From Candidatus Omnitrophota bacterium (lineage in GTDB: Bacteria > Omnitrophota > Gorgyraeia > Gygaellales > Profunditerraquicolaceae): a stretch of 64,000 nucleotides of DNA. Below the pieces are notes generated by a model that saw nothing but the letters and a program-made list of their open reading frames with translations, was not told the origin of the DNA and did no database searches. Both the position numbers and the translations under genes were made by a program. Positions within the stretch are counted from its first letter, which is position 1. Each line of letters opens with the position of its first letter. Shown in pieces: positions 1-64,000 of the stretch. The stretch is from assembly GCA_043823435.1 (NCBI GenBank), contig JBDRAV010000003.1, positions 32,366 to 96,365 of the forward strand, in the 5' to 3' direction.

Positions 1-1544
1 TCTTCGATTATTATTACCTTGACCATATTCTTATTTAAATCATCCACTACCCTCTTGTCCAGGGCCTGATCGTATATTACATGGTAGGTTAGTCCCTTAT
101 GGAACCAGAGGATTGGCTGTGGAGAAGGCGTACCGAGAATGGCGTAAAGAAACGTAAAATTCGGAAAGACGAAAAAATTATTATTTTTTGTTTTGAGGTA
201 TTTAAAAATACTGACAATATCATCCTCTTTGACATCTGCGCCTCCGACCATGGTGGGCAAGGCCCATTTTAACGCCCTTAGTTTATCTAGCGCCAAGTAA
301 CCCGGAAACTTAGAATCAGAGAGCTGATGCACCTTGCGGTTCAATGAGACATCTATCCCAAGCATGGATACATAGGCTACCAACAGTGATAGCGCCGCAA
401 CCGGGATTATTTTGCAGTATGCAAACCTGATTTCTAATGGACTTGATTTGTATAGATACAGTAATAAAGCTGCTCCGACCGCCAGGATAATGCCGATAAA
501 AGGTATTCCATTTTCAGCCTGATTCATCGTGGTGTGTATGAATAGGTATTGAAAAAGAAGCACGTATAGGCAAAGTATAGAAGCGAGCAATTCCCTCCTT
601 GCGGGGTACCCGGCTCTTTTATGATTGCGGATAGAAACAGAAAGCGCAAAGGCTGCCGTTATAAAAACAGAGGCAAAGATAATCCTGATCCCGGACGATA
701 ACAAATAAAGGTGCGCATATTTGGAGCTGCCGCCAAGGAATGTTCTCAAAAAATCAGCTTTTGCTTCCAGGATGCGATCGATACCCAGCAATGAAGGTAT
801 GTAAATAAAATATTGCAGGAATATCTTTAAATCAGATTTTATCCAGAGCCAGAGAATAAATATTAAAAGGCTTACGATAAATCCGCTTAAAAATATGCAC
901 CAGCTATAGAGAAACGATTTTGAATCGGGTCTACGCGAAGCGGCGAGCAGTAAAAAATACAGAGGCAGAATATAAAGTCCGGCGTTTTGCTTGCATAAAA
1001 TCGACAACAATGCAAAAGAGCCGGATACCGATAAAAGTAAACCATTGGCCACTGGATATTTTTTCCGGGAAAGCTGGCTAAATAAAAGAATGGCTATAGC
1101 TAAAAATGAGAAGAAAAATGATGCCTGATCCACCCATAGGGTTCCAAAAGGAGGAGAGAACCATACTGCCGTCAGGATTCCGCCCGCGTATGATAAAAGC
1201 CTGTGGGAGGGAAAAAGCATCCTGATTATGCATATGCTGCAGATTGCGGATAGGGCATTAATAGACGCGGATGTAAATATGTAAGAGAAATAACTGACAC
1301 CCATGACCTTAAAAAATGCCGCCTGAATCCAGAAGGCCACCGGACCGACAGGCATTATAAAGTCTTTATAAGGTATCTGGCCGGAGAGTATCCTGTATCC
1401 GCCATCAAAGACTATGGACTGGTCAAAAGCAAAGAACCCTCTCTCTCCTGCCTTGAAAGTTAAAAAGAACGCGAATATAGAAAGAGCCAGAAATATAAGG
1501 CAGGGCAATATCCTATTCCGGGAATCTATTAAAATACTTCCCAT
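1..1544 (-). CDS. Polytopic membrane protein, candidate GT-C-fold (ArnT/PMT-like) glycosyltransferase; C-terminus runs off the window
   Basis: Absent from the ORF track because no stop lies in-window. Frame checked by hand: ATG at 1542-1544, upstream in-frame stop at 1572-1574, no stop down to position 1 (514 codons). Translation MGSILIDSRNRILPCLIFLALSIFAFF..FAFDQSIVFDGGYRIL.. shows about a dozen hydrophobic segments followed by a soluble tail. Confidence 0.5.
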   Translation of the reverse strand, partial: MGSILIDSRNRILPCLIFLALSIFAFFLTFKAGERGFFAFDQSIVFDGGYRILSGQIPYKDFIMPVGPVAFWIQAAFFKVMGVSYFSYIFTSASINALSAICSICIIRMLFPSHRLLSYAGGILTAVWFSPPFGTLWVDQASFFFSFLAIAILLFSQLSRKKYPVANGLLLSVSGSFALLSILCKQNAGLYILPLYFLLLAASRRPDSKSFLYSWCIFLSGFIVSLLIFILWLWIKSDLKIFLQYFIYIPSLLGIDRILEAKADFLRTFLGGSSKYAHLYLLSSGIRIIFASVFITAAFALSVSIRNHKRAGYPARRELLASILCLYVLLFQYLFIHTTMNQAENGIPFIGIILAVGAALLLYLYKSSPLEIRFAYCKIIPVAALSLLVAYVSMLGIDVSLNRKVHQLSDSKFPGYLALDKLRALKWALPTMVGGADVKEDDIVSIFKYLKTKNNNFFVFPNFTFLYAILGTPSPQPILWFHKGLTYHVIYDQALDKRVVDDLNKNMVKVIIIE

Positions 1545-1591
1545 GATTGAAAGCAGCTTGCGCTTATTCGCTTAGGAATTTATTTTATAAA

Positions 1592-1666
1592 TCGGGGCGA
1601 GTGGACTTGAACCACCGACCTCAGCGTCCCGAACGCTGCGCTCTAGCCAAACTGAGCCACGCCCCG
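1592..1666 (-). tRNA. tRNA-Pro (anticodon CGG)
   Basis: Reverse complement reads CGGGGCG-TG-GCTC-AGTTTGGCTA-GAGC-G-CAGCG-TTCGGGA-CGCTG-AGGTC-GGTGG-TTCAAGT-CCACT-CGCCCCG-A. This is a full cloverleaf of 75 nt with CGG in the anticodon loop; CCA is not encoded. Confidence 0.9.
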
Positions 1667-1675
1667 TTTTTCTGT

Positions 1676-1983
1676 CTTTTACTGTCGGAAAAGCGTACTG
1701 CCCTCTCTTAACTTCTCTAGCAGTATTAGTTCCCGCGATCTTTTACTGTCGGAAAAGCGTACTGCCCTCTCTTAACTTCTCTAGCAGTACTTCATTTTTC
1801 TGTCTTTTGCTTATCGGAAAAATGATACCGCTTCTCTTTGATTCTTTAGCGGTACTACAATCCTTTATAATTACTGTCTGAAAAACGGCACTGCCTGCGA
1901 TTTACTGCTGTAGCAGTGCTTCATTTTAAATCTAGTTAGTTGCGGGAAAATGATACTTCCCCTTTTCAATTCTATAGTAGTAT
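1676..1983 (-). repeat. Five tandem hairpin units (64-65 nt period) forming the leader of tRNA-Pro
   Basis: Stems lie at 1696-1701/1720-1725, 1760-1765/1784-1789, 1826-1831/1849-1854, 1888-1894/1913-1919 and 1953-1957/1979-1983. Units 1 and 2 share 50 identical nt (1676-1725 = 1740-1789). The later units keep pairing through compensatory changes. Confidence 0.75.
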
Positions 1984-1998
1984 ATAGTTTATGTATTT

Positions 1999-2027
1999 AG
2001 TATAACAAAAATTAATGGAATTGGCAA
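1999..2027 (-). promoter_or_regulatory. Sigma70-type promoter TTGCCA-17-TATACT reading into the hairpin array and tRNA-Pro
   Basis: On the plus strand, tggcaa at 2022-2027 and agtata at 1999-2004, with an exact 17-nt spacer. It lies between the ribE stop (2066) and repeat unit 5. Confidence 0.6.
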
Positions 2028-2065
2028 TAATTACAAGTTAACATAATGTTGGCGGGTGATTTTGT

Positions 2066-2647
2066 TCAGGCGTCAACTCCGGATTTCTTGGCGAGGATAT
2101 CGAATTCAATATTGACCGTATCTGACGGGCCCTTGAACCCCAGGGTAGTATTCTTAAGGGTGTGCGGAATTACGTAAATAGCGAAAGTGCTTGCTTTTTT
2201 ATCCATGACGGTCAGGCTGATACCGTCTACAGCAACAGAACCTTTGGGCAAAATATAGCGCATGGATTTCACAGGTACGGCTATTTCAAAACAGAGATTA
2301 CCGTTAACATATCTTCTCCGCCGTATTACTCCGGTTAAATCGATATGGCCCGTGACAAAATGGCCGGAGAGCCTCTCTCCTATCTTTAAAGCGCGTTCCA
2401 GATTAACCTTCCCTTTTATCTTAAGATTCCCCAGGTTAGTAGCCTTAAGGGTCTCGGGCATAACCTCAAAGCTCACACTATCTTCTGCTTTTTCTACCAC
2501 GGTAAGGCAGGTACCGTTTACGGAAACGCTGTCGCCTTTCTTGGTATCCTGAGGTATTATTCTTGCATGTATCATCAATAAAGTAAGATTACCCCGCCTG
2601 GATATCTTTATTACTTCTCCTAATTCCTCTATTATTCCGCTGAACAT
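2066..2647 (-). CDS. ribE: Riboflavin synthase (alpha chain)
   Basis: MFSGIIEELGEV.. with two internally repeated lumazine-binding halves (..GDSVSVNGTCLTV.. and ..GSVAVDGISLTV..). Start moved to the ATG at 2645-2647; the track's GTG at 2659 lies inside the repeat element. Confidence 0.9.
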   Translation of the reverse strand: MFSGIIEELGEVIKISRRGNLTLLMIHARIIPQDTKKGDSVSVNGTCLTVVEKAEDSVSFEVMPETLKATNLGNLKIKGKVNLERALKIGERLSGHFVTGHIDLTGVIRRRRYVNGNLCFEIAVPVKSMRYILPKGSVAVDGISLTVMDKKASTFAIYVIPHTLKNTTLGFKGPSDTVNIEFDILAKKSGVDA

Positions 2648-2887
2648 AAGTGAGTGCACAATTTATGGAACGCCCCGCTACTCTAACTTAGGGTAACGGC
2701 GGGGTCCCGCCCTATATTACATGATTAGCGGGAAGTGAACATAAATTGTCTGCACGAACTTATACCTGACGCCTTGCTTTGTGGAACATAGCGTCAGGTA
2801 TTAATTCGCAGACGCTCGGAGACAGTAAAATTATGGACGCTATAACTTATTGCGCTACTTCGTAGCTCCATAAGTTATCTGCTCATT
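2648..2887. repeat. Composite mosaic element: two palindromic E1 units head to head around a central hairpin
   Basis: The left unit 2648-2760 is the AAGTGAGT.. variant and carries the 92-nt insert. The central hairpin is tacctgacgc/gcgtcaggta (2763-2772/2791-2800). The right unit 2806-2887 is inverted, with stem ataacttat/ataagttat (2842-2850/2870-2878) and terminus ctgctcatt. Together they fill the whole ribD-ribE spacer. Confidence 0.8.
2658..2749. ncRNA. Three-way-junction (TWJ) insert, copy 1 (candidate structured RNA or ssDNA element)
   Basis: Outer stem acaatttatg/cataaattgt. Hairpin CCCCGC..GCGGGG has a ~20-nt loop. Hairpin CCCGC..GCGGG has the conserved loop CTATATTACATGATTA. The junction carries GA/GA mismatches. 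Confidence 0.45.
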
Positions 2888-3974
2888 AAACATGCCCTTC
2901 TATCAGAAAGTCTTCGCCCATTCTCCTGAATCCGACTTCCTTTAATTTAAACGCTTTATCTATGCGCGCAACACCCTTGCCCATAACCGAGCTGATCGCA
3001 TCTTTTCCTCCTATGATTTTAGGACTGACAAAAAACAATACTTTATCCACGAGCCCTTCATCAAAGAGGCCTCCAATCAATGTCCCCCCGCCTTCAACAA
3101 GGATGCTGGTTATCTCAAGCTGCGCCAGCTTTTTCATCATATCTCTCAGATTTATCTGGCCTGATCTCTCCTTTACTTCCAATATCCTGGCCTTAGTGGA
3201 TAATACATTCCTATTCGCCGTCTCCTGCCCTGTTTTCACCGGTAAGGTAACGATTATTACGGAGCTATTACGGGAAAAGATACTGGTTTCTTCCGGAGTG
3301 CTCAACTGGCTGTCCACTATGATCTTAATAGGTTGTCTCCTGGAAAACCAGGCATCAAGCTTTGGATTATCTCTTAATACCGTATTCACGCCAACCATGA
3401 TCGCATCATAATGTACGCGCATCCGGTGTGCATAAAGGCGCGACACATCAGAAGTTATCCATTTCGAATTCCCGGTACGGGTTGCGATCTTCCCGTCCAG
3501 AGACTGCCCCACTTTAACCGTAACAAAAGGCATCTTGCGGGTAATATACTTAATAAAAGCTTCATTCAGTTTCTTTAATTTATCTGCAAGGAATCCCGTT
3601 TCGACCTTTATCTTCTGCGCCTTGAGTATCTTTATACCTTTACCGTTGTTGACGGGATTTGGATCAAGCATCCCCACAAAGACCCTTTTAATACCGCTCT
3701 TAATTATCTTATCTACGCATGGCGGAGTCCTCCCGAAATGCGCACATGGCTCAAGGGTCACGTAAAGATCTGCTCCTCTGGTTTGAAGCCCTGCGTCATC
3801 CAGGGCTAAAGATTCTGCATGAGGAAACCCAGCTTTATCGTGATAGCCACGGCCTATTATCCGGCCGTTCTTTACTACCACCGACCCGACGATAGGATTA
3901 GGGGAAGTCTTGTCTTTCCCTTTCAAAGCCAGCCTCAGGGCTAAATTCATAAAATATTCGTGGCCTCTAGGCAT
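2886..3974 (-). CDS. ribD: Bifunctional diaminohydroxyphosphoribosylaminopyrimidine deaminase / 5-amino-6-(5-phosphoribosylamino)uracil reductase
   Basis: N-terminal deaminase zinc motifs (FPHAE, LEPCAHFGRTPPC) plus a C-terminal RibD reductase domain; sits in rib operon context. Confidence 0.9.
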   Translation of the reverse strand: MPRGHEYFMNLALRLALKGKDKTSPNPIVGSVVVKNGRIIGRGYHDKAGFPHAESLALDDAGLQTRGADLYVTLEPCAHFGRTPPCVDKIIKSGIKRVFVGMLDPNPVNNGKGIKILKAQKIKVETGFLADKLKKLNEAFIKYITRKMPFVTVKVGQSLDGKIATRTGNSKWITSDVSRLYAHRMRVHYDAIMVGVNTVLRDNPKLDAWFSRRQPIKIIVDSQLSTPEETSIFSRNSSVIIVTLPVKTGQETANRNVLSTKARILEVKERSGQINLRDMMKKLAQLEITSILVEGGGTLIGGLFDEGLVDKVLFFVSPKIIGGKDAISSVMGKGVARIDKAFKLKEVGFRRMGEDFLIEGHV

Positions 3975-3978
3975 ATAT

Positions 3979-4800
3979 TTAAATCCTGTTTTGAGCTGCT
4001 TTCAACTTAACCACCAATTCATATGGAATTTTGACCGATCCTACCTTTACTTCTGGTTTAGCATTACCGTGGCAATCCGAACCTCCGGTAACCAATAAAT
4101 CATATTTTTTTGCTAAATTAAGATAGAAATTTATCATTGTACGGGTATATTCCGGATAATAAACTTCCAGACCCATGAGACCATAACCAACCAGTTCCGG
4201 TATCAACTCATCGCTATCAAGGGTATGCGGGTGAGCCAACACGGGTATCCCTCCTGCCCCCTTGATCAAGCCTATCGCTTCTATCGGTGGGAGCCTGAAA
4301 CCGCAGACATATGCGGGACACTTATCGCCGATGTATTTACGGAAGGCCTCTGCCGTAGAGCCAATAAGGCCTTCATTGACCATCGCCCTGGCAACATGGA
4401 GCCTGCCCACTGTGCCGTCTCCTGCAACATCAAACACGGAATCCGCATTGAAACGCAAGCCCATATCCTTAAGCCTGTCCGTTATCCTGTAGATACGCTC
4501 AATACGATTTTCTTTCAGAATATCTAACATGTCTAACAGGTTAGTATTTTTATAATCAATCAGGTATCCCAAAAGATGCACCTCTTTCCCGTCATGTTCT
4601 ACGGTAAGTTCTATGCCTGACAAGACTTCGATACCTTTTTCACCGGCCGCCTTTATCGCCGGCTCTACTCCGCAAACTGTGTCATGGTCGGTAACCGCGA
4701 TTGCCGCTAGAGCGCTATTTGAGCTCTCATTAACAAGTTCATCAGGAGCGTATGTCCCGTCCGAAAAGATAGTATGCAAATGCAGATCGGCAAATTTCAT
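3979..4800 (-). CDS. PHP-domain metal-dependent phosphoesterase (TrpH/YciV-like)
   Basis: MKFADLHLHTIFSDG start, later ..VTDHD.. and ..GGSDCHG.. metal ligands typical of the PHP family. Overlaps nusB by 4 bp. Confidence 0.75.
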   Translation of the reverse strand: MKFADLHLHTIFSDGTYAPDELVNESSNSALAAIAVTDHDTVCGVEPAIKAAGEKGIEVLSGIELTVEHDGKEVHLLGYLIDYKNTNLLDMLDILKENRIERIYRITDRLKDMGLRFNADSVFDVAGDGTVGRLHVARAMVNEGLIGSTAEAFRKYIGDKCPAYVCGFRLPPIEAIGLIKGAGGIPVLAHPHTLDSDELIPELVGYGLMGLEVYYPEYTRTMINFYLNLAKKYDLLVTGGSDCHGNAKPEVKVGSVKIPYELVVKLKAAQNRI

Positions 4801-5213
4801 TTTTCCTTTTTTAATTTTATTTTGTCAAGGATGCCATTGACGAACTTACTTGCCTCCAGGCTTGAATATTTCTTAGCCAATTCTACCGCTTCATTAATCG
4901 ATACCTTAAACGGTATATCATCGCGGAAGACAAGCTCGAAGCACCCCATACGCAAGATATTCCTATCCACTACCGCCATACGCTTAAGCTGCCAGTTGGT
5001 CGCATATCGAGCAATATTTTCATCGATGGCGTCCTTGTTTTCGATTACACCCTTGACTAACTCGCGGGTAAAATCCCTTATCTCATCGCTTGTATCATCT
5101 TCCCTGCGTGCCTGCCAAAAATTATTCAATGATTCATTATAATTGTCGTGCGTGATATCTGTCTGGTAAAGCACCTGCAGGGCGAATTCACGTGCTAAAG
5201 TACGTTTACGCAT
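4797..5213 (-). CDS. nusB: Transcription antitermination factor NusB
   Basis: 138 aa, REFALQVLYQ.. N-terminus and all-helical NusB layout; the classic position next to ribH. Confidence 0.85.
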   Translation of the reverse strand: MRKRTLAREFALQVLYQTDITHDNYNESLNNFWQARREDDTSDEIRDFTRELVKGVIENKDAIDENIARYATNWQLKRMAVVDRNILRMGCFELVFRDDIPFKVSINEAVELAKKYSSLEASKFVNGILDKIKLKKEK

Positions 5214-5359
5214 AAATGAGCAGACGGCTTACAGAGCATAGACTTACGTTTCAAGCGATGTAAATCGTAGACCGCAAGGCCGTCTGCGAGTTTATCCCGA
5301 CGAATGCGTAAAAGTTTTATTTAAAATTTTTACGCGGCATATGAGTCGGGATTAGGTTA
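5214..5359 (+). repeat. Mosaic element (E1 variant plus nested hairpin module)
   Basis: AAATGAGC at 5214-5221 directly abuts the nusB start. Long-range stem gcagacggc/gccgtctgc (5220-5228/5279-5287). Then nested stems TCCCGAC..GTCGGGA and GCGTAAAA..TTTTACGC. Ends ..attaggtta at the ribH stop. Confidence 0.7.
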
Positions 5360-5827
5360 TTATTTTATCTGTGTTAACAGGTTTACCATTTCAATGGCAG
5401 ATAAAGCAGCATCCCTGCCCTTATTGCCCTCTTTTGTGCCCGCACGCTCTACTGCCTGCTCAATGGTATCGGCGGTAATAATGCCGAAAATCACGGGCAG
5501 TCCGGTATCCAATGAAACCTTAGCGATACCCTTGGTTACTTCCGAGGCGATATAATCGAAATGCGGCGTTGAGCCCCGGATAACCGTACCCAGACAAATC
5601 AGGGCATCATATGACTTTGACTTAGCTAATTTCTGCGCAATCAAAGGAACTTCAAACGCCCCCGGGACCCATGTAACTGTCAGCTCATCGTTATCTGCCC
5701 CGTGCCTGACCAGCGTATTAAGACACCCGCTGACCAGTTCCTTGGTAATAAAATCATTGAAACGAGAAGCTATAACTGCGAATTTCCTGCCTTTGGCAAT
5801 TAAATTGCCCTCCCTTGTTTTTACCAT
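5360..5827 (-). CDS. ribH: 6,7-dimethyl-8-ribityllumazine synthase
   Basis: [28 protein letters not shown].. Start moved to the ATG at 5825-5827, which follows AAGGAGGG; the track start at 5851 lies inside the repeat. Confidence 0.9.
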
Positions 5828-5849
5828 CTTTCCCTCCTTAAATGAGCAC

Positions 5850-5942
5850 ATAACTTACGAGCACGTCCCGCTATTCTCATTTGAGATAACGGCGGGATCC
5901 CGCCCGATATTGCATGATGAGCGGGAAGTGCGAGTAAGTTAT
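5850..5942. ncRNA. TWJ insert, copy 2
   Basis: Outer stem ataacttac/gtaagttat, GA/GA junction, stem GCAC/GTGC, hairpin TCCCGC..GCGGGA (T-A replaces C-G of copy 1), hairpin CCCGC..GCGGG with loop CGATATTGCATGATGA. Confidence 0.45.
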
Positions 5943-6050
5943 TGTGCTAGCTTCTTCACTTTGTTCAGAACCGTCCACGATTCCTTAAGTAAAGCGAAGG
6001 ACGATTTATGCCCCACCTTATTAAGAACTATAAAAGAGCCCAATGAACGC

Positions 6051-6141
6051 ACAACTTAGCGAGCCCCCGCTCGGCTATTTAAAGCAAATGCAAGGTCCCG
6101 CCCGATAATCACATGATTAGCGGGAAGCAAAGCTAAGTTGT
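6051..6141. ncRNA. TWJ insert, copy 4 (first hairpin degenerate)
   Basis: Outer stem acaacttagc/gctaagttgt. The second hairpin CCCGCC..GCGGG with loop CGATAATCACATGATTA is retained. Confidence 0.35.
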
Positions 6142-6192
6142 ATGCGCGAATTTACATCCTACCTTATTAAAAGCCATAAAAGGATGTTAGGT

Positions 6193-7416
6193 TCAATCTA
6201 TATCCAGATTATGACCAAGCTTCTCCTTCTTGGTCTTAAGATAATTATAATTTTCCGGGTTAGGAGCGATCTCAAGAGGAAATCTCTCAACCACCACAAG
6301 GCCATAGCCTTCCAAGCCTACAATCTTGCGGGGATTGTTCGTAAGAAGCCTGATATTCTTAAGTCCCAGGTCCGCGAGAACCTGAGCCCCTATTCCGTAA
6401 TCTCTGAGGTCTGCCTTATGCCCCAATGCTTCATTTGCCTCCACAGTATCAAGACCCTTATCCTGCAAATTATAGGCCTTTATCTTCTCCGCAAGGCCTA
6501 TGCCACGGCCCTCCTGGCTCATATAAAGAATAACTCCTTTTTTTTGACGGCCGATGATCTCCATTGCCTTATCAAGCTGCTTGCCGCAATCACAACGCAA
6601 GGACCCGAATACATCTCCGGTAAGGCATTCGGAATGCACCCGAACAAGGGTTGCAGAATTATCAAGTTTACCCATAGTAAGCGCAATATGAAAATGCTTG
6701 TGGATCAGGTCCCTGTATAGTATCAATTCGTAAGTTCCGTATTCCGTAGGAAGTATAGTCCGGGAAACCCGTTCGATCAGTTTTTCAGAACGCCTTCGGT
6801 ATTGGATAAGATCAGCTATTGAACAGATCTTAAGGCGGTGCTCCTTGGAAAATTCCAACAACTGCGGGAGCCTTGCCATCGCGCCGTTATCATTCATAAT
6901 TTCACAGATTACTGCTGCAGGATAAAGACTGGCCATCTTCATAAGATCTACGGATGCCTCGGTATGGCCTGCCCTTACCAGAACTCCTCCTTTAAGCGCC
7001 CTCAGAGGAAAGATATGACCGGGCCTGACCAAATCTACCGGTTGAGAAGCGGGATTTACTAAGACCTCTATTGTACGCGAACGGTCATAAGCAGAAATAC
7101 CTGTAGTAATGCCTTTGGCTGCATCCGCCGAAATCATCCATGCGGTAGAAAAAAGGTCTTTTCTATTATATATATCTTTGCTTTCCAGCATCGGTTGCAA
7201 AGCTAACTCCTGTAATCTTTCATCTTCCATGGGCACACAGATCAGCCCGCGACCATGCTTTGCCATGAAGTTTATATCATCCGGCCTGGCAAAAGATGCA
7301 GCCATAACCAGATCCCCTTCATTCTCGCGGTCCTCATCATCCACGACAATAACCATCTTGCCGGCCTTTAAATCTTCCAGTATTTCAGGTATATTATTAA
7401 GCATAAGTGAAGACAT
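6193..7416 (-). CDS. ribBA: Bifunctional 3,4-dihydroxy-2-butanone-4-phosphate synthase / GTP cyclohydrolase II
   Basis: DHBP synthase half (MVIVVDDEDRENEGDLV) plus GTP cyclohydrolase II half (CLTGDVFGSLRCDCG, QEGRGIGL). The true start may be the ATG at 7402-7404, because codons 1-4 lie inside the repeat. Confidence 0.9.
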   Translation of the reverse strand: MSSLMLNNIPEILEDLKAGKMVIVVDDEDRENEGDLVMAASFARPDDINFMAKHGRGLICVPMEDERLQELALQPMLESKDIYNRKDLFSTAWMISADAAKGITTGISAYDRSRTIEVLVNPASQPVDLVRPGHIFPLRALKGGVLVRAGHTEASVDLMKMASLYPAAVICEIMNDNGAMARLPQLLEFSKEHRLKICSIADLIQYRRRSEKLIERVSRTILPTEYGTYELILYRDLIHKHFHIALTMGKLDNSATLVRVHSECLTGDVFGSLRCDCGKQLDKAMEIIGRQKKGVILYMSQEGRGIGLAEKIKAYNLQDKGLDTVEANEALGHKADLRDYGIGAQVLADLGLKNIRLLTNNPRKIVGLEGYGLVVVERFPLEIAPNPENYNYLKTKKEKLGHNLDID

Positions 7417-7639
7417 AATTTATGGAGCGCCCCGCTACTACATTTTGAGATAACGGCGGGGTCCCGCACCATATTACATGATTATCGGGAAACGAACATA
7501 AATTATTTGTCTGAACTTATACCTTGCGTTTTACCTTGTAAAACGCAAGGTATTAATTCGCAGGCGCTGATAGACAGTAAAATAATAAACGCTATAACTT
7601 ATGCCGCTACTTCGTAGCTCCATAAGTTATCCGCTCATT
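7405..7639. repeat. Composite mosaic element, same architecture as 2648-2887
   Basis: Left unit with TWJ insert. Central perfect 14-bp hairpin taccttgcgtttta/taaaacgcaaggta (7520-7533/7539-7552). Inverted right unit with ataacttat/ataagttat (7594-7602/7622-7630), ending ccgctcatt. Confidence 0.8.
7415..7506. ncRNA. TWJ insert, copy 3
   Basis: Outer stem ataatttatg/cataaattat, hairpin CCCCGC..GCGGGG, hairpin CCCG..CGGG with loop ..CCATATTACATGATTAT. Confidence 0.45.
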
Positions 7640-7670
7640 AAAAAAAATAAACCCGAAGATAATCTTCGGG
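7640..7670 (-). terminator. Intrinsic terminator, expression platform of the FMN riboswitch
   Basis: Minus strand reads CCCGAAG-AUUAU-CUUCGGG followed by UUUAUUUUUUUU. The 5' arm is complementary to the riboswitch P1 5' strand (UAAUCUUCGGGG), giving the usual antiterminator alternative. Confidence 0.8.
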
Positions 7671-7685
7671 CGATAGAAAAACTTA

Positions 7686-7885
7686 TTAATCCTCTCCTAT
7701 CTGGACTATCCACCCAATTCAATTTGATGAATCGGTGTCCGCTGCTGCGGCACCCGATCCTATCTGATGAATCGGTGTCCGCTGCTGCGGAACCATCGGC
7801 CCCGGAATGTCACCGGGTCTGCCCCATTTTGTGGGGCTCGCGGGCTCTACCGCCGGTAAGGAATTCCACCTTCCCCGAAGATTAA
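7686..7885 (-). promoter_or_regulatory. FMN riboswitch (RFN element), unusually long
   Basis: Minus strand reads CUUCGGGGAAGGUGGAAUUCCUUACCGGCGGUAGAGCCCGCGAGCC..GGUGACAUUCCGGGGCCGAUGGU..AUAGUCCAGAUAGGAGAGG. This matches the conserved RFN core. P1 is UUAAUCUUC/GAGGAUUAA. It lies upstream of ribBA. Confidence 0.9.
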
Positions 7886-7896
7886 TGTATTTATAA

Positions 7897-7924
7897 ATTA
7901 TAGCAAAAAAACTTACCTTGTCAA
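7897..7924 (-). promoter_or_regulatory. Sigma70-type promoter TTGACA-16-TATAAT for the FMN riboswitch and rib operon
   Basis: On the plus strand, tgtcaa at 7919-7924 and attata at 7897-7902. The predicted start is a few nt before riboswitch P1. Confidence 0.65.
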
Positions 7925-7946
7925 TAGAATTAAAAGGATTTATAAT
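7918..7946 (+). promoter_or_regulatory. Sigma70-type promoter TTGTCA-17-TATAAT for the CinA-domain gene (near-leaderless)
   Basis: ttgtca at 7918-7923 and tataat at 7941-7946. Only 8 nt separate the -10 box from the ATG at 7955, and there is no SD. Confidence 0.6.
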
Positions 7947-7954
7947 AGGGTCTT

Positions 7955-8416
7955 ATGGAACCCGTTATAAATAAAATACATGAATTTCTCTTAAAAAACA
8001 AGAAAACCATTGCCGTAGCAGAATCCTGCACGGGAGGTGTCTTATCAGGAATGCTCACCAAGACTCCGGGGAGTTCCGGGTATTTCATCCTGGGGATAGT
8101 GGCGTATAGCAACGCGGCAAAGGAGAAGATCCTAAAGATACCTCACCGGCTCATCGCGAAAAAAGGGGCGGTTTCCAGAGAAGTGGCCGAGGGCCTGGCT
8201 CATTCCATAAGAAAGCTTTCTGGAGCTGACTTCGGCATAGGCATAACCGGCATAGCAGGCCCTGCAGGCGGATCAAAAGAAAAGCCGGTAGGTACTGTAT
8301 TTATTGCGGTAGAATCAAAAAATAGAAAAATCTGCCAGCAATTCAACTTCACCGGCACCCGCTCCGCCATACGCAAGAAATCTGCTTTAAAAACATTGGG
8401 ATTGTTAAAAAACTAA
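7955..8416 (+). CDS. CinA C-terminal domain protein / nicotinamide-nucleotide amidohydrolase (PncC-like)
   Basis: 153 aa; ..TIAVAESCTGGVLSGMLT..GIGITGIAGPAGG.. is typical of the CinA/PncC domain. Confidence 0.8.
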   Translation: MEPVINKIHEFLLKNKKTIAVAESCTGGVLSGMLTKTPGSSGYFILGIVAYSNAAKEKILKIPHRLIAKKGAVSREVAEGLAHSIRKLSGADFGIGITGIAGPAGGSKEKPVGTVFIAVESKNRKICQQFNFTGTRSAIRKKSALKTLGLLKN

Positions 8417-8426
8417 TGTAATTATT

Positions 8427-8591
8427 TAGCGGGTAGTAAGGCGTGTTTCGAGCAGCATGTAGTTTATGTGAGCGGCCAAGGCCCGCCCGCTATTTTATAT
8501 ATCAGTAAGAGCGAACAGAAACTTCAAGCGAGGATTTCCTCTGTGGGGAAAGCCGAGCGGTGCTGCGAGAAATACGCATTAACACCCGCTA
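8427..8591 (+). ncRNA. Candidate structured 5' leader element (family 2), copy A, upstream of thpR
   Basis: Closing stem TAGCGGGT/ACCCGCTA (8427-8434/8584-8591). Second stem TCGAGCAGC/GCTGCGAGA has a tandem G.A/A.G (8448-8456/8562-8570). Internal hairpins GGCC-AA-GGCC and GGATTTCC..GGGAAAGCC. A second copy lies at 58567-58733. Confidence 0.5.
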
Positions 8592-8599
8592 AAATAAAT

Positions 8600-9169
8600 A
8601 TGAGAGCATTTATAGCGATTGAATTGCCGCAAGAAATCAAGGATTCATTAGAAAACCTGCAGGAAGAATTAAAAACAGCGCGCTCTGACGTCAAATGGGT
8701 GCGGCCCGAGAACATACATCTGACTATGAAATTCCTGGGCGAAATTAACGATAAACAGCTGGATAAAATCAATGATATCATCGATCAGGCTGTAGAAAAA
8801 AGAAATAGCTTCCGGATGCGTATTTCGTCTCTCGGGGCATTTCCAAAAATAGATTCTCCCCGCGTGATCTGGATAGGCATTGATACGGGCGATAAGGAAG
8901 TTAAAGAAATGGCTGCGGAGCTGGAAGAAAAGATAGCCGAAATCGGGATTTCCAAAGAAGAGAGGCAGTTTTCTTCGCATATAACTATCGGCAGGACAAG
9001 ATCTCCTTTAAACCGGGAAAAGTTGGTTGTGTATATCAAGAATAAAGCTGATTTATGCGGGAAGAATTTAGAATTTTACGTCGGCATGATTACATTATTC
9101 AAAAGCACGCTCACCCCAAAGGGCCCGATCTACGAAGCCTTAAAAAGGGCTAATCTTAAAAATACCTGA
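8600..9169 (+). CDS. thpR: RNA 2',3'-cyclic phosphodiesterase (2'-5' RNA ligase family, ThpR/LigT)
   Basis: MRAFIAIELPQEIK.. with the two H-x-T/S-x motifs HLTMKF and HITIGR. Start moved from the track's 8468 to the ATG at 8600. Confidence 0.85.
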   Translation: MRAFIAIELPQEIKDSLENLQEELKTARSDVKWVRPENIHLTMKFLGEINDKQLDKINDIIDQAVEKRNSFRMRISSLGAFPKIDSPRVIWIGIDTGDKEVKEMAAELEEKIAEIGISKEERQFSSHITIGRTRSPLNREKLVVYIKNKADLCGKNLEFYVGMITLFKSTLTPKGPIYEALKRANLKNT

Positions 9170-9597
9170 AGAATAACATTCGTATAGAGGGCGGCGATAA
9201 TATCATCGCCCATTATCCCGATACTACCGGATAAGTTCTGTACCCTGCGTGCCGGATAAGGCTTCAGGATATCTAAGATACGGAATAGAATAAAGGCCGA
9301 GATTACTAACTTTATATCGTAAGGTATAAATATAAGGCTTAACAGCATCCCGCAAACCTCATCTATCACTATCAAGGGAGAATCCTTTCTATCAAAGACC
9401 CTCTCTGCCCTGCCGCTTACCAGAAACCCCAGGATTATCAGGCCCAAAGTTAACAGCGCATATATAAAGTTATTCTCTTTGACGCTATAGAAGACGAAGA
9501 GAGCCGCAATGCTCGCAAATGTCCCGGGCATTAACGGAAGATAACCGACATAAAAGAAGGTGCTGATTGTCCTGATAATAAAATTCGGTATATTCAT
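9130..9597 (-). CDS. pgpA: Phosphatidylglycerophosphatase A
   Basis: 155 aa membrane protein; FFYVGYLPLMPGTFAS..IVIDEVCGM..KPYP..GIMGDDIIA match the PgpA family. Confidence 0.8.
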   Translation of the reverse strand: MNIPNFIIRTISTFFYVGYLPLMPGTFASIAALFVFYSVKENNFIYALLTLGLIILGFLVSGRAERVFDRKDSPLIVIDEVCGMLLSLIFIPYDIKLVISAFILFRILDILKPYPARRVQNLSGSIGIMGDDIIAALYTNVILQVFLRLALFKAS

Positions 9598-9608
9598 AAA
9601 AAGGAGGG

Positions 9609-10202
9609 CTAGAGCTTGGTGATTATTTTACGGTTCTCCCAAAGATAGTAGAGCCCAGAATAAAGGGTAAGCCCTACGGTAAAAAGCATAATAATATATA
9701 TGCTATTGTGGGAGAAGCGCTCCCAGGCAGGATTCCAGGTAAAGAACGCCTTCATCACTTCTTTTAAAACAATAAACAACAATATATATAATATCGCCGC
9801 CATCTGGGATACCGTCTTATGCTTTCCCGCCTTTGCCGCCGATAATACCTTCCCCTTATTAAGCGCAAAGAGGCGTAGCGACGTAATCAGTATTTCACGC
9901 GACACGATAATTACGAACATCCAGGCGTCTATTAATTGCATCTGGACAAAAACAGTAAATGCCGCCAGTACCAGTATCTTATCCGCGATCGGGTCCATAA
10001 GCTTTCCGAAGTCGGTAACCATATTATTTTTATGCGCGATTCTGCCGTCAAAGAAATCCGATAAAGCGGCAAAGATAAAGATAACCAGGCTCAAAACCTT
10101 CGTCCAAAGAACCCAGATGCCGTTAAAAGGAAACGATATAAAGAATATAAATACAAAAGCAAGAATGATCCTTAATACCGTCAACCTGTTAGCGATATTC
10201 AC
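9609..10202 (-). CDS. pgsA: CDP-diacylglycerol--glycerol-3-phosphate 3-phosphatidyltransferase
   Basis: CDP-alcohol phosphatidyltransferase motif DFFDGRIAHKNNMVTDFGKLMDPIADK; multi-TM; TAG stop. Confidence 0.85.
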   Translation of the reverse strand: MNIANRLTVLRIILAFVFIFFISFPFNGIWVLWTKVLSLVIFIFAALSDFFDGRIAHKNNMVTDFGKLMDPIADKILVLAAFTVFVQMQLIDAWMFVIIVSREILITSLRLFALNKGKVLSAAKAGKHKTVSQMAAILYILLFIVLKEVMKAFFTWNPAWERFSHNSIYIIMLFTVGLTLYSGLYYLWENRKIITKL

Positions 10203-10251
10203 CCTACCCTTCCTTTCATATTCAAACCCCAGCCCTTAGGAAGGACGGGGT

Positions 10252-11511
10252 TCATGACAATGCCTTTCCCACCAGGTCATATTCCAGGGTATCCGTGATT
10301 TCCGCTTTCACAAATCCTCCGGTCTTTAATACCCTGTCGGAGTCCACATAAACCATGCCGTCTACTTCAGGGGCATCGTACTGGCTACGCCCTAAATAAT
10401 AGCCTTTCCCTTTCTCTTCTATTAAAACATCAATGACCTTACCCACGAAGCTCTCATTCACATCCCGGGATATCTCCTGTTGCCGCAGCATAAGGATATC
10501 AAAACGCTCTCTTTTTATCCGTTCAGGGACTTGATCCTTAAAATCATACGCCCTCGTACCGCCTTCCCGGGAATAGATAAATGCACCCAGCCTTTCAAAC
10601 TTCACGTCTGCAATAAAATCCAGTAATTCCTTGAAATCATCGTCTGTCTCGGAAGGAAATCCTACTATTAACGAAGTACGTATTGCGACATTCGGGACCT
10701 TCCTCCTTATTTTGTCGATAACCCGCAAAATAGCGTTTTTGTCCACCTGCCTATTCATCATGCCCAGTATCCGGTTATTTATGTGCTGTAATGGCAGATC
10801 AATGTATTTGCAGATCTTAGGTTCGTTTTTAACCAAATCCAGCAATTCATCTGTGATCCGGGTAGGATATAAATATAAGAGCCTTATCCAGCCGATACCG
10901 GGACTCCTGCCGATTATTTTCTTTAAAAGCCCGGGCAATCCTCTGGTCCGTCCTAAATCCATGCCGTAACCGGTAATATCCTGTCCAACAATATTGATCT
11001 CCGACACCTTGTCTTTATTGAAACTCTCTATTTTACGTAGTATGGAACCTGCATCAAGGCTGGTTAGCCTTCCTTTGATTTTAGGAATAATGCAATAGCT
11101 GCAGTTATTTACGCAACCCTCGCATATCTTCAGGTATGCGTAATGCCGCGGGGTAAGCCGGAAATCAGCAAGGTTGTGGTTCAAAGAAACCTTCCCCACA
11201 AATGCGTCTACTTCCGGAAGCTCCTTATGCAATTCGTCTCTGTAACGCTGGCTTAGGCAACCATAAATGATTATCTTCTTAAGTTTGCCCTTTCTCTTTA
11301 AATCAATGAGTTCCAGTATGGTATCTATTGATTCTATCCTGGCATCTTCTATAAAAGCGCAGGTGTTCACTATCGCCGTATCTGCCTTATCCATCTCTAC
11401 GATACGATGGCCCTTTGAAGCGAGCCTTCCGAGGATATTCTCGGAATCCACCAGGTTTCTCGGACACCCCAGGCTCAGAACCCCTATTTTATTCTTCCCT
11501 TTTACTCTCAT
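10252..11511 (-). CDS. rimO: Ribosomal protein S12 methylthiotransferase RimO (MiaB-family radical SAM)
   Basis: N-terminal SLGCPRNLVDSE, radical-SAM CSYCIIP, C-terminal TRAM-like domain. Confidence 0.75.
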   Translation of the reverse strand: MRVKGKNKIGVLSLGCPRNLVDSENILGRLASKGHRIVEMDKADTAIVNTCAFIEDARIESIDTILELIDLKRKGKLKKIIIYGCLSQRYRDELHKELPEVDAFVGKVSLNHNLADFRLTPRHYAYLKICEGCVNNCSYCIIPKIKGRLTSLDAGSILRKIESFNKDKVSEINIVGQDITGYGMDLGRTRGLPGLLKKIIGRSPGIGWIRLLYLYPTRITDELLDLVKNEPKICKYIDLPLQHINNRILGMMNRQVDKNAILRVIDKIRRKVPNVAIRTSLIVGFPSETDDDFKELLDFIADVKFERLGAFIYSREGGTRAYDFKDQVPERIKRERFDILMLRQQEISRDVNESFVGKVIDVLIEEKGKGYYLGRSQYDAPEVDGMVYVDSDRVLKTGGFVKAEITDTLEYDLVGKALS

Positions 11512-12275
11512 CGCTTTATATTCAGGCCTTCCCTGGTAATCAATATATTCTTGACGGATTGTCCTTTTCTCCCGAGGCCGGATATGCGCTTTCCATTCAC
11601 CTCTAATTCTACTGCTCCAGCATTACCCAGAGAAAGCTCTATTCTATCTTTCGCCTTCCAGCTTTCTGACCTACCCTTCTTCAGGATACTATGAAAAATA
11701 ACCTTGCCGTCTGCTTTCACGTCTATAAAACAATTCTCCCTGGCGTGTATATCAAGGCTTATATTTTTTGCCGCGGGCAACCCTCCTGGCTTGGTTGTTG
11801 TAGCTTTGGCCTGATCCTTACGCGCAACAGCTGCAGGCGCCACAGACTTTTTGGATACACGGCCTGACCTGGAAGAAATAAACCGGCCCAAATTAAATAA
11901 TCCGATAATAAATACGCCTATCAATACAAGCGGGATCACTATCTTTAGTTTTACGCGGATGGCTTTGAATGGAAAGGGGTTAAAGAAACGTATTTTAAAT
12001 GCCGGACGTGATTCTTTCTTAAGTTCAGATACGTATTTAACGGTAGTCTTGTGTTCTTTATAATCCGAAGTAAAATCCCGCGGGTCAACGCCTAAGAATT
12101 GACAGTATATTCTCAGAAATCCTTTTATATAAACGGGGCTAAAATTTATAAGGCTATCATCTTCTATCGCTTTAAGTATATCCAGATGGATTTTGGTCTT
12201 CTTGTGCGCTTCCTCAAGGCTTAACCCCTTTTGTAAACGCAAATTCTTAAGTTTTGCTCCAGTTGATTCCGTCAT
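11508..12275 (-). CDS. rodZ: RodZ-like cytoskeleton protein (HTH domain, one TM, DUF4115-type C-terminus)
   Basis: XRE-type HTH KLKNLRLQKGLSLEEA, a TM segment IVIPLVLIGVFIIGLF, and a beta-rich C-terminal domain. Overlaps both neighbours by 4 bp. Confidence 0.65.
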   Translation of the reverse strand: MTESTGAKLKNLRLQKGLSLEEAHKKTKIHLDILKAIEDDSLINFSPVYIKGFLRIYCQFLGVDPRDFTSDYKEHKTTVKYVSELKKESRPAFKIRFFNPFPFKAIRVKLKIVIPLVLIGVFIIGLFNLGRFISSRSGRVSKKSVAPAAVARKDQAKATTTKPGGLPAAKNISLDIHARENCFIDVKADGKVIFHSILKKGRSESWKAKDRIELSLGNAGAVELEVNGKRISGLGRKGQSVKNILITREGLNIKR

Positions 12276-14446
12276 TCTCCGCTCTCCTGCGGCATTATCT
12301 CATTTTCAAGCCATGCCTCTCTGTCAATCAGGATCCTGCGCGGCTTACTGCCTTCAAACGGACCGATAACGCCCTCCTGCTCCATCATGTCGATAATACG
12401 GGCGGCGCGCGTATAGCCTAGGCGCAGTCGTCTCTGCAATATCGATACCGATGCCTGCCCGCTCTCCATGATCACCTTAACCGCTTCATCGTAAAAATCG
12501 TCTTTTTCCCCGTTGACAAGAGTGGACTTCTGCTGTTCTTTTAATATCTCTTCATCGTAAAGCGGTTGCGCCTGAGACTTGATAAAATCCACTATTCCGT
12601 CAATCTCTTTGTCGTTAAGCAGGGACCCTTGGGCACGTATTAATTTCGACTCACCCGGACGCAAAAATAACATATCGCCTCTGCCTAAAAGTTTATCCGC
12701 TCCGTTCATATCCAATACTGTGCGCGAGTCCACTTTTGAAGCTACCTTAAAGGATATGCGCGCAGGAAAATTCGCCTTGATCACTCCTGTGATCACGTCC
12801 ACCGAAGGCCTCTGCGTAGCCAGGATCAAATGTATGCCTACAGCGCGCGAAAGCTGCGCCAGGCGCGTAATCGCGCTCTCGATCTGGTCGCGCGCCACAG
12901 TCATCAGGTCAGCAAGCTCATCGATAATAACCACAATATAGGGAAGCTTTTCCTGCTTCTGGTTGTAGGCTTCGATATTCCTCACCCCCACTTTAGCCAA
13001 AAGCTGATAACGCTCCTCCATCTCATTTACCACCCAATTAAGGGCAACAGATGCCTTCTTGGCGTCAGTCACCACAGGGCATAAAAGATGCGCCAGCCCG
13101 TTAAAAGGCGCCAACTCCACCATCTTAGGGTCAACCATAAGAAATTTTAATTCGTTCGGGGTTGATTTGAAAAGCATGGATAAGATCAAACAGTTCATAC
13201 ACACGGTTTTACCTGAACCGGTTGTGCCTGCAATCAAAAGATGAGGCATATCCCCAAGATCATCCACCACGGGCTGTCCTGAAATATCCTTTCCCAGGGC
13301 AAGAGTCAATTTCGATTCTGATTTTTGAAATTCCGTAGATGCCAGGACCTCTTTTAAATAAACAAAACTGCTCTGCGTATTAGGGACCTCAACCCCTACC
13401 CTCCCCTTTCCCGGTATAGGCGCCACTATTCTCACCGACTGCGCCTTCATGGCCAGGGCGATATCGTCGCCTAAAACCACGATACGGTTCAGCTTAACTC
13501 CCGGAGCGGGCTCCAGTTCATAACGCGTGATTATAGGCCCCCGTTCGATATCGGTAACTTTAACTGAAATGCCAAAATCATCCAGGGTATCTTCGAGAAT
13601 ACGGGCATTAGCAGCAAGGTCATCCTTTATCTGCCTCGCTTCGAAGGGAGGAGGCGATTCTAATAAATCAAGGGAGGGTAAATGATAGTCGCCGATCTTT
13701 ACCTCCTGAGGCTTCACATTAACCGCTTCCGCAGGCGCCTTAGTTTTTATTTTGATCTTAGGTTGAGACAATACCGCGGGTTTAACGGACACTGACTCAG
13801 CCATTTTCTGCTTTACTGTTGAGACCAAAGACCCATTGGGCTCTTTTTTCTCCGGGGATGCCGGCTTTATTAACACCCTTTTGGGTTTAAACTTAAAACT
13901 TAATACCGGTTTGAACACGAAATGGGCTTTATTTACAATATTCTGGAATAGTGATGAAATCAATATCTCGGTGACTAATGCGAGAGACAAAATAATAAAA
14001 GTAAAGAATATGATGAATCCGCCTAATCTGCTGAAATACGCGGTAATAAAATTAGAAACAACCGCCCCCAGGACCCCTGAATAATAAATCCTGATATGCT
14101 CATTCCTTAAATTGAACATACCGATAAGCGCCGCAATCGATAACAACAGTATCAACAAGCCCAGGACTCTGGGAATGTTTAAATAAGGAGTCTCTTGTCT
14201 AAAGAATTTTATTCCTAATAAAATAATGAATAAAGGGATCAGAAAAGCGGTGGGCCTTCCAAATAAAGATACGATTGCACCGCCAAGATATGCGCCAAAT
14301 AAACCTAAAAGATTATGTTCCGGATTGGGAGGGTAGCCGAAAAACGGGATTTCGTACAGGTCAACCTTGATCAGACTGGCCAGAACCATCAGGCCTGCGG
14401 CTACAAAGATAATGCCGCGGAGTTCATTTAACCTTCGCTCTTTCAC
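12272..14446 (-). CDS. ftsK: DNA translocase FtsK
   Basis: N-terminal TM segments, Walker A GTTGSGKT, and a C-terminal gamma domain SVSILQRRLRLGYTRAARIID. Confidence 0.9.
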   Translation of the reverse strand: MKERRLNELRGIIFVAAGLMVLASLIKVDLYEIPFFGYPPNPEHNLLGLFGAYLGGAIVSLFGRPTAFLIPLFIILLGIKFFRQETPYLNIPRVLGLLILLLSIAALIGMFNLRNEHIRIYYSGVLGAVVSNFITAYFSRLGGFIIFFTFIILSLALVTEILISSLFQNIVNKAHFVFKPVLSFKFKPKRVLIKPASPEKKEPNGSLVSTVKQKMAESVSVKPAVLSQPKIKIKTKAPAEAVNVKPQEVKIGDYHLPSLDLLESPPPFEARQIKDDLAANARILEDTLDDFGISVKVTDIERGPIITRYELEPAPGVKLNRIVVLGDDIALAMKAQSVRIVAPIPGKGRVGVEVPNTQSSFVYLKEVLASTEFQKSESKLTLALGKDISGQPVVDDLGDMPHLLIAGTTGSGKTVCMNCLILSMLFKSTPNELKFLMVDPKMVELAPFNGLAHLLCPVVTDAKKASVALNWVVNEMEERYQLLAKVGVRNIEAYNQKQEKLPYIVVIIDELADLMTVARDQIESAITRLAQLSRAVGIHLILATQRPSVDVITGVIKANFPARISFKVASKVDSRTVLDMNGADKLLGRGDMLFLRPGESKLIRAQGSLLNDKEIDGIVDFIKSQAQPLYDEEILKEQQKSTLVNGEKDDFYDEAVKVIMESGQASVSILQRRLRLGYTRAARIIDMMEQEGVIGPFEGSKPRRILIDREAWLENEIMPQESGE

Positions 14447-14452
14447 TTTTAA

Positions 14453-16516
14453 TTATTTTTCCTCTGCCTGCTTTTTGCTTAAATTGATCCTGCCTAATTC
14501 ATCTATCCCCGTGACCTTGACCTTTACCTCATCTCCTATCTTAACCGCATCTTCTACATTCTTTACGAAAGTGGCGGATAACTCAGAGACGTGCACCAGG
14601 CCTTCCTTGCCAGGGGCGATCTCGCAAAAAGCTCCGAACGGCATTATGCGCTTTACCTTGCCTATATATACGCGGCCGACCTCGATATCATCGGTTATCG
14701 CTTTTATCATATCGATCGCGGCTTTGGATTTTGAAGCTTCATTGGAAGCAATCAGTACGCTCCCGTCATCCTGGATATCAATGCTTGCGCCTGTCGTAGC
14801 GATGATCTTCTTTATATTCTTGCCTCCCGGGCCGATAAGCGCACCAATCTTCTCCGTGTTCACCTTGATGATCTCTATGCGCGGGGCCTGGGCGGACAAC
14901 TCATGGCGCGGTTCTGCTATCGCCTCTTTCATTTTGCCCAGAATGAATGCCCTTGCCTCCTTTGACTGCAAAAGGCATCTGTTTAGCAAATCCAGGTCGA
15001 TACCGTCTATCTTTAAGTCTAACTGTATCGCGGTGATGCCGGCCTTTGTCCCTGCAACCTTAAAATCCATATCCCCGAAGTGGTCCTCAAGGCCGGTGAT
15101 ATCGGTTAAAATAACCGCCTTTTTATCATCTTTTATAAGGCCTAAAGCGACCCCGCCTACCGCATCTTTTATAGGCACACCGGCATCCATTAATGACAGG
15201 GTTGCCGCGCATACCGTAGCCATGCTCGAAGAACCGTTAGACTCTAAAATCTCTGAGACTACCCTTATGGTATAAGGGAATTTCTCTTTAGAAGGCATAA
15301 CCGCAAGGAGAGACTTTTCGGCTAAAGCGCCGTGTCCTATCTCGCGGCGGCCCGGGCCGCGCACAGGGCGGGTCTCGCCCACGCTAAAAGGAGGAAATGT
15401 GTAATGCAGCATAAATGTTTTATTCTTTTCTCCTTCTAATGCCTCAATAAGTTGTTCGTCTTCACCCGTTCCCAGGGTAGTAACGGCTAAACTTTGCGTC
15501 TGTCCGCGCGTAAAAAGGCTTGAGCCATGGGTGCGCGGCAATACAGGAACATCACAGGTAATATCGCGGATATCCTTGAAACCGCGTCCGTCTATACGCA
15601 CATTCTCATTTAATATTTTATTGCGCACCTGCATCTTTTCTACCTCAACCAGGGCCGCTTTGATATCCTCGGCTAAATATCCGTCAGGAGTGAGTTTTAA
15701 TTCCAGCTCTTTGGATAACAAATCTATTTCTTCCTCGCGCTCTTCCTTTTTGCTTAACTTGTAGACTTCCTTTAGTTTCTCCACCGATAATTCCTCTACT
15801 TTATCCCTTAAGGCAGATTCTATCTTTTTGCATTCAACGGTTGCTTTTGGCTTGCCGTATTTATGCGTGAACTCTTTCTGCAGTTGGAGTATGCCCTTGA
15901 GTTCATCGGAACAGAATTTAAGCGCCTCCATGACCGATTCCTCGGATACCTCTTTGGACTTAGCCTCGAGCATTACAATGCCCTTATTGTTAACAACCAC
16001 AACTATATCCAGATCCGATTTCTCAAGCTGTTCATAGGTAGGGTTAATGACCATCTGGTTATCCACGCGCCCCACGCGGCAGCACGCCAAGGGCCCGTTA
16101 AAAGGGATATCGGATATTGACAGAGCCGCTGATGCGCCTATTACCGCAAAGATATCAGGGTCGTTTTCACCGTCGCTAGACAGGACGATAGCCATAACCT
16201 GGACGTCATTAAGGAACCCTTCAGGAAAAAGCGGGCGTATCGGCCGGTCAATAAGGCGCGCGGTCAAGATCTCGCTTTCAGAAGGCCTGCCCTCTCTCTT
16301 GAAAAAGCCGCCCGGTATCTTGCCTGCGGCATATGTCTTCTCCTGATACTCTACGGTTAGAGGAAAAAACCCCTGCCCCTCTTTGACTTCCCTGGACATG
16401 CAAGCAGTAGCCAGCACCACGGTGCCTCCGTACTGGACGACAACCGAGCCGTTAGCCTGTTTAGCCATCTTTCCGGTTTCAAGGATTAATTCGTTATTAC
16501 CAAATTTATTTTTCAT
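14453..16516 (-). CDS. pnp: Polyribonucleotide nucleotidyltransferase (PNPase)
   Basis: 687 aa with two RNase PH domains, KH and S1 domains; downstream of rpsO as usual. Confidence 0.95.
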   Translation of the reverse strand: MKNKFGNNELILETGKMAKQANGSVVVQYGGTVVLATACMSREVKEGQGFFPLTVEYQEKTYAAGKIPGGFFKREGRPSESEILTARLIDRPIRPLFPEGFLNDVQVMAIVLSSDGENDPDIFAVIGASAALSISDIPFNGPLACCRVGRVDNQMVINPTYEQLEKSDLDIVVVVNNKGIVMLEAKSKEVSEESVMEALKFCSDELKGILQLQKEFTHKYGKPKATVECKKIESALRDKVEELSVEKLKEVYKLSKKEEREEEIDLLSKELELKLTPDGYLAEDIKAALVEVEKMQVRNKILNENVRIDGRGFKDIRDITCDVPVLPRTHGSSLFTRGQTQSLAVTTLGTGEDEQLIEALEGEKNKTFMLHYTFPPFSVGETRPVRGPGRREIGHGALAEKSLLAVMPSKEKFPYTIRVVSEILESNGSSSMATVCAATLSLMDAGVPIKDAVGGVALGLIKDDKKAVILTDITGLEDHFGDMDFKVAGTKAGITAIQLDLKIDGIDLDLLNRCLLQSKEARAFILGKMKEAIAEPRHELSAQAPRIEIIKVNTEKIGALIGPGGKNIKKIIATTGASIDIQDDGSVLIASNEASKSKAAIDMIKAITDDIEVGRVYIGKVKRIMPFGAFCEIAPGKEGLVHVSELSATFVKNVEDAVKIGDEVKVKVTGIDELGRINLSKKQAEEK

Positions 16517-16568
16517 TAGATTATCCTGTATATTTATATTCCGTTATTAGGACCGATAAAAGACGGAT

Positions 16569-16847
16569 TTATTTTCTCAAGTTAAGTTTTTCTATAACTT
16601 CTTCGTATTTCTTGACATCCCTGTCCTTGAGATAATTGAGGAGCCTGCGGCGCCTTCCTACCATTATAAGAAGCCCGCGGCGAGAATGGAAATCCTTCTT
16701 GTGATATTTAAAATGGCCCGAGAGGTTACTGATCCTTTCGGTCAATATCGCTACCTGGACTTCGGCTGAACCGGTATCCCTGGAATGAACCTTAAAGCTG
16801 TCGATAATCTCTTTCTTTTTCTCTTTAAGCAAAACCAACTCATTCAC
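16569..16847 (-). CDS. rpsO: 30S ribosomal protein S15
   Basis: ..[40 protein letters not shown].. Confidence 0.95.
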
Positions 16848-16873
16848 CTCCTTTTGTAAATTATTTTGAAATA

Positions 16874-16902
16874 TTATAGCTCACTTTATCTTATAAGTCA
16901 AT
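16874..16902 (-). promoter_or_regulatory. Sigma70-type promoter TTGACT-17-TATAAT for rpsO-pnp
   Basis: On the plus strand, agtcaa at 16897-16902 and attata at 16874-16879, with a 17-nt spacer. Confidence 0.65.
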
Positions 16903-16922
16903 ATAATATGGTATTAATTTTA

Positions 16923-17120
16923 TTACTTTGATTTTAAGTTATCCCAGATAAAAATAATAAATTTCCCTAAAAGCCAGATCGCGAATATTATAAAAAGAAA
17001 GCCCGCTATGACCCTCAGGGACAAGCCCAGCACTATGATTAAGGGGAAAAGCAGTGCCCCGATACCCGCAAGGACTGCCACGGCTATAAGAAAAGTCAAA
17101 CCTACCAGGAATGCCTTCAT
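16923..17120 (-). CDS. Small hydrophobic membrane protein (65 aa), function unknown
   Basis: Three hydrophobic stretches (FLVGLTFLIAVAVLAGIGALLFPLIIVLGL..). No recognisable family. Confidence 0.4.
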   Translation of the reverse strand: MKAFLVGLTFLIAVAVLAGIGALLFPLIIVLGLSLRVIAGFLFIIFAIWLLGKFIIFIWDNLKSK

Positions 17121-17163
17121 GGTCTCATGCCTCCTCTCTTATTTCATGTCAACGGTAATCTAT

Positions 17164-20073
17164 TTAAAAGACCGCGGACGGACAAATCTGATTATAGGCG
17201 CAATAAGTACAGGCCATATATGCGGGAGTAGCCTTAAAATCTCTATCGCGGATACCCCGCGAAACCTTCTCTATCTTATCGTCCACTTTTCCCAATTCGT
17301 TTTCTTTTATCTGATGCGAACCGATTATCCCTGACTCCAAGAAATATAACTTCACGGCCTTAGGCATCTGGCCGAACACATTCTTATAGGCGAGGGCGTA
17401 AAGCGCAAGCTGCAAACTCTCTTTCGTACGTTTATCCGCTTCTTTCTGTACGCTGATCTGCGAAGTCTTGAAATCCATAATTACCGGACAGTCTTCCTCC
17501 ATATCCACCCTGTCAAAACGGCCGGTGATTTTATTATCCCCCAGCATAAACGAGAATTCTTTTTCGATGTATAATGGCCTGGAATCCGCCTTTTCTTCAT
17601 CATTAAAGAATTTAATCAATGCCTCCTGCCCGATGCGGGAACGCTCCTCCTGGTGCTTTTCGTCTAAAAAACCCTGCGGATCGAAGTTCTCTTTGAATGC
17701 GTTCAATAAATCCGCTGCCGTCATCTTTCTGCCGGCCATTTTAAATTGAAAATATTTAGTCACGGCTTCATGCATTGCCCGGCCGTAAATAACGGTATGG
17801 TGCTCCATAATAGGAACGCGCAGTATGTTTACATATTTATACTTTAACGGGCAGGTAAGATAGTCGTCTATGTGGTAATAGCTCAAAGAGATAAGCTTAT
17901 CTTCGGGAATAGCGGAAGCCTTCTTCGGGGGAGACTCTTTTTTAGGGGCAAAACGCTCAATTGCCTCCAGGGCGCTGGATTTCTTTTTTCCCGGCTCTTT
18001 CTCCCCCTTTCCCTCTAGCGCTTCCAGGACAAACTGGCTTAAGCGCCTTAAGCGTCTTCCGCCGTAATCGGAAGCGCTGGTAAAATATAATTCTTCTTTA
18101 GCCCGCGTCATCCCCACATAAAATAACCTGCGCTCCTCCTGAATGTGGAAATCCCCGCCCGGCAATACCTCTTTGATCAAGGGATCGGGTAATTCGATCT
18201 GCTGCCGGCGGCGCGGCCAGGGAAAGCGGCCGTCCACTAAACTCACTAGAAATACCACCCTGAATTCAAGGCCCTTGGCTTTATGGATAGTGAGCACGTT
18301 CACCGCATCGCAATCTACGTCCGCCTCTACTGTCGGCGGGTCATCGCCTGCCTCGATCAAGAGATTAAGGTAATTCACGAAACTCATCACGCGGTCTTCC
18401 CGGGCCACGAGTTCAAAATCACGCACGATATTGAAGAATTTCGCAAGATTCTGGATCTTAGTTTCGTTTTCCAGGCTGGGTTCTTTAGTGAGTTTTTTTA
18501 AAAATCCGGTTTCGGTCAAGAAACTGTAAAGGAGCCGTCCGGTAGTCTCTTCGCGAGAAATCTTCAGGAATTTCTTAAGGTCCGATAAAATATTATCTAT
18601 TTTGGCCTTTGATTTTTCGCTCACATCTTTTAATTCCGGAATCTGGCTTAATCCATCAAATACCAGATACAAGGGCCTGTTCCTGCGTTTTGCATAATGT
18701 GAGCAAAGCCCTAAGTCGGAAAGGTCAAGCTTATAGACCTCGGAACTGGCGAGATAATAGAGGCTTAGGGGATCCGATAGGTTAGCTACTACGCGCAAGA
18801 AATTTATGCATAGCTTGACCTCTTCCCGCGAATAGAGGCCCTGGTTCCCGCTAAACTGCCACGGGATATCCTGCATATTCAATGCCTGCAGGAAACCCTG
18901 GGCGTCGGAATTGGAGCGAACGAGGATTGCGAAATCGCGATACTTGAAATTTCCCGCGGATACTTTGTCTTTGATTATCACGGCTACGTTATCCGCTTCG
19001 GTAGAGTGGGTATCAAAATGCAAGTGGGAAACGGCAATACCCTCTTTAGTCAAACCGATAAGGCGCTTATCAATATCCGCCTTCACTTCAAAACGCTCAG
19101 GGTTATTATTCTGTATAAGCCGGTATGCGCTGTCCAGGATTGCCTGCGAAGAGCGGTAATTCCGGACGATATTTACCTTTTTGGCTTCGGGAAAATCGCT
19201 GATAAAATTTAAAAGGTTGGAATAAGCAGCGCCGCGGAAGCGATAGATGCACTGGTCATCATCTCCCGTAACCGCAATGTTACCATTTCCTCCCGCGAGG
19301 AGTTTTGCCAGCTGATATTGAGCAAAGTTCGTGTCCTGAAATTCATCTACGAGGATATATTTAAATTGCTCCTGGTATTTTTTTAAAATCAGCGGGTGCT
19401 CCCTTAAAAGTTTAAGCGCCAGGTAGAACTGGTTGCCGAAATCTACCAGCCCTTCCCTGGCGAGCAATTCCTGATAACGCCCGTAGGCGCGCGCGACCTC
19501 CATCTGCTGCAGGGCTTCCTCTTTCAATGTCAAATCTGAGGCGTCGGCTTCTGTTTTTGCTACGAGCCCCTGCGCGTACCTTAAATATTCTTGAGGAGAT
19601 ACATCCTCATCTTTGGCACGGCTGAATAAGGATATCAACGCTTCAATAAAACGCGTGGGGTCCGATAAAGGCCGGTAATAAGAAAGATCGAATTCGAAGA
19701 GATGCTCACGGCAGAATACCGCTGCCTCAGGGCGCGTTAATACCTTAAAGTCCGGATTAAGGCCTGCCACCAGCGCGTTTTCGCGCAGCAACCTATCCCC
19801 GAAAGCGTGAAATGTGGAGATCCAGGTATCGGTATAACCGTAAGGAACGAGAATATCCACGCGTTCCTGCATCTCATGCGCTGCCTTATCCGTAAAGGTA
19901 AGGGCAAGTATCTCCCCGGTCTTCGCCAGCCCTTCGGATATAAGCCAGGCGATCCTGCGGGTGATAACCGTGGTCTTGCCTGTACCTGCGCCCGCGATAA
20001 TAAGCAAAGGCCCATCCTTATGCGTAACCGCCTCTAACTGCTCCTTATTCAACCCTTCTAATATTTCATTCAT
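17164..20073 (-). CDS. UvrD/PcrA-family helicase fused to a C-terminal PD-(D/E)xK nuclease with a Cys cluster (AddA/AddB- or Cas4-like)
   Basis: Walker A AGAGTGKT, DEFQDTN, and later helicase motifs. The C-terminus has YLTCPLKYKY, DRVD..IMDFKTS (D..D/ExK) and CTYCAYNQIC (C-x2-C-x5-C). Confidence 0.8.
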   Translation of the reverse strand: MNEILEGLNKEQLEAVTHKDGPLLIIAGAGTGKTTVITRRIAWLISEGLAKTGEILALTFTDKAAHEMQERVDILVPYGYTDTWISTFHAFGDRLLRENALVAGLNPDFKVLTRPEAAVFCREHLFEFDLSYYRPLSDPTRFIEALISLFSRAKDEDVSPQEYLRYAQGLVAKTEADASDLTLKEEALQQMEVARAYGRYQELLAREGLVDFGNQFYLALKLLREHPLILKKYQEQFKYILVDEFQDTNFAQYQLAKLLAGGNGNIAVTGDDDQCIYRFRGAAYSNLLNFISDFPEAKKVNIVRNYRSSQAILDSAYRLIQNNNPERFEVKADIDKRLIGLTKEGIAVSHLHFDTHSTEADNVAVIIKDKVSAGNFKYRDFAILVRSNSDAQGFLQALNMQDIPWQFSGNQGLYSREEVKLCINFLRVVANLSDPLSLYYLASSEVYKLDLSDLGLCSHYAKRRNRPLYLVFDGLSQIPELKDVSEKSKAKIDNILSDLKKFLKISREETTGRLLYSFLTETGFLKKLTKEPSLENETKIQNLAKFFNIVRDFELVAREDRVMSFVNYLNLLIEAGDDPPTVEADVDCDAVNVLTIHKAKGLEFRVVFLVSLVDGRFPWPRRRQQIELPDPLIKEVLPGGDFHIQEERRLFYVGMTRAKEELYFTSASDYGGRRLRRLSQFVLEALEGKGEKEPGKKKSSALEAIERFAPKKESPPKKASAIPEDKLISLSYYHIDDYLTCPLKYKYVNILRVPIMEHHTVIYGRAMHEAVTKYFQFKMAGRKMTAADLLNAFKENFDPQGFLDEKHQEERSRIGQEALIKFFNDEEKADSRPLYIEKEFSFMLGDNKITGRFDRVDMEEDCPVIMDFKTSQISVQKEADKRTKESLQLALYALAYKNVFGQMPKAVKLYFLESGIIGSHQIKENELGKVDDKIEKVSRGIRDRDFKATPAYMACTYCAYNQICPSAVF

Positions 20074-20131
20074 ACCTAATAATATTTAGCGGTGTTGCAA
20101 GAAACCACCCAAGCCATCCCTCTTTATATTT

Positions 20132-20159
20132 ATTATACTTGACAAGGTGTTATTTTCAA
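20132..20159 (-). promoter_or_regulatory. Sigma70-type promoter TTGAAA-16-TATAAT for the helicase-nuclease gene
   Basis: On the plus strand, tttcaa at 20154-20159 and attata at 20132-20137. Interleaved with the rpmB promoter. Confidence 0.55.
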
Positions 20160-20166
20160 GTATACT
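20139..20166 (+). promoter_or_regulatory. Sigma70-type promoter TTGACA-16-TATACT for rpmB
   Basis: ttgaca at 20139-20144 and tatact at 20161-20166, followed by AGGAGAG and the ATG at 20191. Confidence 0.65.
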
Positions 20167-20190
20167 TTAGTTTCTACAGGAGAGATAAAT

Positions 20191-20418
20191 ATGTTGAAAA
20201 TATGCGCTATATGCGGAAAGTCTAAAGCGGCGGGAAAAAGCGTTGTGCGAAAAGGTATGGCCAAACAAAAAGGCGGCACAGGCAGTAAGATAGCCCGCTC
20301 AACCGCCAGAAAATTCCTACCTAACCTTCAAAAGATCCGCGTCTTGATAAAAGGCCGTTTCCAAAAGGCCTATGTCTGCACCAAGTGTATTAAAAAAGGC
20401 CGCGTGAAAAAGGCCTGA
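20191..20418 (+). CDS. rpmB: 50S ribosomal protein L28
   Basis: CAICGK..RKFLPNLQKIRV..YVCTKCIKKG pattern of L28; 75 aa. Confidence 0.8.
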   Translation: MLKICAICGKSKAAGKSVVRKGMAKQKGGTGSKIARSTARKFLPNLQKIRVLIKGRFQKAYVCTKCIKKGRVKKA

Positions 20419-20420
20419 TA

Positions 20421-22112
20421 TCATCTAAAAAAGATATCCTTCCCTTGTAATAAAATGCTCCCCCTGCCATGCCAATCATCAATCTTTGGAGTATAAACCA
20501 TATCAAAACTACCGGCGTTCATCATGCTGTCTTTAAAACTGCCCATGCCAAACCCTATCGCCTCAAGGGTAATATCTCCGTCTGTAACCCAGAATTTCAA
20601 AGTATCCCTGCTTAAAATTTGCGGTTCCCCCTTGAGTTGAAGTCCTCTGGTATAAAACAAAGGTTCGGGGTTGCCTGTGCCAAAAGGCTCAAGGCCGTTG
20701 AATTCGCCTATGACTTGCGCGTTAATATCCGACAAAGATAACTCCATATCTACATCTATACTGGGTAGCAAATCTTTCAAAACCATCTTTTCTTTTGCCA
20801 GACGGTTAATCTTATCCCTGAAATCCGCTATGTTATCACTGGTTATGATAAGGCCTACGGCGTGGCTGTGGCCCCCGAATGTCTTAAGATAATCCTTACA
20901 TTCCAGAAGCGCCTCAAAGAGATGGAAATTCTTTATGGAGCGCCCGGAACCTTTACAGATACCTCCTATTTTAGATATAACGATAGTCGGCCTGTAGAAT
21001 TTATCCGCGAGTTTTGAAGCCACTATCCCTAAAACTCCCTGATGCCAATCCTCCTTGGCGATGACAATAATCTTGTGTTCCTTAAAATTGATCTCCCGGT
21101 CGATTAAATCATGCGCCTCTTCCATTATCTTCTCCTCTATCTTCTGGCGCTGGCGGTTAAGCTCTTCTATCTTCCTGGCAATAGTCAATGCCTCGTTATC
21201 ATTACGGCTCAGGAGCAGATTTAACGCAATCTCGGCTGTATCCACGCGGCCGCTGGCATTGATACGGGGAGCCAATATAAAACTTACAAAACCAGAAGTT
21301 ATCTTTTTACCTTTGATGCGGCTGGTCTCTATAAGGGCCTTGATACCGGGCCTTTCAGAATGCGTTAGTTTTACCAATCCTTCCTTGACGATAACGCGGT
21401 TCTCACCGGTAAGCGGGGCAACGTCAGCGATAGTCCCCAGAGAAACCAAATCCAGGTCATCGAGCAACTTCTTGCCGGTAATAGCCTGACAGAGCTTATA
21501 AGCCACGCCTACCCCGGCCAGATCCCGGTATTTATAACGGCTACCTTTTATTTTAGGGTTTATGACGGCCGAGGCGCAAAGCGCCATATCGTGATTTGCC
21601 GGTTCATGGTGGTCAGTCACTATCACATCTATATTATGCCGCCTTAATTCTTTTATCTCCTCATTATTACCCGTTCCGCAATCTACCGTAATCAGAAGCG
21701 ATATGCCTTTCTGCCTGGCTAATTGAATACTCTTCCTGTTTAACCCGTAACCATCATTTATTCTATGCGGGATATAATGGGTTGTTTCCACTCCTACCAT
21801 GGCAAGCGTTTCCTTTAACAGCGCAAGCGCGGTCAGGCCGTCAACATCGTAGTCCCCGAATATCATAACCTTTTTTTTATTTTTAGCCGCGTCCTTGATA
21901 ATATTGACGGCCTTTTGCATATCAACAAACAAAAACGGGTCTAACATATTGTCCGGAACAGGCATCAGAAATTCTTCTGCTTCTTCTGGATCATTAATGC
22001 CGCGGTTTATCAATAACTGGGCCAGGATATTAGAAATATCAAGCTCTCTGCTTAAAATGTTCTGCAGGTGGGATTTGGGTGAAGGGATATTTAATATTTT
22101 GTGGCTGCGCAT
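20421..22112 (-). CDS. recJ: Single-stranded-DNA-specific exonuclease RecJ
   Basis: DHH motifs (IFGDYDVDG, VDCGTGN, VIVTDHH) and a DHHA1 domain (GGHSHAVG). Confidence 0.9.
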   Translation of the reverse strand: MRSHKILNIPSPKSHLQNILSRELDISNILAQLLINRGINDPEEAEEFLMPVPDNMLDPFLFVDMQKAVNIIKDAAKNKKKVMIFGDYDVDGLTALALLKETLAMVGVETTHYIPHRINDGYGLNRKSIQLARQKGISLLITVDCGTGNNEEIKELRRHNIDVIVTDHHEPANHDMALCASAVINPKIKGSRYKYRDLAGVGVAYKLCQAITGKKLLDDLDLVSLGTIADVAPLTGENRVIVKEGLVKLTHSERPGIKALIETSRIKGKKITSGFVSFILAPRINASGRVDTAEIALNLLLSRNDNEALTIARKIEELNRQRQKIEEKIMEEAHDLIDREINFKEHKIIVIAKEDWHQGVLGIVASKLADKFYRPTIVISKIGGICKGSGRSIKNFHLFEALLECKDYLKTFGGHSHAVGLIITSDNIADFRDKINRLAKEKMVLKDLLPSIDVDMELSLSDINAQVIGEFNGLEPFGTGNPEPLFYTRGLQLKGEPQILSRDTLKFWVTDGDITLEAIGFGMGSFKDSMMNAGSFDMVYTPKIDDWHGRGSILLQGKDIFFR

Positions 22113-22201
22113 AAATGAGCAGATAACTTATGGAGCCACGAAGTGGCGATATAAGTTATAACGTCCATCATTTTATCTGTCTATCAGTGTCTGCGAATTT
22201 A
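22111..22201 (+). repeat. E1 palindromic element exactly filling the argS-recJ spacer
   Basis: TAAATGAGC..GCGAATTTA termini. Stem ataacttat/ataagttat (22123-22131/22151-22159) with inner GCCAC-GAA-GTGGC. The left end touches the recJ ATG; the right-end TTA is the argS stop codon. Confidence 0.8.
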
Positions 22202-23839
22202 CATCTTCTCTGGCCTTGAGACGCCGATAAGGTCCAAACCGGATGATATGGCCAGCCTTGCGCCTTCAATAAGGGCCAATCGCGCCCTGGTCAGATTATC
22301 ATCCTGTCCTAAGACGCGGTGTTTATCGTAAAACTTATGGAAATCCTCGGCAAGCGCCTGTAAATAAACGGTAAGCATATAAGGGTCCAGGGTTACAAAA
22401 CAGATATTCAATATAAAAGGAAACTGCCATATTTTTTTAATCAACTCTATCTCTTCATTCTCTTTTAATACGGTCAAATCTATATTTTTAAACCCGGTCT
22501 TTATGGGGCTATTTTGCAGAATGCTGTATATCCTGGCATGTGCGTACTGTACGTAATAAACGGGATTCTCCGAGGTATGTTTCTTGGCGATATCCAGGTC
22601 GAAATCCAGATGGCTGGCCGTACGGCGCATGAGGAAAAAGAACCTGGAGGCATCGAGTCCGACCTCATCAAGGACTTCCCTTAAAGTTATATACTGGCCG
22701 CGGCGCGTAGACATCTGCACAGGCTTGCCCTCTCTGAATATGGAAGCCAATTGCACAATAATAATCGAAAGGGATTCCGGCTTTTTACCGAACGCGCTGA
22801 CCGCAGCCTTAAGCCTGCCTATATAACCGTGGTGGTCAGGGCCCCAAAGATTTATCAACCACTCGAATCCCCGCCTGAATTTATCCTGATGATAGGCGAT
22901 ATCAGGAGCCAGATACGTATAACTGCCGTCGCTTTTTACCACTACCCTGTCCTTATCATCTCCTAAAAGAGTAGACTTGAACCAGGTAGCACCACCATCT
23001 TCATATACCAACCCTTTGCTCTTCAGAAAATCCAGCGCCTTATTTATCCTGCCGCTCTTCCTCAATTTCTTCTGACTATACCAATAATCAAACTTTACCC
23101 CGAAATCATCAAGTTCCTTCTTTATTATACTTAATATATGCGCTACGCCAAACTGCGAGAAATCCTTTACCTTTAATCCGCGCCCCCTGATCTCCCTGGC
23201 TACGTCGCAGATATACTCTCCCTGGTAATAGTCTTCGGGGAATTCTATCTTTTCTCCCGATAATTCTTTAAGCCTCAGCTCTATGGACTTACCTAATGTA
23301 TTTATCTGGTTCCCTTCATCATTAAGATAATATTCCCTCTTTACGCGAAACCCCAGACAGCCTAGTATATTTGCCAATACGTCTCCGGCTACCGCCTGTC
23401 TGGCATGAGCCACGGACAAAGGCCCGGTAGGATTAGCGCTTACAAATTCAATAAGCACGCGCCTGTCCTTACCGATATTCGTTTTTATGAAACCTCTGCC
23501 TTTTAAGATTATATCCCGCAGGTGAGCGCAGAAATACTTGTTACTTAGATAAAAGTTTATGAATCCCGCACCTTCGGCTTTAATTTCCTTTAGATGATCT
23601 TTTATCGGGCTGTTTTCTAAACGCTTATTTATTCCGTCCGCCAGAATCTTGGCGACCTCCTGAGGGGATTTACGCGCCGACTTGCTTAACCTGAGTGCAA
23701 TATTTGTTGACAGGTCTCCGTAACGGCTATCCTGGGAAAGGTCAAGACGCAGATAACCTTCAGAGGCCTTATCTAACCCTACATCCTTTAATGAATCTTC
23801 TATTATCTTCAACAACAAAAGCCTGATATCTTCTTTCAT
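22199..23839 (-). CDS. argS: Arginine--tRNA ligase
   Basis: 546 aa, class I signature region SANPTGPLSVAHAR, anticodon-binding C-terminus ending ..M. Confidence 0.95.
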   Translation of the reverse strand: MKEDIRLLLLKIIEDSLKDVGLDKASEGYLRLDLSQDSRYGDLSTNIALRLSKSARKSPQEVAKILADGINKRLENSPIKDHLKEIKAEGAGFINFYLSNKYFCAHLRDIILKGRGFIKTNIGKDRRVLIEFVSANPTGPLSVAHARQAVAGDVLANILGCLGFRVKREYYLNDEGNQINTLGKSIELRLKELSGEKIEFPEDYYQGEYICDVAREIRGRGLKVKDFSQFGVAHILSIIKKELDDFGVKFDYWYSQKKLRKSGRINKALDFLKSKGLVYEDGGATWFKSTLLGDDKDRVVVKSDGSYTYLAPDIAYHQDKFRRGFEWLINLWGPDHHGYIGRLKAAVSAFGKKPESLSIIIVQLASIFREGKPVQMSTRRGQYITLREVLDEVGLDASRFFFLMRRTASHLDFDLDIAKKHTSENPVYYVQYAHARIYSILQNSPIKTGFKNIDLTVLKENEEIELIKKIWQFPFILNICFVTLDPYMLTVYLQALAEDFHKFYDKHRVLGQDDNLTRARLALIEGARLAISSGLDLIGVSRPEKM

Positions 23840-23941
23840 TTTATTTTTTAATGCATGGTTTGGGCGAGCATGAACCTCGAGAGGAAAAACACTAAAAGCA
23901 AGAAAGGTACCTTACCTCAAACCGGGCTGGGGCGAGGGAAA

Positions 23942-24280
23942 TTACTTCCTTCTGCTTCTTGGAATCCTTACGCGTTTTGCGTCAGACCAGAGTCTCTCTA
24001 AATTATAAAACTCTCTCATCGGCTCGTAGAAAATATGCGCTACCACCGATGAGAAATCCCCAGCTATCCAGCCGGATTCATCGTTGGCGGAGACTTTAGA
24101 GAGAGGTTTTATCCTGTCTTTTGCTAAATCTTCTTCTATATATTGCGCTACGGCATTCGCTTGTCTTAGGGATGTCGTGCTCATGATAACGAAATAATCG
24201 CAGAAACTCGAAACTCTGCGCATATCCAGAACGATTACGTCCTTGGCTTTCTTAGATTTAGCAAGCGCCGAAATACGCAA
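23942..24280 (-). CDS. rsfS: Ribosome silencing factor RsfS (Iojap family)
   Basis: ..KKAKDVIVLDMRRVSSFCDYFVIMSTTSLRQ..WIAGDFSSVVAHIF..RE.YNLERLW. The start is uncertain: the frame stays open and RsfS-like (..AIEARKIA) upstream of the TTG at 24280. Confidence 0.8.
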   Translation of the reverse strand: MRISALAKSKKAKDVIVLDMRRVSSFCDYFVIMSTTSLRQANAVAQYIEEDLAKDRIKPLSKVSANDESGWIAGDFSSVVAHIFYEPMREFYNLERLWSDAKRVRIPRSRRK

Positions 24281-24403
24281 CGCTATTTTTCTTGCCTCTA
24301 TTGCTCCCCCTTCCTTGACTCTAACCGAGAAGCTGGACAGATTTCTTAATCCGGTTATAAGATTTTATCCCGATGATCCGGTAAAATCCGGGGTATTGAA
24401 AGA

Positions 24404-24553
24404 CTATTTTTTTCCTAAAATCCTATACATACCCGTACCGCATGCCGGGCATTTTCCTTTTGCTGCTAAACGGCCGTTCTTCATCGTAACTTTCTGCTCG
24501 TCCTTCATCTCTTTTGATTCTTTACATTTTACGCAATATCCCTTTTCTGCCAT
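24404..24553 (-). CDS. Small zinc-ribbon protein (DUF5679-like), 49 aa
   Basis: MAEKGYCVKCKESKEM..GKCPACGTGMYRILGKK has two CxxC pairs. Start moved to the ATG at 24551-24553 behind AAGGAGGAAG. Confidence 0.55.
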   Translation of the reverse strand: MAEKGYCVKCKESKEMKDEQKVTMKNGRLAAKGKCPACGTGMYRILGKK

Positions 24554-24614
24554 TTGTCTTCCTCCTTTTTTAATCCCGCTACCTCTGGCAGGATGTCTAT
24601 TATAATATCGGTCT

Positions 24615-24643
24615 ATAGTATCACATGTTAATTTACGTGTCAA
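24615..24643 (-). promoter_or_regulatory. Sigma70-type promoter TTGACA-17-TACTAT for the zinc-ribbon gene
   Basis: On the plus strand, tgtcaa at 24638-24643 and atagta at 24615-24620, with a 17-nt spacer. Confidence 0.5.
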
Positions 24644-25669
24644 TTATTTCTTATCCACTGCATAATCAGAATAATCCTCCTCGATCTCTCCAACGATCTC
24701 CTCAAGCAGGTCTTCCAGCGTCGCCAATCCGATTGCTTTCTTATGTTCATCTACCACAATGGCAATCTGGACCTTATCTATCTGAAATCTCTTGAGCAAT
24801 TCATTCACCCGCAATGTAGCGGGTACATAATATGGTTTGTGCACAAGGTCATGCAACACAAATAGTTTCTTATCCTTGAGCACATAAAGTAAATCTCTGG
24901 CATAAATTATACCAATAATGTTATCGGGATTATTCTCGTAAACAGGCAGGCGCGCATGCCCTCCCTCCACAAAAATATCCGACAGCTCTTCTGGGGTAGA
25001 ATTTATATTGACGGCGACGATTTTATCTTTCGGCACCATTACCTCGTTTACCTTTGTATCGCCAAATTCAAAGATGCGATGCAACATCTTCCGCTCTTCA
25101 TCGCTAAGCACTCCTTCTTCCTTCCCGATCTCTATCATCATACGCAACTCTTCTTCAGTGATTAAAGGCAACCTCTTGGTAGATCTTATCCTGAATATCC
25201 TTAAGATAAGATTACTTATGCTGGTGAAGATAATGATAATCGGCTGGAATATCCTGATAAATATTTCCATAACCGGAGCGGTGAATAAGGCGACTTTCTC
25301 CGCGTGTTTAATTGCCAGTATTTTAGGGGTTATCTCGCATACGATAAGCACAAAAAACGTGGATATGAATGTTGAGGCAATAACTCCCCAATGATAACCG
25401 AATATATGGACAAATATCGCCGTAACTATAGCCGATATCGCGATATTCACGAAGTCATTTCCTATCAGGATCGCCGCAATAAATTTATCTAACTTCGTGA
25501 TCAGGCGATGGATGCTTTGAGCGCGTTTCAGGCCTTTTCTGATCATATTGCGCAGGCGAATCTTACTTAGGCCTATAATTGCGGTTTCGGAAGCAGAAAA
25601 GAAAAAAGATACCAACGCAAGCAGGAATAAAAATAGCAATATTACGGGTAAGGGGATTGCGAAAGGCAT
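24644..25669 (-). CDS. CNNM/DUF21 transmembrane protein with CBS pair (hemolysin/CorC-related)
   Basis: N-terminal 4-TM DUF21 region followed by two CBS-like repeats (..VNEVMVPKDKIVAV.., ..AIVVDEHKKAIGLATLEDLLEEIVGEI). Confidence 0.75.
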   Translation of the reverse strand: MPFAIPLPVILLFLFLLALVSFFFSASETAIIGLSKIRLRNMIRKGLKRAQSIHRLITKLDKFIAAILIGNDFVNIAISAIVTAIFVHIFGYHWGVIASTFISTFFVLIVCEITPKILAIKHAEKVALFTAPVMEIFIRIFQPIIIIFTSISNLILRIFRIRSTKRLPLITEEELRMMIEIGKEEGVLSDEERKMLHRIFEFGDTKVNEVMVPKDKIVAVNINSTPEELSDIFVEGGHARLPVYENNPDNIIGIIYARDLLYVLKDKKLFVLHDLVHKPYYVPATLRVNELLKRFQIDKVQIAIVVDEHKKAIGLATLEDLLEEIVGEIEEDYSDYAVDKK

Positions 25670-25673
25670 TATT

Positions 25674-26942
25674 TTAATTTAATTTCAACTCTGCGTAAAG
25701 GCTCTGTTCGTTGGATTTTAGAGGGCCGATAACGGCAAGATTTATGTTTTCTTCTTTAAATATGCGTTCGGCTACCCGACGTATATCTTCGCGTTTTATC
25801 TTATTTATCGTATTGATCGTATCTTTCAACGAATGAGCTTCGTCAAGCATGGCCGTGGATTCTCCGAGCCATAGCATATGGTCTAATGTTTCTTCCAGGG
25901 AGAGTGCGAGTTGCCCTAAATAAAATTCTTTCGCGCGCCTGAACTCGTCAATGCTTACCAGATCGCGCCTAATCTTCCCCAGCTCTTTCAAAATCAGCCT
26001 TAATGAATCCTCAACCTTACGGTTATCGATGCCGGCATGCACGATAAATGCTCCCGTGTCCTTAAAATGCTTGACATGGGTGCCGATTTCATAAGCCAAC
26101 CCCCTCTTCTCCCTGACTTCATTAAAGAGGCGACTGGACATATTTGCACCTAACATTACGTGCAGGAGCGCTTGCGCGTATCTTAAGGGATCACTTCTTT
26201 TAAAACTATGGAACCCCAAAGCCAGGTGCGTTTGCTCCGTGTCCTTATGCAATAACTTTAATTGCGGGCGCGGCTGCGCTTCTTTAGCCCTGACGAAGAC
26301 ATTTGCGCTCTTTCGCTGAAAGGAAGAAAGAATATCCTTTATCCTGTTTACCAACTTCTCATGCTTCAGGAAACCCGCGGCGCTGATTACCATATTCGAA
26401 GGAACGTAATACTGCTTTTTGAACAAATTAATTTCTTCTCTATTTATACGATTGACTGATTCGGCCGTACCCGCGATAGCCATGCCCAGAGGCTGTCTCG
26501 GCCATAAAAGCCCATCGAGCAGTTCGTATACATAACTCTGCGGCAGGTCTTTGTACATCTTTATCTCTTCCAGAATCACTGTCCTCTCTTTTTTGATCTC
26601 TTTCGGAAGCAACAGAGGATTTGCGACCATATCTAAAAGGGTATCCAGCGCCAGCTCCAGATGATTATAAGGTAACTTTACCAGATAACAGGTCAATTCC
26701 TCTGAAGTAAAGCCGTTCAGGGAACCGCCTACGCCTTCAATGGATTCTTTTATCTTACGACAGGAGCGTTCTTTGGTGCCCTTAAAGACAAGATGCTCTA
26801 AGAAGTGGGCTAGGCCTTTATATTCTGATGTTTCATACCTGCCGCCCACCTTGATCCATATACCTATGGCAACGGATTGCATCCTCTTCATAGGATAGGT
26901 GATTATCCTCAGGCCGTTCTCTAATATTGTCTTTTTGTACAT
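25674..26942 (-). CDS. M16-family zinc metallopeptidase (insulinase-like)
   Basis: Inverted zinc motif HFLEHLVFKG near the N-terminus; two-domain M16 size (422 aa). Confidence 0.8.
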   Translation of the reverse strand: MYKKTILENGLRIITYPMKRMQSVAIGIWIKVGGRYETSEYKGLAHFLEHLVFKGTKERSCRKIKESIEGVGGSLNGFTSEELTCYLVKLPYNHLELALDTLLDMVANPLLLPKEIKKERTVILEEIKMYKDLPQSYVYELLDGLLWPRQPLGMAIAGTAESVNRINREEINLFKKQYYVPSNMVISAAGFLKHEKLVNRIKDILSSFQRKSANVFVRAKEAQPRPQLKLLHKDTEQTHLALGFHSFKRSDPLRYAQALLHVMLGANMSSRLFNEVREKRGLAYEIGTHVKHFKDTGAFIVHAGIDNRKVEDSLRLILKELGKIRRDLVSIDEFRRAKEFYLGQLALSLEETLDHMLWLGESTAMLDEAHSLKDTINTINKIKREDIRRVAERIFKEENINLAVIGPLKSNEQSLYAELKLN

Positions 26943-26948
26943 CGGGAT

Positions 26949-27734
26949 TTATAACGCGAGGTTAGAAACGAACCGGCCAACGCTCTTGACCAGGCCGGGC
27001 CTATTTATATTCCTTCTGATCTCTTTAACAATGGCGCTGCCTACTATTACCCCGTCAGCAATTTTGTAGATCGCTTTTACCTGTTCTGGCCGTGATACTC
27101 CAAATCCGACGCAAACCGGCTTATCGGTAAGCTCCTTGATCAGTTTCAGGTTCGCCGAAAGGTCGCCGGGGAGGACCTGACGTGGCCCGGTGACGCCGGT
27201 CAAAGAAACATAGTAGATAAATCCGTTGGAGACTCTGGATATGAATTTAATGCGTTCACGCGTGCTCGTCGGCGAAATAAAAAATATCGTATCTAAATCA
27301 TGTTTATTGGCTGACCTGATAAAAGAAATCCCTTCTTCCGGAGGAAGGTCTGGTATAATCACCCCGTCTAAGCCGCTCTGTGAAGCTATGCGCGCGAATC
27401 TTTCCTCGCCGAAACAAAATACAGGATTATAGTATGTCATCAGGCAGATAGGTATATCTATGCTACCCCTGACGCTCTTCACTAACCTTAATATATCATT
27501 AAGGTGAACCCCTCTTTTTAAGGCTGCCTGGGACGACTCCTGAATAATCGGTCCGTCTGCTAAGGGATCGGAAAAAGGAACACCCAACTCTATAATATCC
27601 ACACCAACCCTAGAGAATTCCAATATCAGTTTCCTGGTGATATCAAGGCTTGGGTAGCCTGCGGTAATAAAAGCGATGAATGCCTTCTTGCCCTTTCTTC
27701 TTAATGCATGAAATTTCCGGCTGATACGGTTCAT
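26949..27734 (-). CDS. trpA: Tryptophan synthase alpha chain
   Basis: ..[33 protein letters not shown].. Start moved to the ATG at 27732-27734, which forms the classic ATGA overlap with the trpB stop. Confidence 0.9.
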
Positions 27735-28912
27735 AACTTTAAACTCCTGACCACTATATCCAGATCCTTGTCCCCTCTTCCGGAAAGACAAAGGATAATA
27801 ATGGAATTCCTGCTGATATCCCTTTTCATTCTGGTTAAATAGAATATTGCGTGGCTAGGCTCTAAGGCAGGGATTATCCCTTCTGTCTCGGACAATAACT
27901 TAAAACCCTCCAATGCCTCTTTATCGCCCACTGCCACATATCTTGCCCTGCCTGTCTTCTTATAATAGGCGTGTTCAGGGCCTACGCCCGGGTAATCCAG
28001 TCCGGCGGCTATAGAATGAGCGATCTTCACCTGCCCGAACTTATCTTCTAAGAGTTCGGATTTAGAACCATGCAAAACTCCGGGATGCCCAGCGACTAAA
28101 GTAGCTGCATGCTTTCCTGAAGACAGGCCCATTCCCGCTGCCTCAACACCGATGAATTTTACCTTTTTATCCTTAAAAAACGGATAAAATAACCCTATGG
28201 AATTGCTGCCGCCGCCTACGCAGGCTACAAGATAATCAGGCAGCCGGCCCTCTTTTATTAATATTTGTTTTCTTGCCTCGCGGCCAAGCACGGATTGAAA
28301 ATCCCTGACCATCATCGGATAAGGATGCGGGCCGACCACGGAACCGATAATATAATGCGTGGTGCGCACATTGGTCACCCAGTCTCTTAAGGCTTCTGTA
28401 GTGGCGTCTTTTAAGGTCTTTGAGCCACTTGTAACCGGTATCACCCTTGCGTCCAGGAGTTTCATCCTAAAGACATTCAGCCTTTGCCTTTCAATATCAT
28501 CTTCGCCCATATAGATATCGCATTCAAGTCCAAACATAGCTGCGACGGTCGCGGTAGCCACTCCGTGCTGCCCTGCTCCGGTCTCGGCGATAATACGCTT
28601 CTTCTTCATCCGCAACGCAAGCAGGACCTGTCCGAGGGTATTATTTATCTTGTGGGCGCCTGTGTGCAAAAGATCCTCTCTTTTAAGATAGATCTTATGT
28701 ATACCTAAGGATTTACTGAGATTTCTGGCAAGATACAGCGGGGTGGGCCGTCCGGCGTATTCCCTAAGGTAATAATCAAATTCCTGCCTAAATTTCTTGT
28801 CGCGACAGACCTTTCTATACTCCCTCTCTAATCCATCGAGGGCATAAATGAGCGTCTCGGGCACAAACCTGCCGCCGAAGCCGTCAAAATGTCCTTTTCT
28901 GTCCGGTAACAT
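27731..28912 (-). CDS. trpB: Tryptophan synthase beta chain
   Basis: PLP-lysine region [29 protein letters not shown]. Confidence 0.95.
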
Positions 28913-28941
28913 ATTAACCTCTTTTTCTAAGTATAGCCGTC

Positions 28942-28970
28942 ATTATAAGCTAAAAAGAAATAGCAGTCAA
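28942..28970 (-). promoter_or_regulatory. Internal sigma70-type promoter TTGACT-17-TATAAT upstream of trpB
   Basis: On the plus strand, agtcaa at 28965-28970 and attata at 28942-28947, with a 17-nt spacer, in the trpF-trpB spacer. Confidence 0.55.
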
Positions 28971-28989
28971 TTCAATAGCTTAATCGCTG

Positions 28990-29610
28990 CTATGCATTCT
29001 TCTTCACAATCTCAATGAATTTCTTAACCTTCTTGCGATCCTTCTTTCCAGGCTTAATCTCTACGGCACTGGAAACATCTATCCAGTCCGGGCGCACCTG
29101 CTTTATTGCCTCCGCCACGTTCTCTGCGTTAAGGCCTCCGGAGAGGAATATCGGCTTGTTAAAAGCATCCAGCTGCCTTACGAGCGTCCAGTTGAACTTT
29201 TTGCCCGTGCCGCCTATCCTTGATTTTGAAAAGGTATCAAAAAGATAAGCAAAGGTCTCATAGTCCAGGGTATCTTTCAAATTTATCTTATCCCTTACCC
29301 TGAATGCCTTGATCACCTTATAATCATGGAACTTTACGCAGAATTCAGGCGATTCGTCTCCGTGAAACTGCAGCATATCCAGGTTGCACATTTTAGCAAT
29401 GCGCCTTACGCTGTCTTCCCTGGTATTTACGAAGACCCCTACCTTCAGGACAGAAGACGGAAGTTGCGCTGTTATCCGGCTTGCTTTCTCGGGGATGATA
29501 TAGCGGGGGCTTTTTTTATAAAACACAAAACCCAGGGCATCGCAGCCTGCATCCATCGAATCCAGGGCATCATCCAGATTAGTTATCCCGCAAATCTTTA
29601 CTTTAACCAA
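28990..29610 (-). CDS. trpF: Phosphoribosylanthranilate isomerase
   Basis: (M)VKVKICGIT..DALGFVF..SPR.. TTG start at 29608-29610 with no SD. Confidence 0.9.
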   Translation of the reverse strand: MVKVKICGITNLDDALDSMDAGCDALGFVFYKKSPRYIIPEKASRITAQLPSSVLKVGVFVNTREDSVRRIAKMCNLDMLQFHGDESPEFCVKFHDYKVIKAFRVRDKINLKDTLDYETFAYLFDTFSKSRIGGTGKKFNWTLVRQLDAFNKPIFLSGGLNAENVAEAIKQVRPDWIDVSSAVEIKPGKKDRKKVKKFIEIVKKNA

Positions 29611-29617
29611 TATATCT

Positions 29618-29652
29618 TAACTATTAACTATGAACTATTAACAATGAACTAA
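29618..29652 (-). repeat. Five tandem heptads; on the mRNA UAG-N4-UUG-N4-UAG-N4-UAG-N4-UAG just before the trpF start
   Basis: Plus strand reads taactat taactat gaactat taacaat gaactaa (29618-29652), occupying most of the 43-nt trpC-trpF spacer. Confidence 0.7.
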
Positions 29653-29653
29653 C

Positions 29654-30442
29654 TTACCATCCCATCAACTCTTCGATCTTATTCTTAATATCTGGCGCTT
29701 CCATAATGGCTTCGCCGATTAAGACCGCGCTTACCCCCAATATCTTCAAGAATAAGACGTCCTGGGAACTCTTGATACCGCTTTCCACCACCACGACTTT
29801 ATCTCTGGGAATTAAAGGGAATAATTTCTCCGTAGTCCCGGGGACTATCTCCAGGGTATGCAAATCACGGTTATTTATTCCTATCAAAGGTATTTTTAAA
29901 TTCAAAACCTTCTTCAGTTCCTTCTCATCATGGACCTCCACAAGAGAATCCATTCCAAGGGTATCGGCTAACTCTATTAGTTCCACTATCTTTTCCTTTG
30001 ATAGCAAATCTGCAATCAGGAGTACGGCGTCCGCGCCAAAGACGCGCGATTCATAGACCTGGTACGGCTCAAGAATAAAATCTTTTCTTAAGACAGGACA
30101 GCTAGCTATATCCTTCACATCATTGATATAAGAGATGTTTCCGCCGAAATAATCATCCTCGGTGAGTACGGATATAGCCTGCACGCCGCAGTCTCGATAA
30201 ATGCGGGCGATCTCCTGATGGTTAAAATCAGGACGGATAACCCCGCGGGAAGGTGATTGTTTCTTTATCTCTGCGATAAGTGAGATCTGACGGGATTTCT
30301 TTATGGATTCCATGAAAGGCCTGGTGGCAGGAAGACCCTGTATCTTTGTTTTTAAATCCTCTTCTGAAAGTTGCTGCCTGGCTAAAATTATCTTTTCTTT
30401 CTTTTTCTGTATTATCTCTTTTAAGGTATCTGTTTTACCCAT
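29654..30442 (-). CDS. trpC: Indole-3-glycerol phosphate synthase
   Basis: ..SLIAEIKKQSPSRG..LRKDFI..NNRDL.. signature of TrpC. Confidence 0.9.
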   Translation of the reverse strand: MGKTDTLKEIIQKKKEKIILARQQLSEEDLKTKIQGLPATRPFMESIKKSRQISLIAEIKKQSPSRGVIRPDFNHQEIARIYRDCGVQAISVLTEDDYFGGNISYINDVKDIASCPVLRKDFILEPYQVYESRVFGADAVLLIADLLSKEKIVELIELADTLGMDSLVEVHDEKELKKVLNLKIPLIGINNRDLHTLEIVPGTTEKLFPLIPRDKVVVVESGIKSSQDVLFLKILGVSAVLIGEAIMEAPDIKNKIEELMGW

Positions 30443-30533
30443 TTATCCTTTCATAGTTTTAATGAGGTGGGATATAAATTCGCACACATAACTTACTCAC
30501 GCCATAGCGTTCGTAAGTTATGTGCTCATTTAT
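30443..30533 (-). repeat. E1 plus module B element filling the trpD-trpC spacer (sense orientation)
   Basis: Minus strand reads ATAAATGAGCACATAACTTAC..GTAAGTTATGTGTGCGAATTTATATCC..GGATAAATG. Stems at 30485-30496/30513-30524 and ATCC/GGAT (30445-30448/30470-30473). The trpD TAA lies inside the terminus. Confidence 0.8.
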
Positions 30534-31543
30534 CCCCTCAACGAATACTCTTTAAGCTGCTCCAGTTTCTTTAATGCCTTCCCTGAATCTATGGATTCAG
30601 CAGCCAGGCCCATGCCGTCTTTTATGGATTCTGCTTTGTCTGCAACATATACGGCAGCCGCAGCATTCAATAAGACCATATCGCGGTGCGCCCCTGGTTT
30701 TCCTTCCAGGATATCAAGCGCTATCTTCACATTATCGGCAATTGCCCCGCCCTTTAAATCCTCTAATTTTGCCCTCTTCATACCGAAGTCTTCGGGGAAT
30801 ATTTCATAACTCTTAAGTTTTCCTTTCTGCTCCTCAGAAATATATGTTTTTGCGGTCGTAGTTATCTCATCGAGCCCATCTTCGCTATGTACGAATAAAG
30901 CATGCGCTGTACCGAGGTTCCGTAATACTTCGGCTAATATTCCTGTCCAACGGCGGTCGTATACGCCGACCAGCTGGTGCGTTGCTCCCGCAGGGTTGGT
31001 CAAAGGTCCTAAAATATTGAATATGGTCCTGGTTGGTATCTGTTTCCTCGCGGGCATAGCATATTTCATCGCCGGGTGTAGATTGGGCGCAAATAAAAAT
31101 GCTATTCCAATATCAGACAGGCATCTTTCTAGTTTCTCTTTAGGCATATTAATATCAACGCCTAATGCCTCTAATATATCTGCGCTCCCGCAGCAGCTGG
31201 TTACACAACGGTTACCGTGCTTGGCAACAGTAATACCGGCTCCGCTAGCCACAAAAGCCACGACCGTAGAAACATTAAAGACACCTTTCTTGTCTCCCCC
31301 TGTCCCGCAGGTATCCAGGAGCGGTTCTTTATCAGTATGGATTCTGGTAGCATGCCTGCGCATAACAGAAACCGCTGCAGTGACCTCCTCGCTTGTCTCG
31401 CCTTTGCTGCTTAACGCAGACAAAAAAGAAACGATCTCTGCAGTCTCGGATTTTCCGGTCATGATCTCTTCCATAACCACCTGCATCTGGAGGCTGGATA
31501 AGTCGCTGCCTTTTGCTAATATTCCCGTTGCTTCCTTTATCAT
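30530..31543 (-). CDS. trpD: Anthranilate phosphoribosyltransferase
   Basis: ..LDTCGTGGDKKGVFNVST..KHGNR.. motifs. Confidence 0.9.
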   Translation of the reverse strand: MIKEATGILAKGSDLSSLQMQVVMEEIMTGKSETAEIVSFLSALSSKGETSEEVTAAVSVMRRHATRIHTDKEPLLDTCGTGGDKKGVFNVSTVVAFVASGAGITVAKHGNRCVTSCCGSADILEALGVDINMPKEKLERCLSDIGIAFLFAPNLHPAMKYAMPARKQIPTRTIFNILGPLTNPAGATHQLVGVYDRRWTGILAEVLRNLGTAHALFVHSEDGLDEITTTAKTYISEEQKGKLKSYEIFPEDFGMKRAKLEDLKGGAIADNVKIALDILEGKPGAHRDMVLLNAAAAVYVADKAESIKDGMGLAAESIDSGKALKKLEQLKEYSLRG

Positions 31544-32103
31544 ATTTTCAAGAAATTGGCGAGTATATCCTTGCCTGTTTTAGTCAGGATAGATTCGGGA
31601 TGAAACTGAACTCCCCAGAGGGGATACTTTTTATGTTTTAAGCCCATGATCTCACCTTCCTTTGTCCAGGCATTTATCTCAAGGCACGCGGGGAGGGTCT
31701 TCTTTTCCACCAGCAGAGAATGATAGCGCGTGGCTTCAAAAGGATTGGGTATACCGCGGAATATGGTCCTCTGATTATGGTGAATAAGAGAAGTCTTGCC
31801 GTGCATAAGCTTTTTAGCACCTATAATACGGCCCCCGTACGCATAACCCATACATTGATGCCCCAGGCAGACCCCCAGGATAGGGATCTTACCTGCAAAT
31901 TCCCTGATCAAATCGCAGGAGATGCCGGCGCCCTCCGGCCTTCCGGGTCCGGGAGAAATAACTATTTTTTTCGGCCTTAACTTCTTAATTTTATTTAAAG
32001 TTATCTTATCATTCCTGAATACATTGATATCGGCGCCCAATTCGCCCAGATACTGCACGAGGTTATAGGTAAAAGAATCGTAATTATCAATCATTAATAT
32101 CAT
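31540..32103 (-). CDS. trpG: Anthranilate synthase component II / aminodeoxychorismate synthase glutamine amidotransferase
   Basis: MILMIDNYDSFTYNLVQYL..GVCLGHQ..QFHPES triad-GATase motifs. Confidence 0.9.
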   Translation of the reverse strand: MILMIDNYDSFTYNLVQYLGELGADINVFRNDKITLNKIKKLRPKKIVISPGPGRPEGAGISCDLIREFAGKIPILGVCLGHQCMGYAYGGRIIGAKKLMHGKTSLIHHNQRTIFRGIPNPFEATRYHSLLVEKKTLPACLEINAWTKEGEIMGLKHKKYPLWGVQFHPESILTKTGKDILANFLKI

Positions 32104-33362
32104 TCTTTTTCTCTCCAGATCCTTGCGCCTAGCTTCTCCAGTTTCGCTTCCATATTCTCGTATCCGCGCTCAAGATGGTATAACCTGGATACCGAGGTCC
32201 TGCCGGAAGCTATTAATCCTGCCAACACCAGAGACGCCGATGCGCGTAAATCCGATGCCATAACCGGAGCACCTGAAAGACGCTTTACGCCCTCCACAAT
32301 AGCATGCGGTCCCTCCCTCTGAATATGGGCACCCATCCGGTTCAGTTCAGACACATGCATAAACCTGTCCGGGTAGATTTTTTCCGTAATCACGCTTATG
32401 CCCGCAGTAACAGCCATAAGGCTCATGATCTGCGCCTGCATATCCGTAGGAAAACCCGGGTAAGGAAGAGTAGTCACATTTATAGGGCTTATCCTCCTTT
32501 TAAGGCGCACGCGAACAAAGCCATCGGTCTTATTTATGTATGCCCCTGCCTCTTCTAATTTATCCACCAACGCTCCGAGATGCTGATAACAGACATTCTT
32601 TATGGTGATATCTCCTTTGGTGATTAGCGCCGCAACCATCAGAGTGCCGGCTTCTATCCTGTCAGAAATTATTGAATGCTCGGCGCCGTGCAGCTCATTG
32701 ACTCCCTCTATCTCTATAACGGGTGTGCCATGGCCCTTGATCTTGGCCCCCATCTTAATCAGGAATTCCGCCAGGTCTGCGACCTCCGGCTCGCAGGCAG
32801 CAGATTCAATTATAGTCTTACCTTTTGCCAAGGTAGCTGCCATCATTACATTATCGGTAGCCAGTACCGATGAACCGTAAACGCCGCCTAAATATACGCG
32901 CCTACCTTTAAGACGGTTTGCTTTTGCGTGGATATATCCGGATTCAACCGTAATATCTGCTCCCAGCGACTTAATGCCTTTAAGGTGCAAATCTACGGGC
33001 CTCACTCCTATAATACATCCTCCGGGCAAAGAAACCTTAGCCTTCTTAAATTTGGCAAGCATGGGCCCTAAAACGCAAAAAGAGGCGCGCATCGTAGAAA
33101 CCAGTTTATAATCGGCGACAAAACTCGCGTTCCTGGTTGGGCCGACACGCACAACGCCTCTATCGAACTCCGAGTTCTTGCCCAAGGAACGCAGGATCTT
33201 GAGCATTGTATTTGTATCGCGTAAGTTCGGCACGTTTTTAATCACACACGGCTCATCCGTCAACAGCGTTGCGGCAAATATTGGTAAGACCGCATTCTTA
33301 GAGCCAGAGACAACAACTTCTCCTTTTAATCTTGCGCCCCCTTCAATGATCAGCTTATCCAT
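32100..33362 (-). CDS. murA: UDP-N-acetylglucosamine 1-carboxyvinyltransferase
   Basis: [27 protein letters not shown].. and 420-aa MurA architecture. Confidence 0.95.
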   Translation of the reverse strand: MDKLIIEGGARLKGEVVVSGSKNAVLPIFAATLLTDEPCVIKNVPNLRDTNTMLKILRSLGKNSEFDRGVVRVGPTRNASFVADYKLVSTMRASFCVLGPMLAKFKKAKVSLPGGCIIGVRPVDLHLKGIKSLGADITVESGYIHAKANRLKGRRVYLGGVYGSSVLATDNVMMAATLAKGKTIIESAACEPEVADLAEFLIKMGAKIKGHGTPVIEIEGVNELHGAEHSIISDRIEAGTLMVAALITKGDITIKNVCYQHLGALVDKLEEAGAYINKTDGFVRVRLKRRISPINVTTLPYPGFPTDMQAQIMSLMAVTAGISVITEKIYPDRFMHVSELNRMGAHIQREGPHAIVEGVKRLSGAPVMASDLRASASLVLAGLIASGRTSVSRLYHLERGYENMEAKLEKLGARIWREKE

Positions 33363-34153
33363 TATCTCTCTCGTTTCTTTGCGACAACGACTCTGTCTAA
33401 ACCGCTATAATCCTTAACCCACTCCATTATCTCAAAATATCCTGATTTTTGAAGAATATTTTTTATGGCCTTTTTCTGATCAAAGCCGGTCTCCATAATC
33501 AGAAATCCGCCCTCCCTTAAATAACGCGGGGCTTCTTTGATTATGCGGCGGTAAAAAAACAGACCATCCTGCCCTGCGTCTAAAGCAATACGCGGTTCAT
33601 ACCCGACTTCAGGCTGCAAAGTCTCGATTTCTGCTATAGGGATGTAAGGAGGGTTGGATATGATTAGTTCATAGTTCATGGTTCTTAGTTCATGGCCAGA
33701 AAATATATCGCTCTGCAAAAAATTAATTTCTACTTTATTTAAAATTGCGTTTTGCCGCGCAATTGCTAATGCCTTATGCGAAATATCGGTTGCTGTGATT
33801 TCTGTATCTTGAAGAAATTTCGCCAGACTAACAGCTATACATCCTGAACCCGTACCTATATCTAATATGCTATGAACCTTGAACCCTGAACTATGAATAA
33901 CTTTTATGGCAGTTTCTACCAGTATTTCTGTTTCGGGACGGGGTATCAATACGTCTCTGTTAACCATGAAACTAAAACCCATAAACTCCGCTTTGCCCAG
34001 TATATACTGGATGGGTTCGCCCTTGGCCCTTCTCTTTAATACGCCACAGACAAAACGAGAGCTGGTTTCATCTAAAACTGCATCCCTGTTCAGATACAGC
34101 GAGGCCCTGTCACAATTTAATATATCGGTAAATAATAACTCTGCTTCATTCAT
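33362..34153 (-). CDS. prmC: Release-factor glutamine N5-methyltransferase PrmC
   Basis: SAM motif [11 protein letters not shown] and catalytic NPPY; adjacent to prfA. Confidence 0.9.
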
Positions 34154-35203
34154 CAGCTTTGCTTTCCGCTGCCTTTATCAACGCCTCCGAAAACTCTTCC
34201 AGATCGCCTTCCATTATCGCCTCTAATTTATGCAGGGTAAGATTTATCCTGTGGTCGGTCACGCGCCTATCGGGAAAGTTATAGGTGCGTATCTTCTCGC
34301 TGCGGTCGCCCGAACCTATCTGCGAGCGCCTCTGTTGTGATCTCTTCTTGGACTCCTCCTGTTGTTTTGCATCCATGAGCCTCGCGCGCAGTATCCTCAT
34401 CGCCTTAGTCTTATTCTTTAATTGCGAACGCTCATCCTGACATGCTACCGCCGTGCCCGTAGGCAAATACGTAATCCTTACTGCCGAATCGGTCTTCTGC
34501 ATATGCTGCCCTCCGGGGCCAGAAGACCTGTAAGTATCTATTTTTAGATCCTTTGGTTCAATAACAAAATCTACTTCTTCTGGTTCTACCAATACGGCTA
34601 CTGTTGCCGTTGAGGTATGAATCCTGCCCTGCGCCTCAGTGGTAGGGACGCGCTGCACGCGGGCACGCCGCTTTCAAACCTCAGGCGCTTATACGCATCT
34701 TTTCCTTTTACGCTGAACACTATTTCCTTAAAGCCGCCCAATTCAGTCTGGTGCGCAGACATGGGCTCTACGGACCATCCTTTGCTGGCGGCGTACTTTG
34801 TGTAGATACGATAAAGGTCAGCGGCAAATAGCCCTGCCTCCATGCCTCCTGTACCCTGGCGTATCTCAACCATTACATCCCTGCCGGATGTTTCATCTTC
34901 GCCTGCTAATATGACTTTCAGCTTCTGCTGGAGGTCCGCTTTCTTATTCCTCAAATCACTAAGTTCGGCTCTTGCTAACGCCAGAAAATCCTCGTCGTGC
35001 TTCTCGTTAAGCGTTTTTTCCAGGCTATGTGTCTCAGCATCTATCTTCTTGTGTTCACGGAATAAAGATACAGTTTCTTTCAAATCTGACAATTCTTTCG
35101 CATACCTGTTATACTGCTCCCTGTCAGATACGGTTTCATAAGAAGCAAGGAGCTGCTCCAGCTCCTGATAACGCTTCTCTATCTTCTCTAATTGCGTGAA
35201 CAT
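34146..35203 (-). CDS. prfA: Peptide chain release factor 1, split into two frames by a 1-nt frameshift near 34655-34668
   Basis: The N-terminal ORF (34598-35203) ends ..RLRFESGV. The C-terminal ORF (34146-34658) begins [15 protein letters not shown] and carries [15 protein letters not shown] (GGQ). Together they make a normal RF1. Confidence 0.85.
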
Positions 35204-35239
35204 ATCTTAATTACACGGCTGCGGAAAATTAGGTTAAAA

Positions 35240-35473
35240 TTAAGCCGCGTTTTCCGTGGTCTCTGCCTCTGTTTTCTTTTTGCCGTATTTTTTTATAAAT
35301 TTATCTACCCTGCCGGCTGAATCCACAAACTTTTGCTTTCCAGTAAAGAATGGGTGGCACTTTGAGCATATTTCAACCCTGATATTGGGTTTAGTGGAAC
35401 GGGTGTGGATAGTATTGCCGCAGGCGCAGACGATTACGCAATCCTGATACTTGGGATGAATTTTATCTTTCAT
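35240..35473 (-). CDS. rpmE: 50S ribosomal protein L31
   Basis: [27 protein letters not shown]. Confidence 0.95.
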
Positions 35474-35484
35474 TTGTTCCTCCT

Positions 35485-35585
35485 TTAAATGAGCGCATAA
35501 CTTACGGAGCGCGAAGTGCGACGTAAGTTATTTGCGCGAATTTACACCCTTCCTTATTAATAAATATAAAAGGGAGTTAGGTTTA
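35485..35585 (+). repeat. E1 plus module B element filling the rho-rpmE spacer
   Basis: TTAAATGAGCGCATAACTTACGGAGCGCGAAGTGCGACGTAAGTTATTTGCGCGAATTTAC, then the hairpin CCCT..AGGG with loop TCCTTATTAATAAATATAAA. Ends ttaggttta on the rho stop. Confidence 0.8.
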
Positions 35586-36839
35586 TTGATTCATGCTGTT
35601 CAAGAACTCTTCATTATCTTTAGTCTTGGCTAATTTCTCGATCAAGAGCTCCATCGCCTCGACGTTATTCAGCTCATTTAAGACTTTCCTTAATATCCAA
35701 ACCTTTTGCAGCTTCTCCTGTTTAAGAAGCAGCTCTTCATGCCGCGTATTGGAACGTTTTATATCGATAGCCGGATAGATCCTGCGCTGGAAGAGGTTTC
35801 TGTCAAGCTGTAGTTCCATATTACCCGTACCTTTGAATTCTTCAAAGATAACCTCATCCATTCTGCTGCCAGTATCTACCAGCGCGGTTGCGATAATGCT
35901 CAGGCTCCCACCCTCATCGATTGCGCGGGCAGCTCCAAAGAATCTCTTGGGTTTTTGCAGGGCGTTGGAATCTATGCCGCCTGATAATACCTTCCCGCTA
36001 TGCGGGATAACGGAATTGTACGCACGGGCAAGGCGGGTTATGCTATCCAGGAGGATCACCACATCCTTCTTATGCTCCACGAGCCTTTTGGCTTTCTCCA
36101 GAACAATCTCGGAAACCTGCACGTGCCTCTCAGGAGGCTCATCAAAAGTGGACGATATTACCTCCCCCTTAACGTGCCTTTGCATATCGGTGACCTCTTC
36201 GGGCCTCTCGTCTATCAGAAGAACAATCAGAATTACGTCAGGATTGTTGGTAGTAATGGAATTAGCTATCTTCTGCAATAATACGGTCTTCCCGCTATAA
36301 GGTTGCGCGACGATCAGGGCGCGCTGCCCCTTGCCGATAGGCGCCAGAAGATCAATTACGCGCATGGATATCTCATCGGGTTTCGTCTCGAGGTTGAATC
36401 CCTCATGAGGGTATATGGGAGTAAGGTTATCGAAAAGCACCTTATCCTTTGCCTCTTCGGGGTTCTCAAAATTCACCGCCTGGACCTTTAAAAGCGCGAA
36501 ATACTTCTCTCCCTCCTTCGGCGGGCGTATCTCCCCGCTTACCGTATCCCCGGTTCTAAGATCAAATTTTCTTATCTGCGAAGGAGAAACATAGATATCG
36601 TCCGGGCAGGGCAGGTAATTGTAATTAGGGGACCTTAAGAAACCGAAGCCTTCGGATAATATCTCCAGGACACCCTCCCCGAACATGAGCCCATCTTTTT
36701 CGGCCTGGGCCTGGAGTATTTTAAAGATTAAGTCCTGTTTTTTCAGGCCGCTTACGCCGTTAATATTGAATTCTTTTGATAACTTGCTGAGCTCTGTTAT
36801 TTTCATATCCTTCAAATTACCGATATCTAGTTTTTCCAC
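35583..36839 (-). CDS. rho: Transcription termination factor Rho
   Basis: N-terminal RNA-binding domain, Walker A PYSGKT, 418 aa. Confidence 0.95.
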
Positions 36840-37444
36840 AACAACCTCCTTATTATCTGCTCCGTTTGTTCCCTTGTTTTTTTTACTGCTGCGCTATTAT
36901 CTATTACAAAATCCGCGATGCGGACTTTATCGTGCAGAGGGATCTGCGCTTTGATCCTCTTTAATATGTCTTTTTTGCTAAACCCAGTCTTCCTGCGCAA
37001 TCTCCTTATCTGCTCCTCCCTGGTTATTTTTACCACGATCAGCTTATCGACTATATCCTGCATCCTGGCCTCAATAAGCAGGGGGGCGTCTAAAACTATC
37101 TTGCTCCTTTGAGAATTCTCTATCTCCTTCTTAATAATACGGATTACCTCCGGATGCACTATCTTGTTTAATCTCTTAAGGAGAGTTTTATTATCGAAGA
37201 CGATGCCCGATAGCCGGTTACGGTCTATAGCCTTATCCTTACCGAGAATGCCACTTCCGAAAACATCTATTATTTTCCCGTATATTTTAGTCCCCGGCCT
37301 GATAAGCCCGCGCGCGATTCTATCCGCATCGATTATCTTTGCGCCGCAAGGCCTGAAAAATGCGGCTACGGTACTCTTACCGCTGCCGTTTCCTCCCGTA
37401 AGGCCCAAGACTATCTTTTTTTTAGCGCGACCTTGCCTTCTCAT
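36827..37444 (-). CDS. coaE: Dephospho-CoA kinase
   Basis: P-loop [12 protein letters not shown]. Start moved to the ATG at 37442-37444 ([18 protein letters not shown]..) downstream of the glgA stop. Confidence 0.8.
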
Positions 37445-38810
37445 ACAACTTGATGTACTTTTTGGCGGACTCCTTCCAGGAAAAATTATTCTGCATGGCA
37501 TTGCGGATGAGCCCGGCCCATTTCTTTTTATCCTTGAACGCCTTTACTGCCTTATCGACCATATTGATCAAACCTTCTTTTTTATATTTATCGAATACAA
37601 ATCCGTCAGCCGCAGTCACGGTATCGGCTAGCCCGCCGGTCTTAAAGACAAGCGGTATGGTGCCGTAACTCATGCTGATAAGTTGGCCCAGTCCGCAGGG
37701 TTCATATTTTGAGGGCATAAGGAATATGTCTGAACCCGCGTATATCTTGTGTGCCAGGGAATCGTCAAATTTCAGATGCAAGGATATAATCTTAGGGTAT
37801 TTCTTTACGATACTCTCAAGAATAGTGTGGTATTTTAATTCTCCAGTTCCCAGGATGACCAGCTGTAGCTCCATATTGCAGATCTTCTCTATTGCGGCTG
37901 CCAGTATATCAAACCCCTTCTGTTCAGCCAGGCGCGAGACGATGCCAAAGAGCGGAATATTCTTTTTAACCGGCAATTTGCAGATCCCCTGCAGGTCCTC
38001 CTTATTCTCGCCCTTATCCTGCGTCTTCTCTAAAGAGTAGTTCTTTGCAATAAACTTATCGCTCTTCGGGTTCCAGATAGAATAATCCAGACCGTTCAAT
38101 ATACCGAAAAGATCGGATTTGCGTTTAGTCAGTATCCCTTCCATTCCGTAACCGAACTCTTTAGTCTGTATCTCTTTGCTGTAAGTAGGGCTGACGGTAT
38201 TGATAAGGTCAGCGAATACTATACCTGCCTTTAATAAGTTGATCTTTCCGTAATATTCGAGCATCTCCATATTAAAGAATTTCCAATCCAGGCCCAGTTT
38301 CGAAAACTCCTCTTTTGGAAATATCCCCTGGTAACCTATATTATGTATTGTGAATAAGCACCTTGTATCCTTATAGAAGATATCATCTTTGTATATAGTC
38401 TTTAGATAAACGGGTATAAGGGCGCTCTGCCAGTCGTGGCAATGGATGATATCCGCTTTAAAACCTATTTCTTTTAACAGCTCCAGCGTCCTCCTGCTGT
38501 AATAAGAGAACCTGTCCAGATTATCCTTGTGATCTCCGGCCTTATCGCCGTATAAGCCGTCGCGGTTGTAATATCCGTCGTTCTCGATAAAATACACCAT
38601 CGTATTCTTACCTGTAACCGTATAAGAGATATCCGCTTTTAACCTTTGAAGTTTAAACTTGGGCTCCTGGATGGATTTGTATCTGGGCATAACGATTATC
38701 GCCTCCTGACCCAATGACTCTAATTCTAAAGGCAATGCCCCGGCTACATCGGCTAACCCTCCGGTTTTAGCGAATGGTACAACTTCAGAAGCACATATAG
38801 CTATTTTCAT
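37422..38810 (-). CDS. glgA: Glycogen synthase (ADP-glucose type)
   Basis: MKIAICASEVVPFAKTGGLADV.. N-terminus; GT5 family size. Confidence 0.9.
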   Translation of the reverse strand: MKIAICASEVVPFAKTGGLADVAGALPLELESLGQEAIIVMPRYKSIQEPKFKLQRLKADISYTVTGKNTMVYFIENDGYYNRDGLYGDKAGDHKDNLDRFSYYSRRTLELLKEIGFKADIIHCHDWQSALIPVYLKTIYKDDIFYKDTRCLFTIHNIGYQGIFPKEEFSKLGLDWKFFNMEMLEYYGKINLLKAGIVFADLINTVSPTYSKEIQTKEFGYGMEGILTKRKSDLFGILNGLDYSIWNPKSDKFIAKNYSLEKTQDKGENKEDLQGICKLPVKKNIPLFGIVSRLAEQKGFDILAAAIEKICNMELQLVILGTGELKYHTILESIVKKYPKIISLHLKFDDSLAHKIYAGSDIFLMPSKYEPCGLGQLISMSYGTIPLVFKTGGLADTVTAADGFVFDKYKKEGLINMVDKAVKAFKDKKKWAGLIRNAMQNNFSWKESAKKYIKLYEKARSR

Positions 38811-41347
38811 TTGACCCCTTTCATTTCCGACCAGTTCCTGCCTTTTTTAATATCTACCTTAAGCGGGACATCTAATTTCATGACCTCTTCCATCCCCCTC
38901 ATTACCAAACCAATAAACTCGCCCTCTTCTTCCGCAGGCATATCAAAGACCAGCTCATCGTGTACCTGTATGATCATGGCACTCTTGAGATTCCTTGACT
39001 TGATCTCTTCGTGTATAGTGATCATGGCTAACTTTATTAAATCGCTTGCCGAACCCTGTATGGGGGTATTTATTGCCTGCCTCTCTGCGAATTGCCGTAT
39101 CCCGGGATTCTTGCTTTTAATCTCCGGGATATACCGCCTCCTGCCCAGCATGGTGGTAACAAACCCCTCTTCTCTCGCAAAGCGTATCTGCCCCTGGAGG
39201 TAATCCTTGACTTGCGGGTATCTTAAGAAATACGCATCGATGAAAATTTGTGCCTCATCAACGCCTATCCCCAGGTCACGCGATAATCCAAAAGAGGTAA
39301 GGCCGTAAATAATCCCGAAATTTACCCTCTTGGCGGTTTCGCGCATTGAATCACTGATATCTTTTTCTTCTAACCCGTAAACAAGCGAGGCGGTGATCTT
39401 GTGTATATCCCTGCCTTCGTGAAACGCAGAGATCATATCTTTGTCTTTTGAGAGATGCGCCAAAATCCTCAATTCTACCTGAGAATAATCGCATGCTAAA
39501 ATATAGCTATCTTCGTCAAACGCAATCACCGCCCGCCTGATATTCCTGCCCAGTTCCGTCTTTACAGGGAGGTTCTGAAGATTGGGTGCGCTTGAGCTGA
39601 GCCTGCCGGTCTCCGTGGCAGTCTGATTGAAAGATGCGTGTATCCTGCCCGTCTTCTGGTCTATCAGGTTAGGTAGGGAATCTATATAGGTGGATTTCAG
39701 CTTCATCAGCTGGCGATATTCCAGCAGCATGGCCGGCAGCTTGTGTTTATCCGCAAGCTTTCTCAATACCTCTTCATCGGTAGAGGGCCCGGTCTTTGAC
39801 CTTTTGATAACAGGAAGTTTTAGCCTCTCGAATAAGATATCGCGCAATTGTTTCGGAGAATTGATATTAAACTGGCTGCCGCTTGCAGTATATATATCCT
39901 CTACCAGCCCGATCAACCTATTCTCTAAATCACGGGAAAGCTTATTCAACATCTCTAAATCTATTCTTATCCCGGTCGACTCCATTGCCGCTAATACGCT
40001 TACCAGTGGCATCTCGATGCCGGTAAAAAGGTCCAGAAGCAGTTTATCGCTCAGCTCCCCTTCCAATTTCGGCCTTAACTGGTTAATGATACCGACTGCA
40101 TCCATGCTATCCACACTCCCAGGTTTCAATAATCTTCCCAAATAATCCAGGGCCAGATCATTCAGAGTGTATCCGGATTTAGAAGGGTTTATAAGATAGG
40201 CTGCTATCATAGTATCAAAATATAATCCCTCCAAAGCTATGCCGCCCTTTAATAAAGATACCTTTAGCCCTTTAAGATCATGGCCTATCTTTCTGATCCC
40301 GGGGTCCGATAATATCCCTTTAAGGTTTATACCGGGATCTTTCACCCTGAAAAACCTCTCTTTCGCATAAAACGCAAGGTCACTCAGGCTCCCGCCGTAA
40401 AGGATAAGTTCGTCTTGCGGCCTCAGCGCCTCTTTCAGTTCTTTATCTTCCAACACAACTATCTTCATATCGGGAGATCTATCTTCAGCCACATCCAGCT
40501 CTTTGAGTAATTTCTTAAACTCAAGGGATTTGAATAACCTGAACAGCTCCCGGCGGTCCGGCTCGCCTATCTTTAATTTATCCGGGTCAAAATCCAGGCT
40601 TATATTCCTGTCCAAAGTGGCTAATTCTTTATTCAATTTTATAACCCCGATATTATCGTTTACCGCTATTCTTATCTTCTCCGGCTTTATGTTGCTTATA
40701 TTGTTTAACAATCCGTCAACGGAGCCGAATTCCCCGATCAACGAAACAGCTGTTTTCTCCCCGATACCAGGGACGCTCGGAATATTATCCGCGCTATCTC
40801 CCATAAGAGCGATAAGATCGGTTATTTTCTCAGGGCCGATTCCGAAACGCTCCGAAACCTTTTTCTTATCGTAAGCAGTGCCCTCGTCTTTATAGGGGCT
40901 AAATACCGCAATACCATCATCTACCAGCTGCAGCATATCTTTATCGGAACTGACGATAGTCACGGGGATATTCTTTTCTCTGGCCCTTTCGGTGAGAGTA
41001 GCAATGATGTCATCCGCTTCGTAACCTTCGCGCTCTACTATGGCGATCCCGTAGGCGGAAATTATATTCTTTATAATAGGTATCTGTCCTGAAAGTTCAT
41101 CGGGCATGGGCGGGCGTTGTATTTTGTATTCTGCGAACTTCTTCGCCCTGAAGGTATCCCTGGAAACATCAAAGCATATTGCAAGGAGCTCGGGCTTCTT
41201 CTCCTTTAAGATCTTATTCAGTATATTTATAAATCCGTATATGGCATTCGTAGGCTGTCCGGAAGAAGTAGAGAGCGCCTTGATGGCGTAGAATGCCCGA
41301 TAGCAAAAAGCCGTAGCGTCGATTAAAAAGAGTCTTGACTCAGCCAT
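38807..41347 (-). CDS. polA: DNA polymerase I
   Basis: 5' nuclease domain, a 3'-5' exonuclease-like region, and Pol A motifs (..DYSQVELRILAH.., ..QVHDELVF..). Confidence 0.95.
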   Translation of the reverse strand: MAESRLFLIDATAFCYRAFYAIKALSTSSGQPTNAIYGFINILNKILKEKKPELLAICFDVSRDTFRAKKFAEYKIQRPPMPDELSGQIPIIKNIISAYGIAIVEREGYEADDIIATLTERAREKNIPVTIVSSDKDMLQLVDDGIAVFSPYKDEGTAYDKKKVSERFGIGPEKITDLIALMGDSADNIPSVPGIGEKTAVSLIGEFGSVDGLLNNISNIKPEKIRIAVNDNIGVIKLNKELATLDRNISLDFDPDKLKIGEPDRRELFRLFKSLEFKKLLKELDVAEDRSPDMKIVVLEDKELKEALRPQDELILYGGSLSDLAFYAKERFFRVKDPGINLKGILSDPGIRKIGHDLKGLKVSLLKGGIALEGLYFDTMIAAYLINPSKSGYTLNDLALDYLGRLLKPGSVDSMDAVGIINQLRPKLEGELSDKLLLDLFTGIEMPLVSVLAAMESTGIRIDLEMLNKLSRDLENRLIGLVEDIYTASGSQFNINSPKQLRDILFERLKLPVIKRSKTGPSTDEEVLRKLADKHKLPAMLLEYRQLMKLKSTYIDSLPNLIDQKTGRIHASFNQTATETGRLSSSAPNLQNLPVKTELGRNIRRAVIAFDEDSYILACDYSQVELRILAHLSKDKDMISAFHEGRDIHKITASLVYGLEEKDISDSMRETAKRVNFGIIYGLTSFGLSRDLGIGVDEAQIFIDAYFLRYPQVKDYLQGQIRFAREEGFVTTMLGRRRYIPEIKSKNPGIRQFAERQAINTPIQGSASDLIKLAMITIHEEIKSRNLKSAMIIQVHDELVFDMPAEEEGEFIGLVMRGMEEVMKLDVPLKVDIKKGRNWSEMKGVK

Positions 41348-41529
41348 TTAGGCTACCATTAACCAAACATGGAAATTAATGAGGCGTGACGAATATGTAG
41401 TTTATTTATGGTAAAAATGCGATATTCGATTAGGTTAGCTTCCTCTAAAGCAGTTTGGAAGGCCTGCTTGTTATTACCTGTGTTCATTATATAAGATATA
41501 AGAAAAAACTAAAAAAAGCAAGAAAAAAA

Positions 41530-41814
41530 TTAAATGAGCAGACAACTTACGGAGCGTTAGCGAAGTAAGTTGTAGCGAAGCGTCTGCGAATTTACACCAT
41601 ACTTTATTAATAACTATAAGCGGTGCTAAATGAGCCCACAACTTACGAACACGCCCCGCTCCTCTTAACTAGAATAAAGGCGGGGTCCAGCCTCTATCTT
41701 ACATAATCAGCTGGAAGTGCGAGTAAGTTGTAGCGAAGCGTCTGCGAATTTACCCCACAGCTTATTAATAATCACAAAAGGGGGATAGGATTGATGCCTA
41801 CAACTTACATTCAC
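41530..41814 (+). repeat. Mosaic element string downstream of acsB (E1, module B, E1+TWJ, module B, partial E1)
   Basis: AAATGAGC at 41532 and 41628. Stems acaacttac/gtaagttgt at 41542-41550/41565-41573 and 41638-41646/41723-41731. GCGAATTTAC at about 41586 and 41745. Confidence 0.8.
41638..41731. ncRNA. TWJ insert, copy 5
   Basis: Hairpin CCCCGC..GCGGGG. The second hairpin changes from CCCGC/GCGGG to CCAGC/GCTGG, a double compensatory change. Loop TCTATCTTACATAATCA. Confidence 0.45.
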
Positions 41815-43995
41815 TTACAACATAGGTGGCATCTCTAATACAGGGTGTTTGACTCTCGTCAGAAAGGCCAACAACTCCTCCTGCGTGGTAGCGGTTGTTT
41901 CATCGGCGATCTTATCAACTAGGTCCGGTTCCCCTATCTCCTGTGCGCGCTTCGTAAACCTCTCGCCTAAAAGCTCTTTCAGCTCCTTGGGCATCCAGAC
42001 TAACCGCTTAAGCCCCCCCTCTGCCGAGATAAACTTCTTACTTACTATATATAATTTCCCCACTCCCAGGAAACCTGGTGTTTGCACGCCTCCCCCTACG
42101 GAACCGGCCAGGGTAGTAAAGGTCATGCCGCTGGGTGTCATTCCGGCATAATCGCGGTTAACTATCATCACGCCGTTAGCTTCCGGGATTATCGCCACGA
42201 TGCACTCGAAACATCCGCAGGAAGACTGGGGCGAATCCATAAGCGAATACATACTTACCTTATCAACGGTCTTATTAGACTTCTGGTAAAAGAAATCATT
42301 TATATTCTTCCACTGGCCCAGTTTTTCATCCAAGGTCTGGCCTTTTAATACCGGTTGATTCGGCCCGGTAGGAACGATCTCATATGAGGCCTTACCGTCA
42401 AGCCATGAATACGCCCCGCATAACCCCAGGCGCTCCGGAGTAATAATACAAACGTGGTTGGGCGCAAAACTCTGGCAAAGCGTGCAGCTGTAAAATGTAT
42501 CAACGCTCTCATCGGTCATCCCGCTCATACGCTCATCGCGCTCATCGAATGCCTTTTTCGCCTCAGGCAGAAGCCTATCTACGTCCTCCGACTTGGTATA
42601 TATTTTAATCTGCACCTTATCTACGATAGCGCTATACTCCTGATGCAACATGGCATGCAGGATAATGCCAATATGTTTAAGGCGAAAACCCTTGCTAAAG
42701 GCATCATTTGATATACGTATCCAGTTCATATCGCGCTGGCCTATATGCATAAGGCCCATCGCATAATTTATGAAGCGGTGAACCTGGCGTTCCAGGATAG
42801 GCTCAAAATCCTTCTGCATCTTGCGTCCGGAGACCTCAACGATAATGGCCATGGGCATGAATTTCTTGCCTTTCTCTAAAGCGTCTATATCCGTACCTAT
42901 AAGTTCTACTTTGCCGTCTTCGACCTCCTCTGATTTCCTGGTCATCAAATATTCAAATGAAGTGCTGCTTTTACTGCCGAATTCAACATACAGCTGTTCT
43001 TTCCTTACCCGTTCTCCTTCGAATGCGGCAGCATAAGCAACGGGTATGGGTATCGATGTAACTTTGACTTTTACGCCTCTTACTTCAATACACCGCGGCA
43101 CGATCTTTTTATAATCCAACTCCTTAACCAGCGCTTCGTAAGTAGTGATACCGGAAGGTGTTATCTGCGGGATATCGGTATCGGCGATTATCGGAAAACC
43201 CATATTTATGGCTCCGGCTCCTGTCGCGTATTTTATATCGTCCAGTTCTCCAAGGACAAGGCCAAAGGCAAATACGCGCTCCTTGGTATATAGAAGACAT
43301 TTCTCTGTCTGTCCGGGCTTAAGCCCTCCGAAGGTTAATGCGGAACGGATCGCCCAGTTCAAAGGGTATATCGCCGATATGGTATCGCGGCCGTAAGGGA
43401 CAATATAATTATCCCATCCCATCTGCACATTTTCTTCCAGCAACTGATCAATTATCGAACGGCCATTGACCTGTGAACCGACAAAGATCAGGATATTCCT
43501 CTGCTGTAATTCCCGCACTATTTCCACAGCCGTCTTATTATCCGGAGCTGCCCCCAGTATAGCGGCAAATCCGGGCATGCGGCCGTCCACAAGCTGTATG
43601 CCCAGGGAACGCATGATCGTATCAGTAAAGAACCCGTTGCAATCATTCTGGGGCTCCTGGCCGTAAAGATAACGCAACGCTACGATTATCTCTTCCGAAA
43701 ATAACGCAGACATACCGGCGTTTAAGGCATCCCCCAGATAAGGAAGCCATATTTTATCCGAAGGGATATCAGGCAAGAGAGATTTCGCGTGCGCCAATAT
43801 AGGCAGGGCATCCTTCAGGGTTTCGACCTTCGCTCCCAGGAGCGCATTGGCAAAAGGCAGATAAAACGCCGTCTCCGGGAAACCTATCTTCTCTGCCTCA
43901 CCCTTATCTTTAATTGCCTTATCCATAAAATCAGACGCCTGCTTGAATATGTCATGGGCACCTTTAATAACTGAAGTTGCTACAATCTTAGACAT
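41815..43995 (-). CDS. acsB: CO-methylating acetyl-CoA synthase (A-cluster subunit of CODH/ACS)
   Basis: 726 aa. FPETAFYLPFANAL N-terminal region, cluster ligands CTLCQSFAPNHVCIITPERLGLCGA, and the Cys-Gly-Cys motif SCGCFEC. Confidence 0.9.
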   Translation of the reverse strand: MSKIVATSVIKGAHDIFKQASDFMDKAIKDKGEAEKIGFPETAFYLPFANALLGAKVETLKDALPILAHAKSLLPDIPSDKIWLPYLGDALNAGMSALFSEEIIVALRYLYGQEPQNDCNGFFTDTIMRSLGIQLVDGRMPGFAAILGAAPDNKTAVEIVRELQQRNILIFVGSQVNGRSIIDQLLEENVQMGWDNYIVPYGRDTISAIYPLNWAIRSALTFGGLKPGQTEKCLLYTKERVFAFGLVLGELDDIKYATGAGAINMGFPIIADTDIPQITPSGITTYEALVKELDYKKIVPRCIEVRGVKVKVTSIPIPVAYAAAFEGERVRKEQLYVEFGSKSSTSFEYLMTRKSEEVEDGKVELIGTDIDALEKGKKFMPMAIIVEVSGRKMQKDFEPILERQVHRFINYAMGLMHIGQRDMNWIRISNDAFSKGFRLKHIGIILHAMLHQEYSAIVDKVQIKIYTKSEDVDRLLPEAKKAFDERDERMSGMTDESVDTFYSCTLCQSFAPNHVCIITPERLGLCGAYSWLDGKASYEIVPTGPNQPVLKGQTLDEKLGQWKNINDFFYQKSNKTVDKVSMYSLMDSPQSSCGCFECIVAIIPEANGVMIVNRDYAGMTPSGMTFTTLAGSVGGGVQTPGFLGVGKLYIVSKKFISAEGGLKRLVWMPKELKELLGERFTKRAQEIGEPDLVDKIADETTATTQEELLAFLTRVKHPVLEMPPML

Positions 43996-44008
43996 ACCAT
44001 CTCTCCTT

Positions 44009-44335
44009 TAAATGAGCCCACAACTTACGGAACAACGTGAACGTAAGTTGTTTGGGCGAATTTACCTCCCACCTTATTAATAAACAATAAAAGGAGGATA
44101 AGTTATATCCCATAACTTACGGAACGCAAGTGAACGTAAGTTGTTTGGGCGAATTTACCTCCCACCTTATTAATAAACAATAAAAGGAGGATAAGTTATA
44201 TCCCACAACTTACGGAACAACGTGAACGTAAGTTGTTTGGGCGAATTTACCTCCCACCTTATTAATAAACAATAAAAGGAGGATAAGTTATATCCCACAA
44301 CTTACGGAACGCAAGTGAACGTAAGTTGTTTGGGC
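44009..44335 (+). repeat. Tandem array, 3.5 units of 92/93 bp (E1 hairpin plus module B hairpin), ABAB pattern
   Basis: Units start at 44017, 44109, 44202 and 44294. Units 1 and 3 have loop AACAACGTGAA; units 2 and 4 have AACGCAAGTGAA. The last unit is truncated after TTTGGGC. Confidence 0.9.
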
Positions 44336-44450
44336 TAGTTCTTCGCTTTGCTTCGGAATCATCCGCAATCACCAAATATAGCAACGGATGAATTTACTTC
44401 GCTTGCTTCCAAGCATTTTGGATGCGAAGCAAATCCAAGACTCTAAGCTT
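44336..44450 (+). repeat. Module C copy plus terminal hairpin
   Basis: ctagttcttcgctttgcttcggaatCATCCGcaatcaccaaatatagcaaCGGATGaattta parallels 5947-6010, with CGTCC/GGACG replaced by CATCCG/CGGATG. It is followed by the hairpin CTTCGC..TCCAA-GCATT-TTGGA..GCGAAG. Confidence 0.65.
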
Positions 44451-45722
44451 TTAGACATACATACCTTCTTTATCTTTTACAAAATCCATAATATCGGGAT
44501 AACCGAAGTTTTCCTGCAATAACCTGTCTTTAAAAGAAGATACGTTTATCCTCTCCCTGATCAATCTTAAAAATACCCCGCTGTTGCTGATATTACCGAC
44601 GAATGTTGCCCCGACAATAAGGTTGTCTTTAAGGATTATCTTTTTGTAAATATTCTCTTTTGTGTCGCAGAGCCCGAATTCCTCGAAAGCATCTTGGGCC
44701 CCCCTTACCTTATATAGCCCCAGCGATACTACGGGGAGACCGAAAAATTCTATGGAGTTCATCCCCAGGGAACCTGTATAGGTAAGACCGGCATCTTTAC
44801 CTAACATATTGGCCCCGGCGATCCTACCCTCTTCTACCGCAACCGGCCAGAGCGCATTCACCGCAGGCTTTCCCAAGGTAAGATCGTAACTCTCGCACAC
44901 ATCTCCTCCGGCATAGATATTTTGAATACTAGTCTGCATTGTATTATCGGTAAGTATGCCTTCCTCAAATTTTATCTCTGTATCCTTAATCGGATCTATA
45001 TTGGGGACAACGCCCTTACCTACAATTATCAAGGAAGCTTCAAAGGCCCTCCCAGAATCAAGCTTAACCGCTTTTATATCGCCGTTACCGATAATCTCTG
45101 CTACATCTTGCCCTAAAATTATTTCGATTCCGTTTTCTTCCAGTCTTCTTTGCACAAAACCGGCGGCTTCAGAATCCAGCATCTGCGATAATACCTGTTT
45201 AGACTTTATAATAACTTTTACTTCGACACCTCTCTTCTTTAGGCCATACGCTGCCTTAAGGCCGACCAGTCCGCCGCCTAAAACACAGGCTGCCTTTGTC
45301 ACCGGCAATAACCCGCTAATATCATTTGAATCCTTTATGGTGCGAAAACCAAATACGCCTCTTTTCTTGATACCTTTAATTTCGGGGAATTTAGGTGAAG
45401 CGCCCGTCGCTATAAGCAGGGCGTCATAATTAAACTGAGTTTTGTCTTCTAGGATTATACGGTTCTTTTTAGGGTCAATACGCGATACTTTCTTATTCAA
45501 AAAGAGCTCGGTATTATTTTCTTTATAAAAACTTTCCGGGCGGTATAAAATCTTTTCTTCTTTTATATCACCTGCCAAATAATATGAAATAAGGCAGCGG
45601 CAGTAAGCAGGATAATCCTCATCCGAGAAAACAAGGACTTTAGAAGCCCTGTCTTTTTCTCTTATGGCTTCGGTTGCAGCGATACCCGCTGCTGAATTAC
45701 CTATAATGATAAATTGTTTCAT
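44451..45722 (-). CDS. FAD/NAD(P)-dependent pyridine nucleotide-disulfide-family oxidoreductase (CODH-associated)
   Basis: N-terminal GNSAAG dinucleotide fold, a second GGGLVGLKAA fold; position next to cooF and cooS. Confidence 0.7.
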   Translation of the reverse strand: MKQFIIIGNSAAGIAATEAIREKDRASKVLVFSDEDYPAYCRCLISYYLAGDIKEEKILYRPESFYKENNTELFLNKKVSRIDPKKNRIILEDKTQFNYDALLIATGASPKFPEIKGIKKRGVFGFRTIKDSNDISGLLPVTKAACVLGGGLVGLKAAYGLKKRGVEVKVIIKSKQVLSQMLDSEAAGFVQRRLEENGIEIILGQDVAEIIGNGDIKAVKLDSGRAFEASLIIVGKGVVPNIDPIKDTEIKFEEGILTDNTMQTSIQNIYAGGDVCESYDLTLGKPAVNALWPVAVEEGRIAGANMLGKDAGLTYTGSLGMNSIEFFGLPVVSLGLYKVRGAQDAFEEFGLCDTKENIYKKIILKDNLIVGATFVGNISNSGVFLRLIRERINVSSFKDRLLQENFGYPDIMDFVKDKEGMYV

Positions 45723-45749
45723 TTGCGTATCTCGCTATTAACCCTTATC

Positions 45750-46253
45750 TTATCGTGGGAGAGCCCCCTTAGGTTGTCCGGTATTCGCTTTCTCGGAAAC
45801 AATCCCTGCTGGCAACGCTTCTTCCTCTATCCAGACGATTGCGCCTGTGGGGCAGGCCTTCACGCAACTCGGTTCATCCTTGTCTTTGCATTTATCGCAG
45901 CGTACAGGCATCTTTTTATTTTTGTTCGGCCTTATAGCGCCATAGGGACAGACCATCACGCACATCCAGCAGCCCACGCAGCGCGATTCATCGTGCAAAA
46001 CCATCCCCTTTTCTTTATCGTAAACCAGGGCCGCAGCCATACAGGCATCCACGCACTTCGGGTCCTTGCAATGCCGGCAGGAGACAGGATAATTCTTCTC
46101 TTTGGATGAGATTACCTTCTTCCTGGGTAAAGAAAGATCATCTTCATTCAGGAACTTGAATAGTTCGCCCGTAAGGGAATGCGCCATTGCACAGGCAATC
46201 TCGCATGATTTACAACCCAAGCATTTTTTTACGTCGTAATAAAGTTGCTTCAT
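45750..46253 (-). CDS. cooF: 4Fe-4S ferredoxin-type iron-sulfur protein (CooF-like)
   Basis: Multiple CxxCxxCxxxC motifs (CLGCKSCEIAC, CVGCWMCVMVCP, CDKCKD..CVKACP). Confidence 0.8.
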   Translation of the reverse strand: MKQLYYDVKKCLGCKSCEIACAMAHSLTGELFKFLNEDDLSLPRKKVISSKEKNYPVSCRHCKDPKCVDACMAAALVYDKEKGMVLHDESRCVGCWMCVMVCPYGAIRPNKNKKMPVRCDKCKDKDEPSCVKACPTGAIVWIEEEALPAGIVSEKANTGQPKGALPR

Positions 46254-46308
46254 CCTTATCTTTAATATAGAGACGCTTTCCGCTTTGGGTTGAAAAGCGT
46301 CTCGGATA

Positions 46309-48213
46309 TTAATACATTGCTGGCTTCAGATTTAATGCTTTGCGCTTATTATCAATGTGATCAATCATAAGTCGAGCCATCTTCATGGGATCATCAGAGA
46401 ATTCAAATCTTCCTCCGACCATCTCGGCTAAGTCTTTAGTTAAATAATCAGTCAGGTTTTTGCTTCCTAACGTCGCGAAGGGGCTTGCCCCAAATACTGT
46501 ATAAACGCCCGAAGCTACAAAATACATCCCGATAGTAATCGCTTTCTCCGACATCCACTCCGGAGCGCAACCAGCAGCAGGTATATCTGATATATCTTCA
46601 CCCAAACCGCCTTCTGCTATAACATGCGCTGCCGCGGTCAATATACGCGAATTATCTACGCAGGAACCCAGATGTAAAACCGGAGGGATCCCCACTGCCT
46701 CGCATATCTCCTGTAAGCCGCGTCCTGCGTATTCCTTCGCTGCCTCCGGAATAAGCAACCCCTGCTTTGCGCAGGCAATAGCAGAACAACCGGTTTGTAG
46801 AACCAGGATATCCTTTTTAATAAGCTCTTTAACTACGGCAGTGTGAAAATAATCGTGCTTCTGCTTGGGATTATTGCAACCTACGACCCCTGCCAAACCG
46901 CGCAAGCGCCCTGAGATAATCGCTTCGTTTAAAGGTTTATACGTCGCGCGGTATTTTCCGCCCAAAATCTGAAAGATAACTTCTTTGGTGAAGCCGGCGA
47001 CCAGATCCATTTCGTGTTTGGGTATATTAACCCTCTCTTTATTCCTGTTAGAAAAGTTCTCAACACCTAGTCTTATAATCTCTTTGGCTACATCATAAGC
47101 CTTATTCGGTTCAAATTCAACGTGCAACACTCCCGGAAAACGCGCTTTGGAATTAGTAGTAACCAGCCTTGTATGAAAACATGCCGCGACCTCATGTAAT
47201 GCCGGCATAATACATTGCACATCCACCATCATTACCTCTACAGCCCCTGTAACAATAGCTAATTCCTGCTGCAGGAAATTCCCGGCTACGGAAATCCCGT
47301 GACGCATCAGAACTTCATTAGCAGTACAGCAGATCCCGGCTAAATTTATACCCTCTGCTCCTTTTGCTTTAGCCAATTTTACTAATTCCGGATCCTGAGA
47401 GGCTTTGACTGCCATCTCCGATAGAACCGGCTCATGGCCATGCACTACAATATTCACGTAATTCTCTTTTAACACCCCCAGGTTTACCTTGCCTCTTATT
47501 GGTTCGGGGCTACCCAAGATGATATCCTGCACGTCTGTTGCGACCATTGACCCGCCCCAGCCGTCTGAAAGCGCGCAACGCATACTCGTAGAGATTATAT
47601 TCTTATAATCATTATCCACACCCATCGTGGTCGTGTGCAATAGCTCCACTACTTCCCTGTCAATGCCCCGCGGGGTGATCCCTAATTTCTTCCAGATACC
47701 CTGTCTCTTTTTTGGCGCGCGCTTCGTAAAAACAAGTTCTCCCTCCTGCTTACCGAATTCCTCCAATAACTTCTTGCTTAATTCTTTGATAATCTGCTCT
47801 TTGGTCTTGCCTGTGTCAATCCCGAATTCCTGCGCCAGGCTCTTCAATTTCTCAATATCCAAGACCTCATAATCGTGCGCGTGGCCTTCGGATAATAAAG
47901 CAAGAGTACAAGCTACGTCTCTTCCGTGATCAGAGTGTGCAGATGCGCCTACTGCTATTTTACGCGCCAGGTTTCTTGCGGCAATGGTATCGGCATTGGC
48001 ACCGCAAACCCCAACCTGCGCGCCTTCTCCAAACGGATCAATCCTGCATGGACCCATTGCGCAGACAGTACAGCAAACGCCGAGCTGACCGAAACCGCAC
48101 TGCGGCTGCTGTGATTCAAGCCTGTCCCATGCTGTCTTGATATTCTCATCCCTGGCTTTCTTTAAAGTTTCCTGGGTAGCTATATCTATTGATTTTTGCT
48201 CAATATTGGACAT
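46309..48213 (-). CDS. cooS: Anaerobic carbon-monoxide dehydrogenase catalytic subunit
   Basis: N-terminal CGFGQLGVCCTVCAMGPCRI cluster motifs; 634 aa Ni-CODH architecture. Confidence 0.9.
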   Translation of the reverse strand: MSNIEQKSIDIATQETLKKARDENIKTAWDRLESQQPQCGFGQLGVCCTVCAMGPCRIDPFGEGAQVGVCGANADTIAARNLARKIAVGASAHSDHGRDVACTLALLSEGHAHDYEVLDIEKLKSLAQEFGIDTGKTKEQIIKELSKKLLEEFGKQEGELVFTKRAPKKRQGIWKKLGITPRGIDREVVELLHTTTMGVDNDYKNIISTSMRCALSDGWGGSMVATDVQDIILGSPEPIRGKVNLGVLKENYVNIVVHGHEPVLSEMAVKASQDPELVKLAKAKGAEGINLAGICCTANEVLMRHGISVAGNFLQQELAIVTGAVEVMMVDVQCIMPALHEVAACFHTRLVTTNSKARFPGVLHVEFEPNKAYDVAKEIIRLGVENFSNRNKERVNIPKHEMDLVAGFTKEVIFQILGGKYRATYKPLNEAIISGRLRGLAGVVGCNNPKQKHDYFHTAVVKELIKKDILVLQTGCSAIACAKQGLLIPEAAKEYAGRGLQEICEAVGIPPVLHLGSCVDNSRILTAAAHVIAEGGLGEDISDIPAAGCAPEWMSEKAITIGMYFVASGVYTVFGASPFATLGSKNLTDYLTKDLAEMVGGRFEFSDDPMKMARLMIDHIDNKRKALNLKPAMY

Positions 48214-48228
48214 CTCTTTCCTCCATAC

Positions 48229-49098
48229 TTATAAACCTGCTGCATCCAGGACCAGCGGGACTTTTTTGTCCCAACCTATAGGCATAATATGTATCCCCTG
48301 GCACATGGTTTTAAGTTCTTTAATCAACCGCGCCGCGATCTCTGTTGAGGTCGCCACTTTATCTTTAGTCTCTTCCATCTCTTTTATAAGATTATCCGGC
48401 ACGGATACGCCGGCGACATTCTTATTCATATAGCGGGCCATGCCAGCGGACTTTAATAAAACAATCCCCACCAGTATAGTCGTCTTTAAATGCCTGATTT
48501 TAGAAAGAAAATTCTCGAAAGTCTCAATATCATATACTGCCTGGGTCTGAAAGAACTCTGCACCCGCAGCAATCTTTTTCTCCATTTTTAGTATCTGCGG
48601 CTCAATGGGGTCTGCGCCGGGATTAACCACTGCGCCCATGCAGAATTTAGGCGCTATGCCCTCCAGCTTATTTTCCTTCATATCAAAACCTTCCTGAAGC
48701 TTCTTTACCACTTCCAATAATTGTACGGAATCAAGGTCGAAAACCGGCTTTGCATCAGGATGATCCCCGAGAGTAGGATGGTCTCCGGTCAGGATAAGTA
48801 GATTTTCTATGCCTAAGCTCGCTGCGGATAAGATATCAGACTGCAATGCCAGGCGGTTCCTATCGCGGCAGGTAACCTGAAATATCGGTTCAAAACCTTT
48901 TTGTTTTAACAATCCGCAAACCACAAGAGAACCCAGGCGCATCACCGAACTCTGTAAATCGGTAACATTTATAGCATCAACCCTACTCCTGATAAGTTCG
49001 GCGTCTTCCAGAATAACTTTTGTTTCTATTCCTTTCGGCGGACCGATCTCAGAAGTCAGCAGAAACTTACCTGATTGTATCTTTTCCTTAAATGTCAT
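48229..49098 (-). CDS. metF: Methylenetetrahydrofolate reductase (MetF, acetogen type)
   Basis: 289 aa; ..LTSEIGPPKG..INVTDLQSS.. TIM-barrel MTHFR-like sequence. Sits between cooS and folD. Confidence 0.75.
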   Translation of the reverse strand: MTFKEKIQSGKFLLTSEIGPPKGIETKVILEDAELIRSRVDAINVTDLQSSVMRLGSLVVCGLLKQKGFEPIFQVTCRDRNRLALQSDILSAASLGIENLLILTGDHPTLGDHPDAKPVFDLDSVQLLEVVKKLQEGFDMKENKLEGIAPKFCMGAVVNPGADPIEPQILKMEKKIAAGAEFFQTQAVYDIETFENFLSKIRHLKTTILVGIVLLKSAGMARYMNKNVAGVSVPDNLIKEMEETKDKVATSTEIAARLIKELKTMCQGIHIMPIGWDKKVPLVLDAAGL

Positions 49099-49131
49099 GA
49101 TTATCCCTCGGGGACACCTTTCCGTTTGGAT

Positions 49132-49980
49132 TCAAAGACGTCCCTGTAGTTTGGAGGCTTCGATGACGTTACGCATCAACATCGTGACTGTCAACGGCCC
49201 TACTCCTCCGGGAACAGGGGTAATATATGAGGCGCGTTTTTGGGCGGCCTCAAATTCAACATCCCCGACTATCTTATCGGCTACTCTATTTATACCTACA
49301 TCAATGACAATCGCGCCTTCTTTGACCCATTCGCCTTTAATTAACCCGGCCTTACCTACGGCTACAACTAAAACCTCCGCTTTCCCTACATGTTCCTCTA
49401 ATTTTCCCGCTTTAGAGGTGCCGATATGGCAGACGGTAACGGTGGCAAATTTATCCAGCAACAAAAGAGTTAACGGCTTGCCCACGATCTCGCTATGTCC
49501 GACCACTACTATTTCTTTACCGTAAAGATCCACGCCTGTTGAATTCAACAATTCCATAACCGCGGCAGGCGTACAGGGAAACATCTTAGCCTTACCAAAA
49601 ACTATCTTACCTATATTAGCCGGGTGCATCCCTTCTGCGTCTTTATCAGGTGAAATAAACTGGCTGATTTTTTTATAATCTATCTGGGATGGAAGCGGCA
49701 TCTGAATGATTATCCCGTTTACGGACTCCTCAGCGTTTAATTTCTGGATAAATTCAATAAGAGATGCTTCGGTAGTATTCGCCTCTAATTTATGGAATTG
49801 ATAATCTATGCCCAGGCCTTCAGCGGCCTTCTTCTGAGATTTAGCATAGGCCTGTGCGCCTGCATTCTCGCCTACCTGGATACTGGTCAAGACAGGTTTT
49901 CCCTTCAGGGAAGCAACCTGTTGCCTGATTTCTTCTTTTATCTTCTCCGCCAGCGGCTTACCCTCTAATAATCTTGCCAA
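49132..49980 (-). CDS. folD: Bifunctional methylenetetrahydrofolate dehydrogenase / methenyltetrahydrofolate cyclohydrolase
   Basis: ..VVVGHSEIVGKPL..PVPGGVGPLTVTML.. Confidence 0.95.
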   Translation of the reverse strand: MARLLEGKPLAEKIKEEIRQQVASLKGKPVLTSIQVGENAGAQAYAKSQKKAAEGLGIDYQFHKLEANTTEASLIEFIQKLNAEESVNGIIIQMPLPSQIDYKKISQFISPDKDAEGMHPANIGKIVFGKAKMFPCTPAAVMELLNSTGVDLYGKEIVVVGHSEIVGKPLTLLLLDKFATVTVCHIGTSKAGKLEEHVGKAEVLVVAVGKAGLIKGEWVKEGAIVIDVGINRVADKIVGDVEFEAAQKRASYITPVPGGVGPLTVTMLMRNVIEASKLQGRL

Positions 49981-50521
49981 CTTTCTCCTCCGTATTCTTC
50001 CTTATCTTTTTTATTACCCTTTGTTTCTCGGTTAATTCTTTTCTTATGGATTTGCTTAATTTTTTATCTTGGAGCATCTTCAGGTTTATCTCTACATTAT
50101 AATATGCTGACGCGAAAGCAGCCTCCAACAAGACTACAGCCACGGCAACATCGCTTATAAGATTAATATTACCCCTGGTTACGAGCGGCGGGCATAACTT
50201 TATCCCCTCAAGAGAGAGGCGCGCCACCATAAAAGGAACATTCAAAGCATCTCTTATATTTTTGCTTTGATAAGCAGTAACGTCCAAATCTATTAAACGC
50301 AGGAACTCCTCCCTTAATTTCTCTGACCTCTCTAAAATTTTTTTTAATTCCGGTTCGAATCTGGCGTATTTAGGTTTTCCTATCGTAAAATTAACTACCA
50401 TGCTGACCAGGGAGGCACCCAGGGCAGCGCTTAATGCCGCGGCTGAGCCTCCGCCCGGGGCAGGAAGCTTTGCCGCCAGGTCATTAAGATAATCTTCCAG
50501 TCTCTTGCCTTTATAGCTCAT
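49958..50521 (-). CDS. fchA: Cyclodeaminase/cyclohydrolase family protein (FTCD C-terminal domain, FchA-like)
   Basis: ..LAAKLPAPGGGSAAALSAALGASL.. all-helical 187-aa protein between fhs and folD. Confidence 0.7.
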   Translation of the reverse strand: MSYKGKRLEDYLNDLAAKLPAPGGGSAAALSAALGASLVSMVVNFTIGKPKYARFEPELKKILERSEKLREEFLRLIDLDVTAYQSKNIRDALNVPFMVARLSLEGIKLCPPLVTRGNINLISDVAVAVVLLEAAFASAYYNVEINLKMLQDKKLSKSIRKELTEKQRVIKKIRKNTEEKVGKIIRG

Positions 50522-52212
50522 GATAGTCCTATGATATTCCCTTTATCGTCAATATCGATATTTTCGCCTACCGGGTGGCTCGGCAGCCCCGGCATGGTCC
50601 GCATCTTACCACAGATAGGGTAAAGGAAACCAGCTCCTATTGATGCGCGTATGTCTCTTATCGGTAAAATAAAATCTCTTGGCCTGCCTTTAAGGTTAGG
50701 GTCATGGGATAAAGAAAGGTGAGTCTTGGCCATACATATAGGCAGTTTATCCCAGCCGCGCCCGGTAAATAATTTGATCTTGGATTCTGCCAGCTCTTCG
50801 TATTCCACATCCTTTGCGCCGTAGATTTTTGTCGCGATGCTCCTAATCTTCTCCTTTATGGGAATATCCAGAGGATAGATGAACTTGAAGTCCTTCGGCT
50901 GGCTTGCAGCCTCAATCACCGCCCTACCCAGCTCTAATCCGCCCTCCGAGCCTTTACTAAAAACCTCACTCACGCAACAGTCATAGGCGCCGAACTCCCT
51001 GGCTTTTTTGCGCACAAAATCTATCTCTTTATCGGTATCGCAGGAGAACCTGTTTATTGCCACGACGACCGGCACTCCGAAGGCCATGACATTCTCTATC
51101 TGTTTCTGTAAATTGCATGTCCCATCCTCTATCGCTTTTATGTCTTCTCTTTCCAGGCAGGTATCCAGAGGCATCCCTGCTACGATCTTAAACCTTCCGC
51201 TATGGGCCTTGAGCGCCCTTACAGAACAGACAATTACCGCCGCATCCGGGATGAGCCCGCTTGCGCGGCACTTGATATCAAAGAATTTCTCCGCGCCGCA
51301 ATCAGCCCCGAACCCGGCCTCAGTAACCACATAATCGGAAAAAGCCAGGGCGATCTTATCCGCCAGTATCGAACTGTTCCCGTGGGCGATATTCGCGAAA
51401 GGCCCGGCATGCACAAAACATGGCGTATGCTCAATGGTCTGAATAAGGTTTGGTTTTATGGCTTCTTTCAGGAGCACAGCCATGCTTCCGGCGACTTTGA
51501 TATCTTCCGTGGTCACTGGCCTCCCATCAAGCGTATCAGCCAAAACAATCCTGCCGATACGCTGGCGCATATCCTTTAAACCGTTACTTAAGGCTAATAT
51601 CGCCATAATTTCAGAGGCAACAGAGATATCAAAACCTGTATCGCGCGGGGTACCATCCTCCTTCGTCCCAAGGCCGATCCTGACATTCCTTAAGAACCTG
51701 TCACTCACATCCACTACCCTGCGCCAGTAGATCTTCTCGGAGTCTATATTCAACCTGTTGCCTTTAAATAGGGAATTATCCAGGAACGCGGCTGCCAGGT
51801 TGTGGGCAATACCGACTGCATGCACATCACCGGTAAAATTAAGATTAAAATCCTCCATGGGCAATATCTGCGAATACCCGCCTCCGGCGGCACCCCCCTT
51901 TATGCCGAATACGGGCCCCAGGGAGGGCTGTCTGATACATGTGGAAGTAAGCTTACCCAGCCTGTTCAGGCTCATCGAAAGCCCTATGGTGGTTACGGTC
52001 TTACCTTCTCCGAGAGGAGTGGGGGTAATAGCAGTAACCAGAATATACTTGCCGCTTTTTTTATCCTTTATCTTATCGAGGATATTTAAATCTATCTTGG
52101 CGATGTAGCGGCCGTAGGGTATGAGATCTCCTTTATCTATTTTCAGTTTAGCGGCTATCTCTTCTATGGGCTCTTTTTTTGCCTTACTGACAATATCAAT
52201 ATCCGATAACAT
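50518..52212 (-). CDS. fhs: Formate--tetrahydrofolate ligase
   Basis: MLSDIDI..ILVTAITPTPLGEGKTTTT-type P-loop (PTPLGEGKTVTTIGL); 564 aa. Confidence 0.95.
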   Translation of the reverse strand: MLSDIDIVSKAKKEPIEEIAAKLKIDKGDLIPYGRYIAKIDLNILDKIKDKKSGKYILVTAITPTPLGEGKTVTTIGLSMSLNRLGKLTSTCIRQPSLGPVFGIKGGAAGGGYSQILPMEDFNLNFTGDVHAVGIAHNLAAAFLDNSLFKGNRLNIDSEKIYWRRVVDVSDRFLRNVRIGLGTKEDGTPRDTGFDISVASEIMAILALSNGLKDMRQRIGRIVLADTLDGRPVTTEDIKVAGSMAVLLKEAIKPNLIQTIEHTPCFVHAGPFANIAHGNSSILADKIALAFSDYVVTEAGFGADCGAEKFFDIKCRASGLIPDAAVIVCSVRALKAHSGRFKIVAGMPLDTCLEREDIKAIEDGTCNLQKQIENVMAFGVPVVVAINRFSCDTDKEIDFVRKKAREFGAYDCCVSEVFSKGSEGGLELGRAVIEAASQPKDFKFIYPLDIPIKEKIRSIATKIYGAKDVEYEELAESKIKLFTGRGWDKLPICMAKTHLSLSHDPNLKGRPRDFILPIRDIRASIGAGFLYPICGKMRTMPGLPSHPVGENIDIDDKGNIIGLS

Positions 52213-52262
52213 TAATCCTCCTAAACAGCGGTTTACACCAAACTATCCGATAAGGCCGGGTG

Positions 52263-52643
52263 TTAGAATATAAATTCGTTACTCAGTTCAAATGCGTCCT
52301 TGATCAGTTCTAAACGCGGTTCATTTCTGTCGTATACGACAGAAATAACATCAAACCTTGCCCTTTTATTTAAAAGCCCTCTTTCTTTAAGGAAGGTAAG
52401 CGCTGTTTTAGAGATCTTTTTCTGCTTGGATAACGGTATTGCCTCGTAAGGCGAACCAAACCTTTCTGATTTACGCGCCTTGACTTCTATGAAACATATC
52501 GTGCCCTTATCATCGGCAATAATATCTATCTCGCCTGACTTCGTTCTATAATTCTTAAGCAGGATCCTGTAACCGCTTCTTTTTAATAACCGGGCAGCGG
52601 CTTCTTCTCCCCTTTTACCTATATATAAGCCCTGCTTAGACAC
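52263..52643 (-). CDS. yraN: YraN-family (UPF0102) endonuclease-like protein
   Basis: ..GEIDIIADDKGTICFIEVKAR.. PD-(D/E)xK core; the usual neighbour of rnhB. Confidence 0.8.
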   Translation of the reverse strand: MSKQGLYIGKRGEEAAARLLKRSGYRILLKNYRTKSGEIDIIADDKGTICFIEVKARKSERFGSPYEAIPLSKQKKISKTALTFLKERGLLNKRARFDVISVVYDRNEPRLELIKDAFELSNEFIF

Positions 52644-53238
52644 CGTAAAAGCTCATCCTGTGGATCAAAGACGGGCCAAACCTCTTCAATGCCAGGCGAT
52701 GCTCTCTCGTGGGGTAGCCCTTGTGTTTTGAAAACCCATACTGGGGGTATTTTTTATCGCATAGGGACATAATCCTGTCTCGGGTCACCTTAGCCAGGAT
52801 AGAAGCGCAGGCGATGCTTTTAGATTTCGAATCCCCTTTTATGATATTGGTAAAAGGCAGTCCGGTATTCAATTTAACGTTGCCGTCAACAAGTATATGT
52901 ATATGCCGTTTCCGGATGGGTCTTAATTTTTCGATAAGCGACAGGACTGCCTCTTCCATTGCCATGCGAGTTGCCACTAAAATATTCATGCGATCAATAA
53001 CATCTTCATTTATTATGCCTACGCCGAACAGGCACTTATCAATAATCTCTGAGAACGCCCGCTCTCTCTGGGAAGGTGATAATTTTTTGGAATCATCTAT
53101 GCGATTTTTAAAACGCGTTCTTTTTAAGGCAACTGCTGCTGCGGTTACCGGCCCGGCAAGAGGCCCCCGTCCTGCTTCATCTACTCCGATGATTATATTA
53201 TAGCCTATTTTCTTAAGTTTACGCTCGTAGTATAACAA
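52636..53238 (-). CDS. rnhB: Ribonuclease HII
   Basis: ..IIGVDEAGRGPLAGPV..DSKKLS.. Confidence 0.95.
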   Translation of the reverse strand: MLYYERKLKKIGYNIIIGVDEAGRGPLAGPVTAAAVALKRTRFKNRIDDSKKLSPSQRERAFSEIIDKCLFGVGIINEDVIDRMNILVATRMAMEEAVLSLIEKLRPIRKRHIHILVDGNVKLNTGLPFTNIIKGDSKSKSIACASILAKVTRDRIMSLCDKKYPQYGFSKHKGYPTREHRLALKRFGPSLIHRMSFYGV

Positions 53239-53252
53239 ATGTTTTGGCGTTT

Positions 53253-53285
53253 AGCGCCTGCCTGCCGACAGGCAGGGGTAGCGCT
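53253..53285. repeat. GC-rich palindrome between rplS and rnhB
   Basis: AGCGC-CTGCCTG-CCGA-CAGGCAG-GGGTA-GCGCT. There is no U-tract on the transcribed strand. Confidence 0.6.
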
Positions 53286-53329
53286 CAACACATAGCTTTA
53301 ACTAACCGCTATACGCTCTACGCTATATG

Positions 53330-53683
53330 CTAGGATTTAATCTCTTTGCTTTTGATCTTGGTAGCGCGCTTACCTACCTTGCCTCTTAAATAGTAAAGCT
53401 TTGCCCTCTTTACCTTGCCTGAGCGCATAACTTCAATACCCTCTATGTTCGGCGAATGCATTTGGAATACGCGTTCAATGCCTTCACCGTAAGATATTTT
53501 CCTTACGGTAAAATTAGCTCTTATGCCGCTGCCTCGCTTTGCGATAACTAACCCCTCAAAAGGGTGCAGGCGTACTTTGTCGGCCTCATGTATCTTGACC
53601 ATTACCCTCACCGTATCACCGACACCGAATGCGGGGAGGTCTTTCTTTAAATATTCGGATTCAATTAACTTCATTTTGTCCAC
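53330..53683 (-). CDS. rplS: 50S ribosomal protein L19
   Basis: ..[15 protein letters not shown]...[10 protein letters not shown].. ; TAG stop. Confidence 0.95.
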
Positions 53684-53706
53684 TTTATCCTCCTGATATT
53701 AAATAA

Positions 53707-54393
53707 TTATTCGCACGACAACAGGTCAGGCCTTGATCTCCGGGTCCTCCTGATTGCCTGTTTTCTTCTCCATCCCTCTATTTTCTTATGATTACCCGAT
53801 AAAAGAATTGCCGGCACTCTCATCCTACGATAACTGGCAGGCCTTGTATATTGCGGGTACTCCAATAGATTACCCGCAAATGACTCAAAATTCAAGGAAT
53901 TTTTATCTCCCAGCACACCCGGAATAAGCCGCACCAGGCAATCCACCAGAACCATCGCCGGAAGCTCTCCCCCGGTCAGGACATAATCACCGATAGAAAC
54001 CTCCTCATCTACCAGGTGATCCCTGACCCTTTCATCTATCCCCTCGTAATGGCCGCATATCAGTACCAAATGCCTGCATTTTGCCAATCTTCCGGCAGCC
54101 TTCTGGGTCATCCTTTCCCCTTGAGGAGATAATAAAATAATTTTTAATTTTTGGTTTTTTATTTTTGATTTTATATCTTCTACCGCCTTGAATATGGGCT
54201 CCGGGCGCATCACCATCCCGGAACCGCCTCCAAAAGGACGGTCGTCTATCTTTCTATGCTTATCATCGGAGTAATCCCTGAGGTCATGGATATATATCCT
54301 GACTTTGCCTTTCCTCTGCGCCCGCTTGACGATAGATTCGTTCAGAACCGGCCCGAACATCCCCGGGAATATGGTAATTATGTCTATACGCAT
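53707..54393 (-). CDS. trmD: tRNA (guanine37-N1)-methyltransferase
   Basis: [26 protein letters not shown].. Confidence 0.95.
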
Positions 54394-54398
54394 ATTAT

Positions 54399-56516
<2,118 letters not shown>

Positions 56517-56530
<14 letters not shown>

Positions 56531-57680
56531 GCGCAGAGATCACTGCCCCGGGATAATAGTATTCAAGGATCTGTTTATAGTCGTATCCTTGTTTTGCCAT
56601 AAAATAACCGCCCCACTGGCAGAGGCCCACGCCGTGCCCCCAACCAAAACCCTCAAATACCGCGTCATGGTCTACCACCTTTACCTGGAAATTTATGCTC
56701 TTGATTACATTGGACCCCAGTATATTCCTGAAATCCTTTCCTGAAACCTTAAAATCTTTCTTATCAGTGGTTATCTTTAATTCTGTTATGCGGTTTGACT
56801 TATTCTTGCCCAGTATTGTAATGCCCTTTATCTCATCAATTTTCAAGCCGCCCCTTACCAGCGCATCTCTGATTTCTTTGAGCGACAAGACGCTGTGCCA
56901 TTCAAAATGCGGAGATTCGCGGCAGAAGCCGCAATCAACTCCCTTAAGAGGCGGGGTGTTTATATTCCATAATACAGAGGCATCTTCTGTACGCCCTGCG
57001 CACGTAGCGTGGTAAAAAGCAGGAATGATCTTTCCTTTATAGGTCAGGACCATACCCCTGGTTTCATCCACTGCCTTATTTATACGGTAACGCTCAGCGG
57101 ACCTGCCGCCGTATGACTGGGAATAAATGTCGCTCGTCAGATCAAAACTCTTCTGGGCGTTCTCCTGCATTTTATATACGGCAAACGTACGGAATGCTAT
57201 TACCTCTGCCTTTAATGAATCGACCGGCCAGTAATGCGAGATCTCACGTATGGATATGCCTTTGATATAGTCCTCCAGTTCAATATGATTTATCGCCGAC
57301 AGCTTCGATTTATCTTTTATGAACTGGATATCGCCCCGGAATGCGCGGCCATTAATGATAACGGACTCGGGGTAATACGGCCTGATAAAAAGTTTATTTG
57401 TTCTCGCCCTGATGCTCCCAAGCAGGATCCCTTCCTTATACGTAGTAACCGTGGTATTTAAATTCTTCCCGCGGCTTAAAACCTTGTTGCTTGCCGAATC
57501 GAATATGTCAAAAGGGCCATTTATTTTAAGCCTCAAAGAAGAAACATTTTCCATAATCAATACCCGCACATAACGGGGTGCCTGGCCATGGCCTGTGCCG
57601 TAAAACAAACACCCGGCAGCCAATAGGACAACTGTAATCCTTAATTTTGACCTGTGCGTTAACGGCGAGACCATAGCCAC
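56517..57680 (-). CDS. SpoIID/LytB-domain protein (secreted, peptidoglycan-associated)
   Basis: N-terminal signal or anchor, and a C-terminal ..GFGWGHGVGLCQWGG.. motif of the SpoIID family. Confidence 0.75.
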
Positions 57681-57880
57681 AATATTAACGAAAGGATAAT
57701 GCTGATTAATATGGATGTTGTTACTGGAAAGTAAAAACTGAAATTCTTCTTTTGCACATATATATCTCCCGGAAGCCTGCCGATAAAGGGTATCTTATGT
57801 GCAAAATTGAAGAATACGCCTATGCCGATTAAAATAACCCCGAAAAAGATTAACGTCTTCCCTAATGCCTGCATTTTCAT
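57659..57880 (-). CDS. DUF2905-like small membrane protein
   Basis: Two TM segments flanking ..IGRLPGDIYV.. Start moved to an internal ATG (MKMQALGK..). Confidence 0.55.
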   Translation of the reverse strand: MKMQALGKTLIFFGVILIGIGVFFNFAHKIPFIGRLPGDIYVQKKNFSFYFPVTTSILISIILSLILWLWSRR

Positions 57881-58020
57881 AAAGGGACTGACCCCCACAG
57901 GAGGGTGGGACACCAAACCATTCCCGCAGGAGGCGGGACACTCAACAATCATTTATGTTGAGGTGCAGATAGGTTTGGGTGCCTATGAAGAAACCTAAGT
58001 GGTCTATCCCTGACAAATTG

Positions 58021-58554
58021 TTATTTCTTATTATGCCTCTCTATTTCCGAATATATGCACCCGCAATACTTCTGACAATATACGCCGTGGGTCTTTGCCA
58101 GGTCGTGCGCTTTCCTGAAACCAGGCCGGAAATCCTCGTAATAAAAATCGAGCCCCTCTACCTGTGAAATGGCATTTCCGATCTTATTAAGCAATTCCTG
58201 GTTCTGGTAAGGACTAACTAATAAAGTCGTGGAAAACGAGTCAAATCCATGCTCTTTCGCGGTTTTGGCGGCAGCGTTCAACCGGAAGGTCCAGCAGAGA
58301 GAGCATCTATCTGGATTCTTCTCTTTAAGGTTTACCTCCTGAAAATATTGCGACGGAACGTATTCAGGATATATTACATCCAGGCCGGATTCCTTGCTGA
58401 AATCCTCTATCGCCTGTCTCCTCTTCTCGTATTCAGCAAAAGGATGGACATTGGGATTATAGAAGAACCCCGTCACCTTAAATCCCTTCTCTTTTAACCT
58501 CTCTAAGGGATAAATTAGGCACGGTGCACAACAGGTATGGAGTAATAATTTCAT
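58021..58554 (-). CDS. queH: Epoxyqueuosine reductase QueH (DUF208)
   Basis: MKLLLHTCCAPCLIYPLERL..FFYNPNVHP..C..C.. conserved Cys pattern of QueH. Confidence 0.8.
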   Translation of the reverse strand: MKLLLHTCCAPCLIYPLERLKEKGFKVTGFFYNPNVHPFAEYEKRRQAIEDFSKESGLDVIYPEYVPSQYFQEVNLKEKNPDRCSLCWTFRLNAAAKTAKEHGFDSFSTTLLVSPYQNQELLNKIGNAISQVEGLDFYYEDFRPGFRKAHDLAKTHGVYCQKYCGCIYSEIERHNKK

Positions 58555-58566
58555 GATATTTATCGG

Positions 58567-58733
58567 TTTTACGGCTGTCTTGGCTTGTTTCTCACAGCAC
58601 CGCTCGATTTTTCACACCGAAAAAAATCTCGCTTGAAGTTTCTGCTCGCTCTCACCGATCTCTATTAGTGGGTGAACCCTGGCCGCTCGCAGAACCTACA
58701 TGCTGCTCGAACCAACCTAATCCATCCGTAAAA
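58567..58733 (-). ncRNA. Candidate structured 5' leader element (family 2), copy B, upstream of queH
   Basis: Minus strand has closing stem TTTTACGG/CCGTAAAA, second stem TCGAGCAGC/GCTGTGAGA, hairpins GGG-TTCA-CCC and GATTTTTTC..GAAAAATC, and conserved blocks ATGTAGGTTCTGCGAGCGGCC, AGAGCGAGCAGAAACTTCAAGCGAG, GAGCGGTGCTG. It ends 12 nt before the queH ATG. Confidence 0.5.
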
Positions 58734-58826
58734 ATCAAATCACTCCTTACGCTCCTATTATTCGCTCGTAGACGAGCTTAAGTTTTCCGTAAATTCTTAC
58801 CGATTCCTGCCAAAAATTTTCTGAGA

Positions 58827-59288
58827 TTATTTTTTCTTAAATAACCTTTTTATATCTTCTTCCGTAATATTTTTAAACCCTTCAGAATCACAAACGTGTT
58901 TTATTATTTTGATCAATAAATCATTTGACGCTTCTGCACTTACTTCTTCTCGCTCTCTTTTAGAAAAGGTTTCATGTAAGTCATTTACTAATTTCTTTAA
59001 TTCATTATCTTTAGAAAAAAATAATTTTAATGTATTTAAAGCTCGCAAAAATTCATCTGATCAAACTTTGTCTCGATATGCAATCAAATCATGTAAAGTC
59101 TTTAACCTTTCTTGTTTTTCAAAGTTCCTTGTTCTTAATGATTCCCCTATAACAACTGCTATTACTGGAGAAAGAATAATAGCTATAATGTGAATAATAT
59201 TACTTGCTGTCATAGCTCCATCTATTTTTTTGACGAAATCTAAAAGCGTCTCATATACATATTGAACTACCGTATTTATTTTCAGCAC
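58827..59288 (-). pseudogene. Small N-terminally anchored protein interrupted by one in-frame TGA (59061-59063), in an AT-rich islet
   Basis: ORFs 59061-59288 and 58827-59048 are in the same frame, separated by TGA plus four sense codons: ..HDLIAYRDKV*SDEFLRALNTLKLFF.. There is one TM (IIHIIAIILSPVIAVVIG). Composition is visibly more AT-rich than the flanks. Confidence 0.5.
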
Positions 59289-59327
59289 GCGAGCAAAACC
59301 CGCAGCAAAATATCAATTATATTTATT

Positions 59328-59387
59328 AGGGGACAGTTCTCCGATTGGCCAAAGAAGTGTCCCTCGATTGGCTCAAGAACCGTCCCT
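59328..59387. repeat. Imperfect 37-bp palindrome plus 23-bp direct repeat overlapping the ruvB stop
   Basis: The palindrome is AGGGGACAGTTCT-CCGATTGGCCAA-AGAAGTGTCCCT. The direct repeats are CGATTGGCCAAAGAAGTGTCCCT (59342-59364) and CGATTGGCTCAAGAACCGTCCCT (59365-59387), identical at 19 of 23 positions. Confidence 0.7.
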
Positions 59388-60432
59388 AAAAGAGGGAGTC
59401 TTGTTTTTCGTATTTGAGGCCGAAGTGTTCGTAGGCGAGCCTTGTGGCAACCCTGCCCCGCGAAGTACGCTTGATATAGCCGGCCTTGAGCAAATAAGGC
59501 TCTATGGTATCGGTGATAGTATCGACTTCTTCGTTAAGGCTGGCAGCTAAAGATTCTACGCCTACCGGCCCGCCGCCGAAAGATTCCAGCATGACTTTTA
59601 AGACCTTACGGTCTATTTCATCTAAGCCCGCCTTATCTATACGCAGCTCATCCAGGGTCTTTGCCGCAACATCCATATCGACCTTCTGTATCTTGGATAC
59701 CTGGGCGTAATCCCTGATGCGGCGCAGCAATCTATTGGCTATCCGCGGTGTGCCGCGGGCGCGCCGCGCAATCTCTGCGGCTCCTGCATCGTCTATGTTC
59801 ACGCCTAAGATCTTCGCGGAATGTTTTAGGATCCTGGATAAATCTTCTATGGGGTAAAAATCCATATGATAGAATATCCCGAACCTCGCCCTTAAGGGTG
59901 CCGCCAATAAACCGGTCCTGGTGGTAGCGCCGACCAAAGTAAATGGTTTCAGGTTAAACTTTATCGTCCTGGCATACTGGCCCTTATCGATAATAAAATC
60001 GATCTGAAAACTCTCCATCGCCGGATAAAGGAACTCCTCGACTACCTTGGAGAGCCGGTGTATCTCATCGATAAAAAGGATATCGCCTTTTTCCAGGTTA
60101 GTTAATATCCCGATAAGGTCTCCTGCCCGCTCTATGGCAGGGCCTGAGGTAGCGGTTATCTTGGTGCCCATTTCACGGGCGATGATATGCGCCATGCTCG
60201 TTTTTCCTAAGCCCGGGGGTCCGCTTAAAAGGACATGCTCAAGCGGCTCCTTCCTTTGCTTGGTCGCGGTAACGCAGACTTTCAGGTTATCGGTGATATC
60301 CTTCTGGCCGACAAATTCCGTAAGCCTTTGCGGCCGAAGCGAAATATTTAAAACAACGTCCTCTTCGGTCTCCTGGGCCTTATCAATAACCTTAGCGCCT
60401 TCAAGTAATTTACGCCTTGTCTCTTCTGTCAT
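59386..60432 (-). CDS. ruvB: Holliday junction branch migration helicase RuvB
   Basis: Walker A GPPGLGKTS, ..LFIDEIHRL.., 348 aa. Confidence 0.95.
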   Translation of the reverse strand: MTEETRRKLLEGAKVIDKAQETEEDVVLNISLRPQRLTEFVGQKDITDNLKVCVTATKQRKEPLEHVLLSGPPGLGKTSMAHIIAREMGTKITATSGPAIERAGDLIGILTNLEKGDILFIDEIHRLSKVVEEFLYPAMESFQIDFIIDKGQYARTIKFNLKPFTLVGATTRTGLLAAPLRARFGIFYHMDFYPIEDLSRILKHSAKILGVNIDDAGAAEIARRARGTPRIANRLLRRIRDYAQVSKIQKVDMDVAAKTLDELRIDKAGLDEIDRKVLKVMLESFGGGPVGVESLAASLNEEVDTITDTIEPYLLKAGYIKRTSRGRVATRLAYEHFGLKYEKQDSLF

Positions 60433-61162
60433 AAGGTACGATATTATCCTTGTTCCTGATGATCTCTATATCCTGGAAGGGCCCCTTCTGCCGCGCCACG
60501 ATCTCCTTCATCTTGATCAATTCCAGTATAGAAAGGAAAGTTACTACTATCTCTATCTTGTTCTTGGCTTTGGAGAATAAATCGGAAAGGCGCAGGCTCA
60601 CAGATACAAGAAGCATGTGCAGGATATCGTGGACTTTGCTCTCCACGGTAAATTCATCCTTTATGACTTCATAGAATACTTCCTTGGATATACCCTCAAG
60701 CGCAGAAGAAAAAGCAGTGATCAAATCAAAGAGGCTGGCCTCAAAATATACGCCCTGGTTATCCTGCAAGGCTTGCGGCTCGGGGGCCTTTGGCCGTTTA
60801 AATATATCACGCTGGTCAGTCTCCCTCTCCCGTAAATCTTGAGCTATCTCTTTAAACTTCTCGTATTCCAAGAGCCGTTTTACCAATTCCGCACGCGGGT
60901 CCTCCTGCTCTGCCTCCTGCCCCTGCGATTCATCAACAGGCAGCAGCATCTTGGACTTTATCTGTATAAGGGTAGCTGCCATCACCAGGAATTCTCCGGC
61001 AATATCCAGATTAAGCAAGCGCATAATATCAAGATATTTAAGGTACTGCTCGGTAACCTGGGCAATAGGTATATCATATATATTCAAGTGGTCCTTCTTC
61101 ACCAGGTACAAAAGCAGGTCGAGCGGTCCCTCGAATATCTCTAATTTTATCTTGTAACTCAT
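60410..61162 (-). CDS. scpA: Segregation and condensation protein A
   Basis: ..FEGPLDLLLYLVKK..ITEQYL.. ScpA N-terminus. Confidence 0.85.
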   Translation of the reverse strand: MSYKIKLEIFEGPLDLLLYLVKKDHLNIYDIPIAQVTEQYLKYLDIMRLLNLDIAGEFLVMAATLIQIKSKMLLPVDESQGQEAEQEDPRAELVKRLLEYEKFKEIAQDLRERETDQRDIFKRPKAPEPQALQDNQGVYFEASLFDLITAFSSALEGISKEVFYEVIKDEFTVESKVHDILHMLLVSVSLRLSDLFSKAKNKIEIVVTFLSILELIKMKEIVARQKGPFQDIEIIRNKDNIVPYDRRDKA

Positions 61163-62142
61163 GCCAAACCAAGTAAACTTTTTACTTCGAAAATAGTTTT
61201 AGACGCCAAGTGCCTGGCCTTCTCTGAACCCTCTTCCAATATATTAAGTATCTTATTTTTATTGCTAAGAAGCTTCGCCCTTTTGTCCTGGATCGGCCCT
61301 AAAAACTTAACCAGTATCTCTGCCAATTCCTTCTTGCAATCTGTGCATCCGGCCTTTGCCTGCCGGCAGAGATCGGCGACTTCGGCCTCTCTCTCAGGCG
61401 CGAATATGGCGTAATAACTGTGCACATTGCATTTCTCAGGATGCCCGGGGTCGGAAAACTTCACCCTTAAAGGGTCGGTAAACATATTCTGGACCTTAAG
61501 GCGGATACTCCTGGGCTCTTCGGATATGGCGATAAAATTATTATAACTCTTGCTCATCTTTCGGCCGTCAAGCCCCAGCATCCTGGGCGACTTGGTCAGG
61601 AGCGCTGAGGGCTCAGGAAAGATATCTTTTTTATAAAGGCTGTTAAACCTACGCCCTATCTCCCTGGTCAATTCCAGATGCGGCAACTGGTCTTCTCCGA
61701 CAGGGACCGCCCCTGCCTTATAGAGTAGGATATCCGCTGCCTGCAGGACCGGATACCCCAGAAAACCATAGGTGCTTAAATCGCGGTTGGTGAGTTCGCG
61801 CAACTGCTCTTTATACGTGGGGCAGCGTTCAAGCCATCCCAGCGGGGTAATAAATGAAAGAAACATGCATAATTCCAAATGCTCTTTTACGTACGATTGG
61901 ATAAAAAGGGTGGATTTCTCTGGAGAGATGCCGCATGCAAGCCAATCGGCTACATTGTTGATAATGTTCTCTTTTAAGGCATCCGGGCAAGCGTATTCTG
62001 ACATAAGCGCATGCCAATCCGCGACCATGAAAAAACACTCATACTCCTCCTGTAACTTCTCCCAGTTATCGAGCGCCCCTACCAGGTGTCCTATATGCAA
62101 CGGCCCCGTCGGTCGCATGCCGCTAAGTATCCTCTTCTTCAT
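61159..62142 (-). CDS. trpS: Tryptophan--tRNA ligase
   Basis: Class I HIGH (TGPLHIGHLVG) and KMSKS (GRKMSKS) motifs; 327 aa. Confidence 0.95.
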   Translation of the reverse strand: MKKRILSGMRPTGPLHIGHLVGALDNWEKLQEEYECFFMVADWHALMSEYACPDALKENIINNVADWLACGISPEKSTLFIQSYVKEHLELCMFLSFITPLGWLERCPTYKEQLRELTNRDLSTYGFLGYPVLQAADILLYKAGAVPVGEDQLPHLELTREIGRRFNSLYKKDIFPEPSALLTKSPRMLGLDGRKMSKSYNNFIAISEEPRSIRLKVQNMFTDPLRVKFSDPGHPEKCNVHSYYAIFAPEREAEVADLCRQAKAGCTDCKKELAEILVKFLGPIQDKRAKLLSNKNKILNILEEGSEKARHLASKTIFEVKSLLGLA

Positions 62143-62154
62143 TTATGCTCCCAA

Positions 62155-62253
62155 AATCAAAATGCAAAAATCAAAATTACATATCAAAGTCCAAAATGTT
62201 TATTAAAAATATTGGATCTTTTGTTTCTCATTTTGATATTTGAATCTTGCATT
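62155..62253. repeat. AT-rich imperfect inverted repeat filling the infB-trpS spacer
   Basis: The left arm aaaatgcaaaaatcaaaattacatatcaaag pairs with the right arm ctcattttgatatttgaatcttgcatttt. Arms are about 30 nt with roughly 35 nt between them. Confidence 0.55.
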
Positions 62254-64000
62254 TTACAGCTTCCTGGCTATCTTTTCTATATCATAGGCCTCGACGATGT
62301 CGCCTTCCTTGATATCGTTAAAACCGCTTATGGTCAGGCCGCAATCAAAACCCTCCTGAACTTCTCTTGCATCGTCTTTAAAACGCTTTAGCGAAGACAG
62401 CTTCCCTTCGAATATAACCTCGCCGTTCCTTATCAGGCTTACGGAGGCATTGCGGCTGATCTTGCCCTTGGTCACAAAAGAACCCGCCACTATTCCCGAA
62501 CGCGAGAGGTTAAAGACCTTTCTTATCTCTACCCTCCCCAGGAATATTTTCTTTAATCTCGGCTCGAGCATCCCTTCCAGAGCCGCCTTTATATCATTGG
62601 CTAATTCGTAAATAATACTGTAGGTCCTTATCTCTACGCCTTCCTTGGCGCTTAGTTCACCGGCACCCTGCTCCGCCGCGACATGGAACCCCAGTATAAG
62701 GGCATCCGAGGCTATGGCCAGTATAACATCAGACGCATTTATACTGCCTACGCCTTCATGTATGATATTCCACTTTATTTCCGATGTGTTTATTTTACTC
62801 AGCGTCTCTTTTATCGCTTCAAGCGAACCCTGCACATCCGCCTTGAGTATAAGCTTAAGCTCTTTGATTTTTCCTTCCTGTATCTGGGCATGCAAATCCT
62901 CCAGGCTTACCCTCTTGGCGGCTTTCATCTGCTGCTGCCTTTCGCTTTCCCGCCGCTTCAGCGATAATTCCCTCGCCAATTTTTCATCCTCAACAACAAA
63001 AAACTGCTCGCCTACCGACGGGATACCGGATAATCCGGATACTTCTACCGGGAAAGAAGGAAGTACGCTGGTCACCGATTGGCGGCGGTCGTTCTGCATC
63101 GCCTTTATCTTACCATAATACTTATCCGCAATTATGACTTCGCCCAGGCGCAGCGTGCCGTTTTGCACAAGCAAAGTCGCAACCGGCCCCCTGCCTTTGG
63201 TTAATTTCGCCTCTATGACTACCCCGCGCGCCGGTTTATCAGGGTTTGCTTTCAATTCCAGCATCTGGGATTCCAGGATAATCATCTCTAATAAATTATC
63301 AATTCCCTCTCCCGTCTTCGCGGAAACAGGCACGGTAATAGTTTTGCCGCCCCAGTCTTCAGCAAGAAGATTAAGTGCGGAAAGTTGTTTCTTTACCCGG
63401 TCGATATCGGCCTGGGGTTTATCCATTTTATTTACGGCTACGATTATCGGTACTCCCGCAGCGCGCGCATGATCTATAGCCTCCTGGGTCTGAGGCATAA
63501 TTCCGTCATCCGCGGCGACTACCAGGACAACTATATCCGTTACTCCGGCACCGCGCGCGCGCATGGCAGTAAAGGCCTCGTGGCCAGGAGTATCCAAAAA
63601 CGTAATCTCCCCATGCGCAATGGTAACTTTATAAGCACCGATATGCTGGGTAATGCCTCCATGTTCGGATTCTACAACCTTGGTTTTACGGATTGAATCA
63701 AGCAACGAAGTCTTCCCGTGATCTACATGGCCCATAAAAGTCACTATGGGCGGGCGCGGGCGTAAAGATTCTCTCTTGTCTTCTTCTTCGTGTATTCTTA
63801 AAACCGCTTCTTCCTGACCCGGAGCCTTTTTTAGCTGGCAACCGTATTTGAGACAGACCTTTGCCACTATATCTTCTCCCAGGCTCTGATTTATGCCCGC
63901 CATCAAGCCAAGATCCATTAATTTCTTTATTAAAACAGACGGCTTCTCCTGTAATTTAACGGCTAGGTCTTTTACCGTAATCGGAATGTTTATCTCCAGC
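62254..64000 (-). CDS. infB: Translation initiation factor IF-2 (N-terminus off window)
   Basis: G domain [24 protein letters not shown]. The frame stays open to the window edge. Confidence 0.95.

What the first reader, a model, noticed from the sequence alone, without database searches (positions are those of the whole stretch)
1667..2027. Five hairpin units with a 64-65-nt period form the leader of tRNA-Pro
Five tandem units sit between a canonical promoter (TTGCCA-17-TATACT, minus strand, 1999-2027) and the 5' end of tRNA-Pro (1666). Read on the plus strand, each unit has:
- GGAAAA followed by 2-3 nt
- a 5-7 bp stem
- a 17-19 nt pyrimidine-rich loop ending YTNTA
- the return stem, then a T-rich tract

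Units 1 and 2 share 50 identical nt. Units 3-5 have diverged but keep the helix through paired substitutions: TACTGC/GCAGTA, then TACCGC/GCGGTA, then GCACTGC/GCAGTGC, then ATACT/AGTAT. That pattern indicates selection on structure rather than on sequence.

As transcribed (minus strand), each unit is a hairpin with a purine-rich loop (for example UAGAGAAGUUAAGAGAGG) followed by UUUUCC. This gives five terminator-like or sRNA-like modules in series in front of a tRNA. I know of no described tRNA leader built this way.

The unit also shares TTTTACTGTC..GCGT.CTGC with the tail module of the dispersed element family, so it may be a locally amplified relative of that family.
Basis: partly seen in the sequence, partly recalled or inferred. 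Interest (0 to 1): 0.6.

Follow-up and report, generated by a model that had tools for sequence, protein, structure and literature searches.

The report
Modular two-hairpin leader before tRNA-Pro
In this uncultivated Omnitrophota bacterium, the tRNA-Pro(CGG) gene follows a ~326-nt leader made of five copies of a conserved two-hairpin RNA module; relatives carry 0-5 copies at the same spot, no such tRNA leader has been described, and its function is still unknown.

Summary
Five direct units (period 64-65 nt, window 1667-1985, minus strand) lie between a near-consensus extended -10 promoter (1999-2027) and tRNA-Pro(CGG) (1592-1666).

The array is not a local oddity. The ribE / promoter / tRNA-Pro(CGG) arrangement is general in Omnitrophota. 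Of 33 leaders examined, 12 carry 1-5 copies of the same module, 2 carry a divergent version and 19 carry none.

Covariance models find the module only in this leader, on the tRNA strand. They find it nowhere else in the 64-kb window or in ~540 kb of related DNA.

Each unit forms two abutting hairpins, not one:
- Hairpin 1 has 7-8 bp and a 17-19-nt purine-rich loop.
- Helix 2 pairs the U-run (the "UUUUCC") with an A-run at the end of the unit, directly in front of the tRNA 5' end.

Both helices covary. Some loops are far better conserved between genomes than fourfold-degenerate sites.

There is no Rfam match. The unit is neither a canonical terminator nor a detectable member of the window's dispersed repeat family.

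The best reading is a selected, modular pre-tRNA leader. It probably tunes maturation or transcription of tRNA-Pro(CGG) in cis. A trans-acting role for the released leader is a serious rival.

The parts
2035..2046 (-). Conserved block TTATGTTAACTT (half of an inverted repeat AAGTTAnnnTAACTT) just upstream of the -35 hexamer.
   Evidence: Read. The same block sits upstream of the promoter in L001, L002, L003, L030, L037, L038, L051, L053, L055, L060 and L106.
1999..2027 (-). Promoter: -35 TTGCCA (2027-2022), 17-nt spacer, extended -10 TGtTATACT (2007-1999). The transcription start is inferred near 1992.
   Evidence: 10 of 12 matches, TG present. The same promoter is found in all 30 leaders tabulated. 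The start site is inferred, not measured.
1921..1985 (-). Unit 5, closest to the promoter. Hairpin 1 arms are ATACU 1983-1979 and AGUAU 1957-1953 (5 bp, decayed). Helix 2 is UCAUUUU 1953-1947 with AAAAUGA 1927-1921.
   Evidence: Model hits; helix 2. Its tail matches L001e at 30/32 nt.
1857..1920 (-). Unit 4. Hairpin 1 is GCACUGC 1919-1913 with GCAGUGC 1894-1888, with an 18-nt loop. The U-run is 1885-1881. Helix 2 is poor: this unit has no A-run.
   Evidence: hairpin 1 at -14.8 kcal/mol. Its loop matches L001d at 16/18 and L003a at 17/18.
1792..1856 (-). Unit 3. Hairpin 1 is GUACCGC 1855-1849 with GCGGUAU 1831-1825, with a 17-nt loop. Helix 2 is UCAUUUUUC 1825-1817 with GAAAAAUGA 1800-1792 (9 bp).
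   Evidence: The MFE structure is the two abutting hairpins, with z = -4.35 against shuffles.
1727..1791 (-). Unit 2. Hairpin 1 is GUACUGC 1790-1784 with GCAGUAC 1765-1759, with an 18-nt loop UAGAGAAGUUAAGAGAGG. The U-run is 1756-1753. The tail GAUCGCGGGAAC pairs only partly with it.
   Evidence: Identical to unit 1 over 51 nt.
1667..1726 (-). Unit 1, closest to the tRNA. Hairpin 1 is UACUGC 1725-1720 with GCAGUA 1701-1696. The U-run is 1692-1689. The A-run GAAAAA 1672-1667 ends at position -1 of the tRNA.
1592..1666 (-). tRNA-Pro, anticodon CGG. CCA is not encoded.
   Evidence: ARAGORN; Rfam RF00005 at 61.5 bits.

Best explanation
The five units are a lineage-specific, modular, structured 5' leader of the tRNA-Pro(CGG) precursor.

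How it is made:
- Transcription starts at the conserved extended -10 promoter (about position 1992) and reads through roughly 326 nt of leader into the tRNA.
- RNase P then cuts between A1667 and C1666.

Structure of each ~64-nt module, which folds into two abutting hairpins:
- Hairpin 1 has 7-8 bp and is GC-rich at its base, with a 17-19-nt purine-rich, C-poor loop.
- Helix 2 forms when the 4-6 U directly after hairpin 1 pair with an A-run at the end of the module.
- In the module next to the tRNA, helix 2 covers leader positions -1 to about -8 and may extend to +1..+3.

Preferred mechanism (inferred):
- The leader acts in cis on the supply of mature tRNA-Pro(CGG).
- Helix 2 masks the proximal leader that RNase P must bind as a single strand, which slows 5' maturation.
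- Each hairpin plus U-run may also pause or prematurely release some polymerases.
- The conserved loops are docking sites for an unidentified factor that sets how strongly this happens.

Origin: modules are gained and lost by tandem duplication and deletion (0-5 per genome).

Shown here: the anatomy, the conservation, the covariation and the restriction to this locus. Inferred: transcription, RNase P cleavage and any effect on processing or termination.
For: Position and strand:
- The promoter and the tRNA are conserved in every leader seen, and the modules always lie between them on the tRNA strand.
- The copy numbers seen are 0, 1, 2, 3 and 5.

Structure:
- Hairpin 1: 6 of 8 pairs show double changes; 87.8% of cells are paired versus 76.8% in shuffles and at most 63% when the partner is slid.
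- Both helices on the model alignment: 12 of 15 pairs show double changes; 0 of 500 shuffles reach the observed value.
- Helix 2 variants: UCAUUUUUC/GAAAAAUGA, CCGUUUUGC/GCAAAACGG, CCGUUUUUG/CAAAAACGG, CCGUUUUCC/GGAAAACGG. In a partner-permutation test, 1 of 2000 permutations did as well.
- More distant loci have UGAUUUAC/GUAAAUCA and UGAUUUUC/GAAAAUCA abutting the tRNA.
- RNAfold alone returns the two-hairpin fold for most units.

Selection on sequence:
- Loop 1 of unit 4 is 16/18 and 17/18 identical to units in L001 and L003.
- The tail of unit 5 is 30/32 identical to L001e.
- Fourfold-degenerate sites of ribE/ribD are only 41-60% identical between the same genomes.

Locus specificity: there are no hits elsewhere in the window with filters off or in about 540 kb of relatives.

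Enzymology: pairing of the proximal leader with distal leader sequence can change RNase P rates by orders of magnitude. A stem-loop 2 nt from the site costs about 10-fold. E. coli leaders are only 2-52 nt long (PMC10731613).
Against: - No transcript data are available.
- Only the module next to the tRNA can touch the RNase P site. A pure processing model therefore does not explain why distal units, such as unit 4, keep their loop sequences, or why up to five copies are kept.
- Close relatives do without any module (L002, L106), so the effect is dispensable.
- Module number does not track CCG codon use (rho = 0.07, p = 0.70).
- CCG makes up 34% of proline codons in the window, which argues against five efficient terminators in front of this tRNA.
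- The extra length of helix 2 next to a tRNA (8.5 versus 6.5 bp) comes only from CCG/CGG pairs, and their CC also belongs to hairpin 1.
- G.U versus A.C counts do not confirm the strand on their own (11 versus 16).
- No binding factor has been identified.
Confidence: 0.4

Rival explanations
1. Trans-acting leader RNA. The strong tRNA promoter and RNase P serve only to produce and release a stable multi-hairpin RNA. Its 17-19-nt purine-rich loops bind, or act as a sponge for, a protein or a complementary RNA. Copy number sets the dose.
For: - The loop sequences of particular unit types are conserved far above the fourfold-site baseline, even in units distant from the tRNA.
- Up to ten loops sit on one transcript.
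- Helix 2 hides the AU-rich single strands and would stabilise the released RNA.
- Unit types are shared between genomes even though their order is shuffled.
- From my own knowledge, spacers of tRNA precursors can act in trans: the 3'ETS-leuZ sponge in E. coli.
Against: - No partner was found.
- The loops have no universal motif; I saw GGA in about 6 of 26 units by eye.
- The module is never found away from the tRNA-Pro leader.
- Many relatives lack it.
Confidence: 0.3
2. Serial weak intrinsic terminators or attenuators. Each hairpin plus U-run releases a fraction of polymerases, perhaps stabilised by a loop-binding protein. The array would then be a multi-step gate on transcription from the tRNA promoter and on read-through from the rib operon into the tRNA and downstream genes.
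For: - UUU directly after the stem is invariant in all 26 units, and the U-run is 4-6 nt long.
- The stems are GC-rich at the base, with a mean hairpin free energy of -11.7 kcal/mol.
- There is no terminator between the ribE stop codon (2066) and the promoter.
Against: - The loops have 17-19 nt, against 3-8 nt in canonical terminators.
- The scan finds no terminator-like site on the minus strand here.
- The genome's clear terminator, behind the FMN riboswitch at 7671-7651, has 9 bp, a 3-nt loop and a long U tract.
- The U-run is followed by CC and is paired to a covarying A-run, which points to selection on the read-through RNA.
- The tRNA behind the array reads 34% of proline codons.
Confidence: 0.15
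3. Neutral or selfish minisatellite. A leader hairpin, possibly derived from the genome's dispersed intergenic elements, expanded by replication slippage or unequal recombination. It persists without any function of its own.
For: - Copy number varies from 0 to 5 between related genomes, and 19 of 33 leaders lack the module.
- Units 1 and 2 are a recent duplication, identical over 51 nt.
- The order of unit types is shuffled between genomes.
- The unit shares the 10-mer TTTTACTGTC with the dispersed family, and one weak model hit falls on a family-like element in L049.
Against: - Two helices are kept by compensatory changes across genomes whose RibE proteins are only 57-76% identical.
- Loop sequences are 83-94% identical where fourfold-degenerate sites are 41-60% identical.
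- Loop length and the UUU are invariant.
- The models detect no dispersed copy in the window.
Confidence: 0.08
4. The functional strand is the plus strand, antisense to the tRNA. The units would then be hairpins with pyrimidine-rich loops, acting as antisense RNAs or as terminators of transcription coming from downstream.
For: - A hairpin is a hairpin on both strands, and plus-strand unit folds have z-scores of -1.2 to -2.9.
- A.C/C.A cells (16) are not rarer than G.U cells (11) in the model alignment.
Against: - The only conserved promoter points along the minus strand.
- All neighbouring genes in the window and in relatives are on the tRNA strand.
- The models score the plus strand at E = 0.34 at best.
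- On the plus strand the U-rich run starts about 5 nt after the stem.
Confidence: 0.03

Closest known systems
Ordinary bacterial pre-tRNA 5' leaders (5' external transcribed spacers) removed by RNase P
   Same: Both lie between the promoter and the mature 5' end of a monocistronic tRNA gene. Both have an A/U-rich sequence directly upstream of the cleavage site.
   Different: E. coli leaders are 2-52 nt long (PMC10731613). This one has about 326 nt, is built from repeated modules with two covarying helices each, and varies from 0 to 5 modules between related genomes.
Leader stem-loops and leader-leader pairings that slow RNase P (model polycistronic and monocistronic pre-tRNAs reviewed in PMC10731613)
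   Same: Helix 2 pairs the proximal leader (-1 to about -8) with distal leader sequence. This is the kind of structure reported to lower kcat/Km by 10-fold up to orders of magnitude.
   Different: No kinetic data exist for this leader. Here the structure is a conserved, repeated module with large sequence-conserved loops, rather than an incidental hairpin.
Intrinsic (Rho-independent) terminators and terminator-based attenuators
   Same: Both have a GC-rich stem followed within 1-3 nt by a run of U.
   Different: The loop has 17-19 nt and the U-run only 4-6 nt, followed by CC. The U-run is base-paired to a downstream A-run. The units lie in front of the gene product, up to five in series. My degenerate unit pattern pulled out ordinary long-stem terminators in other phyla, which shows how these units differ from them.
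tRNA-spacer-derived regulatory RNA (3'ETS-leuZ sponge of E. coli; from my own knowledge, not checked here)
   Same: It is a by-product of tRNA precursor processing that could have a function of its own.
   Different: That RNA is a single 3' spacer that binds Hfq-dependent sRNAs. This is a 5' leader of repeated modules with no known partner.
Type III antitoxin arrays (ToxI-like) and multi-hairpin sponge RNAs (CsrB/RsmZ type); from my own knowledge
   Same: Both are driven by a promoter and consist of tandem or serial structured RNA units, whose copy number could set a dose.
   Different: There is no toxin gene: a tRNA and a 558-aa protein without Pfam hits follow the array, and the same neighbours occur with zero units. 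The unit has 64 nt rather than about 36. Most loops lack the GGA motif.

Membership tests
Pre-tRNA 5' leader (5' ETS) | Lies between the promoter and the mature 5' end of the tRNA, on the same strand. | tested here: met
   Promoter at 2027-1999, units at 1985-1667 and tRNA at 1666-1592, all on the minus strand. The same order holds in every relative examined.
Pre-tRNA 5' leader (5' ETS) | Co-transcribed with the tRNA and removed by RNase P. | not testable with these tools
   No transcript or cleavage data are available. This is inferred from the conserved promoter and from the absence of any other promoter-like site between the units and the tRNA.
Intrinsic terminator | GC-rich stem of at least 5 bp followed within 0-2 nt by a U-rich tract. 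| tested here: inconclusive
   The stems have 7-8 bp and a mean free energy of -11.7 kcal/mol. The U-run has 4 nt in 10 units, 5 nt in 15 and 6 nt in 1, and starts 1-3 nt after the stem. That is shorter than the 5-of-8 T rule of the scan, which reports no minus-strand site here.
Intrinsic terminator | Short loop (3-8 nt). | tested here: not met
   The loops have 17-19 nt, and this length is conserved across 26 units from 11 loci. The genome's own riboswitch terminator has a 3-nt loop.
Intrinsic terminator | Lies at the end of a transcription unit. | tested here: not met
   The units lie between a promoter and its tRNA.
Dispersed intergenic repeat family of this window (2645-2890, 5864-6193, 7402-7642, 41564-41791, 44017-44340) | Detectable sequence or structure similarity to the family's members. 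| tested here: not met
   Only a 10-mer plus two tetramers are shared, on the opposite DNA strand in the dispersed copies. Models R1 and R2 with filters off give no hit on any dispersed copy at E <= 10. One weak hit (E = 0.004) falls on a family-like element in L049.
REP/MITE-like dispersed repeats | Many copies scattered over the genome. | tested here: not met
   All hits lie in the tRNA-Pro leader, both in the 64-kb window and in about 540 kb of relatives. Whole genomes could not be searched.
CRISPR array | Short conserved repeats separated by unique spacers of similar length. | tested here: not met
   The whole 64-nt unit is homologous from copy to copy, and there are no unique spacers.
Type III toxin-antitoxin (ToxI-like array) | The repeat array is followed by a terminator and a toxin endoribonuclease gene. 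| tested here: not met
   A tRNA and a 558-aa protein without Pfam hits follow the array. The same neighbours occur with 0 units.
Any Rfam 15 family | Score at or near a family's gathering threshold. | tested here: not met
   Only the tRNA and the FMN riboswitch pass in the window. Nothing relevant appears at E <= 10 in 1500-2100 or at E <= 1 in seven related loci.
CsrB/RsmZ-type sponge | GGA motifs in most hairpin loops. | tested here: not met
   I saw GGA in loop 1 of about 6 of 26 units by eye on alignment A3.

The most novel reading that the evidence does not exclude
The two-hairpin module, together with the tRNA-5'-end-mimicking 'P' module that accompanies it in relatives, could be a new class of riboregulator dedicated to a single tRNA isoacceptor. 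It would work in one of two ways:
- as a factor-responsive gate on transcription and RNase P maturation of tRNA-Pro(CGG);
- as a multi-copy regulatory RNA made from a tRNA promoter and released by RNase P.

In either case the conserved 17-19-nt loops would be the recognition surfaces, and copy number would be the evolutionary tuning knob.
Probability: 0.3. Interest if true: 0.75.

Novelty: new variant of a known kind. Interest (0 to 1): 0.58.

Why it matters
Bacterial tRNA genes are usually thought to be controlled at the promoter, and their short leaders are treated as disposable. This leader is different in three ways:
- It is six times longer than the longest E. coli leader.
- It is built from a structured module that has been kept under selection across a candidate phylum.
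- It sits exactly where it can mask the RNase P site of one codon-specific tRNA.

If it regulates maturation, it would be a clear case of control of a single isoacceptor encoded in the leader. If the released leader acts in trans, it adds a new source of regulatory RNA.

Either way it is a new, well-supported RNA motif for an uncultivated phylum that has almost no described non-coding RNAs. It also comes with a natural allelic series (0, 1, 2, 3 and 5 modules) that makes experiments straightforward.

Tried and rejected
1. Scan of genome contigs with a degenerate unit pattern. It gave 18 single hits, none in Omnitrophota, all ordinary long-stem bidirectional terminators. The window's genome is evidently not in that collection, so genome-wide dispersal could not be tested.
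2. Rfam at the gathering and E-value thresholds, on the window and on seven relatives. Nothing was found.
3. G.U versus A.C counts to prove the transcribed strand. The result, 11 versus 16, is not informative, partly because rows of the UCA/UGA type are out of register.
4. Module number versus CCG codon use. There is no correlation.
5. Leader-peptide attenuation. AUG codons arise from the AAAAUGA strand of helix 2 in the window (MKYC*, and a 17-codon ORF with one CCG). They have no Shine-Dalgarno sequence and are absent in relatives, whose A-run is followed by CGG. Rejected.
6. H-type pseudoknot between the 3' part of loop 1 and the U-run. The connecting loop would have 1 nt across a 7-bp stem, and the complementarity is absent in many units. 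Rejected by inspection.
7. Specifier-like CCG after the U-run pairing with the CGG anticodon. It is present in only about half the units. Rejected.
8. PyrR, TRAP or CsrA-like loop motifs. None is universal, and there is no Rfam PyrR hit.
9. Look-up of the window's own RibE protein to obtain the MAG accession. It is not on record.
10. Framing the unit from hairpin 1 to the A-run gives z = -3.6 to -4.4.
Full report
**1. What is in the window**

On the minus strand the window carries a riboflavin operon:
- FMN riboswitch at 7887-7757
- ribH at 5851-5360
- nusB, a PHP-domain gene and ribD
- ribE at 2659-2066.

About 40 nt after the ribE stop codon lies a sigma-70-type promoter: TTGCCA, a 17-nt spacer, then TATACT, with the TG of an extended -10 (2027-1999). 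tRNA-Pro(CGG) occupies 1666-1592. A membrane-protein gene starts near 1544 and runs off the window.

Between the promoter and the tRNA there is no ORF of note. Instead there are five direct repeats with a period of 64-65 nt. Units 1 and 2 are identical over 51 nt. The others are 61-85% identical to them.

**2. The organism, and whether the array occurs elsewhere**

RibE is 100% identical to a protein of a Candidatus Omnitrophota MAG. The nearest other relatives are 70-78% identical.

I collected orthologous loci through RibE homologues and one metagenome scan. They show that ribE, this promoter and tRNA-Pro(CGG) form a general Omnitrophota arrangement.
- The promoter TTGnnA-N17-(TG)nTATACT is present in all 30 leaders tabulated.
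- The distance from ribE to the tRNA ranges from 79 to 1675 nt.

What fills the leader is optional and modular:
- Some genomes have nothing between the promoter and the tRNA (L002, L050, L051, L053, L060, L106, L108).
- Some have a DUF72-like ORF.
- Some have a second kind of structured module, which I call P (section 8).
- Twelve loci have 1-5 copies of the window's unit: window 5, L001 5, L003 2, L027 2, L030 3, L031 2 plus one divergent copy, L049 3, and one each in L032, L036, L038, L040 and L104.
- L035 and L055 have a more divergent version.

The array appears in independent NCBI, JGI and Logan assemblies, so it is not an assembly artefact.

**3. Locus specificity**

I built two covariance models: R1 for hairpin 1 and R2 for both helices.

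With filters off, each finds exactly five units in the window, all on the minus strand at 1662-1985. Nothing else in the 64 kb scores better than E = 0.3, and the only other hit below E = 0.9 is the antisense strand of the array itself.

Over about 540 kb of Omnitrophota loci, every strong hit lies between the promoter and tRNA-Pro, on the tRNA strand. The three weak hits are:
- a degenerate extra unit in the L031 leader;
- a chance hit in L079;
- one element in L049 that belongs to the dispersed intergenic family.

A degenerate-pattern scan of the reference-genome collection returned only ordinary terminators from other phyla. Whole-genome dispersal therefore remains untested.

**4. Structure**

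Hairpin 1 has 7-8 bp (consensus GGUACCGN/NCGGUACC; in the window, RYACYGC/GCRGURY). It covaries across genomes:
- 6 of 8 pairs show double changes.
- 87.8% of cells are paired, against 76.8% in column shuffles and at most 63% when partners are slid.

The new finding is a second helix. The spacer plus U-run directly after hairpin 1 pairs with the A-run at the end of the unit. The flanking bases covary:

| 5' strand | 3' strand | Where |
|---|---|---|
| UCAUUUUUC | GAAAAAUGA | window unit 3 |
| UCAUUUU | AAAAUGA | window unit 5, L001e |
| UCAUUUUC | GAAAAUGA | L001a |
| CCGUUUUGC | GCAAAACGG | L030H3, L049H3 |
| CCGUUUUUG | CAAAAACGG | L032 |
| CCGUUUUCC | GGAAAACGG | L038 |
| UGAUUUAC | GUAAAUCA | L035 |
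| UGAUUUUC | GAAAAUCA | L055 |

Three results support the helix:
- Swapping 3' partners between units shortens it; 1 of 2000 permutations does as well as the real pairing.
- On the model-based alignment, 12 of 15 pairs in the two helices show double changes, and 0 of 500 shuffles reach that value. That alignment is fitted to the model and leans towards it.
- RNAfold alone returns two abutting hairpins for most units. For correctly framed units, z is -3.6 to -4.4.

The UUUUCC is therefore not a free tail. There is no linker between hairpin 1 and helix 2. The 3' strand of helix 2 runs straight into the next module or into the tRNA.

In units followed by the tRNA or by a P module, both of which begin CGG, helix 2 can extend by CCG/CGG into positions +1 to +3. 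This accounts for its greater length there (8.5 versus 6.5 bp, p = 0.002). The CC is shared with hairpin 1, however, and without those pairs the difference disappears.

**5. Selection on sequence**

Window units are most similar to units in other genomes, not to their neighbours:
- unit 5 to L001e, identity 0.73;
- unit 4 to L001d, 0.72;
- unit 2 to L003a, 0.80.

The order of unit types differs between genomes. Unit 5's type is first in the window and last in L001.

Loop 1 of unit 4 matches L001d at 16/18 and L003a at 17/18. The tail and loop 2 of unit 5 match L001e at 30/32. Fourfold-degenerate sites of ribE and ribD are only 55-60% identical to L001 and 41-47% identical to L003.

Loop length (17-19 nt) and the invariant UUU are kept in all 26 units. 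The arrays are therefore old. Particular loops are under sequence constraint, and duplication (units 1 and 2) and reshuffling continue.

**6. What it is not**

- Not a canonical terminator. The loops are far too large, and the scan finds no terminator-like site on the minus strand. The genome's evident terminator behind the FMN riboswitch (7671-7651) has 9 bp, a 3-nt loop and a long U tract.
- Probably not an efficient block to transcription. CCG, the codon this tRNA reads, makes up 34% of proline codons in the window. Five efficient terminators in front of this tRNA are unlikely.
- Not in Rfam. Not a CRISPR array, and not a ToxI-like array, because no toxin gene follows it.
- Not a detectable member of the window's dispersed family. 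The shared TTTTACTGTC is non-random: there are 4 exact copies in the window, 2 in the units and 2 in dispersed elements. The dispersed copies carry it on the other DNA strand.

Two full-text searches aimed at such leaders found no described tRNA leader of this kind.

**7. How it most likely works**

Shown: position, strand, modularity, two covarying helices, loop conservation and restriction to this locus.

Inferred: transcription from about 1992, giving a ~326-nt leader that RNase P removes.

A review of RNase P specificity (PMC10731613) states three relevant points:
- E. coli leaders are 2-52 nt long.
- A stable stem-loop 2 nt from the site lowers the rate about 10-fold.
- Pairing of the proximal leader with distal leader sequence can change rates by orders of magnitude.

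Helix 2 of the tRNA-proximal unit is exactly such a pairing. My preferred mechanism is therefore cis control of tRNA-Pro(CGG) supply:
- Helix 2 masks the RNase P site.
- Each hairpin plus U-run may pause or release some polymerases.
- The loops would dock an unknown factor.

I put about 0.85 on 'a selected, co-transcribed, structured leader RNA' and about 0.4 on this particular mechanism.

The main weakness is that only the last unit can touch RNase P, yet distal units keep their loop sequences. That favours the rival in which the released leader acts in trans as a multi-site binder (about 0.3). Serial weak termination as the main function gets about 0.15. A neutral satellite gets about 0.08, and a functional plus strand about 0.03.

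The leader is A-rich and C-poor on the transcribed strand (C 16%, against 19.8% for the whole minus strand). This fits an untranslated RNA that has to escape Rho, though the difference is modest.

**8. The P module**

In many relatives the leader also carries a ~50-nt P module. It begins with the tRNA's own first 14 nt (CGGGGCGUGGCUCA). A covarying hairpin follows (UCCGCC/GGCGGA, UCCUCC/GGAGGA, UCCCC/GGGGA). It ends in an invariant UUUCGCCACG that pairs back onto CGUGGC. It has no Rfam match.

P alternates with the two-hairpin module in L030 and L031, and it reproduces the A-run|CGG junction. The window has no P module. The tail of unit 2 (GAUCGCGGGAAC) may be a remnant of one.

The tRNA-Pro(CGG) leader of Omnitrophota is thus a hotspot for gain, loss and reshuffling of at least two structured RNA modules.

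**9. Verdict**

- The feature is a new, well-supported RNA motif: a new variant of a known kind (a structured pre-tRNA leader). Its function is unproven.
- Interest is moderately high.

Noticed in passing
L026:4640-4702, L031:4725-4772 and 4836-4884, L038:4711-4771, L047, L063, L041, L028, L024 (not present in the window): A second conserved leader module ('P'). It starts with the first 14 nt of tRNA-Pro itself (CGGGGCGUGGCUCA). A covarying hairpin follows, then an invariant UUUCGCCACG that pairs back to CGUGGC. It has no Rfam match. In the MFE fold of L026, its CGGGGCG competes for the 3' acceptor strand of the tRNA.
   Followed up: partly
window 2645-2890, 5864-6193, 7402-7642, 35524-35583, 41564-41791, 44017-44340: A dispersed intergenic element family lying between minus-strand genes, including a 3.5 x 93-nt tandem array at 44017-44340. 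Each element has a long-stem hairpin plus a CCUCC...GGAGG hairpin. Copies also sit inside the tRNA-Pro leaders of L104 and L027. One copy in L049 (7282-7352) sequesters a Shine-Dalgarno sequence just before an ATG.
   Followed up: partly
window 2035-2046 (minus strand); same position in L001, L002, L003, L030, L037, L038, L051, L053, L055, L060, L106: A conserved block TTATGTTAACTT, part of an inverted repeat AAGTTAnnnTAACTT, lies directly upstream of the -35 of the tRNA-Pro promoter. It could be an operator or an UP-like element.
   Followed up: no
L028, L033, L034, L035, L054, L102 (between the promoter and tRNA-Pro): In six loci a ~240-aa ORF (MKQIFIGTSGWSY..., which I take to be DUF72-like from memory; no Pfam scan was run) sits between the conserved promoter and the tRNA. 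There the tRNA would be cut out of an mRNA 3' region.
   Followed up: no
window 7711-7790: A 40-nt tandem duplication (2 copies, 90% identical) overlaps the 3' end of the FMN riboswitch aptamer (7757-7887, minus strand) and lies upstream of its terminator (7671-7651).
   Followed up: no
L104:3855-5444: A large serine recombinase gene (Resolvase/Recombinase/Zn_ribbon_recom) lies on the opposite strand and overlaps the annotated 3' end of tRNA-Pro (3844-3920). L002 has a tyrosine integrase about 3.4 kb downstream. This tRNA may also serve as an integration site.
   Followed up: no
L105, L107, L004, L005 (contig ends): Several metagenome contigs of relatives end within 50-160 nt after ribE, or inside the first module. 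This is consistent with assemblies breaking in the repeat array, so copy numbers in short-read MAGs may be underestimates.
   Followed up: no
L009, L012, L013, L014, L021, L022, L023 (Paenibacillus/Bacillus): The degenerate unit pattern hit a conserved bidirectional terminator, AAAAAAGCACCGC..GCGGTGCTTTTCGGTTA, followed by a conserved sequence (CTTACGCGTTGATTTTCTCTT) in several Paenibacillus genomes. It is unrelated to the finding.
   Followed up: no

Follow-up and report, generated by a model that had tools for sequence, protein, structure and literature searches.

A family of modular hairpin repeats between housekeeping genes in Omnitrophota-type genomes

A 64-kb stretch of DNA from a Candidatus Omnitrophota bacterium (the window) contains 16 copies of an imperfect palindrome, E1, each of about 55-135 bases, in nine spacers that sit exactly between housekeeping genes and also hold modules B, C and H and a nested twin-hairpin module. 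E1 is an undescribed REP/BIME-like mosaic repeat family. The exact fit of the element into gene gaps, its recurrence in about 49 assemblies and its presence or absence at the same junctions identify it as an undescribed mobile repeat rather than a product of chance. We consider it probable that E1, together with the modules that accompany it, forms a family of non-coding mosaic hairpins that spread by copy-and-paste, are comparable to REP/BIME (REPIN) and BOX elements and are recognised as DNA hairpins. Omnitrophota are uncultured bacteria with small, compact genomes, known almost solely from metagenome bins.

The basic unit of E1 is an imperfect hairpin of 52-66 nt with the consensus TTAAT-GA-GCNCA-YAACTTAY-(G)GA-[variable apex]-GA-RTAAGTTR-(1-2 nt bulge)-TGNGC-GA-ATTAA and the ends TTAATGAGC and GCGAATTAA. 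The parts named in the original prediction are all present: the termini TAAATGAGC and GCGAATTTA, the AACTTAY/RTAAGTT stem with its bulge of 1-2 nt, the tandem G.A/A.G mismatches beside the apical helix, module B (8 copies, repeat family D3), module C (2 copies) and the TTTTACTGTC insert. E1 folds into a hairpin on both strands, with z-scores of -2.5 to -6.5. Seven of the 18 stem pairs vary on both sides, 95% of the cells are paired, and none of 500 shuffles matched this level of covariation. Extra hairpin modules nest in the apex and in the bulge, while there is almost no variation among the roughly 49 assemblies in the termini AATGAGC/GCGAATT or in the two G.A motifs. Only the GCAGA subtype has the motif pair GTAG...CGTC, which lies within its bulge. 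In its complete form the element consists of two inverted E1 copies around a linker hairpin (E1 > linker hairpin < E1), and both AATGAGC ends face outward. A small-ORF reading of E1, as in MIRU, is ruled out by in-frame stops, which can be read directly from the sequence in every frame. The G.A motifs are not those of a K-turn, the bulge being on the wrong strand and only 1-2 nt long, and the likeness of the apex and stem to a hammerhead or to group II domain V fails on the absence of the core motifs. The attC reading was also rejected: the ends misfit the RYYYAAC / GTTRRRY core, the flanks are syntenic housekeeping genes, and no integrase lies in the window.

Two doublets occur in the window, at 2648-2893 and 7405-7645. 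The left half of the first is an E1 of the AAGTGAG/AATTTAT subtype (2648-2775, plus strand; repeat families D4, D5 and D8), which abuts the ribE start codon (CAT at 2645-2647) and carries the twin-hairpin module in its apex (2671-2740). A linker hairpin, CCTGACGC...GCGTCAGG (2776-2811), joins it to an E1 with a TTTTACTGTC-containing insert in the bulge (2797-2893, minus strand; 26.8 bits in the covariance model), and the ribD stop codon TAA (2886-2888) falls within the TTAATGAGC end of this copy. The second doublet, in the rib leader, starts with an AAGTGAA-subtype E1 (7405-7530, plus; D4 and D5) that has the twin hairpin in its apex and abuts the ribBA start (CAT at 7402-7404). Its linker hairpin (7518-7556) shows compensatory differences from that of the first, and its right half, again with the TTTTACTGTC bulge insert (7548-7645, minus; 38.7 bits), begins right after the U-tract of the FMN-riboswitch terminator, in a position and orientation common to L115 and 13 metagenome relatives. 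The doublets are collinear over about 245 nt (2645-2893 against 7402-7645), and the similarity stops exactly at the element ends (D5, D11); whole composites have been duplicated within one genome.

Between the doublets, a degenerate E1 (5213-5294, plus; 11.7 bits) abuts the nusB ATG (CAT at 5211-5213) and is orthologous to the ribH-nusB copy of L148. It is followed by a long H hairpin, TCCCGACGAATGCGTAAAAGTTTT...AAAATTTTTACGCGGCATATGAGTCGGGA (5295-5359, plus), and the H module adjoins E1 in many genomes. Next to the ribH Shine-Dalgarno and start lies an E1 (5839-5950, plus; D4, D6-D8) with a twin-hairpin apex (5864-5935), succeeded by module C with its CTAGCTTCTTC...CGTCC/GGACG hairpin (5945-6003, plus), module B (6004-6036, plus; D3), an E1 whose long apex combines a variant first hairpin with a TCCCGCC...GCGGGA hairpin (6040-6155, plus), and a module B with a TTAGGTT tail that ends at the ribBA stop (6150-6193, plus; D2 and D3).

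Single copies occupy the argS-recJ spacer, which a copy identified with the covariance model fills exactly (22108-22201, plus), having the argS stop TAA (22199-22201) in one end and the recJ ATG (22110-22112) at the other, and the trpD-trpC gap (30471-30536, minus; 66.8 bits), where the trpD stop lies within the TAAATGAGC end. A canonical short E1 (35482-35548, plus; 77.5 bits) adjoins the Shine-Dalgarno and start of rpmE at a position orthologous to that of a copy in L019; a module B with the TTAGGTT tail (35540-35585, plus; D2 and D3) extends from it to the rho stop. Further along, an E1 of the GCAGA subtype whose bulge contains a GCGAAGC mini-hairpin (41527-41598, plus; 47.3 bits) alternates with module B (41590-41622, plus; D3), an E1 with a twin-hairpin apex whose second hairpin covaries (TCCAGC/GCTGGA; 41625-41755, plus; D7 and D8) and another module B (41748-41791, plus; D2 and D3). 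The last spacer holds a tandem array of three and a half units of E1 plus module B with a period of 92-93 nt (44005-44334, plus; D1; E1 at 44005-68, 44095-161, 44188-253 and 44294-334), which begins at the Shine-Dalgarno of the ACS/CODH beta gene. Module C in its CATCCG/CGGATG form and a further hairpin (44335-44450, plus) reach from there to the stop of the upstream oxidoreductase gene.

The count of 16 originally proposed agrees with ours: the covariance model R1 finds ten E1 copies in the window at E<0.001 and the weak one at 5213-5294, and five long-apex copies (2648, 5839, 6040, 7405 and 41625) were detected through repeat families D4, D7 and D8 and a regular expression. The described element was present in all nine of the spacers first listed, and its portrayal as a modular mosaic palindromic family of the BOX/BIME/Correia kind is supported. 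That it occupies almost every long spacer was an overstatement, as E1 is found in 9 of the 20 window spacers of at least 60 nt, in 9 of the 15 within 2648-44450, and in none beyond 44.5 kb. The terminal 9-mer TAAATGAGC alone, with one mismatch allowed, occurs at chance level (23 matches against 22.9 expected), and the E1 signal resides in the longer arm; the left-arm pattern AATGAGCNNAYAACTTA has 11 matches with up to two mismatches in the window against 0.16 expected.

E1 is not species-specific. Scanning related genomes with the covariance model revealed abundant further copies outside the window: 100 in 65 loci (436 kb) from about 49 assemblies, mostly labelled Omnitrophota, and 73 matches in 596 kb of rib-operon relatives. 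Around ribH the density in relatives is about 1 per 8 kb, and the window has 16 per 64 kb. The same model found no match in 52 control loci (365 kb) that carry a 17-mer of the element by chance. All 120 matches listed to the 17-mer in viral contigs were likewise due to chance, none having the E1 architecture, and BLAST found no E1 in plasmid or phage records. The sequence appears to be the family's own, as first supposed: at the Rfam gathering score only the FMN riboswitch and tRNA pass in the window, with E1 matching no family, a search at E up to 10 over 5200-6200 gave nothing meaningful, and a search for literature on Omnitrophota repeats found no relevant paper. The consensus is almost constant among genomes with only 46-68% protein identity, and the rho-rpmE, rib-leader and argS-recJ sites are orthologous between species. 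A young, genome-specific MITE does not fit a consensus shared by about 49 assemblies, with some sites orthologous between species.

Orthologous spacers are empty in some relatives and filled in others, which bears out the expected insertion polymorphism. At each rib junction of 80 relatives, most genomes have a gap of -8 to +20 nt, and a patchily distributed subset has one of 100-400 nt. The loci L125 and L139, about 95% identical, are at least eight hairpin indels apart, the ribD-ribE doublet included, and hold different elements at the same junction; L123 and L132 share 99% identity beyond a 76-nt insert, on its downstream side. Insertions survive only where the flanks keep their function: in gaps between a stop and the next Shine-Dalgarno or ATG, at tRNA 3' ends, behind a riboswitch terminator and in an aptamer loop. 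Flanking direct repeats amount to at most 4 nt (TAAA) at the FMN aptamer site; the window and L120 both have ATGTT at ribD-ribE, and further repeats are possibly TAAAGG at ribBA-ribH, 13 nt around a hairpin insert of L125 and 19 nt at tRNA-Arg. Among the sites compared, neither a TA/TAA target duplication, as originally suggested for checking, nor one of constant length (0-4, 5, possibly 6, and 19 nt) could be established.

The base pairing of E1 points to complementarity at the DNA level. Of 2909 stem pairs in 173 copies from many genomes, 2827 (97%) are Watson-Crick, 38 are G.T and 44 are A.C; with G.T no commoner than A.C, pairing of DNA accounts for the stems better than selection on RNA. 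The G.T wobbles had been thought to exist on one strand only, but in the 173 copies they are not skewed with respect to either the element strand or the mRNA strand, and strand assignment from wobble pairs had to be abandoned for want of asymmetry. One E1 strand is distinguished by two tandem G.A motifs and G..A loops, and in 12 of the 16 window copies the AATGAGC strand is indeed the antisense one with respect to the neighbouring genes. A single-stranded DNA substrate, one of the explanations offered for the strand difference, thus retains the support of the Watson-Crick stems, the conserved G.A motifs and the G..A loops, and loses that of the G.T asymmetry. The other, an independent antisense transcript, is unlikely: E1 lies inside operons (rib, trp), and doublets carry both orientations. 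Promoter and terminator consensus matches between 35.2 and 45 kb were at chance level, with none in the elements.

No mobilising gene accompanies the repeats in the DNA covered. The 58 window ORFs lack transposase, HUH or recombinase Pfam domains, in agreement with the original prediction, and include no RAYT (Y1) gene. In about 1 Mb of loci, E1-flanked ORFs comprise no mobilising gene and no recurrent transposase, nor was there an ORF-bearing '+...-' pair of E1 copies resembling an insertion sequence. Plasmids, phages and the 120 viral-contig matches listed contained no autonomous insertion sequence with E1 ends.

Under the reading we favour, the selected property would be intrastrand DNA pairing with sheared G.A pairs on the AATGAGC strand. 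An enzyme acting in trans from a gene elsewhere probably recognises E1 in the form of a single-stranded DNA hairpin; a RAYT or an IS200/IS605-like HUH enzyme would be its best analogue. The element may ride passively in operon mRNAs, keeping its flanks together, because it folds on itself. Some observations count against this reading: the orthologous sites shared between species exceed the conservation expected of decaying selfish DNA, and the near-unchanged consensus across 46-68% protein identity, the inconsistent flanking repeats and the failure to find a mobilising gene are further difficulties. It is conceivable, if on balance unlikely, that E1 is the DNA partner in an old, vertically transmitted association of repeat and enzyme common to the sampled Omnitrophota genomes, similar to REPIN-RAYT with a different, putative hairpin-recognising protein, and that its hairpins were co-opted as operon punctuation. 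Such hairpins would hold the stop of one cistron close to the start of its neighbour and perhaps offer a boxA-like GCUCAUUAA site, which would account for the conserved sequence and the start-codon orientation at about 50-70% protein identity.

The placement of E1 could also reflect selection by the host. Single copies turn the AATGAGC end towards the downstream start codon in 22 cases against 4, which hints at selection linked to gene expression and counts against purely selfish spread. In 16 of 38 cases the hairpin is followed within 0-4 nt by an ATG that lacks a Shine-Dalgarno, and the ribBA Shine-Dalgarno (GGGGAG) is seen in empty leaders and missing from filled ones. Such features favour E1 being mainly a host-selected cis element of operon mRNAs, with duplication spread as a secondary matter, as does its location inside operons (rib, trp, rho-rpmE) and the retention of positions and sequence between distant species. 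It might act as punctuation cleaved by an RNase III-like enzyme or as protection of 5' ends, couple stop to start, or load an antitermination factor; the mRNA-sense end of E1, GCUCAUUAA, may resemble boxA (GCUCUUUAA), and the loci examined held no rRNA leader for comparison. We nevertheless regard a primary cis function as improbable. On the mRNA strand, 29 G.U stand against 25 A.C pairs, unlike selected RNA helices, and in most copies the mRNA is antisense to the structurally favoured strand, which bears the G.A pairs and G..A loops. Any one junction is without E1 in most relatives, yet their operon persists; a Shine-Dalgarno is missing from about half of the window genes in any case; and E1 also abuts tRNA 3' ends in relatives' loci and interrupts the FMN aptamer as a doublet at GGTAA|AGTCC in L124, L142 and L193.

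The orientation of doublets raises a different possibility. Between tandem genes, '+-' doublets number 19 and '-+' doublets 0. The doublet might accordingly be a TIR-MITE mobilised in trans by a DDE transposase, for example one with the TAA/TTA target of IS5/Harbinger or the TA target of IS630, the E1 arms serving as terminal inverted repeats. The AATGAGC ends, always outward, would suit this, as would the TAA/TTA-rich element ends with stop codons inside, the aptamer insertion, which can be written GG[TAA]-ATGAAG...CTCAT-[TAA]AGTCC, and the ATGTT duplication at ribD-ribE; IS5-family transposases have been reported in Omnitrophota. However, each arm is a covarying hairpin with outermost pairs inverted rather than direct (position 6-65: UA 38, AU 38, CG 6), which binding to terminal repeats does not need, no constant duplication length emerged, single copies and tandem arrays are common, and no autonomous partner occurs among the loci examined, so that we hold this origin to be decidedly unlikely. 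Spread without a dedicated enzyme, by template switching or slippage at stalled hairpins and gene conversion, agrees with flanking duplications of 0 to 19 nt, the tandem arrays and the different elements of L125 and L139, but is very improbable as it leaves unexplained both the near-invariant termini and G.A motifs of about 49 assemblies and the strict outward orientation of doublets.

Among known repeats, E1 comes closest to the REP/BIME/REPIN elements that accompany RAYT in Enterobacteria and Pseudomonas. REP elements number hundreds of copies per genome, and E1 is probably high-copy too. Both are extragenic imperfect palindromes that form inverted pairs around a linker (in E1, the 19 '+-' doublets), join into mosaics with other motifs, sit within operons where they are co-transcribed, and persist vertically for long periods; recognition as a DNA hairpin would be a further likeness. 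REP units measure 20-40 nt and bear a terminal GTAG or CGTC tag, whereas E1 is 52-66 nt long without such a tag, carries a pair of tandem G.A motifs, expands at defined sites, is common to about 49 assemblies rather than one species group and has no RAYT linked to it in the DNA covered; a RAYT is a cognate single-copy Y1 gene, usually with the repeats on either side. BOX elements of Streptococcus pneumoniae share the modularity (boxA-boxB(n)-boxC) with variable module number, the intergenic hairpins, the non-coding nature and the lack of a known mobiliser, but not the sequence, and their module order is fixed, whereas E1 modules nest in loops and take both orientations. Correia elements (NEMIS) of Neisseria are likewise inverted-repeat elements of about 100-150 nt at gene borders, co-transcribed into long mRNA hairpins, but have plain 26-bp TIRs, a TA duplication and an IHF site and are genus-specific, whereas the arms of E1 are hairpins and no constant duplication emerged. 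Mycobacterial MIRU are intercistronic and overlap stop and start codons, as E1 does, but are direct repeats with small ORFs, while E1 has none. RPE of Rickettsia enter coding 3' ends in frame, as E1 does at ribH of L163, but are mostly intragenic. With TIR-MITEs, E1 shares terminal inverted repeats, the outer arms of a doublet being inverted copies, and the lack of coding capacity. Small dispersed repeats of heterocystous cyanobacteria, reportedly treated by Elhai et al. in 2008, are said to be tiny hairpins nested in each other and in structured-RNA hairpins, and to show presence or absence at orthologous sites, as E1 does; their sequences and phylum differ from those of E1.

A conserved hairpin repeat of this kind affects the assembly and binning of Omnitrophota genomes and the calling of gene starts and stops: stop codons lie inside E1, and ORF finders push starts into it (for example at 5851 and 7416). 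E1 can serve as a sequence marker that, among the loci tested, is confined to Omnitrophota-type assemblies. That an operon, an aptamer loop or a tRNA flank can harbour E1 and stay intact demonstrates tolerance of self-folding inserts. The family provides a second independent case, after REPIN-RAYT, for very long persistence of a repeat family; a cognate enzyme, should there be one, would be a new DNA enzyme specific for hairpins.

The core hairpin repeat E1 is present at all nine loci named in the original prediction; the bare 9-mer terminus occurs at chance frequency. The 17-nt left arm AATGAGCNNAYAACTTA is found 11 times in the window with up to two mismatches, against 0.16 occurrences expected. 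A covariance model (R1), built on an alignment of 42 short copies (A1), recovers ten window copies of E1 with E<0.001 as well as a degenerate one, and five further copies with a 70-90-nt apex insert were located through the window repeat families D4, D7 and D8 and a regular expression. In total, 16 E1 hairpins are spread over nine spacers. The predicted occupation of almost every long spacer was overstated: of the 20 spacers that are 60 nt or longer, 9 hold E1, and none is found past 44.5 kb. The companion hairpin modules B (eight copies) and C (two copies) are as predicted, and a long H hairpin occupies 5295-5359. E1 and B are repeated in tandem at 44005-44334. The E1 doublets at the ribD-ribE junction and in the rib leader are collinear along about 245 nt, with nested modules common to both and compensatory differences in the linker hairpin, and their similarity stops at the element borders.

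The nested twin-hairpin module of the window (2671-2740, 5864-5935, 7428-7497 and 41651-41722) carries TCCCGC...GCGGGA twice, with a compensatory variant TCCAGC/GCTGGA at 41680. More generally, the twin hairpin (two TCCCGN...NCGGGA joined at GGGATCCC) acts as an insert in its own right. It is found in locus L139 of another assembly (4391-4631 and 11115-11189), where it lies between CTGAT and GCGTT and is absent from L125, and also in FMN riboswitch variable stems and E1 apices.

The E1 consensus is TTAAT-GA-GCNCA-YAACTTAY-(G)GA-[apex]-GA-RTAAGTTR-(bulge)-TGNGC-GA-ATTAA. Among 42 sequences, 95% of the alignment cells are paired, both sides change at 7 of 18 pairs, and the observed covariation was reached by no shuffle. 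Either strand folds well, as DNA and RNA alike. Two tandem G.A/A.G motifs are confined to the AATGAGC strand, as the prediction held for G.A pairs, and so are the G..A-type apical loops (GAA, GCAA, GTTA, GATA). The same asymmetry does not extend to the wobbles, for which it had also been claimed: the stem pairs of 173 copies comprise 2827 Watson-Crick, 44 A.C and 38 G.T pairs, the last two without bias by element or mRNA strand. G.U is tolerated far better than A.C in selected RNA helices. Unlike in such helices, G.T and A.C are equally rare in E1, which suggests that it is the DNA whose complementarity is maintained.

E1 is not confined to a single genome. A 17-mer scan of species-representative genomes returned at least 117 loci, and the E1 model places 100 copies in 65 of the 117 listed, supplying the further copies that the original prediction proposed to seek. 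Among the matches listed, these 65 loci derive from about 49 assemblies, including 42 labelled Omnitrophota or Omnitrophica, a few Planctomycet*, one Syntrophomonadaceae and one "bacterium". The model found no copy in the remaining 52 listed loci, which match the 17-mer by chance, nor in 120 viral contigs among the matches listed. Plasmid and phage collections contained no match, Rfam no family and literature searches no description; the family therefore appears undescribed. E1 is real, and its spread is wider than could be seen from the window.

In this context all genes have housekeeping roles and run on the minus strand: ribBA-ribH-nusB-PHP-ribD-ribE, headed by an FMN riboswitch; argS-recJ; the trp genes; rho-rpmE; polA; and the CODH/ACS and folate genes. 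The elements are intra-operonic and fit their spacers exactly. One TTAA/TAAA end contains the upstream stop codon (ribD, argS, trpD), and within 0-15 nt of the AATGAGC end comes the next start codon or the Shine-Dalgarno sequence that serves it. A Shine-Dalgarno sequence is missing from about half of the window genes, so ATGs abutting E1 need no special initiation mechanism. Mechanical ORF calls (starts 5851, 7416 and 2659) push ribH, ribBA and ribE into an E1 arm; the true starts are likely 5827, 7404 and 2647. At 34146-35203, two overlapping minus-strand ORFs divide release factor 1 between them (PCRF domain 34598-35203, RF-1 domain 34146-34658); a frameshift, recoding or an error of assembly could account for this.

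E1 also adjoins tRNA 3' ends. Beside the minus-strand tRNA at 1592-1666, five tandem 64-65-nt units (1675-1982) each bear a TACTGC...GCAGTA hairpin and share the motif TTTTACTGTC with E1 bulge inserts. A different repeat, about 170 nt long and closed by TTTAGCGGG...CCCGCTAAA with arms 76-82% complementary, occurs twice in the window (8425-8593, plus strand; 58567-58714, minus strand). It is syntenic in relatives (L125 3830-3925; L139 3680-3855, with extra hairpin inserts), matches no Rfam family and looks like a structured RNA gene.

Orthologous spacers were compared for empty sites, as had been proposed, in 80 metagenomic relatives (RibH identity 72-90%). In most genomes each rib junction is empty, measuring -8 to +20 nt; in a patchy set it spans 100-400 nt, often with E1. 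Eight or more hairpin indels, the ribD-ribE doublet among them, distinguish L125 from L139 (about 95% identical), and in two further cases the same junction holds different elements. L123 and L132 share 99% identity downstream of a 76-nt insert, which provides both a GTG start and a Shine-Dalgarno sequence. A small element, CCCGCCCTTCC...GGAAGGGCGGG, sits in the ATGA stop/start overlap of nusB-PHP in L121, L123, L127, L139 and L144, with L132 empty; it brings a new GTG start together with the Shine-Dalgarno sequence AGGAAGG, and a copy of TGA(G) stands at either side. Another family of about 160-250 nt, GATTACACAGATT...TCGCCACAATACTTGGCGAATCCGCCATGCTTTGTGGCGGA..., occupies two L139 junctions (2930-3093, 7836-8089) that lack it in L125.

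Other sites are shared between species. The rho-rpmE site is orthologous in L019, the ribH-nusB site in L148, and the position directly past the riboswitch terminator in L115 and 13 relatives. At argS-recJ, L047 has only the start-proximal half of E1 (6755-6774), with the argS stop in GTAAGTT. In L163 (near 4197-4370), the ribH 3' end continues in frame into E1 and so gains 13 codons encoded by the element. Three genomes carry a complete doublet within the FMN aptamer, at GGTAA|AGTCC (L124 4372-4548; L142 2558-2724; L193 4311-4475), followed by an intact aptamer remainder and terminator. The Rfam FMN model mis-closes P1 of a doublet-bearing aptamer on the first E1 arm and scores 49.5 bits, below the gathering score.

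Between co-oriented genes, independent loci comprise 19 doublets with AATGAGC ends outward (+-) and none of the opposite arrangement (-+), and 22 single copies in minus against 4 in plus orientation, which directs the AATGAGC end towards the downstream start. From these counts, the full element is E1 > linker hairpin < E1, and a single copy is the half nearer the start, bearing a B or H hairpin towards the stop. The way single copies are oriented to start codons, the constancy of the sequence across about 49 assemblies and its retention at orthologous sites argue against a purely selfish element; a host role in operon expression is, on balance, unlikely.

The outermost E1 pair covaries as well (UA, AU, CG), so the element ends belong to the stem and are not a target duplication. 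Flanking duplications could span 0-4 bases (TAAA) at the aptamer insertion and TAAAGG in one ribBA-ribH case, and ATGTT...ATGTT brackets the ribD-ribE doublet in the window and L120. Upstream of tRNA-Arg, an E1+H insert lies between the two copies of a perfect 19-nt direct repeat, ATGCGCCTGTAGCTCAATT, which copies the 5' end of the tRNA (first 19 nt region) and is conserved in two species (L007 4836-4854 and 4985-5003; L017 1404-1549, minus strand). Where the evidence is clearest, in two cases, it is precisely the duplication that leaves both flanking genes intact, and survivorship may therefore shape the observed cases. That E1 is a conventional MITE mobilised by a DDE transposase is quite improbable, less credible even than the host role.

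E1 is best read as a REP/BIME-like, DNA-level hairpin repeat family, copied within genomes now or formerly. It is tolerated only where its flanks stay functional and, because it folds on itself, would be carried passively in transcripts. The conserved termini, G.A motifs and strict doublet polarity suggest a conserved trans-acting partner that would read the hairpin in single-stranded DNA, in the manner of RAYT and IS200/IS605 enzymes. A gene for such a partner was not found, and none of the 58 window ORFs carries a transposase, HUH or recombinase domain, as the prediction had held for transposases. In automatic annotation of such genomes, starts beside these repeats will often be mis-set. The E1 family is a newly found addition to the mosaic palindromic repeats of bacteria, a class already known.

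Follow-up and report, generated by a model that had tools for sequence, protein, structure and literature searches.

The closest described systems are the REP, BIME and REPIN elements of enterobacteria and pseudomonads (PMC3116915, PMC3337134). The repeats in our window, by which we mean the whole 64,000-nt stretch of Omnitrophota DNA that was analyzed, resemble them in many respects: both are short imperfect palindromes that lie mostly in intergenic DNA and reach high, lineage-specific copy numbers, both occur as singlets, as clusters and as inverted doublets around a spacer, and both show compensatory changes in their stems and are co-transcribed with operons. REP-type elements lack a target duplication; here none is seen at one site of the smaller of two repeat families, the twin hairpin. 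The larger family, which we call E1, differs from them in its greater length and more elaborate build (three helices, a bulge and an internal loop that is invariant), in having no GTAG-type 5' motif, and in carrying a second palindromic family nested in its tip. Rickettsia palindromic elements (RPE) are mentioned in PMC1166351 and PMC1458961. As with RPE, palindromes can be found here in frame within protein genes without destroying them (a CCA-adding enzyme and a loop of an MFS transporter), but the coding versions are GC-clamped twin hairpins of 33-45 nt and the host phylum is unrelated. RPE are AT-rich and 100-150 bp long; no transposase is known for them, as for the repeats here.

Several other systems share features with the locus. 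The pneumococcal BOX and the Neisseria Correia elements are mosaic repeats whose internal modules vary in number and kind. The modular build, the stable RNA folds when co-transcribed, and the placement beside start codons where mRNA stability or processing could be altered are all found here as well, but there is no sequence similarity, and the promoter parts, IHF sites and target duplications of TA that belong to Correia elements are not seen. IS1397 and ISKpn1, which are full transposase-encoding insertion sequences, insert into the loop of REP palindromes; there, too, a mobile element takes the apical loop of a palindromic repeat as its target, whereas the guest here is a 60-nt non-coding module. 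At the level of RNA, the intercistronic RNase III hairpins of phage T7 may serve as an analogue that works in a similar way, being repeated, conserved long hairpins with an internal loop that lie between cistrons just upstream of ribosome-binding sites. The T7 hairpins are fixed in one genome, not polymorphic, present in a single orientation and absent from coding DNA.

We consider it probable, at roughly 65%, that the feature consists of two nested families of selfish palindromic repeats, similar to REP/REPIN and RPE, rather than of a gene-specific regulatory RNA. The host repeat E1 is strongly structured and comprises about 60 nt plus an upstream GC-clamped hairpin. Its base is a stem of 5 bp, and above it come an internal loop with invariant UUC/UCA and a 4-bp stem that covaries freely, followed toward the tip by an A-N bulge, a 9-bp stem and a tip of the GUUCAC-UUCG-GUUCC type; its ends are of the TAAAT/ATTTA type. 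In 24 canonical E1 across loci, the 4-bp stem takes 11 different 4-mers and is perfectly complementary in 22. The tip varies in size from 14 to ~75 nt, and C(UUCG)G tips are frequent. E1 units, of which the window holds about 16, are arranged as singlets, tandem arrays and head-to-head doublets that fill otherwise tiny spacers (Table 1). Eight head-to-head doublets have a common palindromic spacer: two in the window and the others in loci L001, L003, L012, L013, L015 and L017.

Table 1. Module-bearing and plain E1 units in the window, with the control signals of the riboflavin operon (SD, Shine-Dalgarno).
Feature	Position	Strand	Remarks
Copy 1	2658..2749	(-)	E1 stem ACAAUUUAUG/CAUAAAUUGU around the twin-hairpin module; model score 130.8 bits; 12 nt upstream of ribE AUG (2647)
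Copy 1, module	2673..2732	(-)	60 nt, between UU and CG of the interrupted tetraloop
Copy 1, P2	~2705-2733		UCCCGC(U-AAUCAUGUAAUAUAG-G)GCGGGA
Copy 1, P3	~2673-2704		CCCCGC(20 nt)GCGGGG
Copy 2	5850..5942	(-)	followed directly by GCUCAUUUAAGGAGGGAAAGAUG, SD and ribH start (5827); P3 with compensatory U-A pair, UCCCGC/GCGGGA
Copy 3	6051..6141	(-)	ribBA-ribH spacer, upstream of copy 2 in tandem; P3 CCUUGC/GCGGGG, pairing only on the minus strand via two G-U pairs
Copy 4	7415..7506	(-)	10 nt upstream of ribBA AUG (7404), no SD between
Copy 5	41638..41731	(-)	acsB-polA spacer, immediately 3' of acsB; P2 compensatory CCAGC/GCUGG
Plain E1, opposite orientation	2796..2890	(+)	plus-strand tip GCUAC-UUCG-GUAGC; head-to-head doublet with copy 1, palindromic spacer 2764-2799; end contains the ribD stop codon (TTAATGAGC)
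Plain reversed E1	7548..7642	(+)	partner of copy 4; palindromic spacer 7521-7551; 89% identical to 2796-2890
Plain E1	41530..41600	(-)	directly downstream of copy 5; same stem ACAACUUAC/GUAAGUUGU, 14-nt tip
Four plain E1 in tandem	44000..44340	(-)	period 92-93 nt, array ends at acsB SD; each unit upstream hairpin CCUCCUUUUAU..AUAAGGUGGGAGG + E1, tip GUUCAC-UUGC-GUUCC
Plain E1	35485..35545	(-)	rho-rpmE spacer, touching rpmE SD
Plain E1	30474..30533	(+)	antisense, trpD-trpC spacer; trpD stop codon inside its end
Plain E1, UUCG tip	22100..22200	(-)	argS-recJ spacer; recJ AUG inside 3' end (CUCAUUUAUG)
E1 variant	5210..5290	(-)	stem GCAGACGGC/GCCGUCUGC, different ~50-nt apical insert, upstream of nusB
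FMN riboswitch aptamer	7757..7887	(-)	canonical, of the rib operon; context, not part of the element
FMN riboswitch promoter	7924-7897		12/12 match
FMN riboswitch terminator	7671-7651

A sequence-only reading of this DNA had described five copies of an insert, folded as a three-way junction, that replaces the apical loop in a repeated element. All five are present where it placed them, and a degenerate core pattern matches exactly these five sites in the window and gives 0 matches in 100 shuffles. They all read 5' to 3' on the minus strand, which is the strand of the adjoining genes, and each folds far better than its own shuffles on both strands (z = -2.4 to -6.6). Comparison of tips bears out the apical-loop insertion: plain E1 tips read GTTCAC-TTCG-TTCC or TCGCAC-TTCG-TGCTC, and module-bearing tips GTTCAC-TT-(60 nt)-CG-TTCC. 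Specifically, the insert is a 60-nt module of two GC-clamped hairpins, UCCCGC-loop-GCGGGA followed by CCCCGC-loop-GCGGGG, that sits exactly between the UU and the CG of a UUCG-type tip. The insertion point between TT and CG is common to three E1 subfamilies, and the orientation of the module relative to E1 is the same in 14 of 14 copies. Copy 5 stands ahead of a ~290-nt stretch of the acsB-polA spacer.

Other Omnitrophota assemblies contain nine further distinct copies. The core pattern matched once in the genome collection (L001) and in ten stretches of the metagenome collection, three of which were duplicates; the metagenome match in L002 was rejected as a chance hit in GC-rich coding DNA, and the viral contigs gave no core-pattern match. 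When all loci were searched with a covariance model (R1), as the sequence-only reading had proposed, two copies in L012 were added, and the search otherwise returned only partial matches, in L013 and L005.

The covariation analysis used an alignment of 14 sequences (the 5 window copies and 9 from elsewhere), and on this alignment the proposed outer stem with two hairpins is a possible fold for which some of the covariation is genuine. The outer stems had been said to differ completely between copies while staying complementary; they are complementary, with 7 of 10 pairs changed on both sides, but three U-A/A-U pairs are invariant. The compensatory changes quoted for copies 2 and 5 are real (Table 1), and three independent changes of this kind in P2 and P3 back the two local hairpins. 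In the module, wobble pairing is confined to the gene-sense strand and A-C pairs are absent. RNAalifold favours a different structure: the first CCCGC and the last GCGGG pair with each other, and a GGCGG/CCGCC hairpin forms in the middle. This extended fold pairs the module's own terminal inverted repeats, is about equally stable, and is better in 7 of the 14 copies; copy 5 and the reversed copy L012:14114-14221 speak against it, and its inner helices contain no compensatory pair. We regard the predicted extended fold as a genuine alternative to the two local hairpins. A loop-loop kissing interaction noticed by eye, P2-loop GUAAU with P3-loop GUUAC, is not claimed: it is broken in copy 2 and kept only partly in copy 3.

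The loop of the CCCGC...GCGGG hairpin is, as had been noted, the best-conserved unpaired stretch of the alignment. The long loops are ~80-95% conserved between species with RibBA only ~85% identical, which implies that the loops are under selection, if only in master copies, and counts against our reading of the repeats as selfish. The further suggestion that the conserved loop is a required contact surface is weakened by related twin hairpins with loops of only 3-5 nt, and in L015 the E1 that precedes ribE, at the site of copy 1, has tri- and tetraloops in its junction.

The behaviour of the module across genomes is that of a discrete unit, gained or lost at orthologous sites and also occurring outside E1; at ligA it is inserted without target duplication, and versions of it lie in frame within coding DNA. 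In L013, a 66-nt twin hairpin (L013:18312-18379) is precisely inserted at the ligA 3' end between GAATTT and A(C/A)GGAGATGAT, where L012, L015 and L027 have an uninterrupted overlapping gene junction; comparison with these three loci shows no target duplication at the site. A DDE-type MITE would have terminal inverted repeats, a target-site duplication of fixed length and a parent IS with the same ends; the module has terminal inverted repeats that match at 9 of 11 positions (CCCGCTAaTCa / CCCGCTAcTCt) and shows no duplication at ligA. In L015 (20534-20564), a 33-nt version, a short-loop relative rather than the 60-nt form, lies in frame inside the gene of a CCA-adding enzyme, where it encodes SRQSGIPQNAG; the segment is present in 8 and absent in 7 of 15 aligned orthologues, those without it including the orthologues of the window's contig and of L012's contig. 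The homologue of this enzyme on the window's contig carries the locus tag ABH806_00815. Another version (L006:2405-2438) lies within an MFS transporter, in its central loop. That orthologous sites are filled in some genomes and empty in others, also inside coding sequence, is the behaviour of mobile DNA.

The same variability is seen in the riboflavin operon. In the window, the identities of the neighbouring genes are confirmed: RibE, RibD, NusB, RibH and PolA by Pfam, and RibBA and AcsB each by a 100% identical database protein. The link that the sequence-only reading implied between the copies and riboflavin genes or a ligand is not supported: the same spacers vary in the syntenic rib operons of five related genomes (L012, L013, L015, L017 and L027), where they are empty or occupied by an E1 that is plain, carries a small junction of another, unrelated kind, or is reversed and carries the module. 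Upstream of ribBA, the window has a doublet with the module, L017 has a plain E1, and L012 and L027 are empty. The ribBA-ribH spacer holds two module-bearing E1 in the window, one plain E1 in L012 and none in L013, L015, L017 and L027. Between ribD and ribE, the reversed plain E1 and copy 1 of the window correspond to a doublet with the module in both partners in L012, to a different junction in L015 (CAGCC-AAA-GGCUG / UCCGUC-CUAC-GGCGGA), and to overlapping genes in L013. Three acsB loci (L028-L030, 64 kb, from relatives with AcsB 89-90% identical) gave only marginal matches in the model search and have one plain E1 in the spacers compared, almost nothing beside the ~16 units of the window, which points to lineage-specific proliferation; by its gene table, a fourth acsB locus, L031, has equally compact spacers.

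These comparisons bear directly on the idea of a new riboswitch, a ligand-sensing aptamer for flavin metabolism that acts on ribE, ribH and ribBA. Four of the five window copies do precede rib genes, the hairpin loop is conserved among the long-loop copies, and no known class matches: as the sequence-only reading had supposed, no Rfam family fell on the copies, either in a scan of the window at gathering thresholds or in one of positions 2500-8000 at E<=10 (Rfam 15, including hammerhead, twister, pistol and hatchet), and the gathering scan of the whole window returned FMN and one tRNA only. However, the rib association is lost in relatives, other module copies adjoin acsB/polA, bamA/skp and unrelated genes, and the L015 variant occupies the ribE site without long loops. 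The junction has only 0-2 unpaired nucleotides per strand (linkers UU, none and C), and there is no expression platform. The operon moreover has a canonical FMN riboswitch already, with a single strong promoter and a terminator, and the four rib-linked copies are all located downstream of these; only the FMN riboswitch has both signals, while the module copies sit between cistrons or 3' of acsB. The promoter scan showed no consensus promoter in or beside any copy, and a UAAAUUC conserved upstream of E1, considered as a -10 box, belongs to the basal stem. On the comparative data the flavin riboswitch appears close to refuted, and we give it hardly any credence.

The three-helix architecture, the multiple copies and the intercistronic positions could also suggest that cistrons are separated by catalysis, through a small self-cleaving ribozyme or a catalytic three-way junction of another kind. 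Yet no Rfam ribozyme model matches even at E<=10, the junction is without hammerhead-type core nucleotides, a CAUGAUGAG-like string occurs in copy 2 only, and the loops are dispensable in related modules, which leaves catalysis scarcely believable. A resemblance to group II domain V was rejected on sequence and by Rfam.

In overall shape and in its strand-specific features, E1 also recalls a folded single-stranded DNA recombination site of the attC kind: above the basal stem there is an unpaired central loop, then a second stem and an extrahelical bulge, and the tip is variable. In such a site, the apical part would be the variable terminal structure and a tyrosine recombinase would act. By inspection, however, the E1 ends have no R''/R' consensus (RYYYAAC/GTTRRRY), the flanking genes are syntenic housekeeping operons rather than cassettes, and the integrases in the loci are only ordinary ones of XerC/D size. 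We therefore consider such a site very improbable.

A selected cis-acting RNA, in which E1 and its three-way-junction cap are intercistronic signals read by a host factor in polycistronic mRNA, is unlikely, though less so than the preceding three readings. The structure would bind a protein, be processed by RNase III/E or stabilise 5' or 3' ends, and its spread would be secondary or the repeats domesticated. Covariation is strong in all E1 helices while the UUC/UCA loop nucleotides are invariant, UUCG tips are an RNA-type stability motif, the G-U pairs of the module occur on the sense strand only, and P2 and P3 contain the three compensatory changes. Single E1 units are mostly sense to neighbouring genes (~13 loci versus 3), E1 ends abut the SD or AUG of seven genes (ribH, rpmE, acsB, ribE, ribBA, recJ and nusB), and every copy lies inside a transcription unit. 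In its invariant unpaired nucleotides, rich covariation and frequent UUCG tips, E1 is closer to a selected RNA than a typical REP would be, which speaks against selfish repeats, as do the sense-strand wobble pairs and the mostly sense single units. Against this, the same spacers are empty in close relatives with the same operons, and the module lands in coding sequence as well. The UUCG stays on the E1-forward strand even in operon-antisense copies (2842-2878 and 7594-7630), so it was inherited from the source copy rather than selected in place. Contact with an SD or a stop codon is to be expected when a 95-nt unit lands in a spacer of 15-50 nt. The sequence-only reading had also stated that all copies have the same orientation to the downstream gene; this is true in the window, but carries little information where the minus strand encodes 50 of the 52 long ORFs, and outside the window 3 of 9 module copies are antisense.

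Of the two nested families, the smaller guest element is a twin hairpin of the form UCCCGC-loop-GCGGGA / (U/C)CCCGC-loop-GCGGG(A/G), a long-loop subfamily of which is lodged in the E1 tip, always in one orientation. The module may spread as folded single-stranded DNA by means of a hairpin-specific enzyme, for example a RAYT or an IS200/IS605-type HUH transposase; no RAYT or transposase gene was seen in the fetched loci, whose gene tables contain no PF01797-type gene. ATGTTTA is found on both sides of the ribD-ribE E1 doublet, in the window and in L012, and this duplication counts against our reading because it is unexpected for HUH-type transposition. Lying inside operons, the copies would be transcribed, and the transcript would fold as a long hairpin, either with two stem-loops as its cap or in the rival extended form, with a role as RNA that is probably at most generic, as an intercistronic stabiliser, processing site or insulator. 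More speculatively, and we think this rather doubtful, E1 and its guest could be an undescribed hairpin-specific system of Omnitrophota. In one version, a single-copy enzyme would maintain a REPIN-like population and insert one palindrome precisely into the UUCG tip of the other; in the other version, the repeats would be an intercistronic RNA signal that has been domesticated, and a protein dedicated to binding or processing it would read it and set relative cistron expression in these very compact genomes. If a cognate enzyme were found, the repeats would offer a new system in which to study hairpin-targeted DNA mobility.

The analysis removes a tempting false positive, in that a "three-way junction" which folds well, covaries and recurs ahead of riboflavin genes is no riboswitch, and replaces it with two nested families of palindromic repeats, not described before, from an uncultivated phylum; a full-text search found no literature on Omnitrophica/Omnitrophota repeats or RNA motifs. 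Such repeats reshape spacers, where they take the place of Shine-Dalgarno regions and contribute stop or start codons, and they even lengthen enzymes by peptide segments. In Omnitrophota MAGs they can mislead both RNA-motif discovery and the calling of gene starts. The start of ribBA at 7404, next to copy 4, is backed by the 100% identical database protein.

Direct reading of the window bears out the five copies described by the sequence-only reading, together with the compensatory changes it quoted: P3 of copy 2 is UCCCGC/GCGGGA and P2 of copy 5 is CCAGC/GCUGG. The degenerate pattern TTCCNGNTNATYATGYR-N6-10-GCNGGAYC, which we derived from their conserved core, matches the window five times, always at these copies, and never in 100 shuffles, and folding of all five against shuffles gives z from -2.4 to -6.6 on both strands. 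Because the minus strand carries almost every long ORF in the window, the structure is described 5'→3' on that strand: an outer stem (e.g. ACAAUUUAUG), a 2-4-bp helix and UU, then the hairpins P2, UCCCGC[U-AAUCAUGUAAUAUAG-G]GCGGGA, and P3, CCCCGC[about 20 nt]GCGGGG, then C and the return strands. The neighbouring genes are also as named: Pfam identifies RibE, RibD, RibH and PolA, as well as a PHP protein and NusB, while RibBA (including its AUG) and AcsB were identified from 100% identical database proteins.

A reading of all window intergenic spacers, combined with a structured search, places the outer stem within a larger repeat, E1. From its 5' side, E1 comprises an upstream GC-clamped hairpin, a covarying 5-bp basal stem (UAAAU/AUUUA, UAAGU/ACUUA, UUAAU/AUUAA or UCAAU/AUUGA), an invariant internal loop UUC...UCA, a 4-bp stem whose sequence takes 11 forms, with 22 of 24 copies perfectly complementary, an A-N bulge, a 9-bp stem and a tip such as GUUCAC-UUCG-UUCC. 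About 16 units lie in the window, 13 sense and 3 antisense to genes. They include four tandem units (period 92-93 nt, 76-98% identical) filling the 456-nt spacer before acsB, and two head-to-head doublets, in each of which a palindromic spacer separates a reversed plain E1 from a forward module-bearing E1; eight doublets across loci share an identical geometry. Plain and module-bearing tips differ by one precise 60-nt insertion, the module (P2 plus P3), which splits the tetraloop into UU and CG; three different E1 subfamilies carry it, and its orientation relative to E1 is constant. One window E1 has a different apical insert of about 50 nt, and since this unit and the E1 at the ribE site of locus L015 carry other apical structures, the tip is a general insertion or expansion point.

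Coordinates of the features discussed (window positions unless a locus is named)
Feature	Position	Strand
Copies 1-5	2658-2749, 5850-5942, 6051-6141, 7415-7506, 41638-41731	-
Operon-antisense E1 with UUCG	2842-2878, 7594-7630	
E1 with other apical insert	5210-5290	
Four tandem E1	44000-44340	-
FMN riboswitch	7757-7887	-
ribE, ribBA start regions	2645-2659, 7402-7416	-
Longest-ORF starts (GUG, AUG)	2659, 7416	
ATGTTTA flanks, window	2886-2900 / 2645-2655	
ATGTTTA flanks, L012	14108-14118 / 14386-14396	
ribD-ribE E1, L015	14229-14292	+
~59-nt tandem units, L017	9690-9860	+
40-nt tandem duplication	7711-7790	-
ligA twin hairpin, L013	18312-18379	
33-nt twin hairpin, L015	20534-20564	
CCA-adding-enzyme gene, L015	19465-20784	
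Twin hairpin, L006	2405-2438	
MFS transporter ORF, L006	1849-3027	-
Short-loop P3, L005	895-949	
Adjacent similar hairpins	57880-57940	-
~51-nt direct repeats	1675-1854	
tRNA gene	1592-1666	-

Twin hairpins with the same stems are also found outside E1. A 66-nt example with a related P2 loop exactly fills the junction of ligA with the next gene in L013 (...GAATTT|UCCCGC...GCGGGA|ACGGAGATG...), where in L012, L015 and L027 the genes overlap (...GA(A/T)TT(T/C)|AAGGAGATG...); relative to these three the target is not duplicated, and L013 LigA acquires a new C-terminus through the insertion. The L015 CCA-adding-enzyme gene contains, in frame, a 33-nt form, UCCCGC-CAAA-GCGGGA / UCCCGC-AAAAU-GCGGGA, whose translation is SRQSGIPQNAG (other orthologues have the variants SPLTSGIPNSAG and SPLISGIPQNAG). 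Of 15 aligned orthologues, 8 have a segment of this type and 7 lack it; P0310, encoded on the window's contig, is among the latter. Columns 96-128 of the same alignment hold a second in-frame insertion, (D/G)PSTSLEGHG...ERSRTI (P0249, P0270, P0278, P0317, P0338), resembling what a further GC-rich palindromic repeat would encode. At locus L006, UCCCGC-UAU-GCGGGA / UCCCCCGCC-UUU-GGCGGGGGA falls at about residues 196-207, in the central loop of an MFS transporter whose ORF matches Pfam MFS_1 in two stretches. Because twin hairpins elsewhere have short loops (just 4 nt in P3 of L005), the long loops appear dispensable for the unit as such; within the long-loop subfamily they are well conserved across species. 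The module is, to judge from these sites, a discrete, movable unit.

In an alignment of 14 module-bearing copies the outer stem covaries strongly, with two-sided changes in 7 of 10 pairs. In P2 and P3, compensatory replacement of C-G has happened independently three times, by A-U in copy 5 and by U-A in both copy 2 and the reversed L012 copy, alongside three one-sided U-G changes. RNAalifold prefers a rival fold, with a central GGCGG/CCGCC hairpin enclosed by pairing of the first CCCGC to the last GCGGG, and the energies of the two folds are on a par; the inner helices of the rival have no compensatory pair in this alignment, copy 5 breaks it, and its helix consists simply of the terminal inverted repeat of the module itself (9/11; CCCGCTAaTCa / CCCGCTAcTCt). 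Wobble pairs in the module occur on the minus (gene-sense) strand only, e.g. CCUUGC/GCGGGG in copy 3 and CCCUGC/GCGGGG in L012, and A-C pairs are absent; on the basis of few independent events, this shows that some single-stranded form is strand-specific.

Rfam finds a canonical FMN riboswitch and one tRNA in the window and nothing else, and a permissive scan of 2500-8000 gives no match on any copy, in agreement with the earlier failure to recognize a riboswitch or ribozyme class. The pattern search returned one true copy from species-representative genomes, in an Omnitrophica genome (L001), ten stretches from metagenome contigs (six distinct true copies, three duplicates and a chance match, L002, which was rejected) and none from viral contigs. 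Two further copies lie in the syntenic locus L012. At other loci, copies are found antisense between bamA and skp or adjoin unrelated or unidentified genes.

The implied link to riboflavin genes is not conserved: in syntenic rib operons (FMN riboswitch-ribBA-ribH-nusB-PHP-ribD-ribE) from five relatives, with RibBA identity of 80-87%, the same spacers are empty, plain, variant, remnant or, in one case, module-bearing. Upstream of ribBA, where the window has a doublet with module, L012 is empty, with an ordinary SD after the riboswitch terminator, L027 is empty, L013 has a fragment, L015 a degenerate doublet and L017 a plain E1. The ribBA-ribH spacer holds two module-bearing E1 in the window, one plain E1 in L012 and none in the other four (25-100 nt). 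Between ribD and ribE the window has a reversed plain E1 and copy 1, L012 the module in both partners, L015 a forward E1 at the position of copy 1 with an unrelated small junction (CAGCC-AAA-GGCUG / UCCGUC-CUAC-GGCGGA), L027 an E1 remnant and L017 no E1; in L013 the genes overlap (ATGTTTAG). Within 2000-8200 the one strong promoter (12/12 match) and the one terminator are both the riboswitch's, and no promoter-like site lies beside any copy there or in 41300-44500. At acsB, three loci (L028-L030; 64 kb, AcsB identity 89-90%) gave only marginal matches in a covariance model search and one plain E1 visible in the compared spacers; the spacer that precedes acsB measures 0-52 nt in them versus 456 nt in the window, and the gene table of a fourth locus, L031, shows it to be as compact. 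The reading of the element as a novel structured RNA linked to rib genes is not supported.

Two other repeats were seen near ribBA. Four tandem units of about 59 nt (GGTCTATCCTTTCTGGATTAGACCCCTCCTTTAAAGGTTCGGAG) lie between reversed and forward E1 in L017, and at or next to the 3' part of the window's riboswitch a hairpin-forming 40-nt segment (GACACCGAUUCAUCA.AUAGGAUCGGGUG) is duplicated in tandem with 90% identity; relatives have a single copy, and similar hairpins are repeated in the L028 rho-rpmE spacer.

At ribE and ribBA the window reads ...CACUCACUU-AUG directly after the E1 3' end, without an SD, and empty sites in L012 read GAGGUAAGG-AUG. The starts of the longest ORFs fall within the E1 stem, and the L012 ribE annotation begins at such an in-stem AUG. 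ATGTTTA, from the ribE start region, stands on both sides of the doublet in the window and L012 (GGATATGTTTA|ATGAGC...TCACTT|ATGTTTAGCGG), whereas L013 has the single overlapping ATGTTTAG; the repeat marks either duplication of the target or a junction formed at microhomology.

The data are consistent with selfish palindromic repeats of two families, E1 and, nested inside it, the module, a new instance of the palindromic-repeat kind. Insertion of IS1397 into REP is a precedent for one element entering another's apical loop, and the module sits in the E1 tip in like manner. The twin hairpin also resembles REP, BIME and REPIN and, in its in-frame coding insertions, Rickettsia palindromic elements. 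E1 is like REP, BIME and REPIN in how it is distributed, in the architecture of its doublets and in its compensatory changes (PMC3116915, PMC3337134). Some mobility engine would lie behind the spread of both; no Y1/HUH transposase was seen in the gene tables of the compared loci. That the element is instead a selected RNA is a live alternative, consistent with invariant loop nucleotides and rich covariation in E1, frequent UUCG tips, sense-only G-U pairs in the module, the sense bias of single E1 units (about 13 independent loci versus 3) and between-species conservation of the long loops. However, UUCG is kept on the E1-forward strand even in operon-antisense copies and is therefore inherited from the source copy, which argues against selection in place. 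The copies, because they are located inside operons, will be transcribed and are predicted to form very stable structures directly upstream of RBS or start codons, where mRNA stability, processing or translation could plausibly be affected in a generic way. These repeats bear on genome annotation and RNA-motif discovery in Omnitrophota, and may represent a new hairpin-targeting mobility system.

Two further repeats occur elsewhere in the window. A 370-nt spacer contains the adjacent similar hairpins UCCCGC-CUCC-UGCGGGA and UCCCAC-CCUCC-UGUGGGGG, one having A-U where the other has G-C, a compensatory change. A tRNA gene is directly adjoined by three direct repeats, each about 51 nt long and spaced at 64-65 nt, of which two are identical and one is 61% identical.

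Follow-up and report, generated by a model that had tools for sequence, protein, structure and literature searches.

Several kinds of short repeats described in bacterial genomes offer points of comparison for the locus analyzed here. The REP, REPIN and BIME sequences of Proteobacteria are mobilised by RAYT, a Y1/HUH transposase, and the class-1 REPs carry a GTAG-like tetranucleotide 5' of their palindrome. Asymmetric conserved hairpins are the target of the single-strand-specific HUH transposases in both IS200/IS605 and REP elements. The BOX elements of Streptococcus pneumoniae display a boxA-boxB(n)-boxC organization in which boxB is 45 nt long. The hairpins formed by the ends of the Correia (NEMIS) elements are substrates of RNase III in Neisseria. 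REP doublets may themselves be repeated in tandem, as documented in Pseudomonas fluorescens and E. coli (PMC3337134).

The DNA considered below, designated as the window, is a stretch of 64,000 nt from a metagenome-assembled contig of an Omnitrophota bacterium. A spacer of 455 nt, located immediately upstream of acsB, is occupied by hairpin-forming units repeated in tandem. The spacer probably results from the local accumulation of a hairpin-forming, non-autonomous DNA repeat, similar in kind to REP/REPIN-BIME, BOX or MITE, which was inserted and then amplified.

Layout of the spacer upstream of acsB

The genes of this region are carried by the minus strand in the order FolD, MTHFR, CooS, a CooF-like ferredoxin, an oxidoreductase (44451-45722), the 455-nt spacer, AcsB (41815-43995), a second string of repeats and PolA. 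Pfam agrees with the assignments made in the initial annotation (acsB, FAD oxidoreductase, cooF, cooS and the methyl-branch genes, here MTHFR and FolD): the ORF at 41815-43995 matches ACS_CODH_B_C and CdhC, and the one at 44451-45722 matches Pyr_redox_2/Rubredoxin_C. The start codon of acsB (43993-95) and its Shine-Dalgarno sequence AAGGAGAG (44001-08) together span 43993-44008 on the minus strand. The 10-nt direct repeat GTATGTCTAA, present on the minus strand at 43988-43997 and again at 44451-44460, where it contains the oxidoreductase stop codon (44451-53), marks a duplicated junction between the oxidoreductase stop and the acsB start.

The top-scoring repeat of the window according to Tandem Repeats Finder is the array at 44017-44335, with a period of 93, 3.5 copies, 95% matches and a score of 589. 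Reading in register yields units of 92/93 nt starting at 44017, 44109, 44202 and 44294, in agreement with the positions first annotated. Each unit is composed of a strong imperfect palindrome of 56 nt, named H1, followed by a weak hairpin, named H2, and the remainder of the spacer is filled by a further module, C. The initial annotation had described two alternating loop variants and the duplication of a 185-bp dimer, and both are borne out: units 1 and 3, mutually identical, carry the loop AACAACGTGAA and units 2 and 4 the loop AACGCAAGTGAA, in the order ABAB. The dimer at 44017-44201 and the next 185-nt dimer differ at a single position (44113, T/C) over the 134 nt common to both, and the last duplication was therefore a recent one that involved the AB dimer.

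A covariance model of H1, designated R1, comprises 19 base pairs and was built from 16 copies. The model is strand-specific, and all four H1 of 44009-44335 match it on the plus strand, opposite to the genes. Copy 1 is a complete beta-type palindrome (44009-44064; 73.5 bits on the plus strand versus 20.3 on the minus strand) of the form TAAAT-GA-GCCC-ACAACTTACG-GA-loop-GA-CGTAAGTTGT-TT-GGGC-GA-ATTTA. Its outer end, TAAATGAG (44009-44016), is also the end of the array and directly abuts the complement of the acsB ribosome-binding site (44001-08), where the array had indeed been said to end; on the mRNA, this side reads GGGCUCAUUUAAAGGAGAGAUGGUAUG. Copy 1 of H2, a weak CCTCC..GGAGG hairpin (44065-44097, plus strand), is homologous to the H2 at 6150-6193, 35540-35583 and 41748-41791, and is followed by the 11-nt linker ATAAGTTATAT (44098-44108). 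The next H1 (copy 2, 44109-44157, plus strand, loop AACGCAAGTGAA) is devoid of the left outer arm (R1 match 44099-44157, 50.4 bits), and its H2 (44158-44190, plus strand; linker 44191-44201) is identical to the first. The series continues on the same strand with H1 copy 3 (44202-44249, loop AACAACGTGAA; R1 match 44192-44249, 47.4 bits), H2 copy 3 (44250-44282; linker 44283-44293), and H1 copy 4 (44294-44335, loop AACGCAAGTGAA; R1 match 44294-44334, 42.9 bits). Module C then stands where the other units have GCGAATTTA-H2. This module, whose presence 3' of the array was correctly annotated, extends over 44336-44450 (plus strand) and contributes two more hairpins; its start (CTAGTTCTTCGCTTTG..) is homologous to 5951-6030, likewise placed after an H1.

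The array is real and very young. Its copy number is that read from one metagenome assembly, and one may consider that the element upstream of acsB is genuine and that its 3.5-unit ABAB structure results from short-read mis-assembly or from mixed strains. Such an artefact would be in keeping with the source, a MAG contig of 165,882 nt, with the identity of 95-100% between units and with the retrieval of no second assembly of the source population: AcsB and the oxidoreductase yielded nothing in exact-protein look-ups, and a metagenome scan with a unit-junction 20-mer matched one contig only, which is unrelated. The genomes nearest to the window display 90% AcsB identity only. However, the ordered ABAB succession of two loop variants, together with the private substitution at 44113, is atypical of collapse or expansion, the array passes cleanly into the acsB ribosome-binding site on one side and into module C, which is unique, on the other, and tandem arrays of such elements are known elsewhere (PMC3337134). 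An artefact is accordingly regarded as quite unlikely.

When folded in the sense of the mRNA, H1 reaches -18.9 kcal/mol (z -4.7 versus shuffled sequence), and the four H1 of the array about -19 each; copy 1 on the plus strand reaches -22.5 kcal/mol. Module C (115 nt) folds at -36.4 kcal/mol, with a z of -3.1 versus shuffled sequence. H2 attains -11.2 kcal/mol (z -1.65), a value equalled by 14 of 200 shuffles. The initial annotation had counted seven or more strong hairpins between the upstream genes and acsB; the four H1 and module C do fold better than shuffled sequence, but the three H2 are weak. The array was also considered for its coding capacity, which was rejected: its only ORFs, of 20-44 aa, are made by the repeat itself and none is credible. 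No Rfam 15 family matches the H1 elements in a search of the whole window at the gathering threshold, and searches at E<=10 over 41450-44500 and 2500-7700 returned chance-level matches only. The gathering-threshold search of the window did report an FMN riboswitch and a tRNA, both located elsewhere.

The string TTGTTT-17-TAAATT is present on the minus strand of every array unit. It had been qualified as a weak promoter-like sequence, an opinion shared here, as 7 of the 12 consensus positions are matched when counted on the sequence. On this basis, the element could be seen as a mobile terminator-promoter-leader cassette in which H2 would terminate the transcript coming from upstream, TAAATT would serve as -10 box and H1 as a protective 5' hairpin of the downstream gene, the array providing acsB with several weak promoters. 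TAAATT does lie within a conserved linker, GTAAATTCGC, with TTGTTT placed 17 nt upstream in the array units, and H2 directly follows stop codons in single units. Such a cassette is nevertheless highly improbable. A scan for consensus sigma-70 promoters (hexamers, 16-18 nt spacing) and intrinsic terminators (G+C-rich stem followed by a T-run) found none on the minus strand of 44009-44450, and the region-wide counts of both signals are at or under shuffle expectation. Moreover, the -35 position falls within H2, whose sequence varies between copies, the linker reads TTAATTC or CCAATTC in many relatives, both poor -10 boxes, and H2 is devoid of a U-tract.

The H1 family, its distribution and its stems

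The H1 consensus, 56 nt in length, is TAAAT-GA-GCNNN-AYAACTTAYG-[GA-loop-GA]-CRTAAGTTRT-(2-nt bulge)-N'N'N'GC-GA-ATTTA, followed by the variable, G+C-rich hairpin H2. Repeat search, blastn and R1 together located about 16 copies in the window, at 2647, 2827, 5838, 6040, 7404, 7582, 22112, 30475, 35486, 41531, 41627 and within 44009-44334, and the spacer is built, as first proposed, from modules of a dispersed repeat family. All these copies are intergenic and, together with variant modules at 5209 that were identified by repeat search and reading and were missed by R1, they fill nine sites. Besides the array, the modules occupy 2645-2890, 5209-6193, 7402-7642, 22112-22201, 30459-30532, 35486-35583 and 41531-41814, for a tally, array included, of about 2 kb or 3% of the window. 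A single H1-H2 unit on the plus strand at 35486-35583 (R1, 70.9 bits) exactly fills the spacer between rho and rpmE, and represents the reference single-copy form of the array unit. The second string announced after the acsB stop is real as well: it extends on the plus strand over 41531-41814, directly 3' of the stop codon, and consists of an H1 (41531-41594), a long-form H1 (41627-41752) and an H2 (about 41753-41800), so that acsB is bracketed by such strings. Single-sequence nhmmer searches with the long-form inserts and module C as queries found nothing outside the window.

The family was searched in related genomes by applying R1 to 80 acsB-centred loci from GTDB genomes, each including the 10-kb flanks of acsB. 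Thirteen of them, all Omnitrophota-type, are positive (L002, L007, L014, L016, L017, L020, L021, L025, L028, L049, L053, L072 and L080). A further locus fetched separately, L083, displays a weak R1 match (18.3 bits, E 0.088) that reading of the sequence confirms as an H1 remnant, bringing the count to 14 of the 83 related Omnitrophota loci examined. R1 found no match in L001, L003-L006, L008-L013 and L015, nor in the loci labelled Elusimicrobia, Kiritimatiellia or Clostridia. The density can be high, as in L025 with 8 copies in 22 kb; in this locus as in the window, H1 lies outside coding sequence save for ends overlapping a stop or start codon. The H1 family is lineage-restricted and patchy. 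Spread by phage was considered and rejected, as a degenerate left-arm pattern occurs in 74 viral contigs at about the frequency estimated for chance and none was confirmed by the covariance model; R1 likewise gave no match in a control of 610 kb of viral DNA.

The placement of the elements relative to genes is precise. The hairpins of the family are of the TAAGTGAG/TAAATGAG type, and, with few exceptions, H1 has a gene on the side of its outer TAAATGAG end. About 21 of these ends lie directly against a Shine-Dalgarno sequence and start codon in complement, the mRNA reading GCUCAUUUAAAGGAG..AUG; about 15 times, a gene on the same strand takes its stop codon from the TAA or TGA contained in TAAATGA. 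In a few copies of the window, a start codon is completed by the terminal A of H1 (CTCATTTA directly followed by TG). R1 also revealed about 12 convergent pairs of the form H1 -> H2 <- H1, in which the two H1 usually differ in subtype, TAAGTGA..GAACTTA versus T(A/T)AATGA..GAAT(T/A)TA, and are not mutually complementary. At many sites such a pair exactly fills the intercistronic gap with its outer TAAATGAG ends directed toward the neighbouring genes, one end enclosing the stop codon (TAA or TGA) of the upstream gene and the other touching the Shine-Dalgarno sequence or start codon of the downstream gene, and both single copies and pairs are seen in either orientation relative to transcription. 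The units of the array correspond to 'half' elements of the second subtype, T(A/T)AATGA..GAAT(T/A)TA. The stop/Shine-Dalgarno junction is either the target of the H1 family or the only place where these compact operons tolerate it.

The stems of H1 covary in a strict manner. In the seed alignment of 16 sequences, 98% of the cells are paired, compensatory changes affect 13 of the 19 pairs, and 58 double changes are counted versus 1 single-side change, a count inflated by the use of a palindrome filter in selecting some of the seed sequences. Among the 49 model-aligned R1 matches, 824 Watson-Crick pairs are accompanied by 15 G.T and 10 A.C pairs. An RNA selected on one strand normally displays many G.U pairs and few A.C pairs. 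No such bias exists in the H1 stems, and the palindrome would therefore be maintained at the DNA level; the changes, almost all strictly Watson-Crick, point to a DNA palindrome and not to an RNA selected on one strand. Three other classes of repeated structure were also rejected on the basis of sequence. H1 carries none of the core sites of integron attC, the 'spacers' between repeats are identical, which excludes CRISPR repeats, and the stem sequence covaries freely, which the site of a DNA-binding protein would not tolerate, so that operator palindromes were discarded.

Several asymmetries are kept in every species. Two tandem G.A/A.G mismatches (AAT-GA-GC...GC-GA-ATT and the inner junction) are present throughout, the 3' arm always bears a 2-nt bulge, and motifs of the loop, among them GCAAGTGAA, are also conserved. 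The family is common to species with only 61-90% AcsB identity, and loop motifs of this type persist across that range. The G.A mismatches, the bulge, the loop motifs and the way in which the elements exactly adjoin stop codons and ribosome-binding sites suggest a constraint beyond selfish spread. Extended to all these features jointly, the constraint could mean that H1 is an Omnitrophota-wide, structure-constrained hairpin recognised by a dedicated single-strand-specific enzyme or binding protein and targeted to the stop/Shine-Dalgarno junctions of tight operons, one of its ends providing a stop codon and the other sparing the ribosome-binding site. The element would then be a mobile insulator, or a processing site, between cistrons, whose copy number would tune downstream output, e.g. 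that of acsB. Taken as a whole, this combination of properties is given a low probability.

The same observations bear on the idea, already present in the initial annotation, of an effect on mRNA stability or processing, according to which the array would be a selected cis-acting RNA device, kept in order to uncouple acsB from cooS-cooF-oxidoreductase by means of different mRNA half-lives or processing sites, as REP/BIME does in malEFG or RNase III sites do in the early mRNA of phage T7. Such a device may be supported by the strong folding of H1 in the mRNA sense reported above, which involves about 21-25 bp with the internal loops included, a span close to the size of an RNase III substrate, by the precise location of the elements, in many genomes, in the interval that separates stop codon and ribosome-binding site, and by the constraint that the conserved G.A motifs and loops indicate. 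The stems speak against it, as G.U is not in excess over A.C and single-side changes are almost absent. In addition, the conserved G.A mismatches are located on the strand antisense to acsB and the mRNA consequently carries U.C/C.U. With the evidence from related genomes presented below, a selected RNA device appears unlikely.

Related loci and the origin of the spacer

The oxidoreductase and acsB genes of about 25 Omnitrophota relatives are not separated by any spacer and share 8 nt, the stop of the former overlapping the start of the latter (ATGTCTAA; ..AAGGAGAGnnTGTATGTCTAAG..); the junction is single and non-duplicated (..TATGTCTAAG.. / ..GGAGAGnnTGTATGTCTAAG..). Of the three closest genomes, two (L082 and L084, with 90% AcsB identity) are also of this type. 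The third, L083, has an acsB DNA sequence 99.3% identical to that of L082, yet carries an 83-nt H1 remnant directly before the ribosome-binding site, within a locally divergent patch. Insertions of the family at this junction are patchy and involve two more loci: L014 harbors a full convergent pair, the last codons of the oxidoreductase being replaced by the insertion, and L049 harbors another family member in the opposite orientation. As most relatives are devoid of a spacer and the insertions are patchy, the spacer is therefore derived and lineage-specific, and the junction has been hit repeatedly. The second string at 41531-41814 has no counterpart in the acsB-polA spacer of L082 and L083. 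These comparisons also weigh against a selected RNA device, since most relatives, including two of the three closest, lack the spacer, the array is the sole tandem array of the H1 family in 1.25 Mb, and its internal near-identity indicates a recent origin. The initial annotation had envisaged a comparison of array length between related genomes; no other tandem amplification of the H1 family was found in the 1.25 Mb of related DNA scanned, a result that, with the spacerless junction of the 25 or so relatives, argues against a conserved regulatory role. The best reading of these sequences is that the spacer would be a recent, lineage-specific insertion of REP/MITE-like "junk" DNA and not a conserved control region.

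A comparable situation is observed between rho and rpmE, both identified by Pfam (the latter as L31) in syntenic loci. The site is empty, TAA(A)GGAG, in about 20 genomes and filled in the window, L016, L017, L021, L025, L053 and L080 by members that differ in sequence; its occupancy is without correlation to AcsB relatedness. Unrelated hairpin repeats also occur at rho-rpmE in other genomes, e.g. three tandem ACACC..GGTGT hairpins in L082 and L083. Comparison of empty and filled sites (L084 versus L083 and L014; rho-rpmE) allows a TA or TAA duplication, but the same bases form part of the outer helix, which covaries. In both the window and L049, about 20 nt of the gene junction are duplicated instead, unlike the product of a simple transposase cut. 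In the window, GTATGTCTAA is found at 43988-97 and 44451-60, and the ancestral sequence is almost entirely preserved in the downstream copy, AAAGGAGAGATGGTATGTCTAA. The presence of two junctions leaves both genes intact.

The origin of the pile-up of inserted repeats may be summarized as follows. In the ancestral state, the oxidoreductase stop would have overlapped the acsB start (TATGTCTAA). The junction would then have been duplicated in the lineage of the window, the H1, H2 and C modules coming between the two copies. Neighbouring H1 copies may next have undergone unequal homologous recombination or replication slippage, by which an H1-H2 unit was amplified, with the duplication of the 185-nt AB dimer as a probable final step. 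Translational coupling between the oxidoreductase and acsB would have been lost in the process, acsB presumably being translated from the ribosome-binding site that it has kept. Four hairpins of about 20 bp would have been added to the operon mRNA, where they could stand in the way of 3'-5' exonucleases or serve as cleavage sites for RNase III. Any consequence of this type for the mRNA would be an incidental by-product of the array and not the reason for its existence. With regard to the enzyme involved, a tblastn search with an E. coli RayT sequence as query gave no match in the window or in the H1-bearing loci, and weak matches only in L073 and L024, both devoid of H1.

For the biology of acsB the array matters little, being a recent insertion into an operon that is elsewhere overlapping and translationally coupled. 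The interest resides in H1 as a repeat family of an uncultured phylum, without a Rfam match and without a description found in the full-text literature, where a search on Omnitrophota intergenic repeats returned nothing relevant. The precise placement between stop codon and ribosome-binding site, as well as the strict Watson-Crick covariation combined with conserved G.A mismatches, make it worth recording. The family also displays presence/absence polymorphism between near-identical genomes. In practical terms, the elements probably fragment short-read Omnitrophota assemblies, and genes can be shortened or lengthened at their ends by such insertions, as L014 and L083 illustrate. Their insertions constitute natural test cases for the uncoupling of overlapping genes, and a cognate enzyme, if found, would extend REPIN-like systems well beyond Proteobacteria.

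Comparison with described repeat families

MITEs and the Correia (NEMIS) elements resemble the H1 elements in being small, non-autonomous, provided with inverted ends, inserted beside genes and co-transcribed, with a possible TA target. The terminal inverted repeats typical of MITEs are present, as the composite elements end in TAAATGAG...CTCATTTA. In the Correia elements, however, the terminal inverted repeats form a single pair of 26 bp, the TA duplication is clear, and promoter and IHF sites are carried, whereas each end of an H1 element is itself a 56-nt palindrome and the duplication is ambiguous.

The array resembles BOX in its modular, intergenic nature, with direct tandem middle modules of variable number placed between two different end modules, in strong folding upon transcription and in the lack of coding capacity. 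There is no sequence relationship between the two, the phylum is another one, and the repeated unit is the two-hairpin H1-H2 of 92/93 nt instead of the 45-nt boxB.

The REP/REPIN/BIME sequences share with H1 their nature of short imperfect palindromes, extragenic only and present in many copies per genome. They also share frequent inverted doublets, mosaics with linker modules and tandem clusters (PMC3337134). In both cases, a conserved asymmetry of the hairpin (mismatch or bulge) tells the strands apart, and the elements sit between cistrons in operons. A number of differences must be mentioned. H1 is larger (at least 56 nt versus about 20-40 nt for REP), it is without GTAG and has instead T(A/T)A(A/G)TGAG as 5' flank and outer helix (flank TAAATGAG), and its family is shared by species with 61-90% AcsB identity. 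The REP orientation alternates in BIME-2, whereas the four H1 of the array are all direct. A pair of H1 would not fold into one long REPIN hairpin because its two H1 usually differ in subtype.

The array is placed in no named family. With regard to REP/RAYT, a GTAG-type flank is absent, and the RayT search covered the window and the H1-bearing loci, where it gave no match. The analogy with REP/BIME drawn in the initial annotation is nonetheless apt, tandemly repeated REP doublets being already known (PMC3337134). By this comparison, the array upstream of acsB is judged to work like REP/BIME or BOX and to belong to that general kind of repeat.

Remodelling at the acsB junction

In two related loci, L014 (7380-7660) and L083 (9897-9949), the element has inserted ahead of the acsB ribosome-binding site and has thereby exchanged the final 6-7 codons of the preceding oxidoreductase gene for element-encoded residues. 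The new C-terminal tail of the L014 protein reads ..SEDITYASH*. Gene ends are therefore remodelled by the family of H1, the 56-nt imperfect palindrome. L083 differs from L082, a locus from a second MAG of the same study whose acsB DNA is 99.3% identical, by an 83-nt H1 remnant that immediately precedes the ribosome-binding site of acsB (L083 9860-10020 versus L082 2260-2330). A short patch around this remnant is closer to L084, another close relative, and to the window than to L082, a resemblance suggesting either that recombination has exchanged alleles or that the bins contain mixed strains.

Long-form copies and start codons in the window

Long-form H1 is found at 2647-2762, 5838-5950, 6040-6154, 7404-7519 and 41627-41752. 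Its loop holds a nested palindrome of about 70 nt (TCCCGC..GCGGGA, centered on GGCGGGATCCCGCC) and its folding energy is about -50 kcal/mol. The short form looks like the product of internal deletions between GAGC repeats. At four copies of the family (22112, 5215, 2647 and 7404), the terminal A of the element serves as the first base of the start codon predicted for the neighbouring gene (CTCATTTA|TG), with no Shine-Dalgarno sequence between element and start codon. Either the start codons of these genes are mis-called or initiation takes place directly 3' of the hairpin without a ribosome-binding site.

Further tandem repeats are present. A 40-nt unit duplicated in tandem at 7711-7794 (2.1 copies, 88% matches) reaches into the 3' end of an FMN riboswitch scoring above the Rfam gathering score (7757-7887, minus strand); the site lies upstream of the rib genes and adjoins a pair of H1 copies (7404-7641). 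A 64-nt unit repeated 2.4-3 times (1667-1854), unrelated to the H1 family, directly flanks a tRNA gene (1592-1666, minus strand).

The rho-rpmE gap and other repeat types

A hot spot for insertions lies between the stop codon of rho and the ribosome-binding site of rpmE. This gap is filled by the H1 family in seven genomes (the window, at 35486-35583, L016, L017, L021, L025, L053 and L080), is empty (TAAGGAG) in about 20 and is occupied by unrelated repeats in further genomes. L024 and L026 have yet another type of repeat, in which GGTTATTGG / GGTTAAGG motifs are abundant, in both the acsB-upstream and rho-rpmE spacers. In the rho-rpmE spacer of L082 (10389-10535), L083 (18082-18228) and L013 (about 14660-14720), three hairpins of a second family, unlike H1 (ACACC-NNNCC-loop-GGNNN-GGTGTGC-ACTTxCTG), stand in tandem and covary. 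Strings of tandem hairpins between cistrons are therefore not confined to the H1 family in Omnitrophota.
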